Origin: Candidatus Fimenecus sp.
GTDB lineage: Bacteria; Bacillota; Clostridia; Oscillospirales; Acutalibacteraceae
Direction of reading: 5' to 3'
DNA: 64,000 nucleotides
NCBI GenBank assembly: GCA_045533355.1
Contig: JAZSHP010000005.1
Location: 1,036-65,035, forward strand
Both the position numbers and the translations under genes were made by a program. The notes beneath the pieces were generated by a model. The model saw only the letters and a list, made by a program, of their open reading frames with translations. It was not told the DNA's origin and ran no database searches. This document shows positions 1 through 64,000 of this stretch, in pieces (position 1 is the first letter of the stretch; each line of letters starts with the position of its first letter).

Positions 1-85
1 TTTTGTGTAAATAAAATATAATACCATTTTTTATAATAATCCGCCGGGAATTTTTATACACAAGTATTTTTATTATGAAATTATA

Positions 86-1081
86 CTATTTTATTCTGAC
101 ATAACCACTTTCTTCAATAAGTGTTTGACCTTCATCAGAAAGTATCCAGTCAATAAGAACAAGAATGTTCTCATTTGTATTGTCTGCACGATAAATAGCA
201 TAGAATTTTGCAACAATAGGATAAGTGCCGCTTCGAATGTTTTCTGCACTTGGCTCAACACCATTTAATGACAGCATTTTAACACCTTTATTTGCAACTA
301 TTCCATCCATATAATAACGGAATGAAAAGCCGATTGAACCGCCTGTAATTGCAAGAGGTGACTTGGGTGCAATTTCAATATCTCCCATAAATGAATTCAT
401 TGCTGATTGACTACCGCTACCTTCTAATCTTGTGACGGGATTGATAATTCTGTTGGGCCCGCCAACTTGTGACCAGTTTTTGTATTTACCACCGTAAATA
501 TCACGGATTTGTTGTGTTGTCAGGTTATCAACAGGATTGTTTTCATTAACAAAGAACACAAAGCCATCAAGTCCAATGGGAACAAAAACTAACTCAACAC
601 CTTTTTCTTCAGCATAAGCTTTTTGTTCTTCTGACGGTGCAGCACAGAACAGAATATCTGTAGTACCGTCAACGATTGCCTCATATCCACGAACAGTATT
701 TTTATACTGCATTTTGCTGTCAGATGCAAAGTTTTCGCCATAGAAATTGTCGTCAGAAAAACTTCCACCCTCATAGGTTACAGAGCCTTGGGGATAAACA
801 CAATCAATAATTGATGCATAAACGGGAACAAGTGCTGCTGCACCATCTAAAACAGGTAAATTATCCGTAAGCTTTAATGATGATTCAATCCTTGCCAAAT
901 CAGAGTTTTCTTCGTGTGGCAAATATTTGCTTACATCAACCATTTTTGCTTGTGATGTACCACTAAAGTTGTTGGAAAGACGAACTGTCAACAACATATA
1001 AATACTTAAATTAAATGAAATAAATAATACAACCACAAAGAGTATAGTGAAAAGTTGTTTCAATAAACTGGTTTTCTTCAT
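86..1081 (-). CDS. Membrane-anchored PstS/PBP-like-2 family substrate-binding protein; no pstCAB partners in the window
   Basis: 331-aa ORF with ATG at 1081. It has an N-terminal hydrophobic anchor followed by a periplasmic-binding-protein-like body (GSGSQSAM, SFRYY, TYPI motifs typical of PstS-family proteins). Confidence 0.6.
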   Translation of the reverse strand: MKKTSLLKQLFTILFVVVLFISFNLSIYMLLTVRLSNNFSGTSQAKMVDVSKYLPHEENSDLARIESSLKLTDNLPVLDGAAALVPVYASIIDCVYPQGSVTYEGGSFSDDNFYGENFASDSKMQYKNTVRGYEAIVDGTTDILFCAAPSEEQKAYAEEKGVELVFVPIGLDGFVFFVNENNPVDNLTTQQIRDIYGGKYKNWSQVGGPNRIINPVTRLEGSGSQSAMNSFMGDIEIAPKSPLAITGGSIGFSFRYYMDGIVANKGVKMLSLNGVEPSAENIRSGTYPIVAKFYAIYRADNTNENILVLIDWILSDEGQTLIEESGYVRIK

Positions 1082-1082
1082 A

Positions 1083-1223
1083 TCACCAAAGCTCCTTTGC
1101 TATGAAATAAATAATGGAGCAATGCTGATAAGCGTCAATGGCATATATAAAATGTGCAATAGTTAATACAAGGCATACAGCCACAACTACAATCAAAACA
1201 TTATAATATGTTTTCTGTTTCAT
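1083..1223 (-). CDS. Small hydrophobic membrane protein (46 aa)
   Basis: The ORF-track start at 1265 overlaps the upstream gene. An internal ATG at 1223 is preceded by AAGGTG. There is a single TM helix, and the ORF abuts the start of the PstS-like gene. Confidence 0.35.
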   Translation of the reverse strand: MKQKTYYNVLIVVVAVCLVLTIAHFIYAIDAYQHCSIIYFIAKELW

Positions 1224-1233
1224 TGATAACACC

Positions 1234-1470
1234 TTACATATAGGCAATGCCCATGGCGAACGCAACTACCAGTCCGACGATAATTGCCACTAATACAAAG
1301 GCAATAACAGAAGAAATAATAAGGTTTGATTTAATAGACTTCAATTCCTCTTTGCTGTAAGTATCAGGATTTAATTCGTTTTCATGCTTTGCCTGACGAT
1401 ATTTTATAAGATTTGATATCCACCATATAATCGATATAATTGGGATAGCATAAAAGAATATATCAATCAT
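1234..1470 (-). CDS. Small two-TM membrane protein, paralog of 1510..1779
   Basis: 78 aa with two hydrophobic helices flanking a charged loop (RQAKHENELNPDTYSKEELKSIK). The C-terminus ends in ..YM, as in the neighbouring paralog. Confidence 0.5.
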   Translation of the reverse strand: MIDIFFYAIPIISIIWWISNLIKYRQAKHENELNPDTYSKEELKSIKSNLIISSVIAFVLVAIIVGLVVAFAMGIAYM

Positions 1471-1509
1471 AATTATTAATCTCCTTTATGATTTGTTTAT
1501 TTCAATTAC

Positions 1510-1779
1510 CTACATATATGTAATATTTTGACCAAATAACAATATGATAACAGCAACAATAATCGCCAAAACCAAAGCAGTTATAAAAGTTGCTGTAACA
1601 GATTTTTTTAAATTATTTAAATCTTCCTCTGTGTAACTGTCGGGATTCATAGTATGTTGAAGTTTTGCATCATTATATCTTGAAACCCTAACTATACTAC
1701 AGATAAGTGCAATAATGGGACTTATCAAAAATGTTACAGGAATTGCTAAAACTATAAATATTTCAATTAATTCAGCCAT
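1510..1779 (-). CDS. Small two-TM membrane protein, paralog of 1234..1470
   Basis: 89 aa with the same TM-charged loop-TM layout (RYNDAKLQHTMNPDSYTEEDLNNLKK) and the same C-terminal ..TYM. Confidence 0.5.
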   Translation of the reverse strand: MAELIEIFIVLAIPVTFLISPIIALICSIVRVSRYNDAKLQHTMNPDSYTEEDLNNLKKSVTATFITALVLAIIVAVIILLFGQNITYM

Positions 1780-1878
1780 GATAAACCCCTTTCAGTTTGT
1801 TTATGGTTTCATGCTAATTAGTATAAAATCATGTGCCAATGCAGAAAACATGATAATTCTTCAACAATTAAAAACACT

Positions 1879-3222
1879 TTAGACTTCATAAATTGTTGTT
1901 TTATTGAAAAGCACTCGGAATATTCCTATGAGTTTTTGGAATAAGCCTGCATTTGAATGCATAGCAATTCTGTCCTCTGCAAGAACATTTCCATCCTTAT
2001 CATATAATCTTGCTTCAACCCATGTATCGCCCTTGTGTTCTGATACCAATTCAAATGCGTATCCATCATCAAGAACATGTGTTGAAAACAAATTATCATA
2101 TACATACCATTTTATATACGAGCCTGCAGGAGCATTGCCTTCAATCTCCGCATGAAGAATTATTCCGTCTTTATAACGAATTTTAGTTCTCGATGGAGTC
2201 ATAATGCTGAATCTTTCTCTAATTCTCTTTACATCAAAATTCTGATTAAGATTCATTTTCATAGCAGGACGAACACCAAAACAAGTCCAACAAGGTGAAA
2301 AAAGTTCCGGATTATACTGTCCCTCTCCGGCAACAAAACCTGAACATCCATATTCTTCAGGTGCACGTAACCACCATGATGAGTACTTATCAATAATACC
2401 ATCTTCAATAGCAAGTCCCTGGCATTTTGCGTAGTCTGTTCCATATGCACGGCGGGACACATCTTCTAATTTTTGAGAAACAAAACCATACTTCTCATTC
2501 ATTACATCATCATAAGATGGAAGAAAGATTTTATCGTAAGTAGTTTCGCCATCATAAACACTATCAAATGGTGATGTGTTATCCTGTACTGAATTAAAAA
2601 TTTCAATTTTTTCTTCACTTGTAAAGGCTGTGTTATAGAAATCATCATTAAGCCACGCTCTTATTGAGCTTGCCTCATAGTCACTTGCATACTTTTCGCA
2701 TGATGAATCCTGATAATAGTCATCGAATGCTGCAAGCAAAGTGTTGTGATATGCCTGAGAATCTATTATTGTTTCACTTAAAACAAAGCCTTCATCAGGG
2801 TCAAGAATACACCATTGAATAGGCTCATATTCAAACCAATATACAGTACCTATATAATAACCATTTTCTTCCTGGCATGTATAATCATCACTATATGCTG
2901 TAGCCATAGGTCTGTACTGTGTGAAAGTTACTGCACGATACTTATTTCCGTTATATGTAACATCAGCATACTTCATAAAATCTCCGGGTACTTGTTCGTC
3001 AATTGTACCTGAATAATAATCATAAGAAATCCATTCAAGAGTTTGTGCATTTAACTTTGCAAGAATTGTTTCGTCTTTTACTTCACTTTGTGGGTATGAA
3101 CCAAATTCGATAATATCTCCAACAGAGTAAAGTGGTTCTTCAGCAACTGCTGTAATACTTACAATTGAAAGTGTCATTATCAATGTCATGAATACTGATA
3201 AAAATTTCTTTATATTTTTCAT
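1879..3222 (-). CDS. Secreted DUF6273-like protein carrying the island-specific C-terminal module
   Basis: It has a signal peptide (MKNIKKFLSVFMTLIMTLSIVSITAVA). The motifs GDIIEFGSYPQSEV and WWLRAP match my recollection of DUF6273. It is a paralog of 8885..10252. The C-terminal roughly 100 aa are shared with three neighbours. Confidence 0.7.
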   Translation of the reverse strand: MKNIKKFLSVFMTLIMTLSIVSITAVAEEPLYSVGDIIEFGSYPQSEVKDETILAKLNAQTLEWISYDYYSGTIDEQVPGDFMKYADVTYNGNKYRAVTFTQYRPMATAYSDDYTCQEENGYYIGTVYWFEYEPIQWCILDPDEGFVLSETIIDSQAYHNTLLAAFDDYYQDSSCEKYASDYEASSIRAWLNDDFYNTAFTSEEKIEIFNSVQDNTSPFDSVYDGETTYDKIFLPSYDDVMNEKYGFVSQKLEDVSRRAYGTDYAKCQGLAIEDGIIDKYSSWWLRAPEEYGCSGFVAGEGQYNPELFSPCWTCFGVRPAMKMNLNQNFDVKRIRERFSIMTPSRTKIRYKDGIILHAEIEGNAPAGSYIKWYVYDNLFSTHVLDDGYAFELVSEHKGDTWVEARLYDKDGNVLAEDRIAMHSNAGLFQKLIGIFRVLFNKTTIYEV

Positions 3223-3241
3223 AATTTTTCTCCATTAAGAA

Positions 3242-3637
3242 TTAATTATTAATGTTATCTGTCTGCAGCTTATCTTTGCGGTTTCTGAATGACTCCGCAA
3301 TGGAAAGGGCAAGTGTTCTTATGCCCCATCCCATACCAATACCTATTAATGTACCTAGCATATAAATCAATATATATCCTACAATTATTTGTTTATAAAA
3401 AATATCCATAAACAAAATCGAAAAAACTACTGTAATAATTGGGAAAAGCAGTTTTATTTTTCTTTCAATAAACAGCCCCATTATTAATCCGATTATAGGT
3501 GTAACAAGAATAGGTAACAAAATATAAGCAGCATAATCACCATTTTTCATCTCAAGATATGGCATTAGAAAATAGATTATCATCTCTGCTATAACGCCAA
3601 CTATAAACAGAATAATGTCTTTAATTAAACTTTTCAT
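3242..3637 (-). CDS. Polytopic membrane protein (about 4 TM), unknown function
   Basis: ATG at 3637 is preceded by GAGG; the ORF-track start at 3703 is an upstream extension. The protein is very hydrophobic. It lies 19 nt upstream of the 1879..3222 gene, so the two are probably co-transcribed. Confidence 0.55.
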   Translation of the reverse strand: MKSLIKDIILFIVGVIAEMIIYFLMPYLEMKNGDYAAYILLPILVTPIIGLIMGLFIERKIKLLFPIITVVFSILFMDIFYKQIIVGYILIYMLGTLIGIGMGWGIRTLALSIAESFRNRKDKLQTDNINN

Positions 3638-3744
3638 ATTTTTCAACCTCTGTTTGATAATAATAAACGGAGTGATAACGAGCCTTTTCGAGTGAAATAT
3701 CAATCAAAAAGGCTCCTCATTCATGTTTAAACTTGCATTAATCT

Positions 3745-6700
3745 TTATCTTTCGCGAATCTCAGTTAAACCAAAGAGTCCACGGAAGAAGCCACCGATTA
3801 TGTCAAATAATCCTGCTTTTGAACGCATTTCGATAGTATCAGTTGCTAGTTCTTTTCCGTCTGCATCAATAAGTTTTACAGTGAATGTTGTGTAACCATT
3901 GCTTTTTGATACAATTTCCAATGTTGAACCGTCTTCTGAATCAGTTGTCTTGAACTTGTTGTTACTTGCGGACCAAACAATTTTTGCACCAGTTGGAACT
4001 GTTCCCTCAACATTAGCGTGAAGAATAATACCATCTTTGTATCTGATTGTTGTTGTAGTTGGATTTTGAATTGATATGGTTGCATTAATTTCTTCAACAA
4101 CTGCATAGAAACTGAAATGAGTTGTTTCAAATACAAGATAACCATTTTCATATCTTGCAGGCATCTTTTCTACTTTACCTGTTGTAGTATCTACATGATA
4201 TACAAAAGAACGATTTGGGTCATATCCACTTGGGAGTGGAATTCTTAAAGTAATTGCTCCGTTTGGTTGTGTTGCAATTCCGTCAACAGTCATTGAGATG
4301 TCATAAATAAACTTCTGTGATGCATTAAGTGATGTATCAATTACATCAAATGCTGTTCCGTCGAATGATTCTTCAACAATAATATCAACTACACCGTTGT
4401 AATCTTCACTTTCAAATTCCATTGAAACACCTGTGTCTTCGTCTGTCACAACTTCCTTTTCAAGCATTGGAACTATTTCTTCTTCAACAACTTCTCCACA
4501 TACAGTACACTTCTTAACTTTTTTGCCTTCTGTTTCATATGTTGGCTCAAGAACTACTTCCCATTCACCTGTGGTATGACCTGTTGCAGGAATAATGGTC
4601 GGTGTACCAAGAGTTTCGCCACAGATTTCACATACACTGTATTCCATACCTGCTACTGTACATGTTGCAGGAACAGTTACAATTTTAGATGTATGTCCTG
4701 TTGCAGGAATTCTTTCTGTATATGAATCGCCACATATTGTACATGTATATGTTTTAACACCATCAATTGTACAGGTTGGAGCTGTTGTTACCTCTGATTC
4801 ATAGTTATGTGGATGATAATTATAATGAATTGTTGCGTTGAGTAATGGCTCGTTTCTTTCACCTATTGTAACATTATTCCACTGTTCTTCTGTAGCACCA
4901 TAATATACATCTGTAAGGCTTTCGCAATTAAAGAATGCAAAGTCACCAATTGATGTTACACTATTAGGGATTGTTATGCTTGTAAGACTACTGCACTCCA
5001 TAAATGTAGCCGCACCAATTGTTGTTATACTGTCGGGGATTGTTACACTTGTAAGGTTGTTGCAATATCTAAACGCACCATCACCGATTGTTGTTACGCT
5101 GTCGGGGATTGTTACACTTGTAAGGTTCATGCAATAACTAAAAGCCATTCTTCCAATTGCTGTTACACTGTCGGGAATTGTTACACTTGTAAGAACTGCG
5201 CAACGTTCAAACGCTTGGTCACTAATTGACGTTACACCATCACTAATAACAACCTTATCAATATTAAATAGGTATTGGTCCCATGGAGCGACACTATAAG
5301 TAGCCATTGGACCTGTACCCGAAACCGTTAATGTACGGGTTTGATAATCATAACTCCAAGTGAGATTTTCACCGTAAGTACCTGTCGCAACATCATTAGA
5401 ATCAATGTAATGAATGGTTGCATTTACCAAATCATCATTAGATGTACCAATTGAAATTTTAGTAAACTCTTCTTCGGTTCCAAAATAGAAAACATTAGTA
5501 AGTTCTTTGCAATTTGGAAATGCATAATCACTAATTGTTGATACACTATTAGGAATTGTTACATTTGTAAGTACACTGCAATTAGAAAATGCATTCTCTC
5601 CAATTGTTGTTACACCATCAAGAATTATTACAGTCATAAGGGCGCTATGACTAAACGCCTCTGCACCGATTGATGTTACGCTACCCGGGATTGTTACTGC
5701 CATAAGGCTCTCACAATAATAAAATGCATAATCACCAATTGTTGTTACACTATCGGGAATTGTTATGCTTGTAAGGCTTTCGCAGTATGCAAATGCATTA
5801 TTACCGATTGTTGTTACACTGTCGGGGATCGTTATGCTTGTAAGACCAATACATTCACCAAACACAGCATCACTAATTGTGGTTACGCTATCAGGGATTG
5901 TTACAGTTTCCAGTTTGATGCAAGTTACAAATGCACCCATTCCAATTGTTGTTACACTGTCAGGGATTGTTACAGTTACAAGTTCAATACACGCGCCAAA
6001 TGCAGCCATACCAATTGTTGTTACGCTATTGCCAATTGTAACCTCTGTAAGGCTTTCACAAGATGCAAATGCATTATTACCGATTGTTGTTACACCATCA
6101 CCGATAACAACTGTTTCAATTTCATTCAAATAACTTTCCCATGGACGGTCTGTGAGTTCTCCACTTTCTTCATCATAGTAGTCATCCATCGCACCTGTAC
6201 CTGAAATAGTTAAGGTACCTGTGGATTCATCAAATGTCCATGTAAGATTCTCACCACAATATCCGGAAGTTGGAGTATCGTTATAATGAATTGTCGCGTT
6301 GAGTAATGGAGAATTATATTCATCTATTGTAACATTATTCCACTCTTCTTCTGTACCTGAATAATATACATCTGTAAGGCTTGTGCAATAACTAAATGCT
6401 TGCCGACCAATTGATGTTACACCGTCACCGATTGTTACACCTGTAAGGTTTGTACAATAATAAATTGCATTATTACCAATTGATGTTACACTATTAGGTA
6501 TTATTACACTTGTAAGGTTATCACAACCTGCTAATGCATAACAAGCTATTACAAGAGTTCCATCTTTTATTTTATATTCACCTGATATACTTTCATCTGC
6601 TTTAATTAAATGATTTCCAATATAAAGAACATCATTTTCCCAATTATTTGTATCATTGTAATATGCAGTATTATAAAATGCATATTCACCAATTGATGTT

Positions 6701-7182
6701 ACACTGTTAGGGATTGTTATACTTGTTAGGCTTCTGCAATCATAAAATGCATTACTAACGATTGAAGTTACACTATTAGGAATTGTTACACTTGTAAGAC
6801 TTATACAAAAACCGAATGCATAATCCCCGATTGATGTTACGCTGTTACCGATTGTTACACTTGTGAGATTTGTGCACTCACAAAATGCATTATATCCGAT
6901 TGATGTTACACCTGATTCAATAACAACTGAAGCAATATTATCCTTAAATTTTTCCCAAGGACGATTATATGTTCTATCTGTAGTAAAGTAGGGATAGCCA
7001 CGTATCTCTCCTGTACCTGAAATAGTTAAAGTGCCTGTTACATCGTCAAATGTCCATATAAGATTTTCACCACAAGTGCCTGATGTTTCCGCTGCACTTG
7101 CAGTAATGCTTGACATTGGAATGATAGATACTATCATAATCAATGCCAAGAAGATTGATAAAAATTTCTTTGACTTTTTCAT
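3745..7182 (-). CDS. Large secreted BspA-type leucine-rich-repeat (LRR_5-like) surface protein, 1145 aa
   Basis: It has a signal peptide, then three tandem LRR blocks. Each block opens with CGENL(T/I)W..D...GTLTISGTG and closes with NATIHY. There are many IP(D/N)SVT(S/T)IG(x)AF repeats, then Cys-repeat units (C..G....C..CG), then the shared C-terminal module. Confidence 0.85.
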   Translation of the reverse strand: MKKSKKFLSIFLALIMIVSIIPMSSITASAAETSGTCGENLIWTFDDVTGTLTISGTGEIRGYPYFTTDRTYNRPWEKFKDNIASVVIESGVTSIGYNAFCECTNLTSVTIGNSVTSIGDYAFGFCISLTSVTIPNSVTSIVSNAFYDCRSLTSITIPNSVTSIGEYAFYNTAYYNDTNNWENDVLYIGNHLIKADESISGEYKIKDGTLVIACYALAGCDNLTSVIIPNSVTSIGNNAIYYCTNLTGVTIGDGVTSIGRQAFSYCTSLTDVYYSGTEEEWNNVTIDEYNSPLLNATIHYNDTPTSGYCGENLTWTFDESTGTLTISGTGAMDDYYDEESGELTDRPWESYLNEIETVVIGDGVTTIGNNAFASCESLTEVTIGNSVTTIGMAAFGACIELVTVTIPDSVTTIGMGAFVTCIKLETVTIPDSVTTISDAVFGECIGLTSITIPDSVTTIGNNAFAYCESLTSITIPDSVTTIGDYAFYYCESLMAVTIPGSVTSIGAEAFSHSALMTVIILDGVTTIGENAFSNCSVLTNVTIPNSVSTISDYAFPNCKELTNVFYFGTEEEFTKISIGTSNDDLVNATIHYIDSNDVATGTYGENLTWSYDYQTRTLTVSGTGPMATYSVAPWDQYLFNIDKVVISDGVTSISDQAFERCAVLTSVTIPDSVTAIGRMAFSYCMNLTSVTIPDSVTTIGDGAFRYCNNLTSVTIPDSITTIGAATFMECSSLTSITIPNSVTSIGDFAFFNCESLTDVYYGATEEQWNNVTIGERNEPLLNATIHYNYHPHNYESEVTTAPTCTIDGVKTYTCTICGDSYTERIPATGHTSKIVTVPATCTVAGMEYSVCEICGETLGTPTIIPATGHTTGEWEVVLEPTYETEGKKVKKCTVCGEVVEEEIVPMLEKEVVTDEDTGVSMEFESEDYNGVVDIIVEESFDGTAFDVIDTSLNASQKFIYDISMTVDGIATQPNGAITLRIPLPSGYDPNRSFVYHVDTTTGKVEKMPARYENGYLVFETTHFSFYAVVEEINATISIQNPTTTTIRYKDGIILHANVEGTVPTGAKIVWSASNNKFKTTDSEDGSTLEIVSKSNGYTTFTVKLIDADGKELATDTIEMRSKAGLFDIIGGFFRGLFGLTEIRER

Positions 7183-7310
7183 AAAAACTCTCCTTTTATA
7201 TTGATTTATTTACACTCTGACAATTGTCGTTATCAGAATTTGCTTCAATATTAGTTTTAATATTCGTAAATATTTGTCAAACCGAAAATCAAACGGAATA
7301 AGCCACCGAT
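7013..7310. repeat. Copy A of a roughly 300-bp dispersed direct repeat spanning a gene junction (3' tail codons + 74-nt intergenic + signal-peptide codons)
   Basis: By eye it aligns along its length with 8641..8938. The core 7211..7288 versus 8839..8916 is 78 bp with 1 mismatch. Both intergenic spacers are exactly 74 nt. Confidence 0.8.
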
Positions 7311-8810
7311 TTTGTCAAAGAAACTTGACTGTGAATAAAGCTCAACAGAATCAATTGCAATTACTTTTCCGTCAGCATCACAAAGTTTTGCTGTAAATGT
7401 TGTGTAGCCGTTATTTTTTGCAATGATTTGTAAATCATTTTCTTTTGTTTTTTCTTTGAAATTATTATTATCTGAACTCCAATTTATGTACCAACCATCA
7501 GGAATATTTCCATCAACAGCTGTGTGAAGAACAATACCGTCTCTGTTGCGAAGTTCTGTACGTGAAGGTTCTAAAACTTCAAAAGTGATAATATCAGATT
7601 CATTTTGCACATTAAAATGGATACTCATATTACTTAACGGTTCATTGTTATCCTCAATAACAATACTGTTCCAATCGTCTTCTGTACCAGAATAATATAC
7701 ATATTTAAGATTATCACAATCTAAAAAGACACCATGATTAATCTCTGTTACTGTTTTAGGAATCATTACACTTTTGAGATTATAACAATCTGTAAAAGCA
7801 TTTTTGCCAAGTGTTTTTACACCTTGTCCAATTATTACATTTTCAAGGCTAATACAACAAGCAAATGCAAAATTACCAATTGTTGTTACACTATCAGGTA
7901 TTGTGATACTTGTAAGGCTTGTGCAATGCTCAAATGCATTATAACCAATTGTTGTTACACTGTCAGGTATTGTGATACCTGTAAGGCTTGTGCAATAAAA
8001 AAATGCACAAGTACCAATTTCTGTTACCTTATTACCAACTGTTATATTTTCAAGATAATTGCAGTCAGAAAATGCATATTTACCAATTGTTGTTACATTA
8101 CCACCGATTATTACACTTGTAAGGCTATTACAACGAGTAAATGCATCCCTACCAATTGTTACCACACAATCAGGAATTGTATAACTCGTTCTTATATTAC
8201 CTGCGGGATACTGAACAAGTGTTGTTTTATCTTTATTAAACAATACACCATCTTCATTACTTGAATAATATGGATTATTGCTATCTACCTCAATACTTGT
8301 AAGACTGTTGCAATAACAAAATGCACCAACACCAATTGTTGTTACACTGTCTGGTATAGTTACATATGTAAGACTCGAACAAAAAGAAAATGCTTTATCA
8401 CCAATTGTATTTACACTATCAGGAATTGTTATATTTACAAGATTTGTGCATTTATAAAATGCATATCCATCAATTTGTTTTACACTATCAGGAATTATTA
8501 CATTTAGAAGATTTAGGCATTCAAAAAATGCACCCACACCAATTGTTGTTACACCATTATTAATAACTACAGCCTTGATATTTGAATTAATATGACTCCA
8601 AGGAGTTGTACCAACATACTCATAATCACTCATTGCACCAGTACCTGAAATTGTTAAAGTGCCTGTGGATTCATCAAATGTCCATGTAAGATTTTCACCA
8701 CAAGCGCCTGATGTTTCCGCTGCACTCACAGTAATGCTTGACATTGGAATGACTGATATAATCATTATCAACGCCAAAAGGACTGATAGAATTTTCTTTG
8801 ACTTTTTCAT
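7257..8810 (-). CDS. Secreted BspA-type LRR surface protein, 517 aa
   Basis: The signal peptide and first roughly 60 aa are nearly identical to those of 3745..7182. It has one LRR block and the shared C-terminal module ending GLTNIYEY. Confidence 0.85.
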   Translation of the reverse strand: MKKSKKILSVLLALIMIISVIPMSSITVSAAETSGACGENLTWTFDESTGTLTISGTGAMSDYEYVGTTPWSHINSNIKAVVINNGVTTIGVGAFFECLNLLNVIIPDSVKQIDGYAFYKCTNLVNITIPDSVNTIGDKAFSFCSSLTYVTIPDSVTTIGVGAFCYCNSLTSIEVDSNNPYYSSNEDGVLFNKDKTTLVQYPAGNIRTSYTIPDCVVTIGRDAFTRCNSLTSVIIGGNVTTIGKYAFSDCNYLENITVGNKVTEIGTCAFFYCTSLTGITIPDSVTTIGYNAFEHCTSLTSITIPDSVTTIGNFAFACCISLENVIIGQGVKTLGKNAFTDCYNLKSVMIPKTVTEINHGVFLDCDNLKYVYYSGTEDDWNSIVIEDNNEPLSNMSIHFNVQNESDIITFEVLEPSRTELRNRDGIVLHTAVDGNIPDGWYINWSSDNNNFKEKTKENDLQIIAKNNGYTTFTAKLCDADGKVIAIDSVELYSQSSFFDKIGGLFRLIFGLTNIYEY

Positions 8811-8938
8811 AGAAACTCTCCTTTTTTATTGATTTAAATACACTCTGACAATTGTCGTTATCAGAATTTGTTTCAATATTAGTTTTAATATTCGTAAATA
8901 TTTGTCAAACCGAAAAGTGAACGGAAGAAGCCTAAGAT
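8641..8938. repeat. Copy B of the gene-junction repeat
   Basis: See copy A. It contains the same GACAATTGTC palindrome (8847..8856 versus 7219..7228). Confidence 0.8.
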
Positions 8939-10252
8939 TCTCTGGAATAATCCCGAATTGGAGTGAAGTACTACTCTATCAGATATGAGGAGATTTCCAT
9001 CAGCATCACAAAGCTGTGCAATGAAGAGTGTATCACCATTCTTTTTTGCGGTAACTAATAAATCATTACCATCAGCTTCACTAGAAAAATTATTGTTGTA
9101 TGGTATCCATTGCACATATGAACCTTCAGGTGCAGTGCCATCAACAATTGCGTGAAGAATAATTCCATCTTTGTTGCGGATTGTTGTTTGTGACGGATAT
9201 TGAATATAAAACATGTACTCATCATCCGGAACAACGATTTCTGATTTAGGATTAAATTTTAAAGCGGGTCGAACCCCTAAATAAGTAGAATCGGTAATGC
9301 CATAGTAATAGAAATACTCGCCGGTCTCGCTGACTAAACACATACAAGAAGATTGACTGCTAGGTGAACGCAGGAACCAAGCATTTCCACCCTTGGAATA
9401 AAGTCCCTGACATTTTGCATAATCAGTCCCCTGAGCTTGACGAGCAATATCGCATTCACTTGCGTCTGAAGAGAACCCATATTCACCCTTATTCATTTCA
9501 TCAAATGAAAGTAGAAAAACTTTGTCATAAGTTGCATCACTGTCATAGGCTGCATCCACATCGCTACTGTTATCCAACATTGATTCCTTAATTTCAGATT
9601 TTTCCTCATCTGTAAAAGCAGTGTTATAGAAATCATTGTTTAGCCAAGCTCTTATTGAACTTGTTGCATAATCATTTGCATAATTTTCACATAATGAATT
9701 TTTATACCATTCTTTATAAACACTATCATAATAAATTGTGTTATTGTATGCCTGTGAGTCAATTATGCTTTCACACATAATGAATCCCTCATCAGGGTCA
9801 AGTACACGCCACTCCAAAGGCTCATACTTGAACCAATAAACAGTATCGGTATAATATCCGTTATCATTCTGATATGATAAGCTATCAAAACTTAAATGTC
9901 CTGTGTCATAAGGTCTGTACTGTGTGAATGTAACTGCGCGATATTTATTGCCGTCATATGTAATATCGGCATACTTCATATAGTCACTTGGTTGCATCTT
10001 GCCGTCATCATAGTAACCTGTACCTGTGTAATAATCATATGAAATCCAAGTTTTAGATGATGAATTCAATGCAGAAATAAGGTCTGAATCCGTTACTTCA
10101 CTTTGCGGATATGAACCAAACTCAATGATATCGCCAACTGAATAGTTATATGTTTCTTTGGCATTCGCAACTATCCCAAGCACTGGTAAGCCTGTTATTA
10201 TCACTGCAAGTGATAACATAATTGATAAAATTTTAGTAATTGTTTTTTTCAT
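8885..10252 (-). CDS. Secreted DUF6273-like protein carrying the island-specific C-terminal module
   Basis: ATG at 10252 is preceded by AAGGA; the ORF-track start at 10294 is an extension. It has a signal peptide (MKKTITKILSIMLSLAVIITGLPVLGIVANA), the motif GDIIEFGSYPQSEV, and a C-terminus ending GLTNIYEY. Confidence 0.75.
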   Translation of the reverse strand: MKKTITKILSIMLSLAVIITGLPVLGIVANAKETYNYSVGDIIEFGSYPQSEVTDSDLISALNSSSKTWISYDYYTGTGYYDDGKMQPSDYMKYADITYDGNKYRAVTFTQYRPYDTGHLSFDSLSYQNDNGYYTDTVYWFKYEPLEWRVLDPDEGFIMCESIIDSQAYNNTIYYDSVYKEWYKNSLCENYANDYATSSIRAWLNNDFYNTAFTDEEKSEIKESMLDNSSDVDAAYDSDATYDKVFLLSFDEMNKGEYGFSSDASECDIARQAQGTDYAKCQGLYSKGGNAWFLRSPSSQSSCMCLVSETGEYFYYYGITDSTYLGVRPALKFNPKSEIVVPDDEYMFYIQYPSQTTIRNKDGIILHAIVDGTAPEGSYVQWIPYNNNFSSEADGNDLLVTAKKNGDTLFIAQLCDADGNLLISDRVVLHSNSGLFQRILGFFRSLFGLTNIYEY

Positions 10253-10543
10253 AATAATTATCCTTCTTATGCGATTTATAATCATAATTACCAATCTTAC
10301 AACTAAATGATATATGAAAGATGTGTATTCTTTGTATTGACTTAAATATATAAAATAAAACTCTTTATATCAAATTTGATTATTTCTTTTAGAATCAATA
10401 AGGAACTAATTATTTACTATATACTAACAAATACAAGTCGTTGTGTTTTATCTTTCATACATATATTGCAAATTAAGTAATATCGACATGTTTTTTCGAC
10501 TTTTAATTCTATTGTTTTTCTTATAATAATTCTATTTTATATT

Positions 10544-11551
10544 TTATAATCCTAACTCATTTTTTCGATTTTCAACTGTTTCTTGTCTGAACACAGCCGG
10601 TGTTTTCCCTGTAGCCTTTTTAAATGCTCTGCTGAAATGCTGAACAGTTTTAAATCCGGAAAGGGCAGCAACTTCTTTTATGGGAATTCCTGTAAAGGTA
10701 AGTTCCTTTTTGGCAACCTTTATTCTGTGCTGCATTAAATATTCCATAATCGTTAATCCTAAATGCTGTTTTGATAGCTCTGTTAATGTTGTGTGATTAA
10801 TGCCGGCCGCATTGCTGATTTGCATAAGAGTCAAGTCTTTCATATAATTTGATTCAATAAAAACAATTGCATCATTCAATCTTACATCATAGATTTCCTT
10901 TTCAGATTCTTTTGTTTCAACAGGTTTTTCGTACCCGAAAATATCGTACATTCGTTCCAGAGCCATTATGATAAGCAAAAAATGCGAGCGTCCTCTGCAG
11001 GACCAATACCAATCACGCTGTTCTGACAACTCACGTTCCATTTGAATGCATGCATCATCGACCGTGTTTATGTAACTTTCACAAATCGGCACACAATAAC
11101 ATTTATCAAGAAACGGTTTTAACATAAACATATCGTGAGTAATTGCAATATCTCTGTACCTTTTAGAACGCAAAAGTTTAAAAGTCATATTTACATTGAG
11201 ATAATTAGGATGAAAATATATGCAATAATGGTCTGCATTATTATTTGAAACGAAAACAGGGTTTTCCGTTTCATCAAAACAAATAAATGAGGGACCAAAA
11301 AAAACATTTTTCATACCTTCTATATAAAATGTTAGAGAACCGCTTTTCAAAAATATTAGTAGGAAACACTGCCCTTTTATATCTATGCTTTTTAAAGAAT
11401 CGTTTTTCCTACATTCTACATTAGCAATTTTATTAGCATTATATTTTTTTCCAACTGTCACATGATTCAGGCTTATTCCCTCTTTTTTTATCTCTTCTTC
11501 ATTGATAACCTTGTTGATATTGCGCTTTCTGCCTATTAAAATATGTTTCAT
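10544..11551 (-). CDS. AraC-family transcriptional regulator
   Basis: ATG at 11551 is preceded by GGAGG. The C-terminal double HTH has AraC hallmarks (LTLMQISNAAGINHTTLTELSKQHLG..., FKTVQHFSRAFKKATGKTP). Confidence 0.85.
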   Translation of the reverse strand: MKHILIGRKRNINKVINEEEIKKEGISLNHVTVGKKYNANKIANVECRKNDSLKSIDIKGQCFLLIFLKSGSLTFYIEGMKNVFFGPSFICFDETENPVFVSNNNADHYCIYFHPNYLNVNMTFKLLRSKRYRDIAITHDMFMLKPFLDKCYCVPICESYINTVDDACIQMERELSEQRDWYWSCRGRSHFLLIIMALERMYDIFGYEKPVETKESEKEIYDVRLNDAIVFIESNYMKDLTLMQISNAAGINHTTLTELSKQHLGLTIMEYLMQHRIKVAKKELTFTGIPIKEVAALSGFKTVQHFSRAFKKATGKTPAVFRQETVENRKNELGL

Positions 11552-11989
11552 ATTCGTTACCTCCGACAAGAACAATTCTATCATAAGAGATATTAAAAAA
11601 ACAACTTTTGTGTTTTGCATTAAATTAAATATCTTTTATCTATAATTAAAATTACATCTCAAATCGACATTTTAGAAAGTTTTTGCTCTATAATATGGAG
11701 ATTTTTCTATATTAATATCTCTTTTGTTGAACAAAAAGCAAATAGTGTAACGTTTATAACAAAAACAGTAAACAAAATTATGAAACAAAGATGTATTTTA
11801 TTATTTGGTCATTCTAACAACTAGAACAATGATCATAGAGAAATTTACATAATCTTAAATGCTACATACAATCAAATCTCTATAGTCACCTATAACCATT
11901 GGCTTTTATAAGCAAATGGTTATAGGTTTGATAAACAATTCTAATGATAAGGCACTTAATACTGAAGATTATTTACCAATTTGACGATA

Positions 11990-12015
11990 CCAAAAGCAGG
12001 GGTCAAATTCCCTGC
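11990..12015 (-). terminator. Putative intrinsic terminator after tnpV
   Basis: On the minus strand the sequence reads GCAGGG-aatttgac-CCCTGC followed by TTTTGG. It begins 9 nt after the stop codon. Confidence 0.45.
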
Positions 12016-12023
12016 CTTGTACT

Positions 12024-12389
12024 TTATCCATATGTTATATCATTCAAAACAAGCTCCATTGCCCGTGCTGAAATATTACTTATTTCCTGCAACCATTCCA
12101 TTTGGTTTTCTGTTTTTAATTGTTCTGTTATGTTTTCTTTTTGTTTCATTTGTTCAACGAGAGTTTCAAACATCTTCTGTGCTTGGATGTCAATATCAGC
12201 AAGGTATTGCCAAAGTTTACCTTGTGCAAGAAGTATTGCAAATACGATAGGTTTGTGCTTTTGTAAATAGTTCTTGTGTAACATCCCCCACTTGTCTAGT
12301 TTGACATTTGTTTCTTCAGGTGATAATGTGAGATTAGGAATGTTATAATCTCTGACTTGACGATAGGTAATTGAAATGTTTGTTGACAT
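12024..12389 (-). CDS. tnpV: TnpV-family protein (accessory protein of Tn4451-like/ICE elements), orphan copy
   Basis: 121 aa. The pattern ITY..V.DY.IPNL...WG.LH..YL..HKP......L..GKL..YLADID.QA..MFE.LV.QM......TEQLK..NQMEW matches the TnpV family as I recall it. Confidence 0.7.
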   Translation of the reverse strand: MSTNISITYRQVRDYNIPNLTLSPEETNVKLDKWGMLHKNYLQKHKPIVFAILLAQGKLWQYLADIDIQAQKMFETLVEQMKQKENITEQLKTENQMEWLQEISNISARAMELVLNDITYG

Positions 12390-12469
12390 AAAACAGCCTC
12401 CTTTAATTTTGTAACTTCATTGTACAAGCTAAAGGAGAATGTGTCGGATGTGTGGATTAAATTAAACAT

Positions 12470-12512
12470 AAAAAAGAGACTGTTTCCAGAAATCAATCTG
12501 ATAACAGTCTCT
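12470..12512 (-). terminator. Intrinsic terminator downstream of lysS (hairpin usable in both directions)
   Basis: A perfect 10-bp stem (12475-12484 with 12503-12512, AGAGACTGTT/AACAGTCTCT) is followed on the minus strand by TTTTTTAT. A T-run is also present on the plus side (12513-12523). Confidence 0.6.
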
Positions 12513-12667
12513 GATTCTTTTTTATAGCTTACATCAAAAATTTAAAGAATATTTATCCTTTACACATTTTTATGCATCAATTGATGTAAAATTGATGTAA
12601 GATGTAAGTTTTTCCAAATTAACTATCTCTCTAAACCCTTGATGTTACGTGGTTTTACGCAGTGTTA

Positions 12668-14161
12668 TTAGTCAAGTGGTTTCATTGTTGGGAACAAGAT
12701 TACGTCACGGATTGCCTGACTGTCTGTAAGTAACATTGTCATACGGTCGATACCGAAACCGATACCACCTGTTGGAGGCATACCGAGTTCAAGTGCATAG
12801 AGGAAGTCTTCGTCTGTTGTGTTAGCTTCTTCGTCACCGAGAGCTAAAAGCTCTTCCTGTGCCTTGAATCTTTCTCTTTGGTCAATTGGGTCATTAAGCT
12901 CTGAATAAGCATTTGCCATTTCCCAACCGTTCATAAAGAACTCAAAACGTTCAACATAGTTAGGGTCCTCAGGCTTTTTCTTTGTAAGCGGAGAAATCTC
13001 GATTGGGTGGTCCATAACAAATGTTGGCTGAACAAGGTGTTCTTCAACAAATTCTTCAAAAAAGAGATTGAGAATATCACCCTTCTTATGATGCTTTTCA
13101 CATTCAACGTGATGCTCTTTTGCAACTGCATGAGCTTCTTCATCACTGTTGATTTCGTTAAAGTCAACACCTGAATACTTCTTAACAGCATCAAGCATTG
13201 TGATTCTTTCGAATGGTTTACCTAAATCCATTTCAATTCCGTTGAATACGATTTTAGTTGTGCCAAGAACTTCCTGAGCAACATAACGGTAAAGATTTTC
13301 TGTTAAATCCATCATACCGTGGTAGTCAGTGTATGCCTGATAAAGCTCCATAAGAGTAAATTCAGGGTTATGTCTTGTATCAAGACCTTCATTACGGAAA
13401 ACACGACCGATTTCGTAAACTCTTTCCATACCGCCAACGATAAGTCTCTTTAAGTAAAGTTCAAGTGAGATACGGAGTTTGATATCTGTATCAAGTGCGT
13501 TGAAGTGAGTTTCAAATGGTCTTGCTGCTGCACCACCTGCATTGTAAACAAGCATTGGTGTTTCAACTTCCATAAAGCCTTCACCGTCAAGGTACTTACG
13601 AACTGCGCTGATAATCTTTGAACGATTGATAAGAGTCTGTTTTGATTCCTGATTCATAATAAGGTCAATATAACGCTGACGATATCTCATATCAGTATTT
13701 GTAAGACCATGGAACTTTTCAGGAAGAATCTGCAAGCTCTTTGAAAGAAGAGTTACCTGAGTGGCATGAATAGAAATCTCACCTGTTTTTGTTCTGAAAA
13801 CTTCACCCTCAATACCGATGATATCACCGATATCAAGCTTCTTGAAGCCTTTATATTCTTCTTCACCAATGCTGTCACGAGCCACATAGGACTGAATGTT
13901 ACCCTTAAGGTCCTGAATGTTACAGAATGATGCCTTACCCATAACACGCTTTGACATCATACGACCTGCAACACGTACAACCTTACCTTCAAGCTCGTCA
14001 AAGTTATCCTTAACATCAGCACTGTGATGTGTCTGGTCATATTTTGTAATTACAAATGGGTCCTTACCCTCTTCCTGTAATGCCTTGAGCTTTTCCTGAC
14101 GGATTCTCTGCTGTTCACCTAAATCGAGTTCAGGCTGATTCTGCTTAATATTTTCTGCCAT
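12668..14161 (-). CDS. lysS: Lysine--tRNA ligase (class II)
   Basis: Full-length LysS-like sequence with an OB anticodon-binding domain and class II motifs (FRNEG, GGIGFGIDR). ATG at 14161 is preceded by AAGGTGAAGGA. The ORF-track start at 14203 would overlap greA. Confidence 0.95.
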   Translation of the reverse strand: MAENIKQNQPELDLGEQQRIRQEKLKALQEEGKDPFVITKYDQTHHSADVKDNFDELEGKVVRVAGRMMSKRVMGKASFCNIQDLKGNIQSYVARDSIGEEEYKGFKKLDIGDIIGIEGEVFRTKTGEISIHATQVTLLSKSLQILPEKFHGLTNTDMRYRQRYIDLIMNQESKQTLINRSKIISAVRKYLDGEGFMEVETPMLVYNAGGAAARPFETHFNALDTDIKLRISLELYLKRLIVGGMERVYEIGRVFRNEGLDTRHNPEFTLMELYQAYTDYHGMMDLTENLYRYVAQEVLGTTKIVFNGIEMDLGKPFERITMLDAVKKYSGVDFNEINSDEEAHAVAKEHHVECEKHHKKGDILNLFFEEFVEEHLVQPTFVMDHPIEISPLTKKKPEDPNYVERFEFFMNGWEMANAYSELNDPIDQRERFKAQEELLALGDEEANTTDEDFLYALELGMPPTGGIGFGIDRMTMLLTDSQAIRDVILFPTMKPLD

Positions 14162-14171
14162 TTCCTTCACC

Positions 14172-14639
14172 TTATCTTGTGATTTCTGTGATTTTGAATT
14201 CAAGTGTGCCTGATGGTACTTCGATTGTTACTTTATCGCCCTTTTTGTGACCGATAAGTGCTTTACCAACAGGTGATTCGTCTGAAATTTTGCCTGCAGC
14301 AGGGTCTGCCTGAGCAAAACCAACGATTGTGTAAGTATATGTCTTTTTCTTTTTATCTGTAAGCTTTACAGTTGAACCGATATGAACATTTTCATTGCCG
14401 AGAGCATCAATGTCAAGAACCTTTGCAGTTTTGAGAATGTGTTCGATTTCACTGATACGAGCTTCGAGCTTAGCCTGGTCATTCATAGCCTCGTCATATT
14501 CACTGTTTTCTGACAAGTCACCAAAGCTCTTTGCAAGTTTGATTTTTTCAGCAGCTTCCTTTCTGCCTTCTACCTTTAATTGCTCAAGTTCAGCCTCAAG
14601 CTCTCTGAGACCTTCTATTGTAAGTAATGTTTCTGCCAT
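14172..14639 (-). CDS. greA: Transcription elongation factor GreA
   Basis: 155 aa with an N-terminal coiled coil containing DLSENSEYD and a C-terminal globular domain. Confidence 0.95.
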   Translation of the reverse strand: MAETLLTIEGLRELEAELEQLKVEGRKEAAEKIKLAKSFGDLSENSEYDEAMNDQAKLEARISEIEHILKTAKVLDIDALGNENVHIGSTVKLTDKKKKTYTYTIVGFAQADPAAGKISDESPVGKALIGHKKGDKVTIEVPSGTLEFKITEITR

Positions 14640-14735
14640 TTTTTAAAACTCCTTATATTCGGATTTTGGGCATAACTAAACAAGCAGTTATACTGCCCCA
14701 ATTAGCCTATATTATATTAAATAATTCCATTTGTG

Positions 14736-15500
14736 TCAAGAGAAATGAATGTCCCACAAGCACTTTTTTTCTTTATTTACCGTAATCGAATCAAAAAAAC
14801 ATTCTTCTAACGAAAACACACCGCAAAGTTCATATAGTGCAGAATAAAAGTTATACTTTTCAACTCTGTCAGGCAAAAGCTTTTCATACATCTCCGGAAC
14901 ATGAAAATCCGAGCCTTCAAATATGTTTAAGTTTTGATTTTCGCAAACTACTGTCATAACATTTTTATTGGCATTTATTTTTACTGTTGCGTTTGAATCA
15001 GAATCCGTCAATACCGGACACAAACCGATATTCTCTGTTATTTCTTCGCAGATATCATAATACTTTTCTTTTTCCAAAGTTGATATTGCGAGACTTGAGG
15101 CATATTCCGAAAGCTTTTTGGTGAAATCTGTATATTTTCCATTAACATCCGAAATAAAAATACTCATAGGCTTGTGTTTCAGATTATTTGTGATTATTTT
15201 TAAGAAGGTATTTTTCATCATTTTGTCATATAACACATTACTTTTAAAAAAGCCTAAATTCATTCCTTCCGGCAGGTCAACATACTCTGTCGTAACCATT
15301 CGTCCGGCACACTTTCCAACCTCCGAAATAACATTTTCCCAACAAATCCCCTTTTTACCCACATAAACATCCAGCAAATAAAATGGTGCACCTTTAAACA
15401 CCGGTATAGTCTGAAGATTATACCGGTCTTTTATCAAACCACCAAAGATTTTTTCAAAAAAGGTATTTTCTCTCCTATTCACATTCAATACACAAAACAT
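14736..15500 (-). CDS. Hypothetical protein, no recognisable domain
   Basis: ATG at 15500 is preceded by AGGAGG at 8-nt spacing; the ORF-track GTG at 15518 lies inside the RBS. It is a long uninterrupted ORF in the operon orientation. Confidence 0.6.
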   Translation of the reverse strand: MFCVLNVNRRENTFFEKIFGGLIKDRYNLQTIPVFKGAPFYLLDVYVGKKGICWENVISEVGKCAGRMVTTEYVDLPEGMNLGFFKSNVLYDKMMKNTFLKIITNNLKHKPMSIFISDVNGKYTDFTKKLSEYASSLAISTLEKEKYYDICEEITENIGLCPVLTDSDSNATVKINANKNVMTVVCENQNLNIFEGSDFHVPEMYEKLLPDRVEKYNFYSALYELCGVFSLEECFFDSITVNKEKKCLWDIHFS

Positions 15501-15548
15501 AAAAAAATCCTCCTGCACTATGTTATGCAGAAGGAATATATTTTATTT

Positions 15549-16748
15549 TCAGTTATTTAAAAGGCTTAAAGCTTTTTGCAACTGAGCATCTTCCTGTGGT
15601 GTGAGCATTTCAAATCTCGCAGCCTGTTCTTTAGTAAGCTCGACCTTATGGTCAGGCTCAAGTCCGACATCATTGAAGCTTTCGCTCTTATAAGGAAGTA
15701 TATGTGCAACCGTCAAGGCTATTGCACAACCGTCGTCAAGCTCAAATACCTTTTGCATCGTACCATTACCGGCAGTTTTTTCGCCAACAAGCTGTGCCAG
15801 TCCGAAATCTCTTAAATCACAGGCAAAAAGTTCAGCAGCACCTGAGGTTTTTGAATTAACTAAAACAACCATGGATAAATTCACACTATTAGAATCAGAA
15901 GCAAAGGTTTCAATGACTTTTTCGTCCTTATCAACAGCAACAGCTATAGCATTATTACCTTCAGTAGCAACAGGAACAAGAATATCAATGCATTTAGCAA
16001 CATCTGAAATGCTTCCTGTTTCATTATTTCTCACATCAAAGACAACGGAGGTCACTCTGTTTTGATTCATATATTCAACAGCAGTCCTTAACTGGTCAGC
16101 AGTTGTACTGTAAAAATCAGTTATTTTAATATAACCAACATCATTGATTATGTTGTAATAAACTGTCTGTGCAGAATAGCCTCTTCCAACTGAAACAGTT
16201 TTACTTTCTCCTTCGTGAGTAAAAGTTACCTGGGCTTTAGTATATTTTTCACCTTCAAGATTATTGAGAAGTTCTTTGTAGTTTGAGGATGTAACATTTA
16301 CCGAATCAACGGCTGTTATGATGTCACCCTTCTGGATTCCCTGAAGCTGTGCCGGTGAGCCTTCAGAAACCTCGGAAACATACAGGCCGTTACTCTTACT
16401 GTCAAAAACAGCAATAACACCTATTCCCTGCTTGTTACCTATCTGTTCTTCTTTATATTCTTTATAATCATCTTTTGTCATATAATAACTATATTTATCT
16501 TCGATACCGTCGATATATCCCTCGGCAAGTTGCTTTTTGAGAATATCCTCATTGATATCACCATAATAGTTATCACGGATAATTTCATCGATATCTGAAA
16601 TATCTGAATAAATATCGGAGCGATGGTTAAAATCCTTGATTATATCGTTATAAATATCCATAGAAACCAACATTGTTATTGTTACAGACAATGCGATAGC
16701 AAGGAAAATCCAGGACAAAGCAATACCTAATGAAATTTTTTTATTCAC
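15549..16748 (-). CDS. ctpA: S41-family C-terminal processing peptidase with PDZ domain
   Basis: It has an N-terminal TM, a PDZ segment (GSPAQLQGIQKGDIITAVD) and an S41 catalytic region (TSGAAELFA ... Lys region). GTG start with an upstream AAGGA. Confidence 0.85.
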   Translation of the reverse strand: MNKKISLGIALSWIFLAIALSVTITMLVSMDIYNDIIKDFNHRSDIYSDISDIDEIIRDNYYGDINEDILKKQLAEGYIDGIEDKYSYYMTKDDYKEYKEEQIGNKQGIGVIAVFDSKSNGLYVSEVSEGSPAQLQGIQKGDIITAVDSVNVTSSNYKELLNNLEGEKYTKAQVTFTHEGESKTVSVGRGYSAQTVYYNIINDVGYIKITDFYSTTADQLRTAVEYMNQNRVTSVVFDVRNNETGSISDVAKCIDILVPVATEGNNAIAVAVDKDEKVIETFASDSNSVNLSMVVLVNSKTSGAAELFACDLRDFGLAQLVGEKTAGNGTMQKVFELDDGCAIALTVAHILPYKSESFNDVGLEPDHKVELTKEQAARFEMLTPQEDAQLQKALSLLNN

Positions 16749-16831
16749 AGGACATCATCCTTTACTCTGTTAGTTTAAAATTAAGCGAGTATAATCCGGG
16801 ATTATACTCGCCAATCTTTTTTACAGTTAAG

Positions 16832-18190
16832 TTATATAAGTGGGTATGGGAGATAATTTTCAGGGTTAACTCGACTGCCGTTTCTACGCATTTCGAAATG
16901 GAGATGTGCACCGGCAACAGGGTTTGATGCTGATGGACGTGGCCAACAGTTACCTGTATTACCGCAAAGACCAATAACCTGACCCTGAGTAACTCTGGTA
17001 CCAACCGCAACATATCTTGCATCCATATGAGCACAAAGTGAGCTCATACCGTTACCATGGTCGATATTTACATAGTTACCATAAGTTGATGCTGCATAAG
17101 TTGATTTTGTAACAACGCCTGACGCAGCTGCGTAAAGCTTTGCACCCTTTGTTGTATAATAAGTTTTACCATTAACCACTCTGTTCTTAGGAGCAACTAA
17201 GTCAACAGAAGCAGTACCTCTTGCAGAGTGACTTGCAAATGTTGCAGAGTATCTTACTGCACCATCCTGTAAAGGACAGATAAAACCACTTGATGACTTA
17301 CGGAAGCTATGGTTAGTAGGTCCGTTATCAATAATACCGTTACCTGATGAACCTGTGCTACCAATCTGCTGGTCAAGAGATGCAGAGAACTGTGCCTTTT
17401 CCTGTTCTGCCTTTTCAATCAAGCTCTGATAATATGCGTCTTCCTGATTATATTTTTCAAGAATAGTGTTCTGTTTCTTAAGGTTTGCTTCGTTTTCAGA
17501 CTGAGAAATTTCAACGTCCTTTTTCTTAACCTCAAGTACAGCCATTTCTGCCTTATGCTCAGCACGGTCTTCTTCAATAGCTGACTGTTTTTCGTCGATT
17601 TCGTCACGCTTTACATCAAGGTCCTTAATCATAGCTTCAAGCTGGTCAACCAAATCCTGAAGGCTATTGATGATAGCTGTATCACGCTCAGCAACCTGAC
17701 GAAGGAATTCTGTTCTGGCAAGGAAATCTGAAAAGTCAGTTGCACTTAAAAAGATTTCAAGCTCTGATGTTTCACCTGCCATATATGTTGCTCTCATACG
17801 CTTTTTGAGAAGTTCCTGAGCTTCACCAATTTCTATATTCTGTTCATCAACCTGGTCGTTGATGTCTTTGATTTCTGCCTCAAGAGCTTCTATACGCTTT
17901 TCATACTCATCGATTTCAGCAGTTAACTCGTCGATGTTTTTCTGAATCGGAACCATTTCCGCTTCAAGTGCATCGATTTTCTGGTCAAGCAAACGGCTGA
18001 TTTCCTGTAATCTTTCGATTTCTTTTTTTGTATCTTTCTGCTCTGCATCATTTGCAGCCTGCTTCTTTTCAAGCGCGTCAATTTCAGCATTTAACTCTGC
18101 AACAGTTTTTGCAGAAGCTGAGAATGGAATAGCAGTAAAGATGATTGTAAAAGCTATGAGTACAGAAAGTATTTTTGTACTAATTTTCAC
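16832..18190 (-). CDS. Coiled-coil M23/LytM peptidoglycan DD-metalloendopeptidase (EnvC/PcsB-like FtsEX partner)
   Basis: It has a signal/TM segment, a long coiled coil and a C-terminal M23 domain (HxxxD-like YGNYVNIDHGNG, HLHFEM). The GTG start overlaps the ftsX stop by 11 nt. Confidence 0.85.
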   Translation of the reverse strand: MKISTKILSVLIAFTIIFTAIPFSASAKTVAELNAEIDALEKKQAANDAEQKDTKKEIERLQEISRLLDQKIDALEAEMVPIQKNIDELTAEIDEYEKRIEALEAEIKDINDQVDEQNIEIGEAQELLKKRMRATYMAGETSELEIFLSATDFSDFLARTEFLRQVAERDTAIINSLQDLVDQLEAMIKDLDVKRDEIDEKQSAIEEDRAEHKAEMAVLEVKKKDVEISQSENEANLKKQNTILEKYNQEDAYYQSLIEKAEQEKAQFSASLDQQIGSTGSSGNGIIDNGPTNHSFRKSSSGFICPLQDGAVRYSATFASHSARGTASVDLVAPKNRVVNGKTYYTTKGAKLYAAASGVVTKSTYAASTYGNYVNIDHGNGMSSLCAHMDARYVAVGTRVTQGQVIGLCGNTGNCWPRPSASNPVAGAHLHFEMRRNGSRVNPENYLPYPLI

Positions 18191-19085
18191 TTACAACGCT
18201 CCCTTGTTCTTTAAGATATCTGCCCATTGAAATAAGGCTACCTACTGAACCTGTAAACACACCAATTGCTGAGAATAACAACAAGATATATCCTGCATAA
18301 GGTGTGAATGAAACAGGCTCGAATAATTCAAGAAGGTCTTTAAATACATAAGCAACACCATAATAGAGTCCTGCAAGTACTCCGAAAGAAACCAAGCTTG
18401 AAATTATACCGATTACAATACCCTCAATCATAAATGGCCAACGGATAAACCAGTTTGTAGCACCAACGGCCTTCATGATACTGATTTCAAGCTTACGTGA
18501 GAACATTGTAATACGGATTGTATTTGCGATAATAAAGAGTGAAACGACGAACAGAAGCAGAACCATACCTAAAATAACAATAGTAACTGCATGACGAATG
18601 TCAATAAGCTTATCTGCAACGTCACTGTTTTCCCTGACGGTATCAACAAAGTCCAGGTCTTGTAAGCCTTTTACTGTGCTTCTGAACTGAGTCATATCCT
18701 TTACAACAACCTTGTATGCGTCAGGCATTGGGTTTTCCATACCTTCAAGAAGTACGGCATCTTCACCCATTTCTTCTTTACTCTTTTCAAATGCTTCTTC
18801 CTTTGAAACGAAGATGCATTCTTCAACATTTCCAAGGTCAATGATATTTCGCTTCAAATCATCAATCTGCGGGTCAGTTGTGTTATCCTCTATGTAGACC
18901 ATGATAACGTTCTGACTTTCAATATTGTCAAGCAATGAATTGATATTGAAGAAAAGCATTGCGCCAAGTCCGATAATAACAAGACAAGCCATAAGAACGG
19001 TAATTGACGCCAATGACATCAATCTGTTTACCCATACGTTACGGAAGCCTTCTTTTGTTAAATAACCTAAGCTTGCACCTTTCAC
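18180..19085 (-). CDS. ftsX: Cell-division ABC transporter permease FtsX
   Basis: Four-TM FtsX topology with an extracellular loop after TM1. The GTG start overlaps the ftsE stop (GTGA) and is preceded by GGAGGTG. Confidence 0.9.
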   Translation of the reverse strand: MKGASLGYLTKEGFRNVWVNRLMSLASITVLMACLVIIGLGAMLFFNINSLLDNIESQNVIMVYIEDNTTDPQIDDLKRNIIDLGNVEECIFVSKEEAFEKSKEEMGEDAVLLEGMENPMPDAYKVVVKDMTQFRSTVKGLQDLDFVDTVRENSDVADKLIDIRHAVTIVILGMVLLLFVVSLFIIANTIRITMFSRKLEISIMKAVGATNWFIRWPFMIEGIVIGIISSLVSFGVLAGLYYGVAYVFKDLLELFEPVSFTPYAGYILLLFSAIGVFTGSVGSLISMGRYLKEQGSVVSEN

Positions 19086-20050
19086 TGAACGTCACCTCCA
19101 TCCTTATTATTAGCCACATCTACGGAAGTTTCATTGAATGATACAGTAACATCTTCCACACCATATGATTGCATGAATTCTTCAAGGTCCTTGTCACTGT
19201 TTGGCTGATGATAGAATGCAGTCTGCTTTGCATCATCCTCATCAAGTTCAAGAAGAGAAGTAATAACTTCATCCTTCATTTGTTCAACTGTTTGCTCAAG
19301 TTCCTGCTCTGCAGCTTCTTTCATTTCAGCCTGAGTTTCATAAGTTATAGTATATTCTTCTCTCTGAACAGGCTCTACATATGACTTAGCATAAGTATCA
19401 GAAACCACTTCACCTTGGTTGATTGTAATAACACGGTGATTAAAACGACGAACAAGCTCATGCTCGTGAGTAACCATAACAACAGTTGTACCGTTTGCAT
19501 TGATATGGTTGAGCAAGTCAACAATTTCATATGACATTTCAGGGTCAATATTACCTGTAGGCTCGTCGGCAATAATAATACCGGCATTATTAACAAGTGC
19601 ACGAGCAAGAGCTACTCTCTGCTGTTCACCACCTGAAAGCTGTGTTGGCAACTGTCTTGCCTTTGATGTAAGACCAACAAGACTTAACACATAAGGAACT
19701 CTCTTTCTGATATCCTTTTCCTTAGAACCGATAACACGCATTGCGAAAGCAACATTATCATATACTGTCATATTAGGAATAAGACGGAAGTCCTGGAAAA
19801 CAATACCCATTGTTCTTCTGAACTTTGGAATGTCCCTCTTTTTCATTGTATTAAGGTTATAGTTATTGATTATTACGGAACCGCTGGAAGCAACCTGCTC
19901 TCTCATAATAATCTTCAGGAAAGTACTTTTACCTGCACCTGATGAACCAACAATGAAAACGAACTCACCGTCTTCAATCTTAAGGGAAACATCACGGAGA
20001 GCATTTGTGCCACTATCATATGTTTTTGATACATTCTTAAATTCAATCAC
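19082..20050 (-). CDS. ftsE: Cell-division ATP-binding protein FtsE with a roughly 95-aa acidic C-terminal extension
   Basis: Walker A GSSGAGKST, signature LSGGEQQR and Walker B IIIADEP are present. The likely GTG start at 20050 (MIEFKNVSK) follows AAGGTG. The C-terminal tail has no ABC homology. Confidence 0.9.
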   Translation of the reverse strand: MIEFKNVSKTYDSGTNALRDVSLKIEDGEFVFIVGSSGAGKSTFLKIIMREQVASSGSVIINNYNLNTMKKRDIPKFRRTMGIVFQDFRLIPNMTVYDNVAFAMRVIGSKEKDIRKRVPYVLSLVGLTSKARQLPTQLSGGEQQRVALARALVNNAGIIIADEPTGNIDPEMSYEIVDLLNHINANGTTVVMVTHEHELVRRFNHRVITINQGEVVSDTYAKSYVEPVQREEYTITYETQAEMKEAAEQELEQTVEQMKDEVITSLLELDEDDAKQTAFYHQPNSDKDLEEFMQSYGVEDVTVSFNETSVDVANNKDGGDVQ

Positions 20051-20225
20051 GATATGCACCTTATCCTTTTAAATTTTTTATCTTTTTTCTTTTGGTCACA
20101 ATAACTCACAATAGTCATTGTTATACACATTGTACCACAAAATGTTAATTTTGTAACCCTTTTTAAAAAATTGTTAATATTATTCGTTACTTTGCACAAA
20201 TAAAACATGTATTCTTGTTGCATTT

Positions 20226-20259
20226 TTAACGAAAAAGGAGAAGCTTTTGCACTTCTCCT
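20226..20259 (-). terminator. Intrinsic terminator after the PucR-type regulator gene
   Basis: A perfect 8-bp stem AGGAGAAG/CTTCTCCT (20236-20243 with 20252-20259) is followed on the minus strand by TTTTCGTT. Confidence 0.55.
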
Positions 20260-20275
20260 CAATAAAAACCGTCTA

Positions 20276-21361
20276 TTAATACTTAATTGGGTTAGCATCA
20301 AGGTATTTTTTAACCATTAATGCTACTTTAAATACAATTGCGTCGTCAAATTCACGAAGGTCAAGACCGGTAAGCTTCTTGATTTTTTCAAGACGATATA
20401 CAAGTGTATTTCTGTGAACAAATAATTTTCTTGATGTTTCTGAAACATTAAGATTATTTTCAAAGAATTTCTGAATTGTGAAAAGAGTTTCGTGGTCAAG
20501 GCTCTCAATTGAACCGCGTTTAAAAATTTCACGAAGGAACATTTCACAAAGAGTTGTAGGAAGCTGATAAATAAGTCTTGCAATACCAAGATTGTCATAG
20601 CTTACAATTGTCTTTTCTGTGTCAAACACCTTACCTACTTCAAGTGAAACCTGTGCTTCACGATATGAACGAGCTAATTCCTTAATGCTGTCAATCGCTG
20701 TACCGACACCAACGAGAACATGGGTATAATACTCTGCTCCGAGAGAATCAGCAATTGAACGAGCAAGTTTTTCAAGGTCCTTTGTCTCGATATTGCTCTT
20801 AACCTCTTTAACGAGTGCAATATCAGTTTCGTTAATATTAACAACGAAATCCTTAGACTTATCAGGGAACAAATCCTGAATAACATCAAATACAGAAACA
20901 TCGTTCTTTTCTGTAATTCTGATTAAAAGAACAACACGAGTAACATCATTGTTAAAGTGAAGTTCTCTTGCCTTTATATAAATATCACCCGGAAGAATGT
21001 TATCAAGAATAACATTTTTGATAAAATTACCGCGGTCATACTTTTCATCATAATACTGCTTGATTGTAGAAAGTGATATAGCAAGAACGCCAATATATCT
21101 GTCGGCTGTAATATCATCACCCTCAACAAAAACCGCGTATGTAGGATGCATCTGTGCTCCAAAAATCTTATATGTATATCCGTCAATAACTGTTTTGTCT
21201 GAAGATGCAAAAACCTCAGCAACAGCGTTGGACTGCACTTCACCGATTCGTCCTAACTCACTACAGGAAATGACAGTACCTGTCTCATCGATTATGCCGA
21301 ATGTTCTTTCAACCACGTCTGACATCTGATGAACAATTCCCTGAAACAATCTGTTTGACAT
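20276..21361 (-). CDS. PucR/CdaR-family transcriptional regulator
   Basis: 361 aa with a C-terminal PucR-type HTH (NLNVSETSRKLFVHRNTLVYRLEKIKKLTGLD). The ATG has an upstream AAGGTGG. Confidence 0.75.
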   Translation of the reverse strand: MSNRLFQGIVHQMSDVVERTFGIIDETGTVISCSELGRIGEVQSNAVAEVFASSDKTVIDGYTYKIFGAQMHPTYAVFVEGDDITADRYIGVLAISLSTIKQYYDEKYDRGNFIKNVILDNILPGDIYIKARELHFNNDVTRVVLLIRITEKNDVSVFDVIQDLFPDKSKDFVVNINETDIALVKEVKSNIETKDLEKLARSIADSLGAEYYTHVLVGVGTAIDSIKELARSYREAQVSLEVGKVFDTEKTIVSYDNLGIARLIYQLPTTLCEMFLREIFKRGSIESLDHETLFTIQKFFENNLNVSETSRKLFVHRNTLVYRLEKIKKLTGLDLREFDDAIVFKVALMVKKYLDANPIKY

Positions 21362-21561
21362 CGTTATACCACCTTTTATACAAATTCACAATTAGATTAC
21401 TATGTATTTTACACAATAAAATCAGTTTTTGCAAGTGAATTTTTGATATTTCCTAACTTTTTTCAAACATTTTATACAAAAAATTCTGATTTTTTTGTAT
21501 AATACACGCATTTTATCCCTTTTTTTGTCCAAACTTTCTTTGTTAAAAATGACTAATGATT

Positions 21562-22275
21562 TTACTTACGGGATATTTTCAACAGCTCTTCCGGAGTAAT
21601 TTCGCGACATTCACCCGGATTTAATGCACTATCAAGCTCAAGGTCACCCATTTTAACACGATGGAGAGAAACCACCTTATTACCTCTTGCTGCAAACATT
21701 CTTTTCACCTGATGGTACTTACCTTCACAAATCATAATTCTGGCAGCCGGCTTGTCCGAATCTGTTATTTTTTCCACCTTTGCCTCTTTAAGCACTGTGC
21801 CGTCACCGAGGGTAATACCGTTTTCAAGAGATTTGATATCCTCATCGGACAAAGAATGCTCCAGTCCCGCAATATATGTTTTAAAAATGTGATTTTTCGG
21901 TGACAAAATTCTGTGGGCAAAATCACCATCGTCAGTTATAAGCACAAAGCCCGTTGTATCCTTGTCAAGTCGTCCAGCAGGAAACAATCCTTTTCTGTAA
22001 AACTCATCAGGGACTAAATCAACTACTGTTTCATCAGTTTCACTATCACTGGCAGAAACAACCCCAACAGGCTTATTAAGCATAATGTAAATATGCTTTT
22101 TTAGTGAAATCAAAGCACCATCCACATATACTTCGTCCACAGCTTCATCAATTTTTACAGAGCTATCCTTTACGACCTTTCCGTTTACGGATATTCTGCC
22201 TTTTTTTATCATTTCCTTTACTTCCTTTCGTGACAAAGTCCCTTGGGAAGCAAGTATTTTATCAAGTCTTTCCAT
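21562..22275 (-). CDS. S4-domain pseudouridine synthase (RsuA/RluB family)
   Basis: It has an S4 domain (RLDKILASQGTLSRKEVKEMIKKGRISVNG) and the catalytic motif GRLDKDTTG. ATG at 22275 avoids overlap with the upstream gene. Confidence 0.85.
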   Translation of the reverse strand: MERLDKILASQGTLSRKEVKEMIKKGRISVNGKVVKDSSVKIDEAVDEVYVDGALISLKKHIYIMLNKPVGVVSASDSETDETVVDLVPDEFYRKGLFPAGRLDKDTTGFVLITDDGDFAHRILSPKNHIFKTYIAGLEHSLSDEDIKSLENGITLGDGTVLKEAKVEKITDSDKPAARIMICEGKYHQVKRMFAARGNKVVSLHRVKMGDLELDSALNPGECREITPEELLKISRK

Positions 22276-22282
22276 ACTATCG

Positions 22283-22753
22283 TCAAGCTTTTGAAAATCC
22301 GTGCATAAACCCGTCAATTCTGACAGAGCAGATATCTCCGCCGATTACTTTTCCGTCATAGACAAGAATATTGGCGTGAATGCAATCCTGATTTTCATAC
22401 CCTTCATAATTTTTCACATTATATGTCCAGCATTTTACTCTTTTTTCTGCAAAATCAGTCAGGTCAAAACCCTGTTTTTTCTGAATGTCGTTATATGCAA
22501 TATATACATCACTTAATTCAGTAGGAATGATAATTTCCTTGACCTCCACAGGTTCTTCATCCACTTCCCAGCCGAACTGAGATATGAATTTCATTCGGTC
22601 CTCATGTGATTCCGCTTCGAAACTGAGCTCGTTCATATTGGCTGTCTGTTGACTTTCCCGCGAAAGTATAAACAAGGACACAGCAGTTACCAAAACAAAG
22701 GCAGCAAGTATTACTACCTTTATCTGCCCTGACTTTACTGAATATACAAACAT
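22283..22753 (-). CDS. DUF4830-like membrane-anchored protein
   Basis: ATG at 22753 is preceded by GAGGTG. An N-terminal TM is followed by FISQFGWEVDEEPVEVKEIIIP...YNDIQKKQGFDL, which fits my recollection of DUF4830. Confidence 0.6.
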   Translation of the reverse strand: MFVYSVKSGQIKVVILAAFVLVTAVSLFILSRESQQTANMNELSFEAESHEDRMKFISQFGWEVDEEPVEVKEIIIPTELSDVYIAYNDIQKKQGFDLTDFAEKRVKCWTYNVKNYEGYENQDCIHANILVYDGKVIGGDICSVRIDGFMHGFSKA

Positions 22754-22832
22754 AAATATACACCTCGAACACAATTTATATAAATAAATATGCTGCGAGG
22801 TGCACTTCTTATGATATTAAATATTAGATGAA

Positions 22833-23366
22833 TTATTCATCAACACGTCTTGACTGAGCAGCAGCTTTCATATGCTGACGAGCACGACGAATTTCGTTAA
22901 CAGAATTTGTGAGAGTTTCATCAGCAACAGCAACAATGCTTTCTACATAATCGCTTGCGCTCTGGCGCATCTCTTTTGACCAGTTTCTTGCCTGCTCTGT
23001 AAGTTCAGCAGCAGACGCTCTTGCCTGTTCAACGATTTCGTTAGCAGTCTGTCTTGCCTGCTGAATGATTTCTTCAGCCTGCATTTCTGCTCCTCTTGTG
23101 ATTTCGTCTTCAGAAATAATTTCTCTTGCTCTTGTGTGTGCCTGTTCAATAATCTTGTCAGCATTATCCTGAGCAGCAGTGAGAATTTCCTTTCTTTCTG
23201 AAGCAATCTTTCTTGCCTGCATAAGTTCTTCAGGCATATTAAGTCTGATGTCTTCAATAGCTGTTTTGATAGCCTCTGCATCAACGAGAAGATTAGAAGT
23301 AAATGGAACTGTTTTACCCTCTTCAAGTATAGACTCAATTTCTTCAAGCAAGTTTTCTATTGTCAT
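22833..23366 (-). CDS. Coiled-coil protein of unknown function (A/E/Q-rich)
   Basis: 177-aa ORF whose start overlaps the coaD stop by 4 nt. It has repetitive heptad-like A/E/Q/R composition. Confidence 0.55.
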   Translation of the reverse strand: MTIENLLEEIESILEEGKTVPFTSNLLVDAEAIKTAIEDIRLNMPEELMQARKIASERKEILTAAQDNADKIIEQAHTRAREIISEDEITRGAEMQAEEIIQQARQTANEIVEQARASAAELTEQARNWSKEMRQSASDYVESIVAVADETLTNSVNEIRRARQHMKAAAQSRRVDE

Positions 23367-23857
23367 TTGCTTACACCCCTTTTAATTCTTTCTACTATAT
23401 CTTCACAAATTATTTCAGGAACAAAATCACTTATGTCCCCACCTAATTCGCAAATTTGTTTGACTGCACTTGAACTGAGATACAGATTTTCAACTCTTGT
23501 ATTAATAAACACTGTTTCCAGCTCACTGTTTAATTTTTTATTCATCTGTGCCTGCTGGAATTCATATTCAAAATCCGATACAGCACGAAGTCCCTTAACA
23601 ACGGCAACTGCGCCCTTCATCTTTGCATATTCTGCCAACAAACCTTCATAGATGTCAACATCAACATTAGGAAAATCCTGTGTGCAACGTTTTATAAGCT
23701 CTGCTCTTTCTTCATAAGAAAAGCAGAAGTTTGTTTTTGTGGGATTTTTCATAACAACCACAATAACATGGTCAAACAACTTGGCACTTCTTCGTATAAT
23801 ATCTAAGTGTCCGTTTGTAACCGGGTCAAAACTACCCGGACAAATTACAGTTTTCAT
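23363..23857 (-). CDS. coaD: Phosphopantetheine adenylyltransferase
   Basis: CPGSFDPVTNGHLDI (the HxGH-type motif) over a typical roughly 160-aa length. ATG at 23857; the ORF-track GTG at 23866 is an alternative start. Confidence 0.9.
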   Translation of the reverse strand: MKTVICPGSFDPVTNGHLDIIRRSAKLFDHVIVVVMKNPTKTNFCFSYEERAELIKRCTQDFPNVDVDIYEGLLAEYAKMKGAVAVVKGLRAVSDFEYEFQQAQMNKKLNSELETVFINTRVENLYLSSSAVKQICELGGDISDFVPEIICEDIVERIKRGVSK

Positions 23858-23862
23858 ATTTT

Positions 23863-24402
23863 TCACTTGTTCTTTCTGTATGCAGTAACCTTGATTTTGC
23901 CATATTTGTATTCACGGTGTTTTGAGAAATCACCTGCTGTTTCAGGTAAAACCTCACGCAATTCACTTTCACAAAGAATAACACCATAGTCAGCCATTTT
24001 TTCTGCTACTGCAGGTAAAACACTATCCAGAATGTTTTTGTTATATGGCGGGTCAAGAAAAGCAATGTCAAATTTATCGTGACTTAATGTAATATACATT
24101 TTACCATCACCGCAAAAAACACTTGCTCTTTTTTCAAAGCCCACTGTTTTAAGATTCTGCTTCACAATCTCAATTGAGCGATTTGAAGAATCCACAAAAG
24201 TACAATGCTTAGCACCACGACTGAGAGCCTCAATGCCCAATTGCCCTGAACCTGCAAACAAGTCAAGAACTGATGCACCCTCAACATCAAACTGAACAAT
24301 GTTGAAAATGCTTTCCTTTACTCTGTCGGTAGTAGGACGAACATCATCACCCTCAAGTGTTATAAGTTTTCTTCCTCTGGCTTCGCCTGTTATTACTCTC
24401 AT
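23863..24402 (-). CDS. rsmD: 16S rRNA (guanine966-N2)-methyltransferase RsmD
   Basis: MRVITGEARGRKL...RPTTDRVKESIFN..., the SAM motif DLFAGSGQLGIEALSRG, and DPPY. ATG at 24402 follows GGAGTGA. Confidence 0.9.
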   Translation of the reverse strand: MRVITGEARGRKLITLEGDDVRPTTDRVKESIFNIVQFDVEGASVLDLFAGSGQLGIEALSRGAKHCTFVDSSNRSIEIVKQNLKTVGFEKRASVFCGDGKMYITLSHDKFDIAFLDPPYNKNILDSVLPAVAEKMADYGVILCESELREVLPETAGDFSKHREYKYGKIKVTAYRKNK

Positions 24403-24488
24403 ATATTCACTCCGTTGTGTCGATACAACATACATTATCGCATTTTTATATCAATTTGTCAAATTTTTTTAGACATTTCCTATAAAAA

Positions 24489-25148
24489 TCATCCATTTTT
24501 AAGAGAAATAAGCTGTTTTTCAAGGTCATTTACAGTTTCAACTATGTATTTTGCCCCTGCTTCTTCAATTACTTCACGGTCACGGAATCCCCACAATACT
24601 CCTATTGACGGAATTCCTGCATTTTCAGCTGTAAGGATATCCGTATCGGCATCACCAACAAAAATTGTATTTTCAACCTTACTTCCCAAAACATCAATAG
24701 CATAAAATGTACCATCCGGTGCAGGCTTATTCGGTCTATCATCAACGCTGCCTACCACCAAATCAATCTGAGGGAATAATCTGCTGCATAATTCCTGGGC
24801 AGCGTAATCAACCTTATTTGTTACAATAGCAGTTTTAAAACCTGCATTCTTTATATTTGTAAGCATTTCACTTATGCCTTCATAAGGTGCAGTTTTGTCC
24901 TCCATGTGAACCTTATAATAATCATTAAAATCCTTGAAGCAAACATCAAAAGTTTCTGTACCCACAACATTTTCCGGTACTGCTCTTTCTACCAAAAGAC
25001 GAATTCCGTTACCCACAAAGGAACGAATTTCACTCAGACTTCTCAATGGAAAGCCCTGTCGGCTGAGAGCATAATTTACACTATCCATAAGGTCTTCAAG
25101 AGTATTTAAAAGTGTTCCGTCCAAATCAAAAATTATTGTATCAATCAT
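24489..25148 (-). CDS. HAD-superfamily hydrolase (phosphoglycolate phosphatase/PpaX-like)
   Basis: Motif I is IIFDLDGTLLNT, motif II is VTNK, and motif IV is GDADTD. Confidence 0.8.
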   Translation of the reverse strand: MIDTIIFDLDGTLLNTLEDLMDSVNYALSRQGFPLRSLSEIRSFVGNGIRLLVERAVPENVVGTETFDVCFKDFNDYYKVHMEDKTAPYEGISEMLTNIKNAGFKTAIVTNKVDYAAQELCSRLFPQIDLVVGSVDDRPNKPAPDGTFYAIDVLGSKVENTIFVGDADTDILTAENAGIPSIGVLWGFRDREVIEEAGAKYIVETVNDLEKQLISLKNG

Positions 25149-25151
25149 ATT

Positions 25152-26996
25152 TTATCCCTCTTTATAAAAATTATATATCTTTTCGGCAAGTTTTCTGTTA
25201 ATTCCTTTAACCTTTTCCAGGTCATCAACAGTTGCTGATTTTATATTTTTTGTAGTTTTAAATGTCTTGAGAAGTTCTTTTGCTTTTTGCTCACCAATTC
25301 CGTCAATTTTTGTAAGAGAAAGCTCAAGACCTCGTTTTGTATGCTTTTTATGATGGAAGCCAATGGAAAAACGATGAACCTCTTCCTGAATTTCCGAAAC
25401 AAGAGTGAATGCACTCCTCAATGAATTAATGGCAATTTCACCACCATCACCTGTAATTGCTCTCGTTTTATGCTTCGAATCCTTGACCATACCAAACAAC
25501 GGTATCTGAAGATTTTTCTCAGCAAGCACCTCTTTGACAACACTCACCTGACCCTTACCACCGTCAAGAAGAATCAAATCAGGTAATTTTCCGAAGCCCT
25601 CATCCGCATTCTCACCCTTATGTTTTTCGTACTCATCAAATCTTCGTGACAAAACCTCTCGCATTGAGCCGTAGTCGTCTTGTCCGGCAAATGACTTTAT
25701 ATTAAATGTACGGTATGCTCTTTTCAGCGGTTTTCCGTTTTTAAAAACAACCATACCTGCAACATTGTCTTCACCGCCGGTGTGAGAAATATCATAGGAT
25801 TCAATATATTCCGGAGTTTTTATAAGTCCCAAAAGATTTTTGAGTTCTTCTAAAGACTTGATTTCCGCAGATTGCTTACCTTTTTTCTGTGCAAGTTTTT
25901 CATAGGCATTTTCGCGACACATATTTACAAGCTTAAGTCCCTCACCTCTTTGCGGAACTGTAACTGTACACTTTTTACCGCGGACCTTTGTCAGATGCTC
26001 CTCCAACAAAACCATATCGTCAAAGATTTCGTCACAAATTACCTTTTGGGGAACTGAACGATTCATTCCGTAATACTGAATCAGGAAATTACATCGTATA
26101 TTTTCCACAACCTTTTCCGAATCAAAAAAGAAATATTCACTGTCGCAAAGCCGTCCCTTATCAAAACGCAAAACAGTTATACAGATATCGTTTTCGTCGG
26201 CTACAAATGAAAAAACATCCTTTGAATCATTGGTTTCCGTAACAACCTTTTGCTTTGATTTCATATTTTCAATTGCACGAATCCGGTCGCGATATTTTCC
26301 TGCATTTTCAAAATCAAGATTTTCCGCACAGGCATTCATTTTTTCCTTCAATTCTTTTATGATTTTAGTTATATCACCGTTAAGAAAATCCAAAGCATCA
26401 TTTACAGCTTCATCATATTCTTTTTTTGAGATTTTACCTGTGCAAACACCCATACAACGGTTTATATGGAAGTTAAGACATGGTCTGCCTTTTTTGAAAT
26501 CTCTTGGAAAAGACTTATTGCATTGTGGTAATCTGAAAATTTTGTTTGCTTCATCAACAGATTGCTTGACTGAATATGAGCTTGTAAAAGGACCGATATA
26601 CTCTGCAGTTTCGTCATCCTTTTGCAAAACAGCAGAAATTCTGCGATATGGCTCATCAGTAATTTTTATGTAGCTGTAGCCCTTATCGTCCTTTAAAAGA
26701 ATATTATATTTAGGTTGGTTCTGTTTAATAAGACTGGCCTCAAGAACAAGTGCTTCAAATTCAGAGTCGGTGAGAATGTAGTCAAAATCATCTACATTTT
26801 CCACCATCTTACGCACCTTAACGGAATGCTTATTCTGTGAACCGAAATACTGACTCACACGATTCTTCAGTTTTTTTGCTTTGCCGATATAGATGATTTT
26901 ACCCTGTTTGTTTTTCATTATATAAACACCGGGAGTTACAGGCAATTTCATCGATTTTTCTCGAAGAACTGACATTTTTTCGTTCACAGAGTTCAC
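25152..26996 (-). CDS. uvrC: Excinuclease ABC subunit C
   Basis: It has a GIY-YIG N-terminus (GVYIMKNKQGKIIYIGKA), a UvrBC-interaction region, an endonuclease V-like domain and a C-terminal (HhH)2. Confidence 0.95.
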   Translation of the reverse strand: MNSVNEKMSVLREKSMKLPVTPGVYIMKNKQGKIIYIGKAKKLKNRVSQYFGSQNKHSVKVRKMVENVDDFDYILTDSEFEALVLEASLIKQNQPKYNILLKDDKGYSYIKITDEPYRRISAVLQKDDETAEYIGPFTSSYSVKQSVDEANKIFRLPQCNKSFPRDFKKGRPCLNFHINRCMGVCTGKISKKEYDEAVNDALDFLNGDITKIIKELKEKMNACAENLDFENAGKYRDRIRAIENMKSKQKVVTETNDSKDVFSFVADENDICITVLRFDKGRLCDSEYFFFDSEKVVENIRCNFLIQYYGMNRSVPQKVICDEIFDDMVLLEEHLTKVRGKKCTVTVPQRGEGLKLVNMCRENAYEKLAQKKGKQSAEIKSLEELKNLLGLIKTPEYIESYDISHTGGEDNVAGMVVFKNGKPLKRAYRTFNIKSFAGQDDYGSMREVLSRRFDEYEKHKGENADEGFGKLPDLILLDGGKGQVSVVKEVLAEKNLQIPLFGMVKDSKHKTRAITGDGGEIAINSLRSAFTLVSEIQEEVHRFSIGFHHKKHTKRGLELSLTKIDGIGEQKAKELLKTFKTTKNIKSATVDDLEKVKGINRKLAEKIYNFYKEG

Positions 26997-27148
26997 TCCT
27001 TTCCAACCTGATATTTAATATAATTCCATTATATCATAAAACAACAAAAAAATAAAGCACACCACGAAATGCACAAGTCCAGTAAAAACGGACAATAGGA
27101 AAAAGACACCTCCTATGGTAGAATAAAACTATCATAGGAGGAATTTTT

Positions 27149-27499
27149 ATGTCTAGAAACTACAAGCACATTATTCAGTATGAGAAAGAAATATTAGAAT
27201 TAAAACAGAAAGGATTAACGCAAAGAGAAATTGGAGAGAAATTAGGATATACAAAACTTCAAATAAAAGATTTTCTTCGAAGATACAGAGACAAACAAAA
27301 GCAAATATTGACAGGAACAATACCATCAAAGAAAGGCAGACCCTGTAAAAAAGATAATGAACTTCCACCATCAATTCAAAAATTAGACAAGCTTGCACAA
27401 ATGAGATATGAAATAGCAAGCAAAGATAGGTATATCAAAAGATTAGAAATGGAAAATGAATTGATGCGGGATTTTCTCTCGCTCACAGGAAGGAAGTGA
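27149..27499 (+). CDS. IS3-family transposase OrfA (HTH + leucine-zipper-like C-terminus)
   Basis: 116 aa with an HTH (LTQREIGEKLGYTKLQIKDFLRRY). An RBS GGAGG lies upstream of the ATG. Confidence 0.85.
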   Translation: MSRNYKHIIQYEKEILELKQKGLTQREIGEKLGYTKLQIKDFLRRYRDKQKQILTGTIPSKKGRPCKKDNELPPSIQKLDKLAQMRYEIASKDRYIKRLEMENELMRDFLSLTGRK

Positions 27500-28350
27500 G
27501 AATAAGTGTAAAGTTCATGGTTATTTATCGTCACAAAGAAAAGTATTCAATAAGTGAAATGTGCAGATTCTTTGAGGTATCAAGAAGTGGTTACTATGAT
27601 TATGTCAAAAGAATGGATGCACCTGCAAGAGATTTACCGTTAGCAGAAAAGATAAAAGAATGTCAGGATAAGCATGGCAAAACCTATGGTTATCGAAGAG
27701 TTCATATATGGCTTGAAAGACAAGGGATACACCATAATCCCAAGACAGTATTGAGAGTTATGCAGAAATACAATTTGTTATCAGAAGTTAGAAGAAAGAA
27801 GTATCGTAATTATGGTGATTATCTACATCGTTACGATAACTTATTGAATAGAGATTTTAATGCTGATAGACCGAATCAAAAGTGGGTAACCGATATATCA
27901 TACATAAAAACGCAACAAGGAACATTGTATCTTTCAGTAATCAGAGATTTGTATGACAATAGCATCGTTGCATACAAGACTGGCACCGAGCAGAACATAA
28001 ATCTTGTATTGAGCACAATCAGAGCAGCTAAGAGAAAAGAAAAGGTCACTGCAGAGCTGCAACTCCACAGTGACCAAGGGTTTCAATATACATCACCAGC
28101 ATATTTTAACCTAACAAAATCATACGGCATAACGCCCTCAATGTCAAGACGTGGAAATCCGTATGATAATGCTATGGCTGAAAATTTCTTTTCAATTCTC
28201 AAAACAGAATGTATCTATCGAACAAAATTGCGAACTTATGAGGATGCTCGCATCCTCATAAGTGAATACATTCATTTCTACAACAACGAAAGAATTCAAC
28301 TAAAAACAAAACTGACTCCGCTTGAAAAACGAAATCAGTTTGTTGCTTAA
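27496..28350 (+). CDS. IS3-family transposase OrfB (DDE/rve catalytic core), probably expressed as an OrfAB fusion by -1 frameshift
   Basis: It is in the -1 frame relative to orfA and overlaps the orfA stop. The DDE triad context is WVTDISYI, HSDQGFQY and NAMAENFF. I found no obvious A6G slippery heptamer. Confidence 0.85.
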   Translation: MRISVKFMVIYRHKEKYSISEMCRFFEVSRSGYYDYVKRMDAPARDLPLAEKIKECQDKHGKTYGYRRVHIWLERQGIHHNPKTVLRVMQKYNLLSEVRRKKYRNYGDYLHRYDNLLNRDFNADRPNQKWVTDISYIKTQQGTLYLSVIRDLYDNSIVAYKTGTEQNINLVLSTIRAAKRKEKVTAELQLHSDQGFQYTSPAYFNLTKSYGITPSMSRRGNPYDNAMAENFFSILKTECIYRTKLRTYEDARILISEYIHFYNNERIQLKTKLTPLEKRNQFVA

Positions 28351-28463
28351 TTTTTAATTTTACCTACCATAGGTGCTTTTTTGTACTGTCTGCACAATTT
28401 GGGGCAGTTCAATTCCGAGGTGCTTATATTTTTATTAAGATTTACTGAAAGACTTTTTCAGCA

Positions 28464-31457
28464 TTATGAAAGTGAATTGATAGTTGAAATCTGTTCACCC
28501 TTGATTGTGAATACATACCATTCATCACCAGTGCCGGATGTAGGTGCAGTATATGTTGCAATTACTCTGTTACCTGAATAAACCTTAACCACCGCATTTG
28601 ATGTTGAAAGTGCAGATTCTCCTGAGTAGTTATGTACAACATAGGTATATGTTGTTGCATTTGGCTGATGGATAGTGATTGTTTCAGGTCCATAGCCGTT
28701 TCTGTCGTCAACATCTAATTCAGCTGCTGTTTGCCCATTAAATGTACTGTATTTTCTTTCAAAGTAAACATGTCTGTCAGTACCGTTATCCTTGTACAAG
28801 AGATGTGCGTCAAGGTCGGTTGGACTATCATCCCAAGTAAGAACAATTCTGATTTTATCTGCTTCAACAACAGGAGAAATTGCCATATTTGCATCATTAA
28901 TCGTACCACCGTCTGCTGTAACATTCACATGGGTCTTAATGAAGTTTGACTTTGTGATTTCAAGAGTATACTGACCGGCAGGAAGCTGGAGTGAGTATTT
29001 ACCTGAAGAGTTTGTTGTTGTCTGATAGCCCAAGAAGCTACCTGATGTCTTATTCAAGCCACTGCGGACTTTGATTGTGGCACCTGAAACAGGACTGCCG
29101 TCAAGGGCATTAGAAATAATACCACTTACATTACATATCTGTACTGTTGTTGTTTCTTCTTTCTTAACCATCTTAGCTATTGACGGATATGTGGTTTCAC
29201 CGCCAACCACCTTAACACTTAAGTTCAAATCATTATAATTATTCTTTGACATCTTAAGCACATAGTCACCTACAGGTAATGTCACACTATATACACCGGA
29301 TGAGTTTGTAGTAATTGTTTCAACAATCTTTGAAGTATTACTTGCCTTTACAACCTTAATTGTAACGCCTGAAAGATTTGAGTTAGTTTCACTGTCTCTT
29401 ACTGTACCTGAAACCTTACCCTCTGCCTCTGTAGTTGATTCAGTTGTTGACTCTGTCGTTGTTTCTGTTGTTTCTGTTGTAGTTTCTTCGCCATTTGCAG
29501 GAAGCTTGTTAACAGTTAAAGTAATTTCACTGCCCTTATCCACTCTCTTACCTGCTTCAACAGACTGCTTGAGAACAAGGTCATCAGCAACTGTTTCATC
29601 TTCTGAGTATTCAATATTTACCACAAGACCGAGTTTTTCAAGCTTCTTTTCTGCTTCGTCGGCGTTGAAATACTGAACATCAACAACTCTCACCTGTTCC
29701 TTACCGCGTGAAACTGTTACATAAACATTGTCGCCCTTATTTACGCTCTTGTTTGCTGCAGTTTTCTGTGAAATAATTGAGTCTTTAGGTGCATCGTTGC
29801 TATATTCTGATTCTTCAATAAGAAGATATACGCCTTTTTTGAGAAGCTCTTTTCTTGCTTCCTCAAAATCTTTACCTGTAAGGTCAGGAATTGTTACTTT
29901 TCCGGTTGGTTTTGTTTTAGAGCCCTTTGAAACAACAATTTCGACTTTTTCAGTCTGTTTCAGCTCTGTATTTTCTTTATGGCTCTGACTGATAACGCCA
30001 CCCTTACCAACATTGTCACTATATTCTTCTTTAACCTTTACCTTAAAGCCTTCGTCCTCCATATTCTTGACAGCTGTTTCTTCTGTATAATAAACAGCCT
30101 GCGGAACATAACCTATTTTCGGACCACCGCTGATTTTTACTTCAACGACGTCATCCTTTTCAGTTTTGATACCGCCTTCAGGAGTCTGTTCACAGATAAG
30201 GTCTTTTTCTACTTCTTCCTCAAATTCCTTTTTACCCGTTACAAGCATCTGAAGGTCTTTTTCTTCAAGGAGGTCCTCTGCCTCACTCTTATTCATATTA
30301 AGAATGTCAGGCACTCTTACATAACCTTCAGCAACAGGAGCGTTAGGGAATACAAGTCTGCCGTTTGCAAAACGAACTGTACCTGTAAGGAAGAGTACAG
30401 CAATAATCAACACAAACGATGCAACAGCTGCTGATGCAATCTTTAACCATGTGGGGAATTTTGCAGGGTCTTTATTTACCTTTTCTTTTACTACTGCCTG
30501 ACCTGAAACCAATCCGTTCAAAAATGCTCTTGCAGTCTGAGGTCTGTTCTGCGGATTGAGGTTCAATGCGTTCATAATAGCATTCTGACAAGGAGGAGCA
30601 ATCTTAACACCCTTAGCTGATGGTGGTACAAGAGCATGGTCGCCTCTGTCAATTGACTCTACAGGTGTTACACCTGTAATCATTTTATAGAATGTTGCCG
30701 CTACAGCATAGTTATCTGACCAAGGACCCTGTGGACTGTTCTTCACATACTGTTCAGGTGGAGCATAGCCTCTCTTAACTATAACTGACAAGCTCTTTGA
30801 GTTATATGCTGTTGCATATCTTGCTGAACCGAAGTCAAGAACCTTAATCTTATTATCCTTTGTAACAAAAAGGTTGTCAGGAGAAATATCTCTGTGGATA
30901 ATTCCTGCCTGATGCACTTTATCAAGAGTATTGAGCACGGGCACCATAATTCTCATTGCTGTTTCATAAGGCATAGGACCTGAACGCTTAAGCATACTTG
31001 CAACAGTTTCACCCTCAAGGTATTCCATTACGATATATGCAGTATTATTTTCCTGAAATGTATCATAAATTCTTACAATACCGTCCTCTGATGAGAATTT
31101 TGCAAGTCTCTGTGCTTCCTGAATAAAGCTTTCAAGACCTGATGAGAAGAATCCTCTGCTCTGACCGTCATAAACACTGACTTCTGTGTGACCGGGAATT
31201 CTTGTTGCGAATTCAGATGGCAGATATTCCTTGATTGCCACCTTTGTATTCAACATTGCGTCCCAGCCGATATATGTAACACCAAAACCACCGAAACCGA
31301 GAACCTTACCTACGATATACTTCTTGTGGAGTATTGATTCAGGCTCCATGTGATGTGGCTCTGCTGCTTTTGTACCTCTCACATATCCGCAATGAGGACA
31401 AACAGGGCTGATATTATCATTAAATTCGTTCATACATGACATACATCTGAAGCTCAT
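28464..31457 (-). CDS. Zinc-ribbon / Hanks Ser/Thr kinase / TM / 4x PASTA / 2x carboxypeptidase-regulatory-like / DUF2135-like ectodomain protein
   Basis: It starts with CMSC..CPHC, followed by GFGGFGVTY, VAIKEY, HRDISPDN and DFGSA. After a TM (IASAAVASFVLIIAVLFLTG) come four PASTA-like repeats, a T/E-rich linker and two SG.V.D...G-type beta-sandwich repeats, ending in IRIVLTWDDSPTDLDAHL...GYGPETI. I take the start as ATG 31457; the RBS is poor and the track uses TTG at 31475. Confidence 0.9.
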   Translation of the reverse strand: MSFRCMSCMNEFNDNISPVCPHCGYVRGTKAAEPHHMEPESILHKKYIVGKVLGFGGFGVTYIGWDAMLNTKVAIKEYLPSEFATRIPGHTEVSVYDGQSRGFFSSGLESFIQEAQRLAKFSSEDGIVRIYDTFQENNTAYIVMEYLEGETVASMLKRSGPMPYETAMRIMVPVLNTLDKVHQAGIIHRDISPDNLFVTKDNKIKVLDFGSARYATAYNSKSLSVIVKRGYAPPEQYVKNSPQGPWSDNYAVAATFYKMITGVTPVESIDRGDHALVPPSAKGVKIAPPCQNAIMNALNLNPQNRPQTARAFLNGLVSGQAVVKEKVNKDPAKFPTWLKIASAAVASFVLIIAVLFLTGTVRFANGRLVFPNAPVAEGYVRVPDILNMNKSEAEDLLEEKDLQMLVTGKKEFEEEVEKDLICEQTPEGGIKTEKDDVVEVKISGGPKIGYVPQAVYYTEETAVKNMEDEGFKVKVKEEYSDNVGKGGVISQSHKENTELKQTEKVEIVVSKGSKTKPTGKVTIPDLTGKDFEEARKELLKKGVYLLIEESEYSNDAPKDSIISQKTAANKSVNKGDNVYVTVSRGKEQVRVVDVQYFNADEAEKKLEKLGLVVNIEYSEDETVADDLVLKQSVEAGKRVDKGSEITLTVNKLPANGEETTTETTETTTESTTESTTEAEGKVSGTVRDSETNSNLSGVTIKVVKASNTSKIVETITTNSSGVYSVTLPVGDYVLKMSKNNYNDLNLSVKVVGGETTYPSIAKMVKKEETTTVQICNVSGIISNALDGSPVSGATIKVRSGLNKTSGSFLGYQTTTNSSGKYSLQLPAGQYTLEITKSNFIKTHVNVTADGGTINDANMAISPVVEADKIRIVLTWDDSPTDLDAHLLYKDNGTDRHVYFERKYSTFNGQTAAELDVDDRNGYGPETITIHQPNATTYTYVVHNYSGESALSTSNAVVKVYSGNRVIATYTAPTSGTGDEWYVFTIKGEQISTINSLS

Positions 31458-31569
31458 AATTTTTATTCTGCACAAATACTTTTGTGCTTTCCCCTTTCTT
31501 AATCTATGTTGATTTGCTTTGTATTTATATTAAGTCAAATTTCTTTTAGTAGTAAAATCAATTAATTTA

Positions 31570-32151
31570 TCACTTAAACCAATCCGTCAGTTGGTCCTTT
31601 ATGCCAGATTTCTCTGTTGTTGTAGGCGGTGGTGTTGTAGTCGGTGCTGTTGTAGAGGGTGGCGTTGTGGTTGGTGCTGTAGTTGGTTGAGTTGTAGAAG
31701 GTGCTGTTGTAGCCGGTTTGGTTGTAGATGGTTTAGTTGTGACCGGCTTTGTACCATTTGAATGCTTTTTTGTTGTAGTCTCTTTCTTCTTATCGCCCTT
31801 CTTATCATCCTTTTTCTTATCGTCCTTGAGGGTTTCTTTTTCAGAAACGATGTTTTCAGGCAATCTCAACTGTTCTTCTGTGGTAGTTTCACCTTTAACC
31901 TCCACAGTGCCATTATTGTATTCATAAGTATGGCTTTCTTTTTCTTCATTTTTAAACAAATCTACATTCTTAAAGAGAACGCCCTTTGAGAAACAGAAAA
32001 TATATGAAAAAATCACAACCACTGACATCACTGCCACAACGTGCATCCATACCGGCATTTTATTTTTCTTGGCGGTATTATTTGGAGCTCCGCAATTAGG
32101 ACAGGTCATTGCATGTGAATCATATTCCGTTTTGCAATTATTACAAATCAT
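31570..32151 (-). CDS. Zinc-ribbon / TM / Lys- and Thr/Pro-rich extracellular tail protein
   Basis: ATG at 32151 follows GGGGGA. The protein opens MICNNCKTEYDSHAMTCPNCG. A TM (VWMHVVAVMSVVVIFSYIFCF) is followed by KKKDDKKGDKKK and a long (T/S/P/A)-rich tract. Confidence 0.6.
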   Translation of the reverse strand: MICNNCKTEYDSHAMTCPNCGAPNNTAKKNKMPVWMHVVAVMSVVVIFSYIFCFSKGVLFKNVDLFKNEEKESHTYEYNNGTVEVKGETTTEEQLRLPENIVSEKETLKDDKKKDDKKGDKKKETTTKKHSNGTKPVTTKPSTTKPATTAPSTTQPTTAPTTTPPSTTAPTTTPPPTTTEKSGIKDQLTDWFK

Positions 32152-32194
32152 TTTTTCGTCCCCCATACTCATAAACTTTTAATTACCGATTATA

Positions 32195-34360
32195 TCAATA
32201 ATTATCTTTTACAAATGCTTCAACAGAATCAGTCCATTCTGCAAGTCCCTTTGCAAAGACTTTTTCTTTTGATTTTTCCGAATAAATTATTATACTGTCA
32301 ACACTCGGAAGGTTGCTCAGTGCTTTGTGATACTCCAGCTGACTGTTATAAATATTCTTATTAAGTGAAAGTGTCAGCTGTGAGCACTGATTATCAAGTG
32401 CTAAAATCTGTTGTGCTTCATCACTCAGACAGTATCTGAGATAAAGCATTGCAGCAGACTGACTGCTCTTTGTTCCCTTTGCGGAAATACTCCACACCTG
32501 GTCAAATGAGCCATACCATTTATTTTCGTTTGAAAAGAGATTTTCCTGACTATAAGAAAGGACTAAATCAGACTTTCTTATAGTTTTCATATCCTTACTT
32601 GTACCGATATAATATGCTGCTTTTTTACTTGTGAACTGCTCAATTGCAGTATCATAATCCATCATCTTACCACCCACGTAAGCTCTTTCAAAAATATCTG
32701 TGGCAAGATTATATGTAGCACCCTCGTTTTTCAACGAGCCGTAAAGTGCCTCAAGGCCATCCGGACTCACAACCAATGAATTAAGCTCCGGATTCCTTTG
32801 ACTTAAGCCACTCCAGGAATCAACACCGGAAAGACCTTTGTTATCAGGGCTGTCGGCATATTGAAGATAGACATAAAAACCGAGTGGTAAGCTGTCATAG
32901 CTTGTTCCGTAAATCTCGTGATATTGTTCAAGAAGCTGAATATTATCACCTAATTCATCCACAACCGGTTTAAGACTTGCCTTTTCCACTGTGGCTGAAT
33001 CAACCAAATCACTTCTGAAAAGATTCACACTTTGTCCGTCTTCTATATCTGAAATCACTCTTTGAGCGTAATCGTCTTTTTGAACAAAAACAGTTTCAAG
33101 GGTAATTTTCTTACCGAACTGTTTATTGGCATAATCATAAAAATTCTCTGAAATCTCGTCGTAAACCTGCTCCAAGGCTTTTTTGTCTTCAGAATCCTCA
33201 TAAGGCACATAGGCAACTATTGATTCGCTCTTTGCTATATCACCTTTTACAGACTGATATAAATTATCCTTTTTCTGAGTGACAAATATTAAGCCCACAA
33301 CAATAGCAACAACTGCTACCAGAGCTGATATTACTGACACATTTCTTCTTATTGTTCTTCTCCGTTCTTCTATTTCGGGATAATCTATATTTTTATCCGG
33401 TGACGTCAAGGCAGATACAAGCTCGTCGACAGATTGGAAACGGAGTTTTGGCTTAATAGCCATTGCCTTCATAATGGCAACATCAACATAACCGGGAACA
33501 TCTGACACAACCTTCATAGGAGTAACCATAGTGTCATTCATGGCTCTTTCCAATACAGGTGTAGGTGTTTTTCCCGTTATCATACGATAAAGAGTAGCAC
33601 CCACAGCGTATATATCAGTGTAAGGTCCCTCTATACTCTTTGTTTTATATTGTTCCGGTGGTGCATAACCATCAGAAACCACATTTGTTCGTGTTCTTTC
33701 ATTCTCTTCCACGAACCTTGCTGTTCCAAAATCTATAATTTTGATTTTGTTATCAGCGGTTATTAAAATATTTCTCGGATTAATGTCACGGTGAATAACT
33801 GAACGGTCGTGAAGCACCTTAAGACCACGAAGGACGGGGTCTATTATGGTCATTGCCTCCTCGACAGAAAGCTTTCCACCACTTTTTTTGATATATTCCT
33901 CCAATGAAATACCATTAAGATATTCCATTACAATATATGCAGTTCGATTTTCAGTAAAATATTCATAAACATTTACGATATATGGTTCATTCATAAAATT
34001 CGCCATATTTCGTGCTTCTTCAAGAAATCTGTTAAAGCCTTTCTTAAATTCTTCGGACTTGTCACCCGAAAAAATAGATACATTCTTTTCTCCGGGCGTA
34101 CGGCAAACAAGACTGCCGGGAAAATATTCCTTAATGGCAATTACCCTTCCCAATTTCAAATCAAGAGCCTTATAAATTATGCCGAATCCACCAAAGCCTA
34201 ACACTTCTCCGAGCAGATATCGACTATTAAGCACCGTTCCCGGATACAAGTGATAAGCTTCAACAGGGTCAGGTGCTCCCGTTTTCCCGCAATAGGGACA
34301 AACGGGAGTTTTAAGACTTTTCAATTTAAAACAATTTGTGCAAACTCTTGTTAAGTCCAT
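32195..34360 (-). CDS. Zinc-ribbon / Hanks Ser/Thr kinase / TM / solute-binding-protein-like ectodomain
   Basis: It starts with CTNC..CPYC, followed by GFGGFGIIY, IAIKEY, HRDINPRN and DFGTA. After a TM (VSVISALVAVVAIVVGLIFV) there is a roughly 350-aa ectodomain with SBP-like features (WSISAKGTKSSQSAAMLYLRYCLSDEAQ). Confidence 0.9.
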   Translation of the reverse strand: MDLTRVCTNCFKLKSLKTPVCPYCGKTGAPDPVEAYHLYPGTVLNSRYLLGEVLGFGGFGIIYKALDLKLGRVIAIKEYFPGSLVCRTPGEKNVSIFSGDKSEEFKKGFNRFLEEARNMANFMNEPYIVNVYEYFTENRTAYIVMEYLNGISLEEYIKKSGGKLSVEEAMTIIDPVLRGLKVLHDRSVIHRDINPRNILITADNKIKIIDFGTARFVEENERTRTNVVSDGYAPPEQYKTKSIEGPYTDIYAVGATLYRMITGKTPTPVLERAMNDTMVTPMKVVSDVPGYVDVAIMKAMAIKPKLRFQSVDELVSALTSPDKNIDYPEIEERRRTIRRNVSVISALVAVVAIVVGLIFVTQKKDNLYQSVKGDIAKSESIVAYVPYEDSEDKKALEQVYDEISENFYDYANKQFGKKITLETVFVQKDDYAQRVISDIEDGQSVNLFRSDLVDSATVEKASLKPVVDELGDNIQLLEQYHEIYGTSYDSLPLGFYVYLQYADSPDNKGLSGVDSWSGLSQRNPELNSLVVSPDGLEALYGSLKNEGATYNLATDIFERAYVGGKMMDYDTAIEQFTSKKAAYYIGTSKDMKTIRKSDLVLSYSQENLFSNENKWYGSFDQVWSISAKGTKSSQSAAMLYLRYCLSDEAQQILALDNQCSQLTLSLNKNIYNSQLEYHKALSNLPSVDSIIIYSEKSKEKVFAKGLAEWTDSVEAFVKDNY

Positions 34361-34384
34361 TTAATCAAGCTCCATAGTGCAAAT

Positions 34385-35422
34385 TTATTTCAAATCAAAT
34401 ACATTTTCCTGATTTGCCAAGGAGATTCTTGAGCCTGCTGATAACATTATTTTTTCTCCCTGACCAATTCTTCTTCCATCACGAAGAACAACACCGTTTG
34501 AAGAGTATACAGTTAATTTGTATTTGTCTTTATCTGCAAAATACTGAATACTACAATGTGTTCTGCCGATGTGAACATATTTTTTATCAAAAATAATGTT
34601 ACATTTTTCAGGGTCACGACCTATATAAATAATTTCGTAATCCCCGATTGAAATATCAGCGCCTCGATATTGTCCTGCCACACCAACTATTCGACCTGTC
34701 ATCGAATTAAACTGTGTTGCATAATCATAGTGGTTAACTCTTGCTGTCGGAGTATCCTCATAATCACCGCCGACATTGTTATTGTAATAACCGCCGGCTA
34801 CTTCCTGATTGTAATAATTATAATTAGCATTATTATCCTGATACACAGGAGCATTATTATAATCACCAACAGGTGTTGGGGCACTGTTTGCAACCACTAC
34901 ATCTTCTTCATCCTGACAAGTCAACAACATAACAAGACCTAAAATAGCACAGATAATAAAGGAGATTAAGTTTAAGTATCCGCCCGGTGCATATCCGACA
35001 AATTCGTCCAAAGAAACCATGTTCTCGGTAAAAAAGCCCATATCAATGACTTCTAATGACAGGATTACTCTTGTTGCTACGTGAGTAAACACACCGTAAC
35101 CTGCTGCAAGAATACTTACAACACCCGCAAACTTTGGTTTAAGTACAAATCCCAATATTGATGCAAAAAAGCCGATGAACATAGGAAGAATTGCAGCAAG
35201 GATGATAAAGACAAACAGAACTAACTGCTCATCCTTACCGGAAAGGTCTATCGCATACATAAAAATGTCAAGCATTGAAGCCTTTGCCATGCCACCAAAA
35301 AGAGCATCGTCAAACTCACCGAGAAGTCCTGACAGTTTAAAGAACGGCAGAAAATAGCAGACAATAGCAGCAAAAAAGCCGAACGCTATAAAGCCATTAA
35401 ATAATAATTTCTTCGTTTTCAT
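34385..35422 (-). CDS. Polytopic membrane protein with N/Y-rich linker and C-terminal FHA domain
   Basis: About five TM helices are followed by GDYNNAPVYQDNNANYNYYNQEVAGGYYNNNVGGDY and then an FHA domain (IYIGRDPEKCNIIFD...GRTHCSI...SSNGVVL). Confidence 0.8.
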   Translation of the reverse strand: MKTKKLLFNGFIAFGFFAAIVCYFLPFFKLSGLLGEFDDALFGGMAKASMLDIFMYAIDLSGKDEQLVLFVFIILAAILPMFIGFFASILGFVLKPKFAGVVSILAAGYGVFTHVATRVILSLEVIDMGFFTENMVSLDEFVGYAPGGYLNLISFIICAILGLVMLLTCQDEEDVVVANSAPTPVGDYNNAPVYQDNNANYNYYNQEVAGGYYNNNVGGDYEDTPTARVNHYDYATQFNSMTGRIVGVAGQYRGADISIGDYEIIYIGRDPEKCNIIFDKKYVHIGRTHCSIQYFADKDKYKLTVYSSNGVVLRDGRRIGQGEKIMLSAGSRISLANQENVFDLK

Positions 35423-35463
35423 ATTTCTTCCTCATAAATTTGAGGGTTTCTCAAATTCAAATA

Positions 35464-36102
35464 TCAGTTTTCTGCTTTTGCGTCCTGCCACTTAAATTTA
35501 TCTGAACAGAATGGGATAAACATAAGTTTTGTATTACCAACACTGATAACATCATGAGCCTGGATTTGTGCAGGTGTTAACACAACCTGACCGTTAAGGT
35601 ATGAAAGCTCTTTTGAGTCACCCGGCTGAACAATGAACAAGCTTTCCTTTGGTTCAAAAACAATAATTGTATGCTTTTCTCTTGAAACTGAGCTGTCACC
35701 GCTGAGGCAAACATCCATATTTGATGCTCTGCCGATGAAGTTTTTACCTGCTCTGAGTTTGAAATCCTCACCAAAGTGATTGCCTTCAATACATACAAGC
35801 CAACCTACAACCGGTTCAGAGCCCACTGCGCTCTGATAATAACCAACAGTAACAACCTGTTCGTCATCTGCCGCGTTATCCTTTACTTCATCAATCAAAT
35901 CAGTTAATTTAACTGTCTTATCAATTGCTGAATCATCTTCCATTGTTACATTGTTTGAAAAATCAATGCTTTCTGTCTGAACATCACCGAAGTTGTTCAT
36001 ATAACCGTTGTTCATCTGTGCACCTTCACTTGGGCAGTGTGGGCAAAATGCAAAAGCATCAGCATCGTAAAAATGACCATTAATACATCTTTGTAAATCC
36101 AT
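35464..36102 (-). CDS. Zinc-ribbon-like / FHA domain protein (paralog of 40357..40947)
   Basis: It opens MDLQRCINGHFYDADAFAFCPHC, contains VVGWLVCIEG, and has an FHA domain (NFIGRASNMDVCL..SVSREKHTII). An RBS AAGGAG is present. Confidence 0.8.
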   Translation of the reverse strand: MDLQRCINGHFYDADAFAFCPHCPSEGAQMNNGYMNNFGDVQTESIDFSNNVTMEDDSAIDKTVKLTDLIDEVKDNAADDEQVVTVGYYQSAVGSEPVVGWLVCIEGNHFGEDFKLRAGKNFIGRASNMDVCLSGDSSVSREKHTIIVFEPKESLFIVQPGDSKELSYLNGQVVLTPAQIQAHDVISVGNTKLMFIPFCSDKFKWQDAKAEN

Positions 36103-36153
36103 AATAAGTTCTCCTTAAAAATAAAAATATATTTTGAAAAACTATGTTTCCAA

Positions 36154-37197
36154 TTACTGATTTAAATATTTTATTACCGCAACTGTTGTATTGTCCTGAC
36201 CCTTCTTTTTCTTATCTGTAACAGTTCGGGTCAGAGCCTCTGCGGCTGCCATTGTGTTGTTTCTGTTATTCAGTATAACTGTTCTGATTTCTTCATTTGA
36301 CAATGTTTTGTATAGTCCATCGCTGCAAAGAAGAACAATATCACCATGCTGTAACGGGAAAGGCTGCTCATTATTATCAATAGGACTTTCCTTGCCGATA
36401 CCGATAAAACTGATAAGAGCTTCTGCCTTAGGGTCATTACGGGCTTCTTCGAAAGTGATTAAACCGCTTTCTGCCTTTTTCTTCAATATAGAGTAATAGT
36501 TGTGGTCCGTAGTAACCTGTACCATTTCCGTATCTCTGATAATATAGATTCGGCTATCACCTACTGAAACCCAATACAGGCTTCCGTTTTCAATTGCAAC
36601 ACTGACCATTGTGCTTCCTGAACCGAGAGAATTATTGTTTTCATCCTTAAGGTTATACACCATTTCGTCAACCTTTTTAACCTCATCCTTCAAGAATTTA
36701 GGAATATCCTGTGGTTGTGTCTTTATGTAATCTTCAAACAATGTTCTGGTTGCAAGTGCACTGGCAATTTCGCCACCGGTCATACCGCCCATACCATCGC
36801 ACAAAACTGCAATTGCTTTTTTGAAATTGTTTCTCTTCATATACTCACGGTTACATACAATCACAGCGTCCTGCTGATATTTTCTTGTACCGATTATAGT
36901 AGAAGTTCCAATCTGGATTTTATCCGAATTGTCTGCAATGAGTTCTGTGGTTCTGAGTTTTCCTGTTTCTGCCTGTCTCGGGTTATTTGCCATGGTTGGT
37001 CTGTTAAATACCACCGGAGCAGGTACAGACTGAGGAACAAATTCTGTCTCGTTCACCTGATTAACAGGATTTTCCTGTTGCTTAGATATTTTAGTCTTAA
37101 TGAACTTATAAACAAAAAAGATTAAATATGCTACTGCCAATACAGCTAAACAAGAAAAAAGTATACTGAATATAAGATTTGCTATTCCATTATTCAT
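36154..37197 (-). CDS. Membrane-anchored PP2C-family Ser/Thr phosphatase
   Basis: It has an N-terminal TM and the PP2C motifs VLCDGMGGMTGGEIAS, VGDSRIY, LLCSDGLY and DNTTVAVI. The ATG overlaps the stop of the upstream kinase (ATGA). Confidence 0.9.
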   Translation of the reverse strand: MNNGIANLIFSILFSCLAVLAVAYLIFFVYKFIKTKISKQQENPVNQVNETEFVPQSVPAPVVFNRPTMANNPRQAETGKLRTTELIADNSDKIQIGTSTIIGTRKYQQDAVIVCNREYMKRNNFKKAIAVLCDGMGGMTGGEIASALATRTLFEDYIKTQPQDIPKFLKDEVKKVDEMVYNLKDENNNSLGSGSTMVSVAIENGSLYWVSVGDSRIYIIRDTEMVQVTTDHNYYSILKKKAESGLITFEEARNDPKAEALISFIGIGKESPIDNNEQPFPLQHGDIVLLCSDGLYKTLSNEEIRTVILNNRNNTMAAAEALTRTVTDKKKKGQDNTTVAVIKYLNQ

Positions 37198-38594
37198 TTT
37201 CTCAAATCCATCCTTATCGCAGTATCTTTAGAACCGAGGAATATCAATGTGCCAAGATTAACCCTGACATATCTGTCCCTTATAATTCGTTCACCCGTTT
37301 GCATAAATACACCATTTACTGATATATCCTTGATTACAAAGCTCTTCAAAGCTGAATCAAACTTGATGAGACAATGTCTTCTGCTCACAAATTCAGACAT
37401 ATCAACAACGATATCACATTTCTGGACTGAACGACCAAGGCAATATTCCCTGTCACATTCCAACTCTATCCTCGTGCGACCACGCATATCATTGTGCTTG
37501 CTCTTTTCGATAACAATATAAGGGCTTATCTTCTGCGGTAATTGTTTTACCGGAGACGGTTGTGGCTTTGGAGGTGGTGGAGACAATGGTTTAGGTAGCA
37601 AGGGCGGTTTTGTTTCTGTGTCTATTTTATCCACATCATCCAGCAGTTCAGATATTGATTGATATCTGTCTGCCGCTTCCATACTCAATGCCTTATCAAT
37701 TATTCTGCTCCACTCATTAGAAACCGATGAAGATACGTTTTTCAATGGTTTAAGCTTATCCTCTGTGGCTCTGTCAGGTGCAGCGGGAACTGCAACACCA
37801 CTGACCATCTGATAAAACATACTTGCCAAAGCATATATATCCGTCCAAGGGCCTTGATTGCCGTTGCTGTAATATTGCTCAATAGGAGCAAGTCCCGGTT
37901 TAACGAAAACAGAAAGTGATGAATCTGCTTCCTTTATACTCTGTTTTGCAGAACCGAAATCAATAAGCTTAATTTCTGATTTTTTTGTAATAAAAACATT
38001 TTCCGGGCTTATATCCCTGTGTAAAACGTCCTTGTTATGCAGTCTTTGTAAAGCGGTAGCCACTGCCGTAAACACATGTGTACAGATATCGAACGGAAGC
38101 TTACCGCCCTTAGTGTTCATCACGTGTCTCAATGTTGCGCCATCGAGAAATTCCATAACCAGATACGCTGTGTTATTTGATGCAAAGAAATTTGTAACCT
38201 TTACAATATTTTCTTCGTTCTTGAATTTATTGAGCAACTTTGCTTCATCAAGGAAGCGTCTTTTACCACTGTCAAAGTTCACTTTTTCCTTATCACTTTT
38301 TGCGACAATATTATTGTAATCCTTTTCTCTGTACGCCCATGCAGTCGGGAAATATTCCTTTACTGCACAGATATCATCCGTGAGAAGGTCCTTTGCCTTA
38401 TATGTAACACCAAATCCGCCGGAGCCCAGGACTCTTCCTATAAGATATCTGTCGGCAACAACTGTAATTGGTTTAAGTGCATGGACATTTGAACTTTGCG
38501 TATCTACTTTATAACCGCATTTAGGACACTTTATTGTATCATTGGCAACATCGGCAAAACAATTGGGACATACATCCACTTTTTTTGTTGTCAA
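37194..38594 (-). CDS. Zinc-ribbon / Hanks Ser/Thr kinase / Pro-rich linker / C-terminal FHA (cytoplasmic)
   Basis: It starts with CPNC..CPKC, followed by GSGGFGVTY, CAVKEY, HRDISPEN and DFGSA. A PPLLPKPLSPPPPKPQPSP linker leads to an FHA domain (YCLGRSVQKCDIVV...VSRRHCLI...SVNGVF). The apparent start is TTG, 9 nt after GGGGG. Confidence 0.9.
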   Translation of the reverse strand: MTTKKVDVCPNCFADVANDTIKCPKCGYKVDTQSSNVHALKPITVVADRYLIGRVLGSGGFGVTYKAKDLLTDDICAVKEYFPTAWAYREKDYNNIVAKSDKEKVNFDSGKRRFLDEAKLLNKFKNEENIVKVTNFFASNNTAYLVMEFLDGATLRHVMNTKGGKLPFDICTHVFTAVATALQRLHNKDVLHRDISPENVFITKKSEIKLIDFGSAKQSIKEADSSLSVFVKPGLAPIEQYYSNGNQGPWTDIYALASMFYQMVSGVAVPAAPDRATEDKLKPLKNVSSSVSNEWSRIIDKALSMEAADRYQSISELLDDVDKIDTETKPPLLPKPLSPPPPKPQPSPVKQLPQKISPYIVIEKSKHNDMRGRTRIELECDREYCLGRSVQKCDIVVDMSEFVSRRHCLIKFDSALKSFVIKDISVNGVFMQTGERIIRDRYVRVNLGTLIFLGSKDTAIRMDLRK

Positions 38595-38614
38595 ATTTAT
38601 GCGCCCCCATACTC

Positions 38615-40360
38615 TTAAAATACAATTCTGAACTTAGACAAACCTGCTATAATTTCATCATTGCTTCTCAACTTACGTCTCTTGATAATTTTAACATTGT
38701 TAAGGAGTGTTCCGTTAGCTGAACCAAGGTCATTAATCCAGAATTCACCATTTACATTAACAATTTCAAAATGTACTCGTGACATCTTCATATCATCAAG
38801 ATAAATATCACACTTTTCGGACCTACCCACTACAAGCTTATCAACAATCGTTGTATCAATTAATCTTGCAGTTGCATTTCCGCAGATAATTCTGATTTTT
38901 ATCGGTTTGCCCTGAGGTGCCATAATGTGATGCTTTTCTCTTCTTATTGCAACCTCATGCTGATATTCCACCACATTATTATACATTGGCTGAGGTGGTT
39001 CAGATACAGGCATCTGTGGCTGAGGTTCAACCTCAGAGCTCTTTCTTGTTGCAGCAATTACAATAACCAAAATTGCAATAATTGCTAATACAATAAGAAT
39101 TATCCACCAATATTTCAATAAGAAAACAACCAGGACACTCTTATCACCAAGAGAATATTTTTCATTTCCCACATCAATTGGGTTTTCCTCATTGGCTGAG
39201 TCAGTTACATTGGAAATTTCAATCTGATAGTCATCAGCCTTAGGAAGCTCCATCTTAGGTGTTAAGATTGTGTAATACTCTGTATCAGTAAACACATACT
39301 CTGCTTCTGTGAATGTGATTTTCTGCTTACCGTCACCATACTTGAGTGTGAAATTCTCATAATTATCAGCATGCAGAACATTTTCGGAATAGTAAACATA
39401 TACTTTTCCGTCATCGGATATTTCAATATCCTTAACCCTTGGTGCTTCATCGTCCTTTATCCAACGAGTTGCTTTTACATCAACATTAGCACTTTTATCC
39501 TTAGTTCTTATCATAAGGTTTTTCTTTGAACCGTCAGAACCCTTATTTGACTCAGTGAGCATTGAAACAAGATAAACATTTCTTGTACTGTCAACCAAAC
39601 TATCAAAGGTTTTGCTTACATAAGCTGAACCACTTGCTACAAACACGTCACCGCCTGAGTTTCTTGCAAATGAACCGAGTTCAGAAGCACTGTTGCTTGT
39701 CCCGTTGACACAGAGTGCGTAGATTGGCAATCCGTGACCTGATACAGAATTACGAACTTCCTGACTTGTATTTCCGCCACTGTATTCAACATTTATACCG
39801 TCGGAAACAACAACCGCAAATGAACGTTCGCATTTATCTTCTGTATCGGACTGTGACATATCCACAGCTCTTTTTACTGCATCATAAAGATTTGTCTGAC
39901 CTTCATTGTTTTTCAAGGCCTGAATTTTTTTTGCTCGTGCATCCTTGTTTTCTTCACCGGAAAGGACTGTCTTAATACTTGAACCGAAAGTAATCAATAC
40001 GAGCTTTTCTTTGTCAGTAAGATTATTACTGTAATTCAATAATTTCTTTCTTATTTCAGTGAAGTGAGCACTTGGGATTGAGCTTGAAGTATCCACAAGG
40101 AAATATATTGTAGTCTCATGACTGTTTCTGTTATATTTCTTCAAATCAGTAACTGTAAGAGTTTCTCCGCCCCATTTTGCGAAAATATCACTCTGACTGA
40201 TGGATTCTGTTTCTTCCGACCTGAATTTCAACGTAGCGGTAATGCTTGGCAATACAGGTGAAACCTGTTCAATAATTACACTATCGAGCGCCGATGTGGG
40301 AAATACAAACATCGACATAAGAATAATAACTGAGATGATAAAAGTTATGATTTTTTTCAT
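38615..40360 (-). CDS. Secreted vWA domain / Ig-like region / TM / cytoplasmic FHA protein
   Basis: It has a signal peptide and a vWA domain with MIDAS DTSSS (IYFLVDTSSSIP). After a TM (YWWIILIVLAIIAILVIVIAA) comes a C-terminal FHA domain (LVVGRSEKCDIYLDD..MSRVHFEI...SANGTLLN). The ATG at 40360 overlaps the upstream stop (ATGA). Confidence 0.85.
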   Translation of the reverse strand: MKKIITFIISVIILMSMFVFPTSALDSVIIEQVSPVLPSITATLKFRSEETESISQSDIFAKWGGETLTVTDLKKYNRNSHETTIYFLVDTSSSIPSAHFTEIRKKLLNYSNNLTDKEKLVLITFGSSIKTVLSGEENKDARAKKIQALKNNEGQTNLYDAVKRAVDMSQSDTEDKCERSFAVVVSDGINVEYSGGNTSQEVRNSVSGHGLPIYALCVNGTSNSASELGSFARNSGGDVFVASGSAYVSKTFDSLVDSTRNVYLVSMLTESNKGSDGSKKNLMIRTKDKSANVDVKATRWIKDDEAPRVKDIEISDDGKVYVYYSENVLHADNYENFTLKYGDGKQKITFTEAEYVFTDTEYYTILTPKMELPKADDYQIEISNVTDSANEENPIDVGNEKYSLGDKSVLVVFLLKYWWIILIVLAIIAILVIVIAATRKSSEVEPQPQMPVSEPPQPMYNNVVEYQHEVAIRREKHHIMAPQGKPIKIRIICGNATARLIDTTIVDKLVVGRSEKCDIYLDDMKMSRVHFEIVNVNGEFWINDLGSANGTLLNNVKIIKRRKLRSNDEIIAGLSKFRIVF

Positions 40361-40947
40361 CGTTGCCATTCCCTGCCCTTCTTACAATAAGCAATCATTC
40401 GGAATTTTGAACGACCTATCTCAAAAGTATCTTCACTTTCGATTTTAACCGCATCGTACAAGGTTTTGCCATTGAAAACTGTAGTGCTTGACGGTACAAG
40501 ATAGAATACACACTCTTTTGGTTCAAAAACAATTGAGCAATGATTTTTTCGTGTAATTTCAGGGTCATCATAAATTACAACATCTGAATTGTGCGAACGA
40601 CCGACAAAGTTTCTGCCTGCATAAAGGCAATAGCTTCTGCCATATTCAGGTCCTTCCTCACAAACAAGCCAACCTACCACAGGATTTACTCCGTCTTGTG
40701 AAAATGATAAACCGATTGTCTTTTCGTTTTCTTCAACATTTTCAACATACATATCAGTAAGCTGATTTCCAAGCTCACGGTCACCTGCAATCTGTTCATA
40801 CAGGGTAACCTCACTGTTTATATCGGTTGAGCCAGTACCCATCATATCTTCAAAGAATGTTTTCACCGTTGTTGAATCACAATGTGGGCATTCCGCATAT
40901 GCGTCACTGTCATAGAAATGTCCGTTTTCGCATCTGATTACATTCAT
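40357..40947 (-). CDS. Zinc-ribbon-like / FHA domain protein (paralog of 35464..36102)
   Basis: ATG at 40947 follows GGGAG. It opens MNVIRCENGHFYDSDAYAECPHC, contains VVGWLVCEEG, and has an FHA domain (NFVGRSHNSDVVI...ITRKNHCSIV). Confidence 0.8.
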   Translation of the reverse strand: MNVIRCENGHFYDSDAYAECPHCDSTTVKTFFEDMMGTGSTDINSEVTLYEQIAGDRELGNQLTDMYVENVEENEKTIGLSFSQDGVNPVVGWLVCEEGPEYGRSYCLYAGRNFVGRSHNSDVVIYDDPEITRKNHCSIVFEPKECVFYLVPSSTTVFNGKTLYDAVKIESEDTFEIGRSKFRMIAYCKKGREWQR

Positions 40948-40966
40948 TTTATATCTCCCTTTCCAT

Positions 40967-41698
40967 TCAGACAATTTTTATTGCAATTGCTGAATAGTTA
41001 TCCATTTTTTTGTTTTTACCATTCTTCTCTACTATGGTTTTCATTTTTTCGAGCCAATCTGAGGAGGTTGAGGAAAATATATAGCTTTTCTTCATATCTT
41101 TTTCCAAAAGCAATTCCCAGAAACCATCACTACAGAGTAAAAATCCGTCACCTTTTTTTACAGGTATACCCGGATAATGAATTTCCACTCTCGGTGCTTC
41201 GCCTTCCATTCCCAATGCCCGGAGAAGCTTATTTCTGTCAGGATTTCCCCTTATCTGTTCCGGTGTAATTTCACCCATTACCACCATCATCTGAGGAACA
41301 CTGTGGTCCTTTGTCTGTTCTTTAATTGCAAATCGGCTGAATCTGTACAATCTTGAATCACCCACATGAGCCCAGTAAGCAACATCATTTTCGATTATCA
41401 GAACTACAAGGGTGGTTTTTATTCCTCTTATTGTATGTTCAGATATCTGCATACTCAAAAGCTTGTCGTGAATACCCGAAAAGCAATCTGCAATTACTTT
41501 TTCATTTATAGCTGCACAGGTGCTGAAATAATTCTGTGCAAATGCAACAGCCGTCCTGGAAGCAACATCACCTTCACCATGACCACCAAGACCATCGGCC
41601 AAAATGAAGCACTGACGATTTTCTTTATTCACAAAACCAACGCTGTCCTCGTTGATTTGGTAACTGCCATTAAGTGTTAAATAACTGTAATCAATCAT
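40967..41698 (-). CDS. PP2C-family Ser/Thr phosphatase (soluble)
   Basis: ILADGLGGHGEGDVAS, VGDSRLY, LLCSDGFWE and DNYSAIAI. The likely ATG at 41698 follows GGAGAG; the track start at 41737 has no RBS. Confidence 0.9.
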   Translation of the reverse strand: MIDYSYLTLNGSYQINEDSVGFVNKENRQCFILADGLGGHGEGDVASRTAVAFAQNYFSTCAAINEKVIADCFSGIHDKLLSMQISEHTIRGIKTTLVVLIIENDVAYWAHVGDSRLYRFSRFAIKEQTKDHSVPQMMVVMGEITPEQIRGNPDRNKLLRALGMEGEAPRVEIHYPGIPVKKGDGFLLCSDGFWELLLEKDMKKSYIFSSTSSDWLEKMKTIVEKNGKNKKMDNYSAIAIKIV

Positions 41699-41769
41699 TT
41701 TAAGGTAACTCTCCGTTTTTTTCTTTCTGAAATTCATAATCAGAAAGAGTAAAAGACTGTTGTTTATGG

Positions 41770-42489
41770 TTAAATCGTATCAAATCTGATATATGCCTTG
41801 AATAATTCTCTTACCTGATGATACCTGTTCTTTGCAATAGGCACCTCAAGGCCTGATTCCATAACGATTTTATTATTTGTAAACTGAATTATATGGTCCA
41901 TATTTACAATGAAGCTCTGATGAGGTCGTATGAAATTTTTATAATTACTCAAGGAAGCTTCAATCTCATCAATTTTTTTATAAAAGCTTATCTGCGTACC
42001 CTCCGCCATTACAGTTACCTTTCTTCCGCTACCTGTAAAGGCTTCAACCTTGTTTACATTCACACGCAAATAATTGTTCTGGGACTTAAAATAGAAGAAT
42101 GTATTAATCTTCTCAGACCTTGATATATAACGGTCAATGGTCTTTTGCAATTTCGAGACAGATACCGGTTTTATCAGGTAATCGAAGGCATTATACTTGT
42201 ACCCGTCGAGAACATATTCTCTGTCTCCCGTAAGAAAGATTATGTCACAGTCAAGGTTGTTTTTTCTGATGAATTCTGCAACCTTAAGACCATTGATTTT
42301 CGGCATATTGATATCAAGGAAAATTAAATCAGCAGAGAAGTTGTTGTTGCTGATTGCCTCAACAACCTCCACACCATCCTGATAGGTTGATATATCAAAT
42401 TCAGTTCGGTCAAAAAGAATTGTAATAAGTGCTGACTCAACTTCCTTCATATTGTAGACATTGTCGTCACATAAGGCTATTCTGAACAC
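41770..42489 (-). CDS. LytTR-family response regulator (REC + LytTR DNA-binding domain); no cognate histidine kinase in the window
   Basis: GTG at 42489 lies 8 nt after GAGGAG and gives MFRIALCDDN. The acceptor context is LIFLDINMP. The C-terminal LytTR domain contains IRPHQSFIVN. Confidence 0.85.
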   Translation of the reverse strand: MFRIALCDDNVYNMKEVESALITILFDRTEFDISTYQDGVEVVEAISNNNFSADLIFLDINMPKINGLKVAEFIRKNNLDCDIIFLTGDREYVLDGYKYNAFDYLIKPVSVSKLQKTIDRYISRSEKINTFFYFKSQNNYLRVNVNKVEAFTGSGRKVTVMAEGTQISFYKKIDEIEASLSNYKNFIRPHQSFIVNMDHIIQFTNNKIVMESGLEVPIAKNRYHQVRELFKAYIRFDTI

Positions 42490-42630
42490 CCGGATTTCTC
42501 CTCTTTTCAAAGTAATCTCAAGTTATTTACACGACATTTTTCTCTTGTATATACAATAGCATTGTTTGGAAAAAATATCTAGAAATGTAATAAAAGGGAT
42601 AAAAGTTGTAACATTTAGGCTCGAGTCCTA

Positions 42631-44499
42631 TTATCTTCTGTCCTTCTTAACTCTTGTAAGTATTAAACCACTTGCAATTGCACACACAACAACAAAGGCA
42701 ATAAGAATGAGCCAGATGCCCACAAGGTTACCCGGTGTTGAAACAAACAAGTCTTTTATTCTTGTCATTTCGTCACCCATTTGTAATGCAATTTCCGGGT
42801 TTTTAAGCATAAGTGCCATACGGCTTTCGTTAAGTTTATATGTTGCTGCAAGAGCACCTATTCCCCATTTACTAATCATAATACCTGCAAATTTGTCCAT
42901 TGCATCACCCAGGTCAAAAAGAACACCTGAGAAAACAATCTGAACAATAAGAATAATAGGAATAAATGTGTTTGCTGTAGAGCTGTTTTTAACAACTGAA
43001 GAAATCAACAATGCAATCGCATCGGAAGCAAATGTAACAAGGAACATTGTAATATAAACTTCAAGTGCTGAGCTTGGAAGTATCACACCTGTTGTAGGAT
43101 AAACCTTATCCCGAACAGATATTGAGAAAATCAGCATAACCACAAGCATCTGAACAGCACATACCATACCCTGAACAACAAGCTTTGAGATAATATATGA
43201 GCTGAGTCTCAGATTGGTCATATATTCTCGTTTAAGGATATTTCTTTCCTTACAAATTTCCTGAACGGAATTACAGATACCAACGAAAATAGCAACACAA
43301 ACCAACATAAACAAGCCTGTCTGAGTACCTGAGAAGTCGGCAAGCTCGCCGTCATTTTTGAATCCGCCATTAGGCTCTTCCTCATCAACTTCTTTTTCAA
43401 GCTTACGGATAAGTGAAGCATTTTCCTGAAGCTTTTTAGTTTTCCAGCCTTCTACACCCTGATTGGCAACGTCAAAGCCCTTACCGTCATCAGTACCGAT
43501 AGCTGAAAACTCTGATAATATTTCTTTATCGTAAACACATTTGAATGTAGTATCGGTAATTTCATCGTCATCAACCATACCGATAATGTTACCAAAATAT
43601 TCATTATCACTATTTTTTGATTCAATAGTACCTGCAAAATATGTATACTGCACGGAGCCCTTAATAACACTACCAACAATACCGCCGACGCATCTTCCGT
43701 CCACCTTGATATCGGCACGGCTGTAGCAATTTCTTACTGTTGCCTCATCGTCACCGTCGAGGTTTCCGACAATACCACCTACATAATCACTTTTTACATC
43801 AATCTTACTATCTACAGAATAACAGTTTTCAACAAGGCCTTTTTCCAAGAAACCTACCACAAGACCCACGCACTCACTGTTTCCTTTATCAACTATTTTT
43901 GCGTTTTCGATACCAATATTGTTAATTTCAGCATCCTTACCTGAAACTCTGCCAAAGAAGCCTACACAATCTTCACCTGTTTCAAGAACAAAGTTACTGA
44001 TAATATGACCATTACCTTCAAATTTACCTGTAAACGGTTCACTACTTGTACCCAATGGCTTAATTGTATGTCCGTTCATATCAACATCGCAGTTGAGATA
44101 ATAGGTCTTTTTCAACCATTCACCCTTTGCATTTGCAATAAACTGAAGGTCTGCCGGTGAGTTGATTGAATACTCATTTCCGTCACTATCCATAGGAATA
44201 AGCTGTGGCTGTTGCGGTAAATTACCATCCCACTCTTTTACATTATCCTTTTTGTCTTCATCAGATTCCTCAATATCTTCATATTCAACATATTCCCATG
44301 AAAGTATAGGATATCCGTCGTTTATCTGATTATCAACTTCTCCGCAAAACATATCACCTGATGCAACAAGTGTAACAACAATAATAGTCAACACAGGGAT
44401 AGCAATTGTAAGAGCTAAATTTTGTTTATCATTAAAGAACAATTTCAAATATCTTGAAATCAAGACATTTGCTTGTCTTATAAATCCTGCTTTTTTCAA
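42631..44499 (-). CDS. ABC-2-type transporter permease with a roughly 340-aa GLUG-repeat (beta-helix-like) ectodomain inserted after TM1
   Basis: TM1 is followed by repeated ..VG(G/L/F)(I/V/F)(V/G)G.. units (CVGFFGRVSG, CVGLVVGFLEKG, YVGGIVGNLDG, CVGGIVGSVIKG). Five C-terminal TM helices are typical of ABC2_membrane. The likely TTG start at 44499 follows GAGG. Confidence 0.8.
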   Translation of the reverse strand: MKKAGFIRQANVLISRYLKLFFNDKQNLALTIAIPVLTIIVVTLVASGDMFCGEVDNQINDGYPILSWEYVEYEDIEESDEDKKDNVKEWDGNLPQQPQLIPMDSDGNEYSINSPADLQFIANAKGEWLKKTYYLNCDVDMNGHTIKPLGTSSEPFTGKFEGNGHIISNFVLETGEDCVGFFGRVSGKDAEINNIGIENAKIVDKGNSECVGLVVGFLEKGLVENCYSVDSKIDVKSDYVGGIVGNLDGDDEATVRNCYSRADIKVDGRCVGGIVGSVIKGSVQYTYFAGTIESKNSDNEYFGNIIGMVDDDEITDTTFKCVYDKEILSEFSAIGTDDGKGFDVANQGVEGWKTKKLQENASLIRKLEKEVDEEEPNGGFKNDGELADFSGTQTGLFMLVCVAIFVGICNSVQEICKERNILKREYMTNLRLSSYIISKLVVQGMVCAVQMLVVMLIFSISVRDKVYPTTGVILPSSALEVYITMFLVTFASDAIALLISSVVKNSSTANTFIPIILIVQIVFSGVLFDLGDAMDKFAGIMISKWGIGALAATYKLNESRMALMLKNPEIALQMGDEMTRIKDLFVSTPGNLVGIWLILIAFVVVCAIASGLILTRVKKDRR

Positions 44500-44534
44500 A
44501 ACACACACCTCATTATAACGATTATCTTTTAAAA

Positions 44535-46175
44535 TTATTTCATTACCATACTTCTGTACTTATTTACATACCCATTTACATCTTGAGAGATTTTCTCGTA
44601 AGCATCAGAAAGGTTGTCAACCTCAAAGAATTTCTTTGCATCTTCTGGTGAACCATAGAAGCACAAGCTTCCTCCCGGTGCCATGAAAATAATCTTGTCA
44701 AACAAATGAATATTCTGCAATGTATGAGTAATTGCAATAATCGTCTTTCCTCGTTGTGATGAAAGCATCTGTAACTGCTTCATAAGATTTGTTTCTGCCT
44801 CAGGGTCAAGACCTGATGTAGGTTCGTCAAGGAAGAATAACAATGGGTCAGAAATCAACTCAACCGCAATAGATGCACGTTTTCTCTGTCCGCCACTAAG
44901 CTTTTTGATGAGTGTATCCTTCTGTTTTTCAAGTGCCATAGCCTGTAAAACTTCGTTTACACGCTGATTGATTTCAGCCTTTGTAATATCCTTTGGTAAT
45001 CGAAGCTTTGCAACATAAACCAACATATCAAACATTGTCAAATTATCATAAACAATGTCTTGCTGTGGCACATAGCCGATTTGTGATTTATAAACCTGAT
45101 AATTCTTATACAAGTCATTACCATTGAAATATACAGTACCACTTGTTGCAGGTTCAAAGCCATTGATTGCGTTCATAAGTGTTGTTTTACCGGCACCTGA
45201 ACCACCAAGAACAGCTACAAGCTCACCGGGATAAATAGTAAGAGAAACATCCTGTAATATGTATTTCTTATCTCCGCCATTGATACCTGTACCCTTCTTG
45301 CAAGGAACAATTCTTGAAAGATTTTCTACGCGAAGCTCAACACCACCACGACGAGCATGAACATCCGCCGGTAATTTCTGATTTTGTACAGACTTTGAAC
45401 GTGCATCGTGAAGATTTGTAACAGGTTTGTCCTCAATCCAGACTGATTTCTCTCTCTGTACAGCTTCAACAGGTGGATTTACATCATATATTGACTTTGG
45501 TGTACAATAAATCAACGCTGTTTTCAGATTTATGATTTTTGTGGAACGGATTACAACAGTATCATATTCCTTAAAAGGGATTGCCACACCCGGTTTAATT
45601 AAAGAACCGTTGAGGATTGTACCATTGGAGCTCTTTAAGTCAGTAATGAAGGTTTTGCCCTGTGAATCCCTTGAAACAAGAGCATGTCTTCTTGACGCAG
45701 AAAGCTCTGCTAAAACAATATCACACTGAGAAGGGTCTCTACCAATTAAGATTTTAGGATGTGATGAAGTTAAAGAACAAGCATTCCAGACATAGTCATT
45801 TCTTGTACTTGTTGAAAAGAGAATGTTAACAGTTTTGTCCCCTGTAACAGAGTTCACACCGATTGTAAGAATATCACCATCACGCAATTTTTGTGCTCTT
45901 GACGACATATTAGGCTCTTTCGGAATTTTCTTACCATTAAGAAATGTACCGTTTACATTTACACAATCAGTATAGTAATATTCCCCACGATAGTAGTTAA
46001 ATATTCCGTGTTGTGATGAAACAAGCTCGGAATCAAGTAAAACATCACACTTATTCCCCGGTTTTCTTCTGCCTATCGTTACCTGTGGCTGATTAATCAG
46101 TACACTTTTGATTTCGTTACCGCGGTCAAAGAAAACTAACTGTGCATAACGACTCTGGTAATTGTTTGCAGCCAT
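44535..46175 (-). CDS. FHA-FHA-ABC transporter ATP-binding protein (Rv1747-like N-terminal architecture)
   Basis: Two FHA domains are present (VTIGRRKPGNKCDVLL..VSSQHG...NVNGTFLNG and ILIGRDPSQCDIVL..SASRRHA...SSNGTILNG). They are followed by Walker A GGSGAGKTT, signature LSGGQRKR and Walker B LFFLDEPTSGLD. The ATG follows AGAGGGGA. Confidence 0.9.
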   Translation of the reverse strand: MAANNYQSRYAQLVFFDRGNEIKSVLINQPQVTIGRRKPGNKCDVLLDSELVSSQHGIFNYYRGEYYYTDCVNVNGTFLNGKKIPKEPNMSSRAQKLRDGDILTIGVNSVTGDKTVNILFSTSTRNDYVWNACSLTSSHPKILIGRDPSQCDIVLAELSASRRHALVSRDSQGKTFITDLKSSNGTILNGSLIKPGVAIPFKEYDTVVIRSTKIINLKTALIYCTPKSIYDVNPPVEAVQREKSVWIEDKPVTNLHDARSKSVQNQKLPADVHARRGGVELRVENLSRIVPCKKGTGINGGDKKYILQDVSLTIYPGELVAVLGGSGAGKTTLMNAINGFEPATSGTVYFNGNDLYKNYQVYKSQIGYVPQQDIVYDNLTMFDMLVYVAKLRLPKDITKAEINQRVNEVLQAMALEKQKDTLIKKLSGGQRKRASIAVELISDPLLFFLDEPTSGLDPEAETNLMKQLQMLSSQRGKTIIAITHTLQNIHLFDKIIFMAPGGSLCFYGSPEDAKKFFEVDNLSDAYEKISQDVNGYVNKYRSMVMK

Positions 46176-46324
46176 ATTTATCCCCTCTGTCCTTTGTTTT
46201 TATGTCTGTTTTTCAGATTTCAAGGTAATATTTATACCCCTTCAATTGAGCAATTTCCCATTAAAAAAATCCACTTTTTAATAGAGTAGATTACAAATGA
46301 ATACTATTACCCGATTATTTCTGC

Positions 46325-46353
46325 AATATAGCACAAACGATTTCTGTTGTCAA
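46325..46353 (-). promoter_or_regulatory. Sigma-A-type promoter of the kinase/FHA supercluster
   Basis: On the minus strand the sequence reads TTGACA (46353-46348), a 17-nt spacer, then TATATT (46330-46325). It sits about 150 nt upstream of the first ATG (46175) and immediately downstream of the preceding gene's terminator. Confidence 0.5.
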
Positions 46354-46382
46354 TAAAACCAATTTTTTTTGTAAGATAGCAC

Positions 46383-46413
46383 AAAAAAATGCACCTTCAT
46401 AAGTTGAAGATGC
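46383..46413 (-). terminator. Intrinsic terminator after the cohesin-dockerin gene
   Basis: On the minus strand a 9-bp stem with one G-U pair (GCATCTTCA-acuua-TGAAGGTGC) is followed by ATTTTTTTG. Confidence 0.6.
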
Positions 46414-46433
46414 ATAATACATTTTTAAATTTT

Positions 46434-47072
46434 TCAGGCAACTACCATTTCTAATATCTTACGAGCATCAATTGCTGTTACATTTCCGTCACCGTTCATA
46501 TCTGCAACTGCTAACTGACTGTCAGTGAGCTCTTTGTCTCCGACAACATACTGAAGAACATATCTTGCATCAATGCTTGTTACAAGTCCATTCTCATTTA
46601 CGTCGCCCATTTTTCCGGCTGAAACTGTAACTGTACCGTTTGAAACTGCACAAGAATGAGTTTTGCCGTCAGCATCAATGTTTTCACTGCTTGTAAGAGT
46701 CAATGCTGATGTACCTGAACCTTTAAGAATTTTAAACTTAACTGTAAATACCGTACCGCTTTTTTTATCATATGTACCAGCAAAAGTAACTGCTGAGCCA
46801 TTGTTATTCAGACTGCCTGAGCTGACAGCATCACCTTTACTGCAACTTACATATTCTAACTCTGATGAATTATAACGAAGACTTACAATACCACCCCAGA
46901 GTTCCACAGCTGAAGAAAGTTTTACACTTACAGTTACTGTATCACCTTTTTCACCACTTACATTTGTGACAGAGTAATTAACATCGGCCGCACTTGCACT
47001 TATTGTGAAAAAAGATGTCATAAGTACAACAAGTGACAAAATCACCGCTGTTATTTTTGTATTTCTTTTCAT
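46434..47072 (-). CDS. Secreted cohesin + dockerin (scaffoldin-like adaptor) protein
   Basis: ATG at 47072 follows AAGGTGA. It has a signal peptide ending ISASA and a cohesin-like beta-sandwich (VSGEKGDTVTVSVKLSS...GGIVSLRYNSSELEYV). The C-terminal dockerin has two Ca-binding repeats (GDVNENGLVTSIDA and DMNGDGNVTAIDA). Confidence 0.8.
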   Translation of the reverse strand: MKRNTKITAVILSLVVLMTSFFTISASAADVNYSVTNVSGEKGDTVTVSVKLSSAVELWGGIVSLRYNSSELEYVSCSKGDAVSSGSLNNNGSAVTFAGTYDKKSGTVFTVKFKILKGSGTSALTLTSSENIDADGKTHSCAVSNGTVTVSAGKMGDVNENGLVTSIDARYVLQYVVGDKELTDSQLAVADMNGDGNVTAIDARKILEMVVA

Positions 47073-47092
47073 AAATTTCACCTTGTAATAAG

Positions 47093-47147
47093 ATAAAAAA
47101 GACGGAGAAAAGGATAACCCAAACTGAATGCCCCCAAACTCCGTCTT
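47093..47147 (-). terminator. Possible terminator/attenuator after ftsZ
   Basis: A 9-bp perfect stem AAGACGGAG/CTCCGTCTT (47139-47147 with 47099-47107) has a long 31-nt loop. It is followed on the minus strand by TTTTTTATC. Confidence 0.4.
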
Positions 47148-47166
47148 AAATTTTCACTTATAATGA

Positions 47167-48249
47167 TTATCTTCTGCTCTTGAAGAGGTCAAGAATGTCA
47201 CCCATATCATCATCTGCACCGAAGCTACCGCTGTTTGAGCTGATATCTTCAACTGATGAGCTGTATGATGGTTTCTTAGCAACGCCGTTAGAATCAAGAC
47301 CAAAACCTGTTGCAATAACAGTAACAATCATTTCGTCGTCAAGCTTTTCGTCGAAAGCAACACCGAAGATGATGTTTGCATCTTCAGCAGCCTGTGCACG
47401 AACAATACCTGCTGCTGTGTCAACATCTTCAAGAGTGATGTCAGCAGAAGCAGTGATGCTGATGATAACACCCTTAGCACCTGTGATTGTTGTTTCAAGA
47501 AGTGGGCTGGAGATAGCAGCATTAGCAGCCATTTCAGCCTTATCCTTACCACTTGCACGACCGATACCCATATGAGCATGACCTGCATCCTTCATAACTG
47601 AAGTAACGTCAGCAAAGTCAAGGTTGATGAATGCCGGCATTGTAATAAGGTCTGTAACTGAGTTAACACCCTGACGAAGAACGTCGTCAGCAATGCTGAA
47701 GGCGTTAGCAAAAGTAATCTTCTGCTCTGAAACATACTTAAGTCTTTCATTAGGAATAACGATAAGAGAGTCAACATGCTGTGCAAGTTCTGCGATACCT
47801 GCTTCAGCCTGCTTCATTCTGTGACTACCTTCAAATGCGAAAGGCTTTGTAACGATACCAACTGTAAGGATACCTCTGTCCTTTGCAATTTCAGCAATAA
47901 TCGGAGCAGCACCTGTTCCTGTTCCGCCACCCATACCGGCTGTAACGAATACCATCTGAGCACCGTCGAGCTTTTCAACGATAGCGTCACGGCTTTCTTC
48001 TGCTGATTTCTGTCCGATTTCCGGTTTTGCACCTGCACCACGGCCTGCAGTAACCTTCTGGCCGATTGAAAGTGTTGAGTTAGCAAGTGAACGATTAAGA
48101 GCCTGCTGGTCTGTGTTGATAGCTACAAGTTCAACACCTGTAATGCCTGATTTTGCCATACGGTCAATTGCGTTTCCGCCGCCGCCACCAACGCCGATAA
48201 CTTTAATGTTTGCGATGTCCTGATACTGATTATCAATTTCGAATGCCAT
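47167..48249 (-). CDS. ftsZ: Cell-division GTPase FtsZ
   Basis: The tubulin signature [10 protein letters not shown] and the N-terminal [14 protein letters not shown] are present. The RBS is AGGAGGATG. Confidence 0.97.
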
Positions 48250-48303
48250 TTTAACATCCTCCTATGTATATTTTCACACCTATTGATTTTATAGTTATAG
48301 GTT

Positions 48304-48332
48304 ATTTTAACATTATTAAAAAATAATTGCAA
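48304..48332 (-). promoter_or_regulatory. Candidate ftsZ-proximal promoter
   Basis: On the minus strand the sequence reads TTGCAA (48332-48327), a 17-nt spacer, then TAAAAT (48309-48304). The region is very AT-rich, so chance matches are likely. Confidence 0.3.
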
Positions 48333-48427
48333 TATATATTGTATATATTTTTTTACTTTTTTTATAAAATTAACAATTTTTTTATAGTTTTTTTAAATTT
48401 ATATTACCTATGGATTGCTTTGAAAGA

Positions 48428-49342
48428 TTATTCTTCTTTTTTTGTGGTTTCTTCCTGAGGTTTTTCCTGCTTTTCCTCGTTTTCTACAGGCTCGGGAGCA
48501 ACAGCCGGTGCAGTTGTTGAAACCTCTTCTGACCAATATCCTTTACCTTCAACCGTAAGGTTGATTGTGCCGCGATAAAGCTCATTTTCTTCATTCTGTT
48601 TCTCAATTGCAGCCTGACCGAGAGCAAGCTTAGAGCCTAATGCATCCTTACTCGTCTCACCCAATTCAAGAGTTATTCTTCCCTGATAAACAACTTTTAT
48701 GTTATGAATATCGGATAAGTCAATATTTGTTATTTCCTTAAAATTCAAATTTTCAAGTTCATCGATTAAATCTTTGATTTTACTGTGAATCTTTTCGTTT
48801 TTAAGTACGATTGTTTCACCCAATTTTGCGGACTCAATTTCTCCGAGATTCACAATAATAATATTGTCACCAACTGTTTCAAGTCCCTGTTCAAGAACCT
48901 TACCGCTGTTATCAAGAAGAGTGTAATATCCATCCGACATAATTGCCATATACGGATTGGCTTTTGTGATTACTATCTCAAGAGTTGACGGTAAACGCCT
49001 TTTAATATTTACAGAGCTTACATAAGCCAATTCTTTTGTTATCTTTTCGTTTATCTTTTTCTCTGAGAGGAATATCAGATTATCACCCTCGGCAACCTCT
49101 GACACCTCTATAATATTCGTTGCTGCATAAACAGTATCTCCGGTTACCTTGATAGTATTTATATTAAAAAACAAGGTCAAAGCAAGAACTGTACCGACAA
49201 TAAAAATTGTCAGTCCGAGCACCATACGAATGATAAGCTTCTTTCTTTTATTTTTACGTCTGCGAAGATTAGTTCGTTGAACGATTCTTTCATTATTTGA
49301 AAGCTGAACACGTTGATTTGTATTAGGTTTTCGAGTATTCAT
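48428..49342 (-). CDS. ftsQ: Cell-division protein FtsQ/DivIB (POTRA-containing)
   Basis: It has a basic N-terminus, a single TM, POTRA-like and FtsQ-like domains, and an E/K-rich tail. Its position between murA and ftsZ fits. The start overlaps the murA 3' end by 20 nt. Confidence 0.8.
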   Translation of the reverse strand: MNTRKPNTNQRVQLSNNERIVQRTNLRRRKNKRKKLIIRMVLGLTIFIVGTVLALTLFFNINTIKVTGDTVYAATNIIEVSEVAEGDNLIFLSEKKINEKITKELAYVSSVNIKRRLPSTLEIVITKANPYMAIMSDGYYTLLDNSGKVLEQGLETVGDNIIIVNLGEIESAKLGETIVLKNEKIHSKIKDLIDELENLNFKEITNIDLSDIHNIKVVYQGRITLELGETSKDALGSKLALGQAAIEKQNEENELYRGTINLTVEGKGYWSEEVSTTAPAVAPEPVENEEKQEKPQEETTKKEE

Positions 49343-50603
49343 CGTAATTCACCCTTTTTATATCCGCACCCAATAAACCAAGTACTTTTTCCGGTTCCTC
49401 ATATCCTCTGTCGATATGGTGTATTTCGGATATTTCTGTTATCCCGTCGGCACAAAGTCCTGCTAAAATCATAGCAGAGCCACCTCGCAAATCCGTGGCT
49501 TTAACATTGGCACAGTTAAGAGCCTTTACACCCTCAACAACTGCCATTCTGCCCTCGGCACTGATTTTAGCACCAAATCGCAGAAGCTCACCGATATGCT
49601 TAAACCGACTTTCAAATATATTTTCTACAAAGACACTTGTTCCTTCGGCAACTGTGGTCAGAGCCATCATCTGCGCCTGAACATCTGTGGGAAATCCCGG
49701 ATGTGGCATTGTGCGAATCATCCGTATTCGTTTAAGATGATTTGGTGCAACAAGTGTTACGTTTCTGCCGTTTACCGTTATGTGACAACCCGCTTCCCGC
49801 AAGGGTTGAATAATCGGTCCGATATGTGACGGAATTATGTTCTTCAAAGTGATTTTTCCACCCGTCATAGCAGCACCTATCATATATGTGGAGGCTACAA
49901 TTCGGTCAGGCAATATTGTATGCTCAGCACTATGCAACGAAGAAACACCTTCTATTGTAATTGTACTGTCACCTGCACCGTAAATTTTTGCTCCGCAACG
50001 ATTAAGGAAATCAGCCATATCACTTATTTCCGGCTCACGGGCAGCATTAGAAATCACTGTCATGCCCTTGGCAAGTGTTGCTGCAAGAATTATATTTTCA
50101 GTAGCACCTACGCTGGGAAAAGCAAGAGTAATCTTAGTACCAATTAGCCCCTTTTCCTTTGCAGAGCAATCAATAAAGCCGTTTTCAGTTTTGACTGTGG
50201 CACTGAATTGCTCCATAGCAGACAAATGCAGGTCAATAGGTCTTAGCCCTATTTCACAACCGCCCGGGGTTGACAGCACTGCTCTGCCCATTCTTCCCAT
50301 TATACCTCCGAGAAAAACAATTGAAGAACGCATTTCTCTCATCAGGTCATCGGGGACATCAAATTTTTCAACATTTGTTGAATCAACTGTTATTGTGTGC
50401 CCTTCACGGTTCACAATACAGCCCAGATATCGTAAAATTTTAACTGTTGCATCCACATCGGAAAGATATGGACAATTATGTATAACAGAAACACCCTCAA
50501 TCAGCAGAGTTGCCACAAGAATCGGCAGGACACTGTTTTTTGCTCCCTGAACCGGAATTTCTCCGTTAAGTTTATTTCTGCCCTTAACAATTATTTTATT
50601 CAA
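49323..50603 (-). CDS. murA: UDP-N-acetylglucosamine 1-carboxyvinyltransferase
   Basis: Full-length MurA-like sequence (VQGAKNSVLPIL; active-site region PGGCEIGLRPIDLH). Confidence 0.95.
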   Translation of the reverse strand: MNKIIVKGRNKLNGEIPVQGAKNSVLPILVATLLIEGVSVIHNCPYLSDVDATVKILRYLGCIVNREGHTITVDSTNVEKFDVPDDLMREMRSSIVFLGGIMGRMGRAVLSTPGGCEIGLRPIDLHLSAMEQFSATVKTENGFIDCSAKEKGLIGTKITLAFPSVGATENIILAATLAKGMTVISNAAREPEISDMADFLNRCGAKIYGAGDSTITIEGVSSLHSAEHTILPDRIVASTYMIGAAMTGGKITLKNIIPSHIGPIIQPLREAGCHITVNGRNVTLVAPNHLKRIRMIRTMPHPGFPTDVQAQMMALTTVAEGTSVFVENIFESRFKHIGELLRFGAKISAEGRMAVVEGVKALNCANVKATDLRGGSAMILAGLCADGITEISEIHHIDRGYEEPEKVLGLLGADIKRVNYDEYSKT

Positions 50604-50664
50604 TTTTCACACGCCCTTTACAATATATCACATACTATGCTGTTTGTGTGAAAACTGTTATTTA

Positions 50665-51777
50665 TCAAAGTGATGTAATTATCTTACAAATTTCAGAAAG
50701 AGCATTTGTCTTAGCATTTTTTCCTGCATTTTCAGAAATTTTACTAAGCTTTGCTCTGTCATTTTTAAGTTCAAGAATTTTATCGGCAAGCTTCTGACCG
50801 TCAAGGTCCTTCTGCTCGATAAGGATTGCACCGTCATTCTTGGCGAGCGCCATAGCATTATGGAACTGATGATTCTCTGCAACATTTGGTGACGGCACAA
50901 GGATTGAAGGCTTTTTGAGTGCCTCAATTTCAGAAATTGAACTTGCACCTGCTCGGCTTATTACCAAATCACAAGCTGAAAGACAGACATCCATATTGTC
51001 TATGTATTCACGAATTTCAATATTTGTTGAGTTTCCGTAGGAAATATTCTTCTCTTTAAGCTTATCTCCCACCCATTTTCCGTATTTGCCGGTTGAGTGT
51101 AAAAATCTTATATTGTCTTCATCTTTAAGTATTTCAAGCATTTCAACAACTGCGTTGTTAATGGCGTTTGCACCCAATGAGCCACCCATTGAAAGCACAA
51201 GCATATCATTGTTCTGAACGCCAAGAGAAGCACGGGAAAAATCACGGTCAGCCTTTATAATTTCGCGTCTTACAGGAAGACCTGTTACAACCGGAGGATT
51301 TTTACATTTCATATATTTTTCCGCTTCAATGGATGTAAGCATTACCTTGTCAACTTTTTTAGCAAGGGCTTTGTTTGCAACACCCGGAAAAGCGTTCTGC
51401 TCATGAATTGCAGTTTTAATGCCCATTTTTGCAGCTGTTTTAAGCACAGGACCTGTAACATAACCGCCAAAGCCTACAACCACATCGGGATTAAACTCTT
51501 TGATAATCTTCTTTGCAACTGAAGATGCCTTTAAAGTTAGCATTACAGTTTTTATATTTTCAATTAAGCCTTTGATTGTTTTTTTACGGCAGAAACCGTT
51601 CATCTTAACTGTTTTGATAGGAAATCCTGCTTTTGGAACGATTTGTGTTTCCATTCTGCCTTCTGTTCCCACAAAAAGAATTTCAGCCGATGGGTCAAGT
51701 CTTCTGATTTCAGTTGCCACAGCAACAGCAGGGTTAATATGACCACCTGTTCCACCTGCAACAAACATTACTCTCAC
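50665..51777 (-). CDS. murG: Undecaprenyldiphospho-muramoylpentapeptide beta-N-acetylglucosaminyltransferase
   Basis: GGTGGHINPA is present. GTG at 51777 lies 8 nt after AAGGAG and gives MRVMFVAGGTGGH. Confidence 0.93.
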   Translation of the reverse strand: MRVMFVAGGTGGHINPAVAVATEIRRLDPSAEILFVGTEGRMETQIVPKAGFPIKTVKMNGFCRKKTIKGLIENIKTVMLTLKASSVAKKIIKEFNPDVVVGFGGYVTGPVLKTAAKMGIKTAIHEQNAFPGVANKALAKKVDKVMLTSIEAEKYMKCKNPPVVTGLPVRREIIKADRDFSRASLGVQNNDMLVLSMGGSLGANAINNAVVEMLEILKDEDNIRFLHSTGKYGKWVGDKLKEKNISYGNSTNIEIREYIDNMDVCLSACDLVISRAGASSISEIEALKKPSILVPSPNVAENHQFHNAMALAKNDGAILIEQKDLDGQKLADKILELKNDRAKLSKISENAGKNAKTNALSEICKIITSL

Positions 51778-51811
51778 ACTAATCACTCCTTTTCATAATT
51801 TTTTGTGTTTA

Positions 51812-53041
51812 TCAGTCTCGTTTATTTACACTTCTTGAGACAGAAAGCACCATTCCCATTTCAGCAAGTAAAATAACAAGGGATGTACCACCTGCCGAGA
51901 AGAACGGAAGAGAAATACCTGTGTTTGGCAACAAGTCACTTACAACACCAATGTTGAGTGCTACCTGAATACCAACCTGGAACACAATGCCCATTACAAG
52001 CAATGCACTGAAACGGTCTTTTGCTCTCATTCCGATTTTAATTCCGCGATATATAAGTAATGCGAAAAGAACTATAATTGCAACTGCACCCACAAAGCCT
52101 AATTCCTCACATACAATTGAGAAAATAAAGTCATTCTGTGGTTCAGAAACATAAAGATGCTTCTGTTTTGACTGCCCAAGACCTGTTCCCAAAAATCCGC
52201 CTGAGCCGATTGCGTAAAGTGAATTATTTGTCTGCCAACGAGCACCCATAGGTGAATAGTCCTTATCAAGCCAGGCAACAATTCTTTCACCCGCATATTC
52301 CTGAAGAATTTTCGGATTTGCTATGAGCACAACTGCTGCAACGACAACTACGATAATTCCTATTACAAACCATTGTTTTCTGACCTCACCTAACCACAGC
52401 ATGGTGACTCCAAGTGCCAACATAAGAATTGTACCCGAAACGTGATGTTCAAGATAAACAAGACCGGCAAAAACACCGATTATTCCGACTAATCCAAAAA
52501 GTGTTGTTGTTGATTTGGTGATTATAACTCTGCCGTCACTCATCATATCAATTTTTTTACAAAGTCCCATTTCACTTGGTTCTTTGCCCTTGAGCTCATT
52601 GTGATACCTTTCCATCAACAAGGCAAGTATCATAATAAGAGCAATTTTTGCAATTTCTGATGGCTGGAAGGTTGTGAATCCAAGGTTAATCCAACGCTTG
52701 AAGCCCGGTTTGTATTCCGGCAAAACAAGAACTAACAGAAGGCATAACAACGAGACACCGCCAACAATCAATGTGACATATCTGAAATTAACACAATCAA
52801 TCTTTGATATGACCATCATTGCCACAAAGCCAAGTACCGCAAATATCATCTGTCGTGAGAAAATCTGTGTACTGCTTCCTCTGTTATAATAGCTGTAGGT
52901 GTAACTTGCGGAAAACAGCATTATAAGACCGATTGTCACAATTGACATAAGTATTATAAAGAATGGAATATCAATTGAGCCCTTTGCGAAAAGTGAATTT
53001 ACCAAGGATTTTTTCTTTTTTACATTCTGTCTTGTTGCCAT
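51812..53041 (-). CDS. ftsW: SEDS-family peptidoglycan glycosyltransferase FtsW/SpoVE
   Basis: A 10-TM SEDS protein (QPSEIAKI, LPNTGISLPFFSAGGTS) in the expected dcw position. Confidence 0.9.
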   Translation of the reverse strand: MATRQNVKKKKSLVNSLFAKGSIDIPFFIILMSIVTIGLIMLFSASYTYSYYNRGSSTQIFSRQMIFAVLGFVAMMVISKIDCVNFRYVTLIVGGVSLLCLLLVLVLPEYKPGFKRWINLGFTTFQPSEIAKIALIMILALLMERYHNELKGKEPSEMGLCKKIDMMSDGRVIITKSTTTLFGLVGIIGVFAGLVYLEHHVSGTILMLALGVTMLWLGEVRKQWFVIGIIVVVVAAVVLIANPKILQEYAGERIVAWLDKDYSPMGARWQTNNSLYAIGSGGFLGTGLGQSKQKHLYVSEPQNDFIFSIVCEELGFVGAVAIIVLFALLIYRGIKIGMRAKDRFSALLVMGIVFQVGIQVALNIGVVSDLLPNTGISLPFFSAGGTSLVILLAEMGMVLSVSRSVNKRD

Positions 53042-53074
53042 TTTCTCACCACCTGTTTAACAAATTATTTGTAA

Positions 53075-54106
53075 TTATTTTTTAATTATACCAAACCAAT
53101 AAAGTGCAAGTCCTATTGCACAACCAATCATATTCACAAGAGTAAATACTGTAACGATTTTACGCTCTTTCCAACCACACATTTCAAAGTGATGGTGAAT
53201 TGGAGCCATTTTAAAGAATCTCTTTCCGTGTGTTACCTTGAAATATCCAATCTGGATAAGGTCTGAAACTGCCTCAATTACATAAATTATACCGAAAAGA
53301 ACAAGGATAATAGGACAATCGATTGCAAATGCAAGAGCTACTACCATACCGCCAAGGAACATTGAGCCTGTATCACCCATCATAACCTTTGAAGGATAGT
53401 AGTTCCAGATAAGGTAACCTAAACAACCGCCTGCAAGAGCTGCTGCAAGAATACTTATACCGAAGAATTTTGTCATAAGAGCAGCTATGCAGAATGCTAT
53501 TGCTGCAACTGATGTTACACTTGCGCAAAGACCGTCAACACCGTCAGTAAAGTTAACCGCATTAACTGCACCGTAAATTACGCAGATTCCGAAGAGCCAG
53601 AAGAACCATTTAAGGTCAACTGCACCAACGAAAGGAATCTGAATATATGTAAGACCATTTACATAAAGAGCCACAAGATAACCGATGATTATAATTACCT
53701 GTGGAATTGTTTTCTGAATTTCTGTGAGACCTAAATTTCTCTTTTTAACAACCTTGATATAGTCATCAGCAAAGCCTACAAGTCCAAGTCCTACTGCAAG
53801 AATAATACCTGCAACAAGTTTTACCTTTAATGTATCCGGCAAAGCGTGTTCACTTGCGAAAAGGTTTCCACCCATAAAATGGTCTGTTACAAGAACACAA
53901 GCTACAGAAGCTATTGTACTTATAATGAACATTATACCACCCATAACAGGTGTACCCTGCTTTGATTTATGCCATGCAGGACCGATATCAAGAATAGTCT
54001 GACCGAATTTTAATTTTCGAAGCCATGGAATAAGAACAAATCCCAATAAAAATGCGATAAGAAAACTTAAAACTGCCGTTGCACCTAATGCTACATAAAT
54101 ATTCAT
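53075..54106 (-). CDS. mraY: Phospho-N-acetylmuramoyl-pentapeptide transferase
   Basis: KxGTPVMGG, NAVNFTDGVDGL and MGDTGS are present. ATG at 54106 lies 8 nt after AAGGAG. Confidence 0.95.
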   Translation of the reverse strand: MNIYVALGATAVLSFLIAFLLGFVLIPWLRKLKFGQTILDIGPAWHKSKQGTPVMGGIMFIISTIASVACVLVTDHFMGGNLFASEHALPDTLKVKLVAGIILAVGLGLVGFADDYIKVVKKRNLGLTEIQKTIPQVIIIIGYLVALYVNGLTYIQIPFVGAVDLKWFFWLFGICVIYGAVNAVNFTDGVDGLCASVTSVAAIAFCIAALMTKFFGISILAAALAGGCLGYLIWNYYPSKVMMGDTGSMFLGGMVVALAFAIDCPIILVLFGIIYVIEAVSDLIQIGYFKVTHGKRFFKMAPIHHHFEMCGWKERKIVTVFTLVNMIGCAIGLALYWFGIIKK

Positions 54107-54118
54107 AACCACAACTCC

Positions 54119-55480
54119 TTATTTAACATCCCACTGTTCATAAATTTTTTGGAAAACTTCTTCAAGCTTCATACCGCGACTCGCTTTAAACAAAAGTGTG
54201 TCGCCTTCTTTTATTTCACCTAAAAGAGCTTCTGTCAATTCAGTTTTATCTGTGAAAGAGAAAACCTTTGTCAATCCCTCAGCCCTTGCTGTATCTGCCA
54301 TAAATTCTGACTGCTTACCATAAGTATAAAGTGCATCCACCTTACATTCGGCAGCATATTTACCAACATTTCTGTGGGCTGTTTCACTATAGCTTCCCAA
54401 CTCGAGCATATCACCGAGAACTGCGATTTTTCTGCCTTTGGCAATCTTACAAAGTGAGTTAAGTCCTGCTTTCTGTGAATCGGGACTTGCGTTGTAGCAA
54501 TCCTCAATAACTGTTATCCCGTTTACTTCCTTGATTCTTTGTCTCATTCCTGACGGAACATAATTCTGAAGACCTTTTGCAATATCTTCAGGAGAAATCT
54601 CATATTCAAGGCCTACTGCAAAAGCAGTTAAAGCATCATAAACATTGTGAATTCCAACTGTCGGAATAGTGATTTTCTGTCTTAAATCACCTTTTACGGC
54701 AACAAACTCTGTTGCAAGTCCGATTTCCTTGATTTCCTCTGCTAAAACATCACAGTTTTTATTTTCAATGCCAAAGAAAACAACCTTATAATCATCAGTT
54801 TTAACTGTACTGAGCAAATCATTATCACCGTTAAGGAAAAGTGTTGCACCTTTTTTAAGACCCTGAAGAATTTCAAGCTTTGCTTGTAAAATTCCTTCTC
54901 GTGACCCTAAATTTTCAATGTGAGAAACACCCACATTAGTAATAATCGCACAATCAGGTCTTGCACATTTTGTAAGCACGGTAATCTGTCCTGCACCGTC
55001 CATACCCATTTCAATTACGGCATTTCTTGTTGTTTTTTCAAGGCGGAAAAGTGTTCTCGGAACACCGATTTCATTGTTAAGATTACCCTCGGTTTTAAGG
55101 GTTTCACCCTTCTGCTCCATAACACAGGCAACCATTTCCTTTGTTGTGGTTTTACCTACACTGCCGGTAAGTCCGATTACTGTAAGTCCGTCAATGGAGC
55201 ATCTGTATTCAGTAGCAAAGCGAAGGAATGCTTCTTTTGTATCCTCAACATATATTACAGGAGCTGAACATTCCACTTCTCTGTGACAAACAACAGCACC
55301 AACACCTTTTTCTGCCACATCCTTTACAAAGTCATGTCCGTCAAATCTTTCACCCTTGATTGCAAAAAAGAGTGTATTTTCATCCACATCACGACTATCA
55401 ATTGAAACACGAGTTATTAAATTTTGTGATTCGTTTTCAAGTCCAAGCATTTTTGCTATTTCTGTCACTTTTAACTTCAT
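54119..55480 (-). CDS. murF: UDP-N-acetylmuramoyl-tripeptide--D-alanyl-D-alanine ligase
   Basis: Mur ligase P-loop GLTGSVGKTTTKE. The ATG overlaps the murE stop (ATGA). Confidence 0.93.
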   Translation of the reverse strand: MKLKVTEIAKMLGLENESQNLITRVSIDSRDVDENTLFFAIKGERFDGHDFVKDVAEKGVGAVVCHREVECSAPVIYVEDTKEAFLRFATEYRCSIDGLTVIGLTGSVGKTTTKEMVACVMEQKGETLKTEGNLNNEIGVPRTLFRLEKTTRNAVIEMGMDGAGQITVLTKCARPDCAIITNVGVSHIENLGSREGILQAKLEILQGLKKGATLFLNGDNDLLSTVKTDDYKVVFFGIENKNCDVLAEEIKEIGLATEFVAVKGDLRQKITIPTVGIHNVYDALTAFAVGLEYEISPEDIAKGLQNYVPSGMRQRIKEVNGITVIEDCYNASPDSQKAGLNSLCKIAKGRKIAVLGDMLELGSYSETAHRNVGKYAAECKVDALYTYGKQSEFMADTARAEGLTKVFSFTDKTELTEALLGEIKEGDTLLFKASRGMKLEEVFQKIYEQWDVK

Positions 55481-56913
55481 TTTTTTCTCCCGAAATATTC
55501 GTTTATTATTTCTCTTTCATCAAAGGGAATTTTATTTTCCCCAATTATCTGATAAGTTTCGTGTCCCTTACCTGCAAGGAGCACTATGTCGCCTTTTTTT
55601 GCTTTTTTCAGAGCAAATTCTATTGCCTGACGACGATTTTCTATAACTGCAATACGTGCTTTTGATTTTTCCATGCCACACAAAATATCATTTATTATAA
55701 GCAAAGGATTTTCTGTGCGTGGATTATCACTCGTGACAACGGTATAGTTAGCAAACTCACCTGCAATTTTTCCCATTTCGGCACGTTTTGATTTATCTCT
55801 GTCTCCGCCACAACCAAAAACCAGAATTATTCTTCCCGTTGTGATTTCCCGAAGTGAAGAAAGCATATTCTTTAATCCGTCGGGAGTGTGGGCATAATCT
55901 ATCATCACAGTATAGTTTCTCGGTGTTTTCACAATTTCTGCTCTGCCCTTTATAGGAGGAAGTTGTGAAATTGCCTGTGATATTTTTTCTATATGAAAAC
56001 CGAGATTCAATAAAATACTTATTGCACACAAGGTGTTGTAAACTGTAAATCTACCAAACAAATCCGATTTGATTCTGCTTATGCAGTCAAGTCCCACAAA
56101 TTCGTATTGTATTCCGTTTTCATTACAGATAATATTTTTTGCTGTATAATCCGCTTTGTCATAAAGAGCAGAATATGTAATTTTTTTACAGTTTATTCTG
56201 TCAAGATTCTTTGCAATTATACTGTCATCTATATTCGCACAAGCAAATTGAGATTTTTTGAAAAGTTCAAGCTTTGCATCTATATAATTCTCCATGCACT
56301 CATGATAATCAAGGTGTTCAGGAGTTATATTTGTAATTGCCGATGCACAGAAATCAATACCATAAACTCGATTCTGACTCAGAGCCTGGGAAGAAACCTC
56401 CATAACACAATACTCACAACCTGATTTCACCATTTCATTCAGTAACCTATGCAATTCCATTGGTTCAGGTGTTGTGAAAGTTGACTCTGTTTCCTCTGTA
56501 TCCCAACAATTCTTTATGGTTCCGATTATTCCGCATTTAATTCCCATAAAATCAAGAATATTCTTGACAAAAAAGCTTGTTGATGTTTTTCCGTTTGTTC
56601 CTGTGACACCGATTATTTTAAGTTTTTTTGAAGGATTATCATAAAAATTTGATGCAATAACAGCCAATGCCTTTCTTGTGTCATCAACTATTATTTGTTG
56701 CGGTAGGTTCAGGTCTTTGCTTGTGACAACTGCAACAGCACCGCACTCAATGGCCTTCTTTGCAAGAAAATGACCGTCACAGCTTTTACCGTCCACACAG
56801 ACAAACAATGCATTTTTTAAATTCTCATTATCCTTATCCGTTACTCTTTCAATTTCCCTTTCTTCAAAAACATCCTGTGTTTTCACACCCTTAAGAAGTG
56901 AAGAAAGTTTCAT
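55477..56913 (-). CDS. murE: UDP-N-acetylmuramoyl-L-alanyl-D-glutamate--2,6-diaminopimelate ligase
   Basis: GVTGTNGKTST is present. The DNPR motif (TSDNPRTE) suggests meso-DAP specificity. Confidence 0.93.
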   Translation of the reverse strand: MKLSSLLKGVKTQDVFEEREIERVTDKDNENLKNALFVCVDGKSCDGHFLAKKAIECGAVAVVTSKDLNLPQQIIVDDTRKALAVIASNFYDNPSKKLKIIGVTGTNGKTSTSFFVKNILDFMGIKCGIIGTIKNCWDTEETESTFTTPEPMELHRLLNEMVKSGCEYCVMEVSSQALSQNRVYGIDFCASAITNITPEHLDYHECMENYIDAKLELFKKSQFACANIDDSIIAKNLDRINCKKITYSALYDKADYTAKNIICNENGIQYEFVGLDCISRIKSDLFGRFTVYNTLCAISILLNLGFHIEKISQAISQLPPIKGRAEIVKTPRNYTVMIDYAHTPDGLKNMLSSLREITTGRIILVFGCGGDRDKSKRAEMGKIAGEFANYTVVTSDNPRTENPLLIINDILCGMEKSKARIAVIENRRQAIEFALKKAKKGDIVLLAGKGHETYQIIGENKIPFDEREIINEYFGRKK

Positions 56914-56945
56914 TGTTTTACCTCTATTAAATTATTATTTATACA

Positions 56946-59171
56946 TTAGTCAGAAATAATTTCACTTGAGCGGAAATAAACAGTGATTACCGAACCGACC
57001 TCAAGCTCAGAATCCTTAGGAATACTCTGTTTGTAGGACAACATCTGAGTTGCACCCTGAGTAGCACCCGCAATCTTTATGTTGAAGCCCGCATTGATTG
57101 CAATCTTATTTGCTTCTGTCAAGGTAAGTCCTGAAAGGTCAGGCACAACAGCCTTCTGTCTTTCTGCGTTTTCTTCTGTATATACCACAATCACGCCACC
57201 CTTTGGCATTGACTGGTTAGAAGTCGGCATCTGTGAAATTACTGTCTTACCCTCACCCACAATTTTAACTGTGAATCCGTTTGCAAGGGCTCTTACATCA
57301 GTTGCTGCTTTACCGATAAGATTAGGAGCAGTTACTGTTTTATCATCTATTTCCTTGTCACTGTATTCAGGGTCAACATTCAGATATGCAAGTATGTTTT
57401 CAAAAATTCTACCTGCAACCGGAGCTGCACCCGAACCACCTGTTGAATAATACTGAGGTTCGTCAAGTGCTATAAGCACAGCAATCTGAGGATTATCGGC
57501 AGGTGCAAATCCTGCAAAAGAAGCAATATTCTCATCCTTGGCATTAGCACCGATTTTTTCACTTGTACCTGTTTTACCCGCAATATGATAACCTGCAACA
57601 TAAGCATTCTTTGCTGTACCCCAGACACAAACCTGTTCCATTGCATCCGTCATTATATCCGCTGTTTTTTCAGAGATAACCTGTCTTTTTACAACCGGCT
57701 GAGTTTCCGAAACAATATTTCCGTCCTCATCGAGAACCTTTGAAACCACGTAAGGTGTCATAAGCTTACCACCGTTACCCAAAGAAGCAACTGCAGTAAT
57801 CATCTGAATAGGAGTAACCTGGAAGGTCTGACCGAATGATGCAGAAGAAAGCTCTGCAATACCCATTCTGTCTAACTCGTAATAAGATTTTCCCGCAACC
57901 GGTTTTGCCTCTGACGGCAAGTCGATTCCTGTTACATCAGTAAAGCCAAAGGCTTCAAAATACTTAAAGAATGTTGCTTTTCCCATTCTCTGTCCCATTG
58001 TGATAAAGAATGTATTACAAGAATTAGGTAATGACTCGTATACTGTCTGTGTACCGTGAGCCTTGTGATTGAAACAATTCTGATAATAGTTTGCAACCTT
58101 GATTGAACCAGTACAATGATATGTTGATGAAGGAGTTATAATACCCTCTTCAAGTGCTGCTGCCGCAACAAAGAGCTTATAAACTGAGCCGGGCTCGTAT
58201 GTATCCGTTATTGTTCTGTTTCTCCACTGAGAATATAAAGCATTTGTTTCTGCTTCTGCTCTTTCTTTTTCATCTTCAATTGCTGCAATCTGCTTAAGCA
58301 CAGCATCCGAATGAATTTCGTACGGTGTATTCAGATTATAGTCAGGCATTGTTGACATTCCGAGAATTGCACCTGTTTTTACGTCCATTACAATACCGTA
58401 TGCATATTTTGACTGTGTTTCATTGATTGCCTGAGCCAACTGCTGTTCAAGATAATACTGAATTACCTCATCAATTGTGAGCACAAGGCTGTAGCCCTGT
58501 TTTGCATCGTATGTTGTTTCGTAATCATTGGGCATATCACCTGAAAGAGCATTCTTTGCAGTAATAATTCTTCCTGCCTCACCGGTAAGCTCGTTATTGT
58601 ACTTAAGCTCAAGACCTGAACGTCCGATATCCTCAGAGCCTGTGAAGCCGATAATTGTTGAAGCAAAAGAACCAAGAGGATAATATCTCTTTGTATCAGG
58701 GTCAATACCAACTATTGTACCAAGCTTCTGGTCCTTATGCGCTTCAAGATACTCCTGAAGCTCTTTCTTTTTGTTATTATCAATTTTACCTATGATTTTT
58801 TCATAACCGCTCTGTTGACGATTAACCTTTTTCTCAACAGTCTCACGGTCAAGCTCAAAAATGCTGACAAAACCATCGACAAGCAAATTCTTTTGCTCAT
58901 CGGTGGTTATTTTTGACGGATTAATATAAACCAACCATGCAGATGCGCTCTGTGCAATAACCTTCATGTTGGAATCATAGATTGTACCTCTGTTGGCAGC
59001 AATCACAGTATCACTCAACTGATTTCTTTCTGCCTTGAGACGATATTCTTCACCTTTAACAACCTGAATCCAGAAAAGATTTCCGATTATGGCAAGTAAT
59101 GCAACGCAAAAGATAATAAATGCCCTGAAAGAACGATTTCCCATCTCTTTTGTAGGTTTTTTACTATTCAT
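56946..59171 (-). CDS. Class B penicillin-binding protein (FtsI/PBP2B/SpoVD type) with two C-terminal PASTA domains
   Basis: It has a TM, a dimerisation domain and transpeptidase motifs (a SxxK-like EPGSVYKLF region, and KTGT). Two PASTA repeats follow. ATG at 59171 follows AAGGAG. Confidence 0.9.
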   Translation of the reverse strand: MNSKKPTKEMGNRSFRAFIIFCVALLAIIGNLFWIQVVKGEEYRLKAERNQLSDTVIAANRGTIYDSNMKVIAQSASAWLVYINPSKITTDEQKNLLVDGFVSIFELDRETVEKKVNRQQSGYEKIIGKIDNNKKKELQEYLEAHKDQKLGTIVGIDPDTKRYYPLGSFASTIIGFTGSEDIGRSGLELKYNNELTGEAGRIITAKNALSGDMPNDYETTYDAKQGYSLVLTIDEVIQYYLEQQLAQAINETQSKYAYGIVMDVKTGAILGMSTMPDYNLNTPYEIHSDAVLKQIAAIEDEKERAEAETNALYSQWRNRTITDTYEPGSVYKLFVAAAALEEGIITPSSTYHCTGSIKVANYYQNCFNHKAHGTQTVYESLPNSCNTFFITMGQRMGKATFFKYFEAFGFTDVTGIDLPSEAKPVAGKSYYELDRMGIAELSSASFGQTFQVTPIQMITAVASLGNGGKLMTPYVVSKVLDEDGNIVSETQPVVKRQVISEKTADIMTDAMEQVCVWGTAKNAYVAGYHIAGKTGTSEKIGANAKDENIASFAGFAPADNPQIAVLIALDEPQYYSTGGSGAAPVAGRIFENILAYLNVDPEYSDKEIDDKTVTAPNLIGKAATDVRALANGFTVKIVGEGKTVISQMPTSNQSMPKGGVIVVYTEENAERQKAVVPDLSGLTLTEANKIAINAGFNIKIAGATQGATQMLSYKQSIPKDSELEVGSVITVYFRSSEIISD

Positions 59172-59274
59172 TTTTGTCACACTCCTTGTCTGTGAATTAG
59201 TTTTTAATAAAAACAACGAGAGTTAATGGCAAAACGCCAAAACTCTCCCCTGTTTCAATATAAATATATTATGA

Positions 59275-59826
59275 TTACTGTTCATTTATTACCTTTGGTG
59301 TATCGATGTTTTTACCATCAACCTTTGCAACAAAGTCACTGTCTGACAAATCTACATAAACAACCTGATGTTCCTGAATCTTGACCATGCCAAGCTCGTT
59401 AACTGCATAATCCTCAACATTATTGATAGACATTATTGCATTTAATTCGTTATTGATTCTGATTGATTCACTATTTGCAAGTTCCATTTTGTTTTCAACC
59501 GCACTGATTTCACGATTAACCTCGTCAAGCTGTACACGACTGAAAATAGCAAGTGCCATAAACAATAAAACGGTAATTGATACAACCATAACCTTGAGTG
59601 TTCTTTTTGTATCAACAGCTGTCTGCTGACGAACCTGAGCAGCAGTTCTTCTTGTTCTCTGAATAAGTGTAAGATTAGGCTTTTTCTGTGGAGCAGGCTT
59701 AATTTTTGGTGCTGCAGAGCTATTATAAGTAACCGGTCTCGCACTTCCGTTGTAATTATTATATGTATTATAAGCATTTGTATTGTATGCATTTCTGTTG
59801 TATGCACTTCTGTTCTGCTGCGCCAT
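59275..59826 (-). CDS. ftsL: FtsL-like cell-division protein with N/Y-rich cytoplasmic tail
   Basis: Its position between rsmH and the PBP gene fits FtsL. It has a single TM followed by a coiled coil. The N-terminus reads AQQNRSAYNRNAYNTNAYNTYNNYNGS. Confidence 0.6.
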   Translation of the reverse strand: MAQQNRSAYNRNAYNTNAYNTYNNYNGSARPVTYNSSAAPKIKPAPQKKPNLTLIQRTRRTAAQVRQQTAVDTKRTLKVMVVSITVLLFMALAIFSRVQLDEVNREISAVENKMELANSESIRINNELNAIMSINNVEDYAVNELGMVKIQEHQVVYVDLSDSDFVAKVDGKNIDTPKVINEQ

Positions 59827-59838
59827 ATCTTTCTTCCT

Positions 59839-60753
59839 TTACCTTAATTTTTCTATAGTACGAAGTTTCGCACTCCTGCTTCTGTTGTTCACATCAAGCT
59901 CCGACTGTTTTGCTGACAAGCCCTTATTGATGATTTTTCCTTCGGGAGTTTTCCCACAAACACAAACCGGAAACTCCTTAGGGCAAGTACACCCCACAGT
60001 AAACTCGCGAAACTTTTCTTTCACTGTTCTGTCTTCAAGCGAATGGAAAGTGATTATCGAAAGCCTTCCGCCAACCTTAAGGCTACGGAACATATCCTCG
60101 ACCGCTTGACTGAGTGTTGAAAGCTCATCATTCACTTCAATTCTGATTGCCTGAAATGTTTTTCTTGCAGGGTGACCGTCACGTCTGTACTTTGCAGGAA
60201 CCGAATCCCTGATAATCTCTGCAAGTTCCAATGTTGTTTCAATTTTTTTAGTTTCTCTTGCCTTTACAATGTTCTTAGCAATTCCTCTTGCAAACTTTTC
60301 TTCACCATAACGAGTGATTACATTGAAAAGTTCTTGTTCGGAATATCCGTTCACAACATCGTAAGCACTTTTTCCCGCCTTGCTCATTCTCATATCAAGA
60401 GGAGCATCGTGATGGAAAGAAAAACCTCTTTCAGGAGTGTCGAGTTGGAACGAGCTGACTCCCAGGTCAGCAAGAATTCCATCCGCCTGTCTTCCGTTTA
60501 AAATGTTTTTTATATTACTGAAATTATCATTGACTATCTGAACCTGAGGCATATTACCGATTCTCTCGGTAATTACCTGAATGGCGTCGGGGTCACGGTC
60601 AATAGCAACAAGAACACCGTCCGGGATGTGCTCAAGGATTGCTCTTGAATGCCCCGCTCCACCACAGGTACAATCAACATAGAAACCATCTTTTTTAATG
60701 TTGAGTGATTCTATTGTTTCATCAAACAAAACTGAAATGTGTGAAAATTCCAT
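59839..60753 (-). CDS. rsmH: 16S rRNA (cytosine1402-N4)-methyltransferase
   Basis: HISVL...YVDCTCGGAGHS and DLGVSSFQLD are present. Confidence 0.95.
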   Translation of the reverse strand: MEFSHISVLFDETIESLNIKKDGFYVDCTCGGAGHSRAILEHIPDGVLVAIDRDPDAIQVITERIGNMPQVQIVNDNFSNIKNILNGRQADGILADLGVSSFQLDTPERGFSFHHDAPLDMRMSKAGKSAYDVVNGYSEQELFNVITRYGEEKFARGIAKNIVKARETKKIETTLELAEIIRDSVPAKYRRDGHPARKTFQAIRIEVNDELSTLSQAVEDMFRSLKVGGRLSIITFHSLEDRTVKEKFREFTVGCTCPKEFPVCVCGKTPEGKIINKGLSAKQSELDVNNRSRSAKLRTIEKLR

Positions 60754-60759
60754 ATTCCG

Positions 60760-61170
60760 TTACCACTCAATTTCTTCGGAGAAGTCAATTGCATCCTTAG
60801 TGCTTGTCTGAGTAATCTTGAATTTCTCCATAGGCCAGATTTCAATTCTTCGTCCGGCACCGACAATTGCAGTTTCTTTCACAAGTTCAGCATGTTCAAC
60901 AAATCTGCTGTCAAGAGTAATACGACCCTGATTATCAACACTTGCCTCAACAACATTGCTGAAGAAGTCTCTTTGTTCCTTAAGACTTCTGTGAGTTCTT
61001 CTGTACTGTTCTGCAATCTCTTCAAAAGTTTCCTGCGGGTAAACAAAAAGATTGGATTCAGCACCGGGCATCACGAAAAATCTCTCGCCCAACTGGTCAC
61101 GGAACTTCGCAGGAATGAACAAACGATTCTTGGAGTCCATACTATGAAAATACAAGCTTATAAAAGACAT
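60760..61170 (-). CDS. mraZ: Transcriptional regulator MraZ
   Basis: Two SpoVT/AbrB-like halves, each with D.K.R / D.QGR motifs (MDSKNRLFIPAKFR; VDNQGRITL). It is the first gene of the dcw cluster. Confidence 0.93.
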   Translation of the reverse strand: MSFISLYFHSMDSKNRLFIPAKFRDQLGERFFVMPGAESNLFVYPQETFEEIAEQYRRTHRSLKEQRDFFSNVVEASVDNQGRITLDSRFVEHAELVKETAIVGAGRRIEIWPMEKFKITQTSTKDAIDFSEEIEW

Positions 61171-61257
61171 TTTTATCCATTCCTTTCTTAGTTATTTTTT
61201 GTCTATTTACCCTATCAGGTGTAAAATGGGTGCAATTTTCCCCCACTCGATGCATTT

Positions 61258-61286
61258 ATTATACAATATAGCGATAAAAAAATCAA
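61258..61286 (-). promoter_or_regulatory. Candidate P-mraZ (dcw cluster promoter)
   Basis: On the minus strand the sequence reads TTGATT (61286-61281), a 17-nt spacer ending in TG, then TATAAT (61263-61258). This makes it an extended -10. It sits about 90 nt upstream of the mraZ ATG and downstream of the ppa terminator. Confidence 0.5.
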
Positions 61287-61365
61287 GAAAAAGATAAAAT
61301 TTCTTTTGTGCATTTTTCTACAAAGTTTTCATATCCTATTTGTGCATATTGCACAACTAAAAGCA

Positions 61366-61402
61366 ACAAAAAAACACCCCGTTTTTTCTCAAAACGGAGT
61401 GT
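61366..61402 (-). terminator. Intrinsic terminator after ppa
   Basis: On the minus strand an 11-bp stem with one G-U pair (CACTCCGTTTT-gagaa-AAAACGGGGTG) is followed by TTTTTTTG. Confidence 0.65.
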
Positions 61403-61419
61403 AAAATTATAGTTTTTAT

Positions 61420-61950
61420 TTACTTTTCGAAGCTCTTTTTATAGCCCTCAATTGCATCATCAATAATGTCAATTGCTGCTAACACACCCTTTGCTTCATC
61501 AATAGCAGTGTCCTTATTTTCAAGCATTTTATACACTGTAAAGAAGTGAGTCATCTCATCATAAAGGTGTTTAGGAAGCTGACTTATATCCTTATATACG
61601 TTGTATGTCGGGTCTCCAAAAGGAATTGCAATAATCTTATCATCAGCGTGTCCGCCATCGACCATGGATATAACACCGATTGGATAACAACGAACAAGTG
61701 CCATCGGTTCAATCTTTTCCGAACAAAGCACAAGCACATCCAACGGGTCATTATCGTCCGCAAAGGTTCTTGGAATAAAACCGTAATTTGCAGGATAGTG
61801 AGTTGATGTATGAAGCACACGGTCAAGCTTTAAAAGACCTGTTTCCTTATCAAGCTCGTATTTCATTTTACTGCCCTTACTGATTTCGATTACTGCTTCA
61901 AAATCTTTTCGTGTGATTCTTGAAGAATCAATATCATGCCATATATTCAT
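61420..61950 (-). CDS. ppa: Family I inorganic pyrophosphatase
   Basis: 176 aa with YPANYGFIP and DGDPLD-like DNDPLDVLV motifs. The start overlaps the pncB stop by 1 nt (TAATG). Confidence 0.93.
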   Translation of the reverse strand: MNIWHDIDSSRITRKDFEAVIEISKGSKMKYELDKETGLLKLDRVLHTSTHYPANYGFIPRTFADDNDPLDVLVLCSEKIEPMALVRCYPIGVISMVDGGHADDKIIAIPFGDPTYNVYKDISQLPKHLYDEMTHFFTVYKMLENKDTAIDEAKGVLAAIDIIDDAIEGYKKSFEK

Positions 61951-63407
61951 TATTTCTTAACTCCTTTATATTCTTCAATCAACTCTTTACGGACTCTCCA
62001 GAGATTTTCTGAAAGGTCAACGTAATAGGTATGAGGATTTTCAAATCTTTTAACCTCTTCCCAAAGATTATCAATTTCACCTGAGCAATAATCTCTGATT
62101 TCATCAACTGACGGTTCTTTATAAACACACTCACCTTTTAGGAAAACAGGAACGAGCATTTTTCTCGCAACAAAGTTTTCAACCTCTTTGCGTTTCCATG
62201 TAAAATCAGGGTCAAAGAGTGTATAAGGTTTACTTTCGTCAATTTCTTCATCTTCAAGTGTAAGCACATCGGCAATAGCCTTACCTGTATCACAATCAAA
62301 CAGTCTGTAAAGCATTTTTGAATGAGGTGTGGTAATTTTACTTACATTCTCGGAAAGATTAATTTTAGGGATAATTTCACCGTCTTTTTCAATAGCGCTC
62401 AATTTATAAACGCCGCTGAAAAGTGGTGCTGATGCAGAATTGATAAGTCTTTCACCAACGATAAAGCAATCAACCTTTGCTCCCTGCAAAATCATATCAT
62501 TGATAATATATTCGTCAAGTGAGTTTGACGCAGTAATGCTACAATCAGGATATCCTGCTTCATCAAGCATTTTTCTTGCTTTTTTAGAAAGATATGTGAT
62601 ATCACCCGAGTCAATACGGATGCTGACAGGACGTTTGCCCATCGGTGCTAAAACATCATTGAATGCCTTTATTGCATTAGGTACACCCGAACGGATTGTA
62701 TCGTAAGTATCAACAACAAGTGAGCAGTCGTCGGGATACTGTCTTGCATATTCGCAGAATGCTTCGTATTCAGAATCAAACATCTGCACCCAACTGTGAA
62801 CCATTGTATTCATTGTTGGAATACCGAATTTTTCGCTCTGAACAACGCCCGATGTACCAACGCAACCACCGATATATGCAGCACGTGAGCCATAGAACGC
62901 AGAGTCAAAGCCAACAGCACGACGAGTACCGAATTCAGCAACACTTGTACCCTTTGCAGCACGGACAAGTCGATTTGCCTTTGTAGCAATAAGACTCTGA
63001 TGATTCATACAAACCATAAGTATTGTTTCAATAAGCTGTGCCTGAACAATAGGTCCTCTTACTTTAATTACAGGCTCGTTAGGGAAAATAGGTGTTCCCT
63101 CAGGTACAGACCAGATGTCACACTCGAATTTAAAATTACGAAGATAATCAATAAACTCGTCACACAAGCCGAGAGTCCCAAGATATTCCAAATCAGACTC
63201 GGTAAATGAGATATTCTTAATAAAATCGATAATTCTTGAAAGACCTGCAAAAACTGCAAAGCCACCTTTATCGGGAACTTTTCTGAAGAATACATCAAAA
63301 TACGCGATTTCGTCATTCTTACCACTCATAAACAAGCCGTTAGCCATTGTGAGCTCGTAAAGCTCCGTCATTAAAAATCTGTTTTTGTTGAGAGATTCAT
63401 TATTCAT
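61950..63407 (-). CDS. pncB: Nicotinate phosphoribosyltransferase
   Basis: NAPRTase-like throughout (LYELTMA, FGTRR, DSGD). ATG at 63407 follows AGGTGA; the track start at 63476 is an extension. Confidence 0.9.
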   Translation of the reverse strand: MNNESLNKNRFLMTELYELTMANGLFMSGKNDEIAYFDVFFRKVPDKGGFAVFAGLSRIIDFIKNISFTESDLEYLGTLGLCDEFIDYLRNFKFECDIWSVPEGTPIFPNEPVIKVRGPIVQAQLIETILMVCMNHQSLIATKANRLVRAAKGTSVAEFGTRRAVGFDSAFYGSRAAYIGGCVGTSGVVQSEKFGIPTMNTMVHSWVQMFDSEYEAFCEYARQYPDDCSLVVDTYDTIRSGVPNAIKAFNDVLAPMGKRPVSIRIDSGDITYLSKKARKMLDEAGYPDCSITASNSLDEYIINDMILQGAKVDCFIVGERLINSASAPLFSGVYKLSAIEKDGEIIPKINLSENVSKITTPHSKMLYRLFDCDTGKAIADVLTLEDEEIDESKPYTLFDPDFTWKRKEVENFVARKMLVPVFLKGECVYKEPSVDEIRDYCSGEIDNLWEEVKRFENPHTYYVDLSENLWRVRKELIEEYKGVKK

Positions 63408-63525
63408 AAATATCACCTGTTTATATTTTAACAAAGATTTATGTAAAAGTCTATAACAAATTAATATTGAAGACAAATAAAAAATAGTGTATAATTAGTT
63501 TAGTTTAAAGTTAGGAGAAATATTT

Positions 63526-64000
63526 ATGTTTAATGAGTTAATTTTAAAAAGAGAAAGCTGCAGAAATTATAACGGTGAGCCTGTAGATACAGATTTACTC
63601 TTGAAGTGTGTTGATGCAGCAAGACTTTCACCATCTGCTTGTAATTCACAGCCTTGGAAATACTATATTATAAACGGTGGCGAAAATGCAGAAAAAATCA
63701 GAGATTGTATTCAGCCAAACGGTGCGAATAAATTTGTGCAGAATTGCCCTGCATTTGCAATTGTTACTGAACAGACTGCAACTCTTAAATCTTTTGTTAT
63801 TGAAAAGGTTAGAAACAGCCAGAAATGGGCTGAAAATGACATTGGCCTTTCAGTTGCTCATTACTGCTTACAGGCTGCTGATTTAGGTCTTGGCACTTGT
63901 ATTATCGGTATGGTTGAGGAAGATAAAGTCCGTGAATATTTCGGAATTGAAGATAAAATAAGACTTGTTATCGCAACAGGATATTCAGCAGATGAACAAC
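63526..64000 (+). CDS. Nitroreductase-family protein, 5' part (runs off the window edge)
   Basis: This ORF is not in the track because no stop falls within the window. ATG at 63526 lies 8 nt after AGGAG. My own translation gives MFNELILKRESCRNYNGEPVD...ARLSPSACNSQPWKYYII...GLGTCIIG, open to position 64000. SACNSQPW is a nitroreductase hallmark. Confidence 0.8.
   Translation, partial: MFNELILKRESCRNYNGEPVDTDLLLKCVDAARLSPSACNSQPWKYYIINGGENAEKIRDCIQPNGANKFVQNCPAFAIVTEQTATLKSFVIEKVRNSQKWAENDIGLSVAHYCLQAADLGLGTCIIGMVEEDKVREYFGIEDKIRLVIATGYSADEQ

Follow-up and report, generated by a model that had tools for sequence, protein, structure and literature searches.

The 13-gene Ser/Thr phosphosignalling locus found within a 64,000-nucleotide stretch of Candidatus Fimenecus sp. 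DNA (the window) represents the enlarged form, in one lineage, of a seven-gene phosphothreonine (pThr) signalling module common in gut Clostridia, to which an ABC exporter, a PASTA kinase, and a LytTR regulator are optional, recurrent accessories. A preliminary description made from the letters alone had presented it as a single-operon supercluster; rather than a unique assembly, it is a lineage-specific enlargement of a widespread core. No paper describing the locus was found, nor any NCBIfam equivalog, curated family, PADLOC or other defence model matching it, in line with the earlier remark that no characterised Firmicute system was known to combine all these parts in one transcription unit. 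New here are the tandem duplication at its centre, the recurrence of the core in Clostridia, and an IS3 element in the loop of the terminator. The features are as follows, with the basis of each assignment in brackets.

46325..46353, minus strand: putative sigma-70 promoter, TTGACA-17 nt-TATATT with extended -10 TG (motif scan)
44535..46175, minus strand: g1, FHA-FHA-ABC ATPase, 546 aa, an Rv1747-like regulatory head on an ABCG/White-type nucleotide-binding domain (Pfam FHA twice, 1e-32; ABC_tran, 1e-33)
42631..44508, minus strand: g2, ABC-2 permease with TM1, a ~345-aa extracellular GLUG-containing domain, and 5-6 TM (Pfam ABC2_membrane, ABC2_membrane_3, Glug; hydropathy, TM 31-49, then 397-616)
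41770..42510, minus strand: g3, orphan REC-LytTR response regulator (Pfam Response_reg and LytTR)
40967..41737, minus strand: g4, soluble PP2C phosphatase (Pfam PP2C_2, 1.8e-16)
40357..40974, minus strand: g5, Zn-knuckle (C-x3-H-x9-C-x2-C)-linker-FHA adaptor (Pfam FHA)
38615..40369, minus strand: g6, signal peptide, beta-sandwich plus MIDAS vWA, second beta-sandwich, TM, disordered linker, FHA (Pfam VWA and FHA; AF2)
37194..38594, minus strand: g7, soluble Zn ribbon, Hanks kinase, Pro-rich linker, FHA (Pfam Pkinase, 8.6e-36; FHA, 8e-12)
36154..37197, minus strand: g8, N-terminal TM anchor and PP2C phosphatase (Pfam PP2C, PP2C_2, SpoIIE)
35464..36102, minus strand: g9, Zn-knuckle-linker-FHA adaptor (Pfam FHA; AF2)
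34385..35422, minus strand: g10, polytopic membrane domain (4-5 TM), low-complexity linker, FHA (Pfam FHA, 1.5e-8; hydropathy)
32195..34360, minus strand: g11, Zn ribbon, Hanks kinase, TM, ~355-aa ectodomain (Pfam Pkinase, 3.7e-44)
31570..32172, minus strand: g12, Zn ribbon, TM, extracellular Lys/Glu-rich then Thr/Pro-rich tail (motif; hydropathy)
28464..31475, minus strand: g13, Zn ribbon, Hanks kinase, TM, four PASTA, two CarboxypepD_reg-like domains, C-terminal domain (Pfam PASTA four times, 3e-47; Pkinase; CarbopepD_reg_2)
28412..28425, minus strand: terminator 5' arm (AAGCACCTCGGAAT), parted from its 3' arm by IS3 (sequence read)
27070..28411, plus strand: IS3-family insertion sequence, outside the signalling system (Pfam HTH_28, rve, HTH_21, rve_2)
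27044..27069, minus strand: 3' arm of the split terminator with U-run (TTTCGTGGTGTGCTTTATTTTTTTGT) (folding of rejoined arms)

The inventory drawn up earlier was confirmed in almost every detail. The 13 co-directional ORFs occupy 46175 to 28464 on the minus strand, spaced by -13 to +120 nt, and both ATGA overlaps, 37197-37194 (shared by g7 and g8) and 40360-40357, were read directly in the sequence. Pfam searches of the products returned three kinases (g7, g11, g13), two PP2C phosphatases (g4, g8), and seven FHA domains in six proteins (two in g1, one each in g5, g6, g7, g9, and g10), besides the VWA, ABC, GLUG, receiver, LytTR, and PASTA domains listed. The six zinc ribbons claimed are N-terminal Zn-binding motifs, four of the form CxxC...CxxC (g7, g11, g12, g13) and two of the form C-x3-H...CxxC (g5, g9). 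Three of the seven FHA domains, those of g5, g9, and g10, stray from the canonical GR...SxxH...N signature and, deviating at the Ser/His pThr-contact motif, may be non-canonical in pThr binding.

The promoter that had been called near-consensus is the top promoter-like match in the 19.6 kb from 27000 to 46600 (11/12, with the TG present), lying ~149 nt upstream of the g1 ATG and directly after the terminator of the preceding gene (46415-46389). The 5'UTR of g1 gave neither an Rfam match nor a significant fold (z = -0.76), and a consensus scan of the coding strand across the two largest gaps of the locus picked up neither promoter-like nor terminator-like sites. With one strong promoter, clean large gaps, and a lone terminator at the end, the locus plausibly forms a single transcription unit; transcription of all 13 genes probably starts from the promoter at 46353 and ends at the IS3-split terminator. 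The true start of g3 is probably the GTG at ~42489, preceded by the RBS GAGGAG, which yields 239 aa as called in the relative L020; its upstream gap would then probably be ~141 nt, and this g2-g3 gap may hold an internal promoter despite the clean scan.

On the evidence of paralogy, the centre of the locus consists of a four-gene unit (PP2C, Zn-knuckle-FHA, membrane FHA protein, Zn-ribbon kinase) duplicated in tandem, g5 and g9 sharing 37% identity over the whole length of g5, and g4 and g8 27% (e-23). The order PP2C, ZnR-FHA, vWA-FHA, Kin-FHA, PP2C, ZnR-FHA, TM-FHA, Kin is shared by loci from 98% down to ~25% identity, being kept in relatives whose signature protein is 59%, 46%, and ~25-30% identical, and it recurs across gut, rumen, and fermentation Clostridia; in L010-L012 the gene order is permuted with the units left intact. 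Among 31 metagenome loci (each at least 16 kb, several of them near-duplicates), in which almost all scored genes are co-directional, all 31 carried PP2C, 27 carried two ZnR-FHA genes, and 22 carried vWA-FHA by a strict criterion. The accessories were scarcer: FHA-ABC occurred in 14 of the 31, the PASTA kinase in 12, and the LytTR regulator in seven, and since the core stands without the ABC exporter in 17 and without LytTR in 24, these two do not constitute its universal output. Searched against representatives of 50%-identity clusters, a vWA-TM-FHA profile drew 3035 matches at E ≤ 1e-30, the best 150 of which were all below 1e-92 and mostly full-length. Scattered homologues had been named beforehand as grounds for abandoning the claim; with gene order kept in relatives and many metagenome loci, conserved synteny was instead found, which supports the locus being a genuine, evolutionarily maintained functional unit.

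Unit A comprises the PP2C g4, the adaptor g5, g6 with its vWA outside and its FHA inside, and the kinase g7. The metal-site motifs of g4 (DGLGG, GDSR, CSDG, DN) are present, and g5 likely starts at ATG 40947, its CHCC motif and FHA core being invariant across its family. In g6, the signature protein of the locus family, the MIDAS residues D93-x-S95-x-S97, T159, and D190 are invariant among 17 homologues, and the pThr-site residues of its FHA domain are invariant too. Its AF2 model (pLDDT 78) found ITIH1 (1.6e-11) and ArnB 8s05_B (2.2e-10) as best Foldseek matches, and its vWA is placed outside the cell because it lies between the signal peptide and the TM helix (hydropathy, AF2), in keeping with the extracellular vWA-TM-FHA protein first described. 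The Gly-loop, K79, HRD, and DFG of g7 are intact, and no TM segment was found in it by hydropathy.

Unit B correspondingly consists of g8, g9, g10, and g11. A TM helix at residues 8-30 of g8 is followed by a basic stretch, and its catalytic motifs are intact. The most conserved protein of the locus family is g9, whose homologues at ~50% identity make up at least 1278 clusters (built at 90% identity), and in which C6, H10, C20, C23, and T85 are invariant over 61 sequences; its Zn knuckle and FHA are modelled by AF2 with pLDDT >90 around a disordered linker, and the FHA model superposes on those of FhaA, GarA, and OdhI (TM ~0.9). The slot of g10 is taken in L017 and L018 by DUF4234-FHA proteins. 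The best PDB relative of the g11 kinase is T6SS PpkA (5hnv, 2.8e-41), the closest solved relative of the kinases, which suits the T6SS PpkA/PppA/Fha1 precedent invoked earlier; Rv1747/PknF and fhaA-fhaB-pstP-pknAB likewise proved apt analogies. The SBP-like ectodomain proposed for g11 drew sub-threshold support, namely SBP_bac_8 at 19.9 bits (Pfam cut-off 27) and profile matches in PDB to the family-1 sugar binders 8art (E = 0.0039), 3quf (0.015), and 7v09 (0.041), and is tentatively assigned a family-1 solute-binding-protein fold.

The remaining genes are lineage add-ons: the third Zn-ribbon kinase g13 with its small ZnR-TM partner g12, the Rv1747-type exporter g1-g2, and the regulator g3. 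The three kinases are paralogous at 36-41% identity, Zn ribbon included; g13 likely starts at ATG 31457, and an FHA-CarboxypepD_reg protein of L018 shares 30% identity with residues 686-989 of g13. In g12, Zn_Ribbon_1 falls under the Pfam cut-off with the CxxC...CxxC present, a TM helix spans residues 43-61, residues 62-200 hold 32 Thr, and the ZnR+TM part is kept in L001 (47% identity over 79 aa). An FHA-FHA-ABC ATPase with a GLUG-ectodomain permease was upheld: both FHA domains of g1 are canonical (GR, SxxH, NG), S/T 111, 115, and 122 of the linker between them are conserved, its best NCBIfam subfamily is TIGR00955 (under cut-off), and g2 is 81% identical to its L001 counterpart. The fused FHA-FHA-NBD-TMD architecture of Rv1747, split here as g1 and g2, is seen in L009 and L013. 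The regulator g3 is an orphan, as described earlier, and no histidine kinase was found among the 13 genes; candidate acceptor-pocket residues picked by eye are DD 15-16, D66 in FLDINMP, T93, and K114, and regulators of its type are present in L001, L006, L018, and L020.

The domain content suggests how the locus may work, with ectodomains as sensors and gating through FHA; a membrane pThr signalling complex whose outputs are an Rv1747-like exporter and the LytTR regulator is considered moderately probable. Extracellular ligands would turn on the receptor kinases, candidates being muropeptide or cell-wall material for g13 via PASTA and a soluble, saccharide-like compound for g11 via its SBP-like domain, whereupon g11 and g13 would auto- and cross-phosphorylate Thr in disordered cytoplasmic linkers. 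The membrane proteins g6 and g10, the soluble kinase g7, and the ABC ATPase g1 would dock on these pThr sites through their FHA domains, forming a membrane complex coupled to the ligand of the extracellular MIDAS-vWA of g6. GarA and OdhI are autoinhibited by an N-terminal pThr, and g5 and g9 could be similar switches via the invariant Thr 85 just upstream of the FHA; the soluble g4 and membrane-anchored g8 would reset the system. Ser/Thr kinases can phosphorylate response regulators in Firmicutes, and one output would be LytTR-driven transcription, possibly via Ser/Thr phosphorylation of the g3 receiver domain. In the other, the ABCG-type exporter would be activated or clustered, in the manner of PknF, which positively regulates Rv1747 via the FHA domains of the latter (PMC3138270, PMC8339232).

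A cell-wall and division control module, the clostridial counterpart of fhaA-fhaB-pstP-rodA-pbpA-pknA-pknB, in which the PASTA kinase senses peptidoglycan precursors and FHA adaptors act on divisome or elongasome proteins, is regarded as unlikely. The four PASTA domains of g13, a PP2C anchored in the membrane like PstP (g8), and a g6 TM+FHA tail that aligns with the entire FhaB/FipA profile speak for it; however, that alignment scores 59.8 against a cut-off of 125, g13 reaches 330 bits against the 450 required for the housekeeping Stk1/PknB_PASTA_kin equivalog, its kind is found in 12/31 loci only, and rodA and pbpA, carried by the actinobacterial cluster, are not in the locus. Proximity to ftsZ and the dcw genes ftsW-murG-murA-ftsQ, one gene away, had suggested the division link, but this did not survive comparison: L006, a near-identical Ca. 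Fimenecus MAG, alone shares the adjacency, which is missing upstream in L001, L002, and L007 and from all 31 metagenome loci (0/31) and is lineage-specific, a terminator and a cohesin-dockerin gene also intervening in the window. Surface adhesion or surface-protein control, deemed rather improbable, would have the MIDAS-vWA of g6 and adhesin-like ectodomains (GLUG, CarboxypepD_reg, and, in relatives, Big domains) bind ligands from the host, fibre, or neighbouring cells, with FHA, kinase, and PP2C transmitting or setting ectodomain state in integrin-like outside-in or inside-out signalling; this machinery may also control how large surface proteins from neighbouring genes are displayed. The beta-sandwich and vWA of g6, with its invariant MIDAS, resemble ITIH1, anthrax-toxin receptor, and integrin I-domains, vWA-FHA belongs to the core (22/31), and relatives carry inside or beside the core giant Big-domain proteins (>2300 and 2951 aa) as well as S8 peptidase-CarboxypepD_reg-Big_2-VWA-FHA and FHA-CarboxypepD_reg proteins. 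The giant proteins are, however, absent from this window, the association may be incidental because vWA and Ig-like domains are common in Gram-positive surface proteins, and this reading overlaps the membrane pThr complex without excluding it.

An anti-phage or conflict system of kinase/PP2C/vWA type (a TerY-P-like triad, or Stk2-like or MADS-like kinase defence) would account for vWA, PP2C, and STK genes in one locus adjoining an IS element, yet is judged very improbable. Its PADLOC matches (mad6, mad3, PD-T4-6, MkoA) and NCBIfam matches (MAD6, PglW kinases) are generic to kinases or ABC ATPases and far under cut-offs (142 against 460 bits for MAD6), the vWA, ZnR-FHA, and TM-FHA proteins gave no PADLOC or NCBIfam defence match, and the locus lacks an effector, whether nuclease, protease, NADase, or another kind. 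Unlike patchy defence islands, the core is ~50% identical over very many Clostridia in stable order, and in the window its GC content equals that of the housekeeping flanks (dcw, uvrC).

The IS3 element, present as one copy in the window, comprises orfA (27149-27499) and orfB (27496-28350) and is bounded by terminal inverted repeats. In the IS-free relative L020 (93-95% protein identity), the corresponding site reads AAGCACCTCGG-AATTT-CCGGGGTGCTT-TGTTGT, 11 nt past the stop codon, and folding of the rejoined arms gives -14.2 kcal/mol (z = -3.8), a stability reached in 0/200 shuffles. The hairpin and U-run noted earlier as flanking IS3 are thus refined to an insertion within the terminator loop itself.

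The thirteen genes of the locus (g1 to g13 in transcription order) constitute a conserved, co-directional, and tightly packed gene set with recurrent accessory modules. All thirteen ORFs lie on the minus strand within 28464-46175 and are separated by intergenic gaps of -13 to +120 nt, including the ATGA stop/start overlaps at 37197-37194 and 40360-40357 that had been pointed out in the preliminary description. Pfam searches of the products returned the domain content listed below.

Domain content of the thirteen products (Pfam)
g1: FHA-FHA-ABC_tran (FHA at residues ~31-108 and 143-208, ABC_tran at 307-454)
g2: Glug and ABC2_membrane
g3: Response_reg and LytTR
g4: PP2C_2
g5: FHA
g6: VWA and FHA
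g7: Pkinase and FHA
g8: PP2C
g9: FHA
g10: FHA
g11: Pkinase, with a sub-threshold SBP_bac_8 match
g12: zinc ribbon, sub-threshold
g13: Pkinase, four PASTA, and CarboxypepD_reg-like repeats

All domain claims of the preliminary description were thereby borne out, with Pfam totals of three kinases, two PP2Cs, and seven FHA domains over six proteins. The six N-terminal zinc-binding motifs it had reported were also recovered, four being of the CxxC-x10-12-CxxC type (g7, g11, g12, and g13) and two of the C-x3-H-x9-C-x2-C type (g5 and g9). The Gly-loop, catalytic Lys, HRD, and DFG motifs of the kinases are all intact, as are the metal-site motifs of the PP2Cs; judged from these sequences, the enzymes of the locus look catalytically competent. 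Reading of the FHA sequences identified the canonical GR...SxxH...N signature in four domains (both of g1 and those of g6 and g7), with deviations in g5 and g9, which carry S-x3-H, and in g10, where G replaces S. The locus is a real finding that had been well observed, and the interpretation first placed on it was broadly reasonable.

An all-against-all comparison of the products brought out three sets of paralogues, namely g5 and g9 over their full length (37% identity, e-46), the PP2Cs g4 and g8 (27%, e-23), and g7, g11, and g13 over the Zn ribbon and kinase (36-41%, e-66 to e-79). On the strength of these three sets, the centre of the locus is a tandem-duplicated four-gene unit of PP2C, Zn-knuckle-FHA protein, membrane-anchored FHA protein, and Zn-ribbon kinase, with g4-g7 as unit A and g8-g11 as unit B. 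The five remaining genes (g1-g3, g12, and g13) are additions to the duplicated units.

Conserved synteny, which had been set as a check on the original claim, was found over a wide range of divergence. The nearest genome, a Candidatus Fimenecus sp. MAG (Clostridia; L006), is 93-98% identical and has the same arrangement of ftsZ, cohesin-dockerin gene, and locus, the gene order is the same in contigs whose vWA-TM-FHA protein is at 59% (L001) and 46% identity (L002, L003, and L007), and the core is still recognisable at about 25-30% identity (L004 and L008-L013). Unit B stands ahead of unit A in L010-L012, and a fused FHA-FHA-NBD-TMD transporter is located between the two units in L009 and L013; the parts thus survive reordering, which speaks for functional coupling among the locus genes. 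The vWA-TM-FHA protein g6 had few close relatives (23) in a word-indexed search, and an exhaustive search with a vWA-TM-FHA profile retrieved 3035 representatives of 50%-identity clusters at E ≤ 1e-30, the best 150 of which were all below 1e-92 and mostly full-length matches of 550-600 aa. The best-conserved component is the Zn-knuckle-FHA adaptor g9, with at least 1278 clusters (90% identity) at about 50% identity to the query, from sources including Ruminococcus sp., Oscillospiraceae, and Clostridiales Family XIII. The neighbourhoods of three g9-type proteins contained the ordered core together with extra FHA proteins and giant Big-domain surface proteins, as well as a LytTR regulator in one of them.

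A metagenome scan seeded with the alignment of these adaptors (ZnR-FHA) yielded more than 569 loci, and the 31 with at least 16 kb of sequence were scored, the counts below including several near-identical loci without dereplication. Nearly all scored genes in the 31 loci are co-directional.

Components of the 31 scored metagenome loci (not dereplicated)
PP2C: 31/31
two ZnR-FHA genes: 27/31
two PP2C genes: 22/31
vWA-FHA (strict criterion): 22/31
kinase-FHA: 22/31
FHA-ABC: 14/31
PASTA kinase: 12/31
LytTR: 7/31
FtsZ: 0/31

Component counts and gene order across the relatives and metagenome loci mark the thirteen-gene locus as one elaborated member of a large family, whose core is PP2C, ZnR-FHA, vWA-FHA, kinase-FHA, PP2C, ZnR-FHA, and TM-FHA, usually with a further kinase. 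The uniqueness originally ascribed to the supercluster was therefore overstated, as the locus elaborates a very common core.

Among the individual proteins, the AF2 model of g6 (mean pLDDT 78) displays a beta-sandwich with the vWA domain, a second beta-sandwich, a TM helix, a disordered linker, and the FHA domain. As hydropathy and the model both place the vWA domain between a Sec-type signal peptide and the TM helix, the predicted topology has the vWA outside the cell and the FHA in the cytoplasm; this agrees with the extracellular MIDAS-vWA/TM/FHA protein proposed beforehand, and the 17 homologues compared all retain the MIDAS residues D93, S95, S97, T159, and D190. The best Foldseek matches were inter-alpha-inhibitor heavy chain 1 (1.6e-11) and ArnB of the ArnA-ArnB complex (8s05_B; 2.2e-10, 331 aligned columns), the latter being the fourth-ranked chain and second distinct protein, followed by the anthrax-toxin receptor and integrin I-domains. 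The model of g9 reaches pLDDT >90 for the Zn knuckle and FHA domain, with a disordered linker between them, and its FHA superposes on those of FhaA, GarA, and OdhI with TM ~0.9 and an rmsd of 1.1-1.9 Å. C6, H10, C20, and C23 show no variation in 61 sequences, nor does T85, a threonine just N-terminal to the FHA domain.

Among solved structures, PpkA of the T6SS (5hnv, 2.8e-41) comes closest to the g11 kinase domain, compared with ~1e-33 for PknB. A seven-sequence profile of the g11 ectodomain, made from translations of the loci and searched against the PDB, retrieved three family-1 sugar-binding proteins over collinear regions (E = 0.004-0.04), a sequence likeness that is suggestive and not significant. 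A word-indexed protein search with this segment (window 32198-33268, 357 aa) gave no match at E ≤ 1e-5, which looks like a gap in search sensitivity and not biology; full-length homologues with 42-96% identity over the segment are present in L001, L006, and the IS-free relative L020. The g13 protein has the kinase-TM-PASTA repeat architecture (Pkinase, TM 346-364, and four PASTA), to which it adds an N-terminal Zn ribbon and CarboxypepD_reg domains, features atypical for housekeeping PASTA kinases. Its assignment as an equivalog of these kinases (PrkC/Stk1/PknB) was ruled out by a score of 330 bits (209 bits for g11) against the NCBIfam NF033483 cut-off of 450. No Pfam match was found for its last ~120 residues (~880-1003; window 28464-28830), and a DUF2135-like C-terminus was unsupported by Pfam at E ≤ 0.01. 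Residues 686-989 of g13 share 30% identity with an ectodomain that belongs to an FHA-FHA-TM-CarboxypepD_reg protein of another locus (L018, 16452-19937), so that the same ectodomain is borne either by a kinase or by FHA domains.

The nucleotide-binding domain of g1 is ABCG/White-like (best NCBIfam model TIGR00955, below cut-off), and the S/T residues at 111, 115, and 122 of its inter-FHA linker are kept in 5-6 of 6 homologues. The regulator g3 combines REC and LytTR domains (Pfam), with candidate acceptor residues seen by eye, and is not a BtsR equivalog because it scored 83.6 bits against a cut-off of 246. No histidine kinase domain was found among the 13 products, in the immediate flanks, or in the called genes of L001, L018, and L020.

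The promoter-like TTGACA-17-TATATT site claimed in the preliminary description, with an extended -10 TG (46353-46325), proved to be the top match in the 19.6 kb scanned and is situated directly 3' of the terminator of the upstream cohesin-dockerin gene. A consensus scan of the two largest intergenic gaps disclosed no promoter-like or terminator-like site on the coding strand. No riboswitch or leader RNA was detected by Rfam on the locus at E ≤ 1 or on the whole window at gathering score, a tRNA scan returned none, and the 150-nt 5'UTR had no Rfam match and folded no better than shuffles (z = -0.76). A single operon for all 13 genes would be the simplest reading of the sequence.

No intact terminator 3' of g13 was found in the window. 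The IS-free relative L020 (93-95% protein identity) has a perfect hairpin with a T-rich tail 11 nt past the stop codon, AAGCACCTCGG-AATTT-CCGGGGTGCTT-TGTTGT, the elements of which are distributed in the window as follows.

Terminator elements and IS3 downstream of g13
28425-28412, minus strand: terminator 5' arm, the same arm as in L020, with IS3 following at once
27070-28411: IS3 element, placed exactly in the terminator loop
27069-27044: terminator 3' arm and U-run, beyond IS3

When rejoined, the arms fold at -14.2 kcal/mol (z = -3.8). Given the intact hairpin of L020, the split arms around IS3, and the folding of the rejoined arms, IS3 landed in the loop of the locus terminator, which sharpens the earlier and correct remark that a hairpin plus U-run now flanks an IS3. 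Transcription of the thirteen-gene operon now probably continues through the transposase genes in antisense direction and further toward uvrC.

Of the known systems that bear comparison, Rv1747-PknF of M. tuberculosis couples an FHA-regulated ABC exporter to its cognate Hanks kinase (PMC3138270, PMC8339232). Similarly, g1 carries two N-terminal FHA domains on an ABCG/ABC-2-type exporter ATPase with Ser/Thr kinases in the same operon, its short inter-FHA linker has conserved S/T residues that are candidate phospho-acceptors for the kinases of the operon, and the relatives L009 and L013 have the fused FHA-FHA-NBD-TMD form. By analogy, we infer that the FHA-FHA-ABC head of g1 may work like Rv1747/PknF. 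The locus differs, however, in that the NBD and membrane domain are not one polypeptide, the permease g2 being separate with a GLUG ectodomain of ~345 aa; moreover, it has three kinases, two PP2Cs, and five further FHA proteins, and not every member of the locus family has the exporter (14/31). Orthology of g1 with Rv1747 was rejected, the Rv1747 FHA domain (6cah) being only eighth among the FHA matches at E = 2.8e-4.

The actinobacterial cluster fhaA-fhaB(fipA)-pstP-rodA-pbpA-pknA-pknB likewise unites in one operon a membrane PP2C, at least two Hanks kinases including a PASTA kinase, and several FHA adaptors, among them a TM-FHA protein. The tail of g6 aligns to the whole FhaB/FipA model, with the best equivalog score for that model (59.8 bits) below the cut-off of 125, and none of the 10 products scanned with NCBIfam passed any equivalog cut-off. 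Unlike the actinobacterial cluster, the locus has Zn-ribbon N-termini on its kinases and adaptors and a vWA ectodomain, and its adjacency to dcw genes is not conserved. No FTSW_RODA_SPOVE or transpeptidase domain, as expected of rodA or pbpA, occurs in any of the 13 products; ftsW is 5.6 kb upstream in a separate dcw cluster.

In the T6SS threonine phosphorylation pathway, PpkA-PppA-Fha1 act with TagQRST (PMC7817224). Both systems encode a Hanks kinase, a PP2C, and an FHA protein together (controlling assembly of a membrane machine in the T6SS), place a vWA domain outside the cytoplasmic membrane, and include ABC genes, TagST being an ABC-like pair; PpkA is also the best solved relative of the g11 kinase. 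The host here is a Gram-positive member of the Clostridia, and the vWA is on an FHA protein, whereas the T6SS has it on the kinase. No T6SS genes were found among the 12 flanking ORFs scanned, which either lack a Pfam match or belong to dcw, cohesin-dockerin, uvrC, IS3, and further housekeeping genes, and the TagH/VI_FHA model (TIGR03354) gave 30-31 bits against a cut-off of 120.

The archaeal ArnA-ArnB pair consists of zinc-finger-FHA and vWA/beta-sandwich proteins regulated by Hanks-type kinases and PP2A (PMC6509490). In like manner, the Zn-binding-domain-FHA gene g5 (CHCC knuckle) overlaps the vWA and beta-sandwich gene g6; in contrast to the archaeal pair, g6 has a predicted extracellular vWA that is TM-fused to the FHA of the same protein, and the phosphatases are PP2C rather than PP2A. 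A cytoplasmic ArnA-ArnB-like complex of the g6 vWA with g5 is accordingly not expected, given the predicted extracellular position of the former. Specific kinship of the Zn-knuckle-FHA proteins with ArnA was rejected, as none of the 50 best structural matches of g9 is ArnA and GarA, OdhI, and FhaA are closer.

Four domain types in a small operon are shared with the TerY-P and vWA-STPK-FHA-PP2C operons, exemplified by the recently studied four-gene operon DRA0331-0334 of D. radiodurans (bioRxiv 10.64898/2026.01.23.701218). Those operons are single four-gene sets whose vWA is described as stand-alone without FHA fusion, whereas the unit here is duplicated, its vWA forms the outer part of a TM-FHA protein, the set also contains Zn-knuckle-FHA adaptors, and the conserved block has at least seven genes. 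PP2C and kinase adjacency is present, and no stand-alone cytoplasmic TerY-type vWA was found among the 13 products. CAC0403-0410 of C. acetobutylicum is presumably a similar FHA/PP2C/kinase cluster. Such a C. acetobutylicum cluster receives a passing mention in the D. radiodurans preprint (bioRxiv 10.64898/2026.01.23.701218).

The gene neighbourhood bears on a link with cell division, which the preliminary description had drawn from the nearby ftsZ.

Genes flanking the locus
47167-53041, minus strand: upstream dcw block with ftsW, murG, a MurA-like EPSP-synthase-family gene, ftsQ/divIB, and ftsZ
46434-47081, minus strand: cohesin and type-I dockerin protein of 215 aa between ftsZ and the locus, with its own terminator
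21562-26996, minus strand: downstream uvrC, a HAD hydrolase, a Cons_hypoth95-family (RsmD-like) methyltransferase, a cytidylyltransferase-like (CoaD-like) gene, and a pseudouridine synthase

The upstream dcw and downstream uvrC blocks are made up of housekeeping genes. The locus boundaries show no change in GC content, which hence gives no sign of recent acquisition. Despite this adjacency to ftsZ, a division link is not supported by the comparative data, FtsZ being encoded in none of the 31 metagenome loci, and the ftsZ connection had been overstated. A defence role is also unlikely, since PADLOC v2, run on g1-g10, returned only generic kinase, ABC-ATPase, and PP2C domain matches, with none for g2, g3, g5, g6, g8, g9, and g10. 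A surface-adhesion role for the vWA receptor, on the other hand, is a live alternative that overlaps the model preferred here. A bolder reading would make the widespread seven-gene core an integrin-like bacterial transmembrane adhesion-receptor machine of a type not recognised before, in which a MIDAS-vWA outside the cell is coupled bidirectionally to a pThr/FHA scaffold, evolutionarily perhaps related to the ArnA-ArnB (Sec23/24-like) Zn-finger-FHA/vWA pair turned "inside-out", and which governs the attachment of abundant gut Clostridia to fibre, mucus, or each other; we regard this as improbable. The cohesin-dockerin protein shares 86% identity with its counterpart in the Ca. Fimenecus MAG (L006); it is a small adaptor of the cellulosome type, here in an uncultured lineage of gut Clostridia.

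In the phosphosignalling model that we prefer, the receptor kinases would phosphorylate threonines in disordered cytoplasmic linkers, and the FHA domains would assemble a membrane complex to which the vWA receptor and polytopic FHA protein would belong. GarA-like switching via T85 would fall to the Zn-knuckle-FHA proteins, both PP2Cs would reset the system, and the outputs, where present, would be the Rv1747-like exporter and the orphan LytTR regulator.

To our knowledge, Hanks-kinase/PP2C/FHA signalling in Firmicutes has hitherto been known almost solely from the single housekeeping PrkC/Stp pair. Here, a membrane module with multiple kinases, multiple phosphatases, and seven FHA domains is a conserved unit with a duplicated four-gene building block, and its signature protein forms thousands of sequence clusters from gut, rumen, and fermentation metagenomes. 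A literature search found no description of the locus or its seven-gene core, PADLOC (g1-g10) and NCBIfam (10 products) gave no specific match, and no name, curated family, or experimental study of the module was found. The parts are known domain types in known uses; as far as found, what is new is a conserved architecture of multiple paralogues that abounds in gut Clostridia. Should the module control export, surface display, or adhesion in the dominant fibre-degrading gut Clostridia, it would amount to a major level of microbiome regulation that has gone unexplored. The role of non-PrkC Ser/Thr kinases in Clostridia, a long-standing gap, could be approached directly through features open to testing, namely the CHCC knuckle and Thr 85 that are invariant in the adaptor, the receptor's MIDAS, and the Rv1747-like head of the exporter.

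Several relatives show peculiarities of their own. The MAGs of L007, L009, and L010-L012 are labelled "uncultured Coriobacteriaceae", "Holdemanella biformis", and "uncultured Bacteroides sp.", and either the locus has spread beyond Clostridia or the bins or labels are wrong. L001 has, immediately 5' of its FHA-ABC gene, an additional SH3_3-kinase-PA-IL (lectin-like) gene (2357-4183) for a fourth kinase, whose putative sugar-binding ectodomain is of a different type. In L004 (8834-12040) and L005, a relative of 30% GC, the PASTA-kinase homologue is spread over three or four consecutive ORFs, being frameshifted or split, and two choline-binding-repeat proteins come after the locus.
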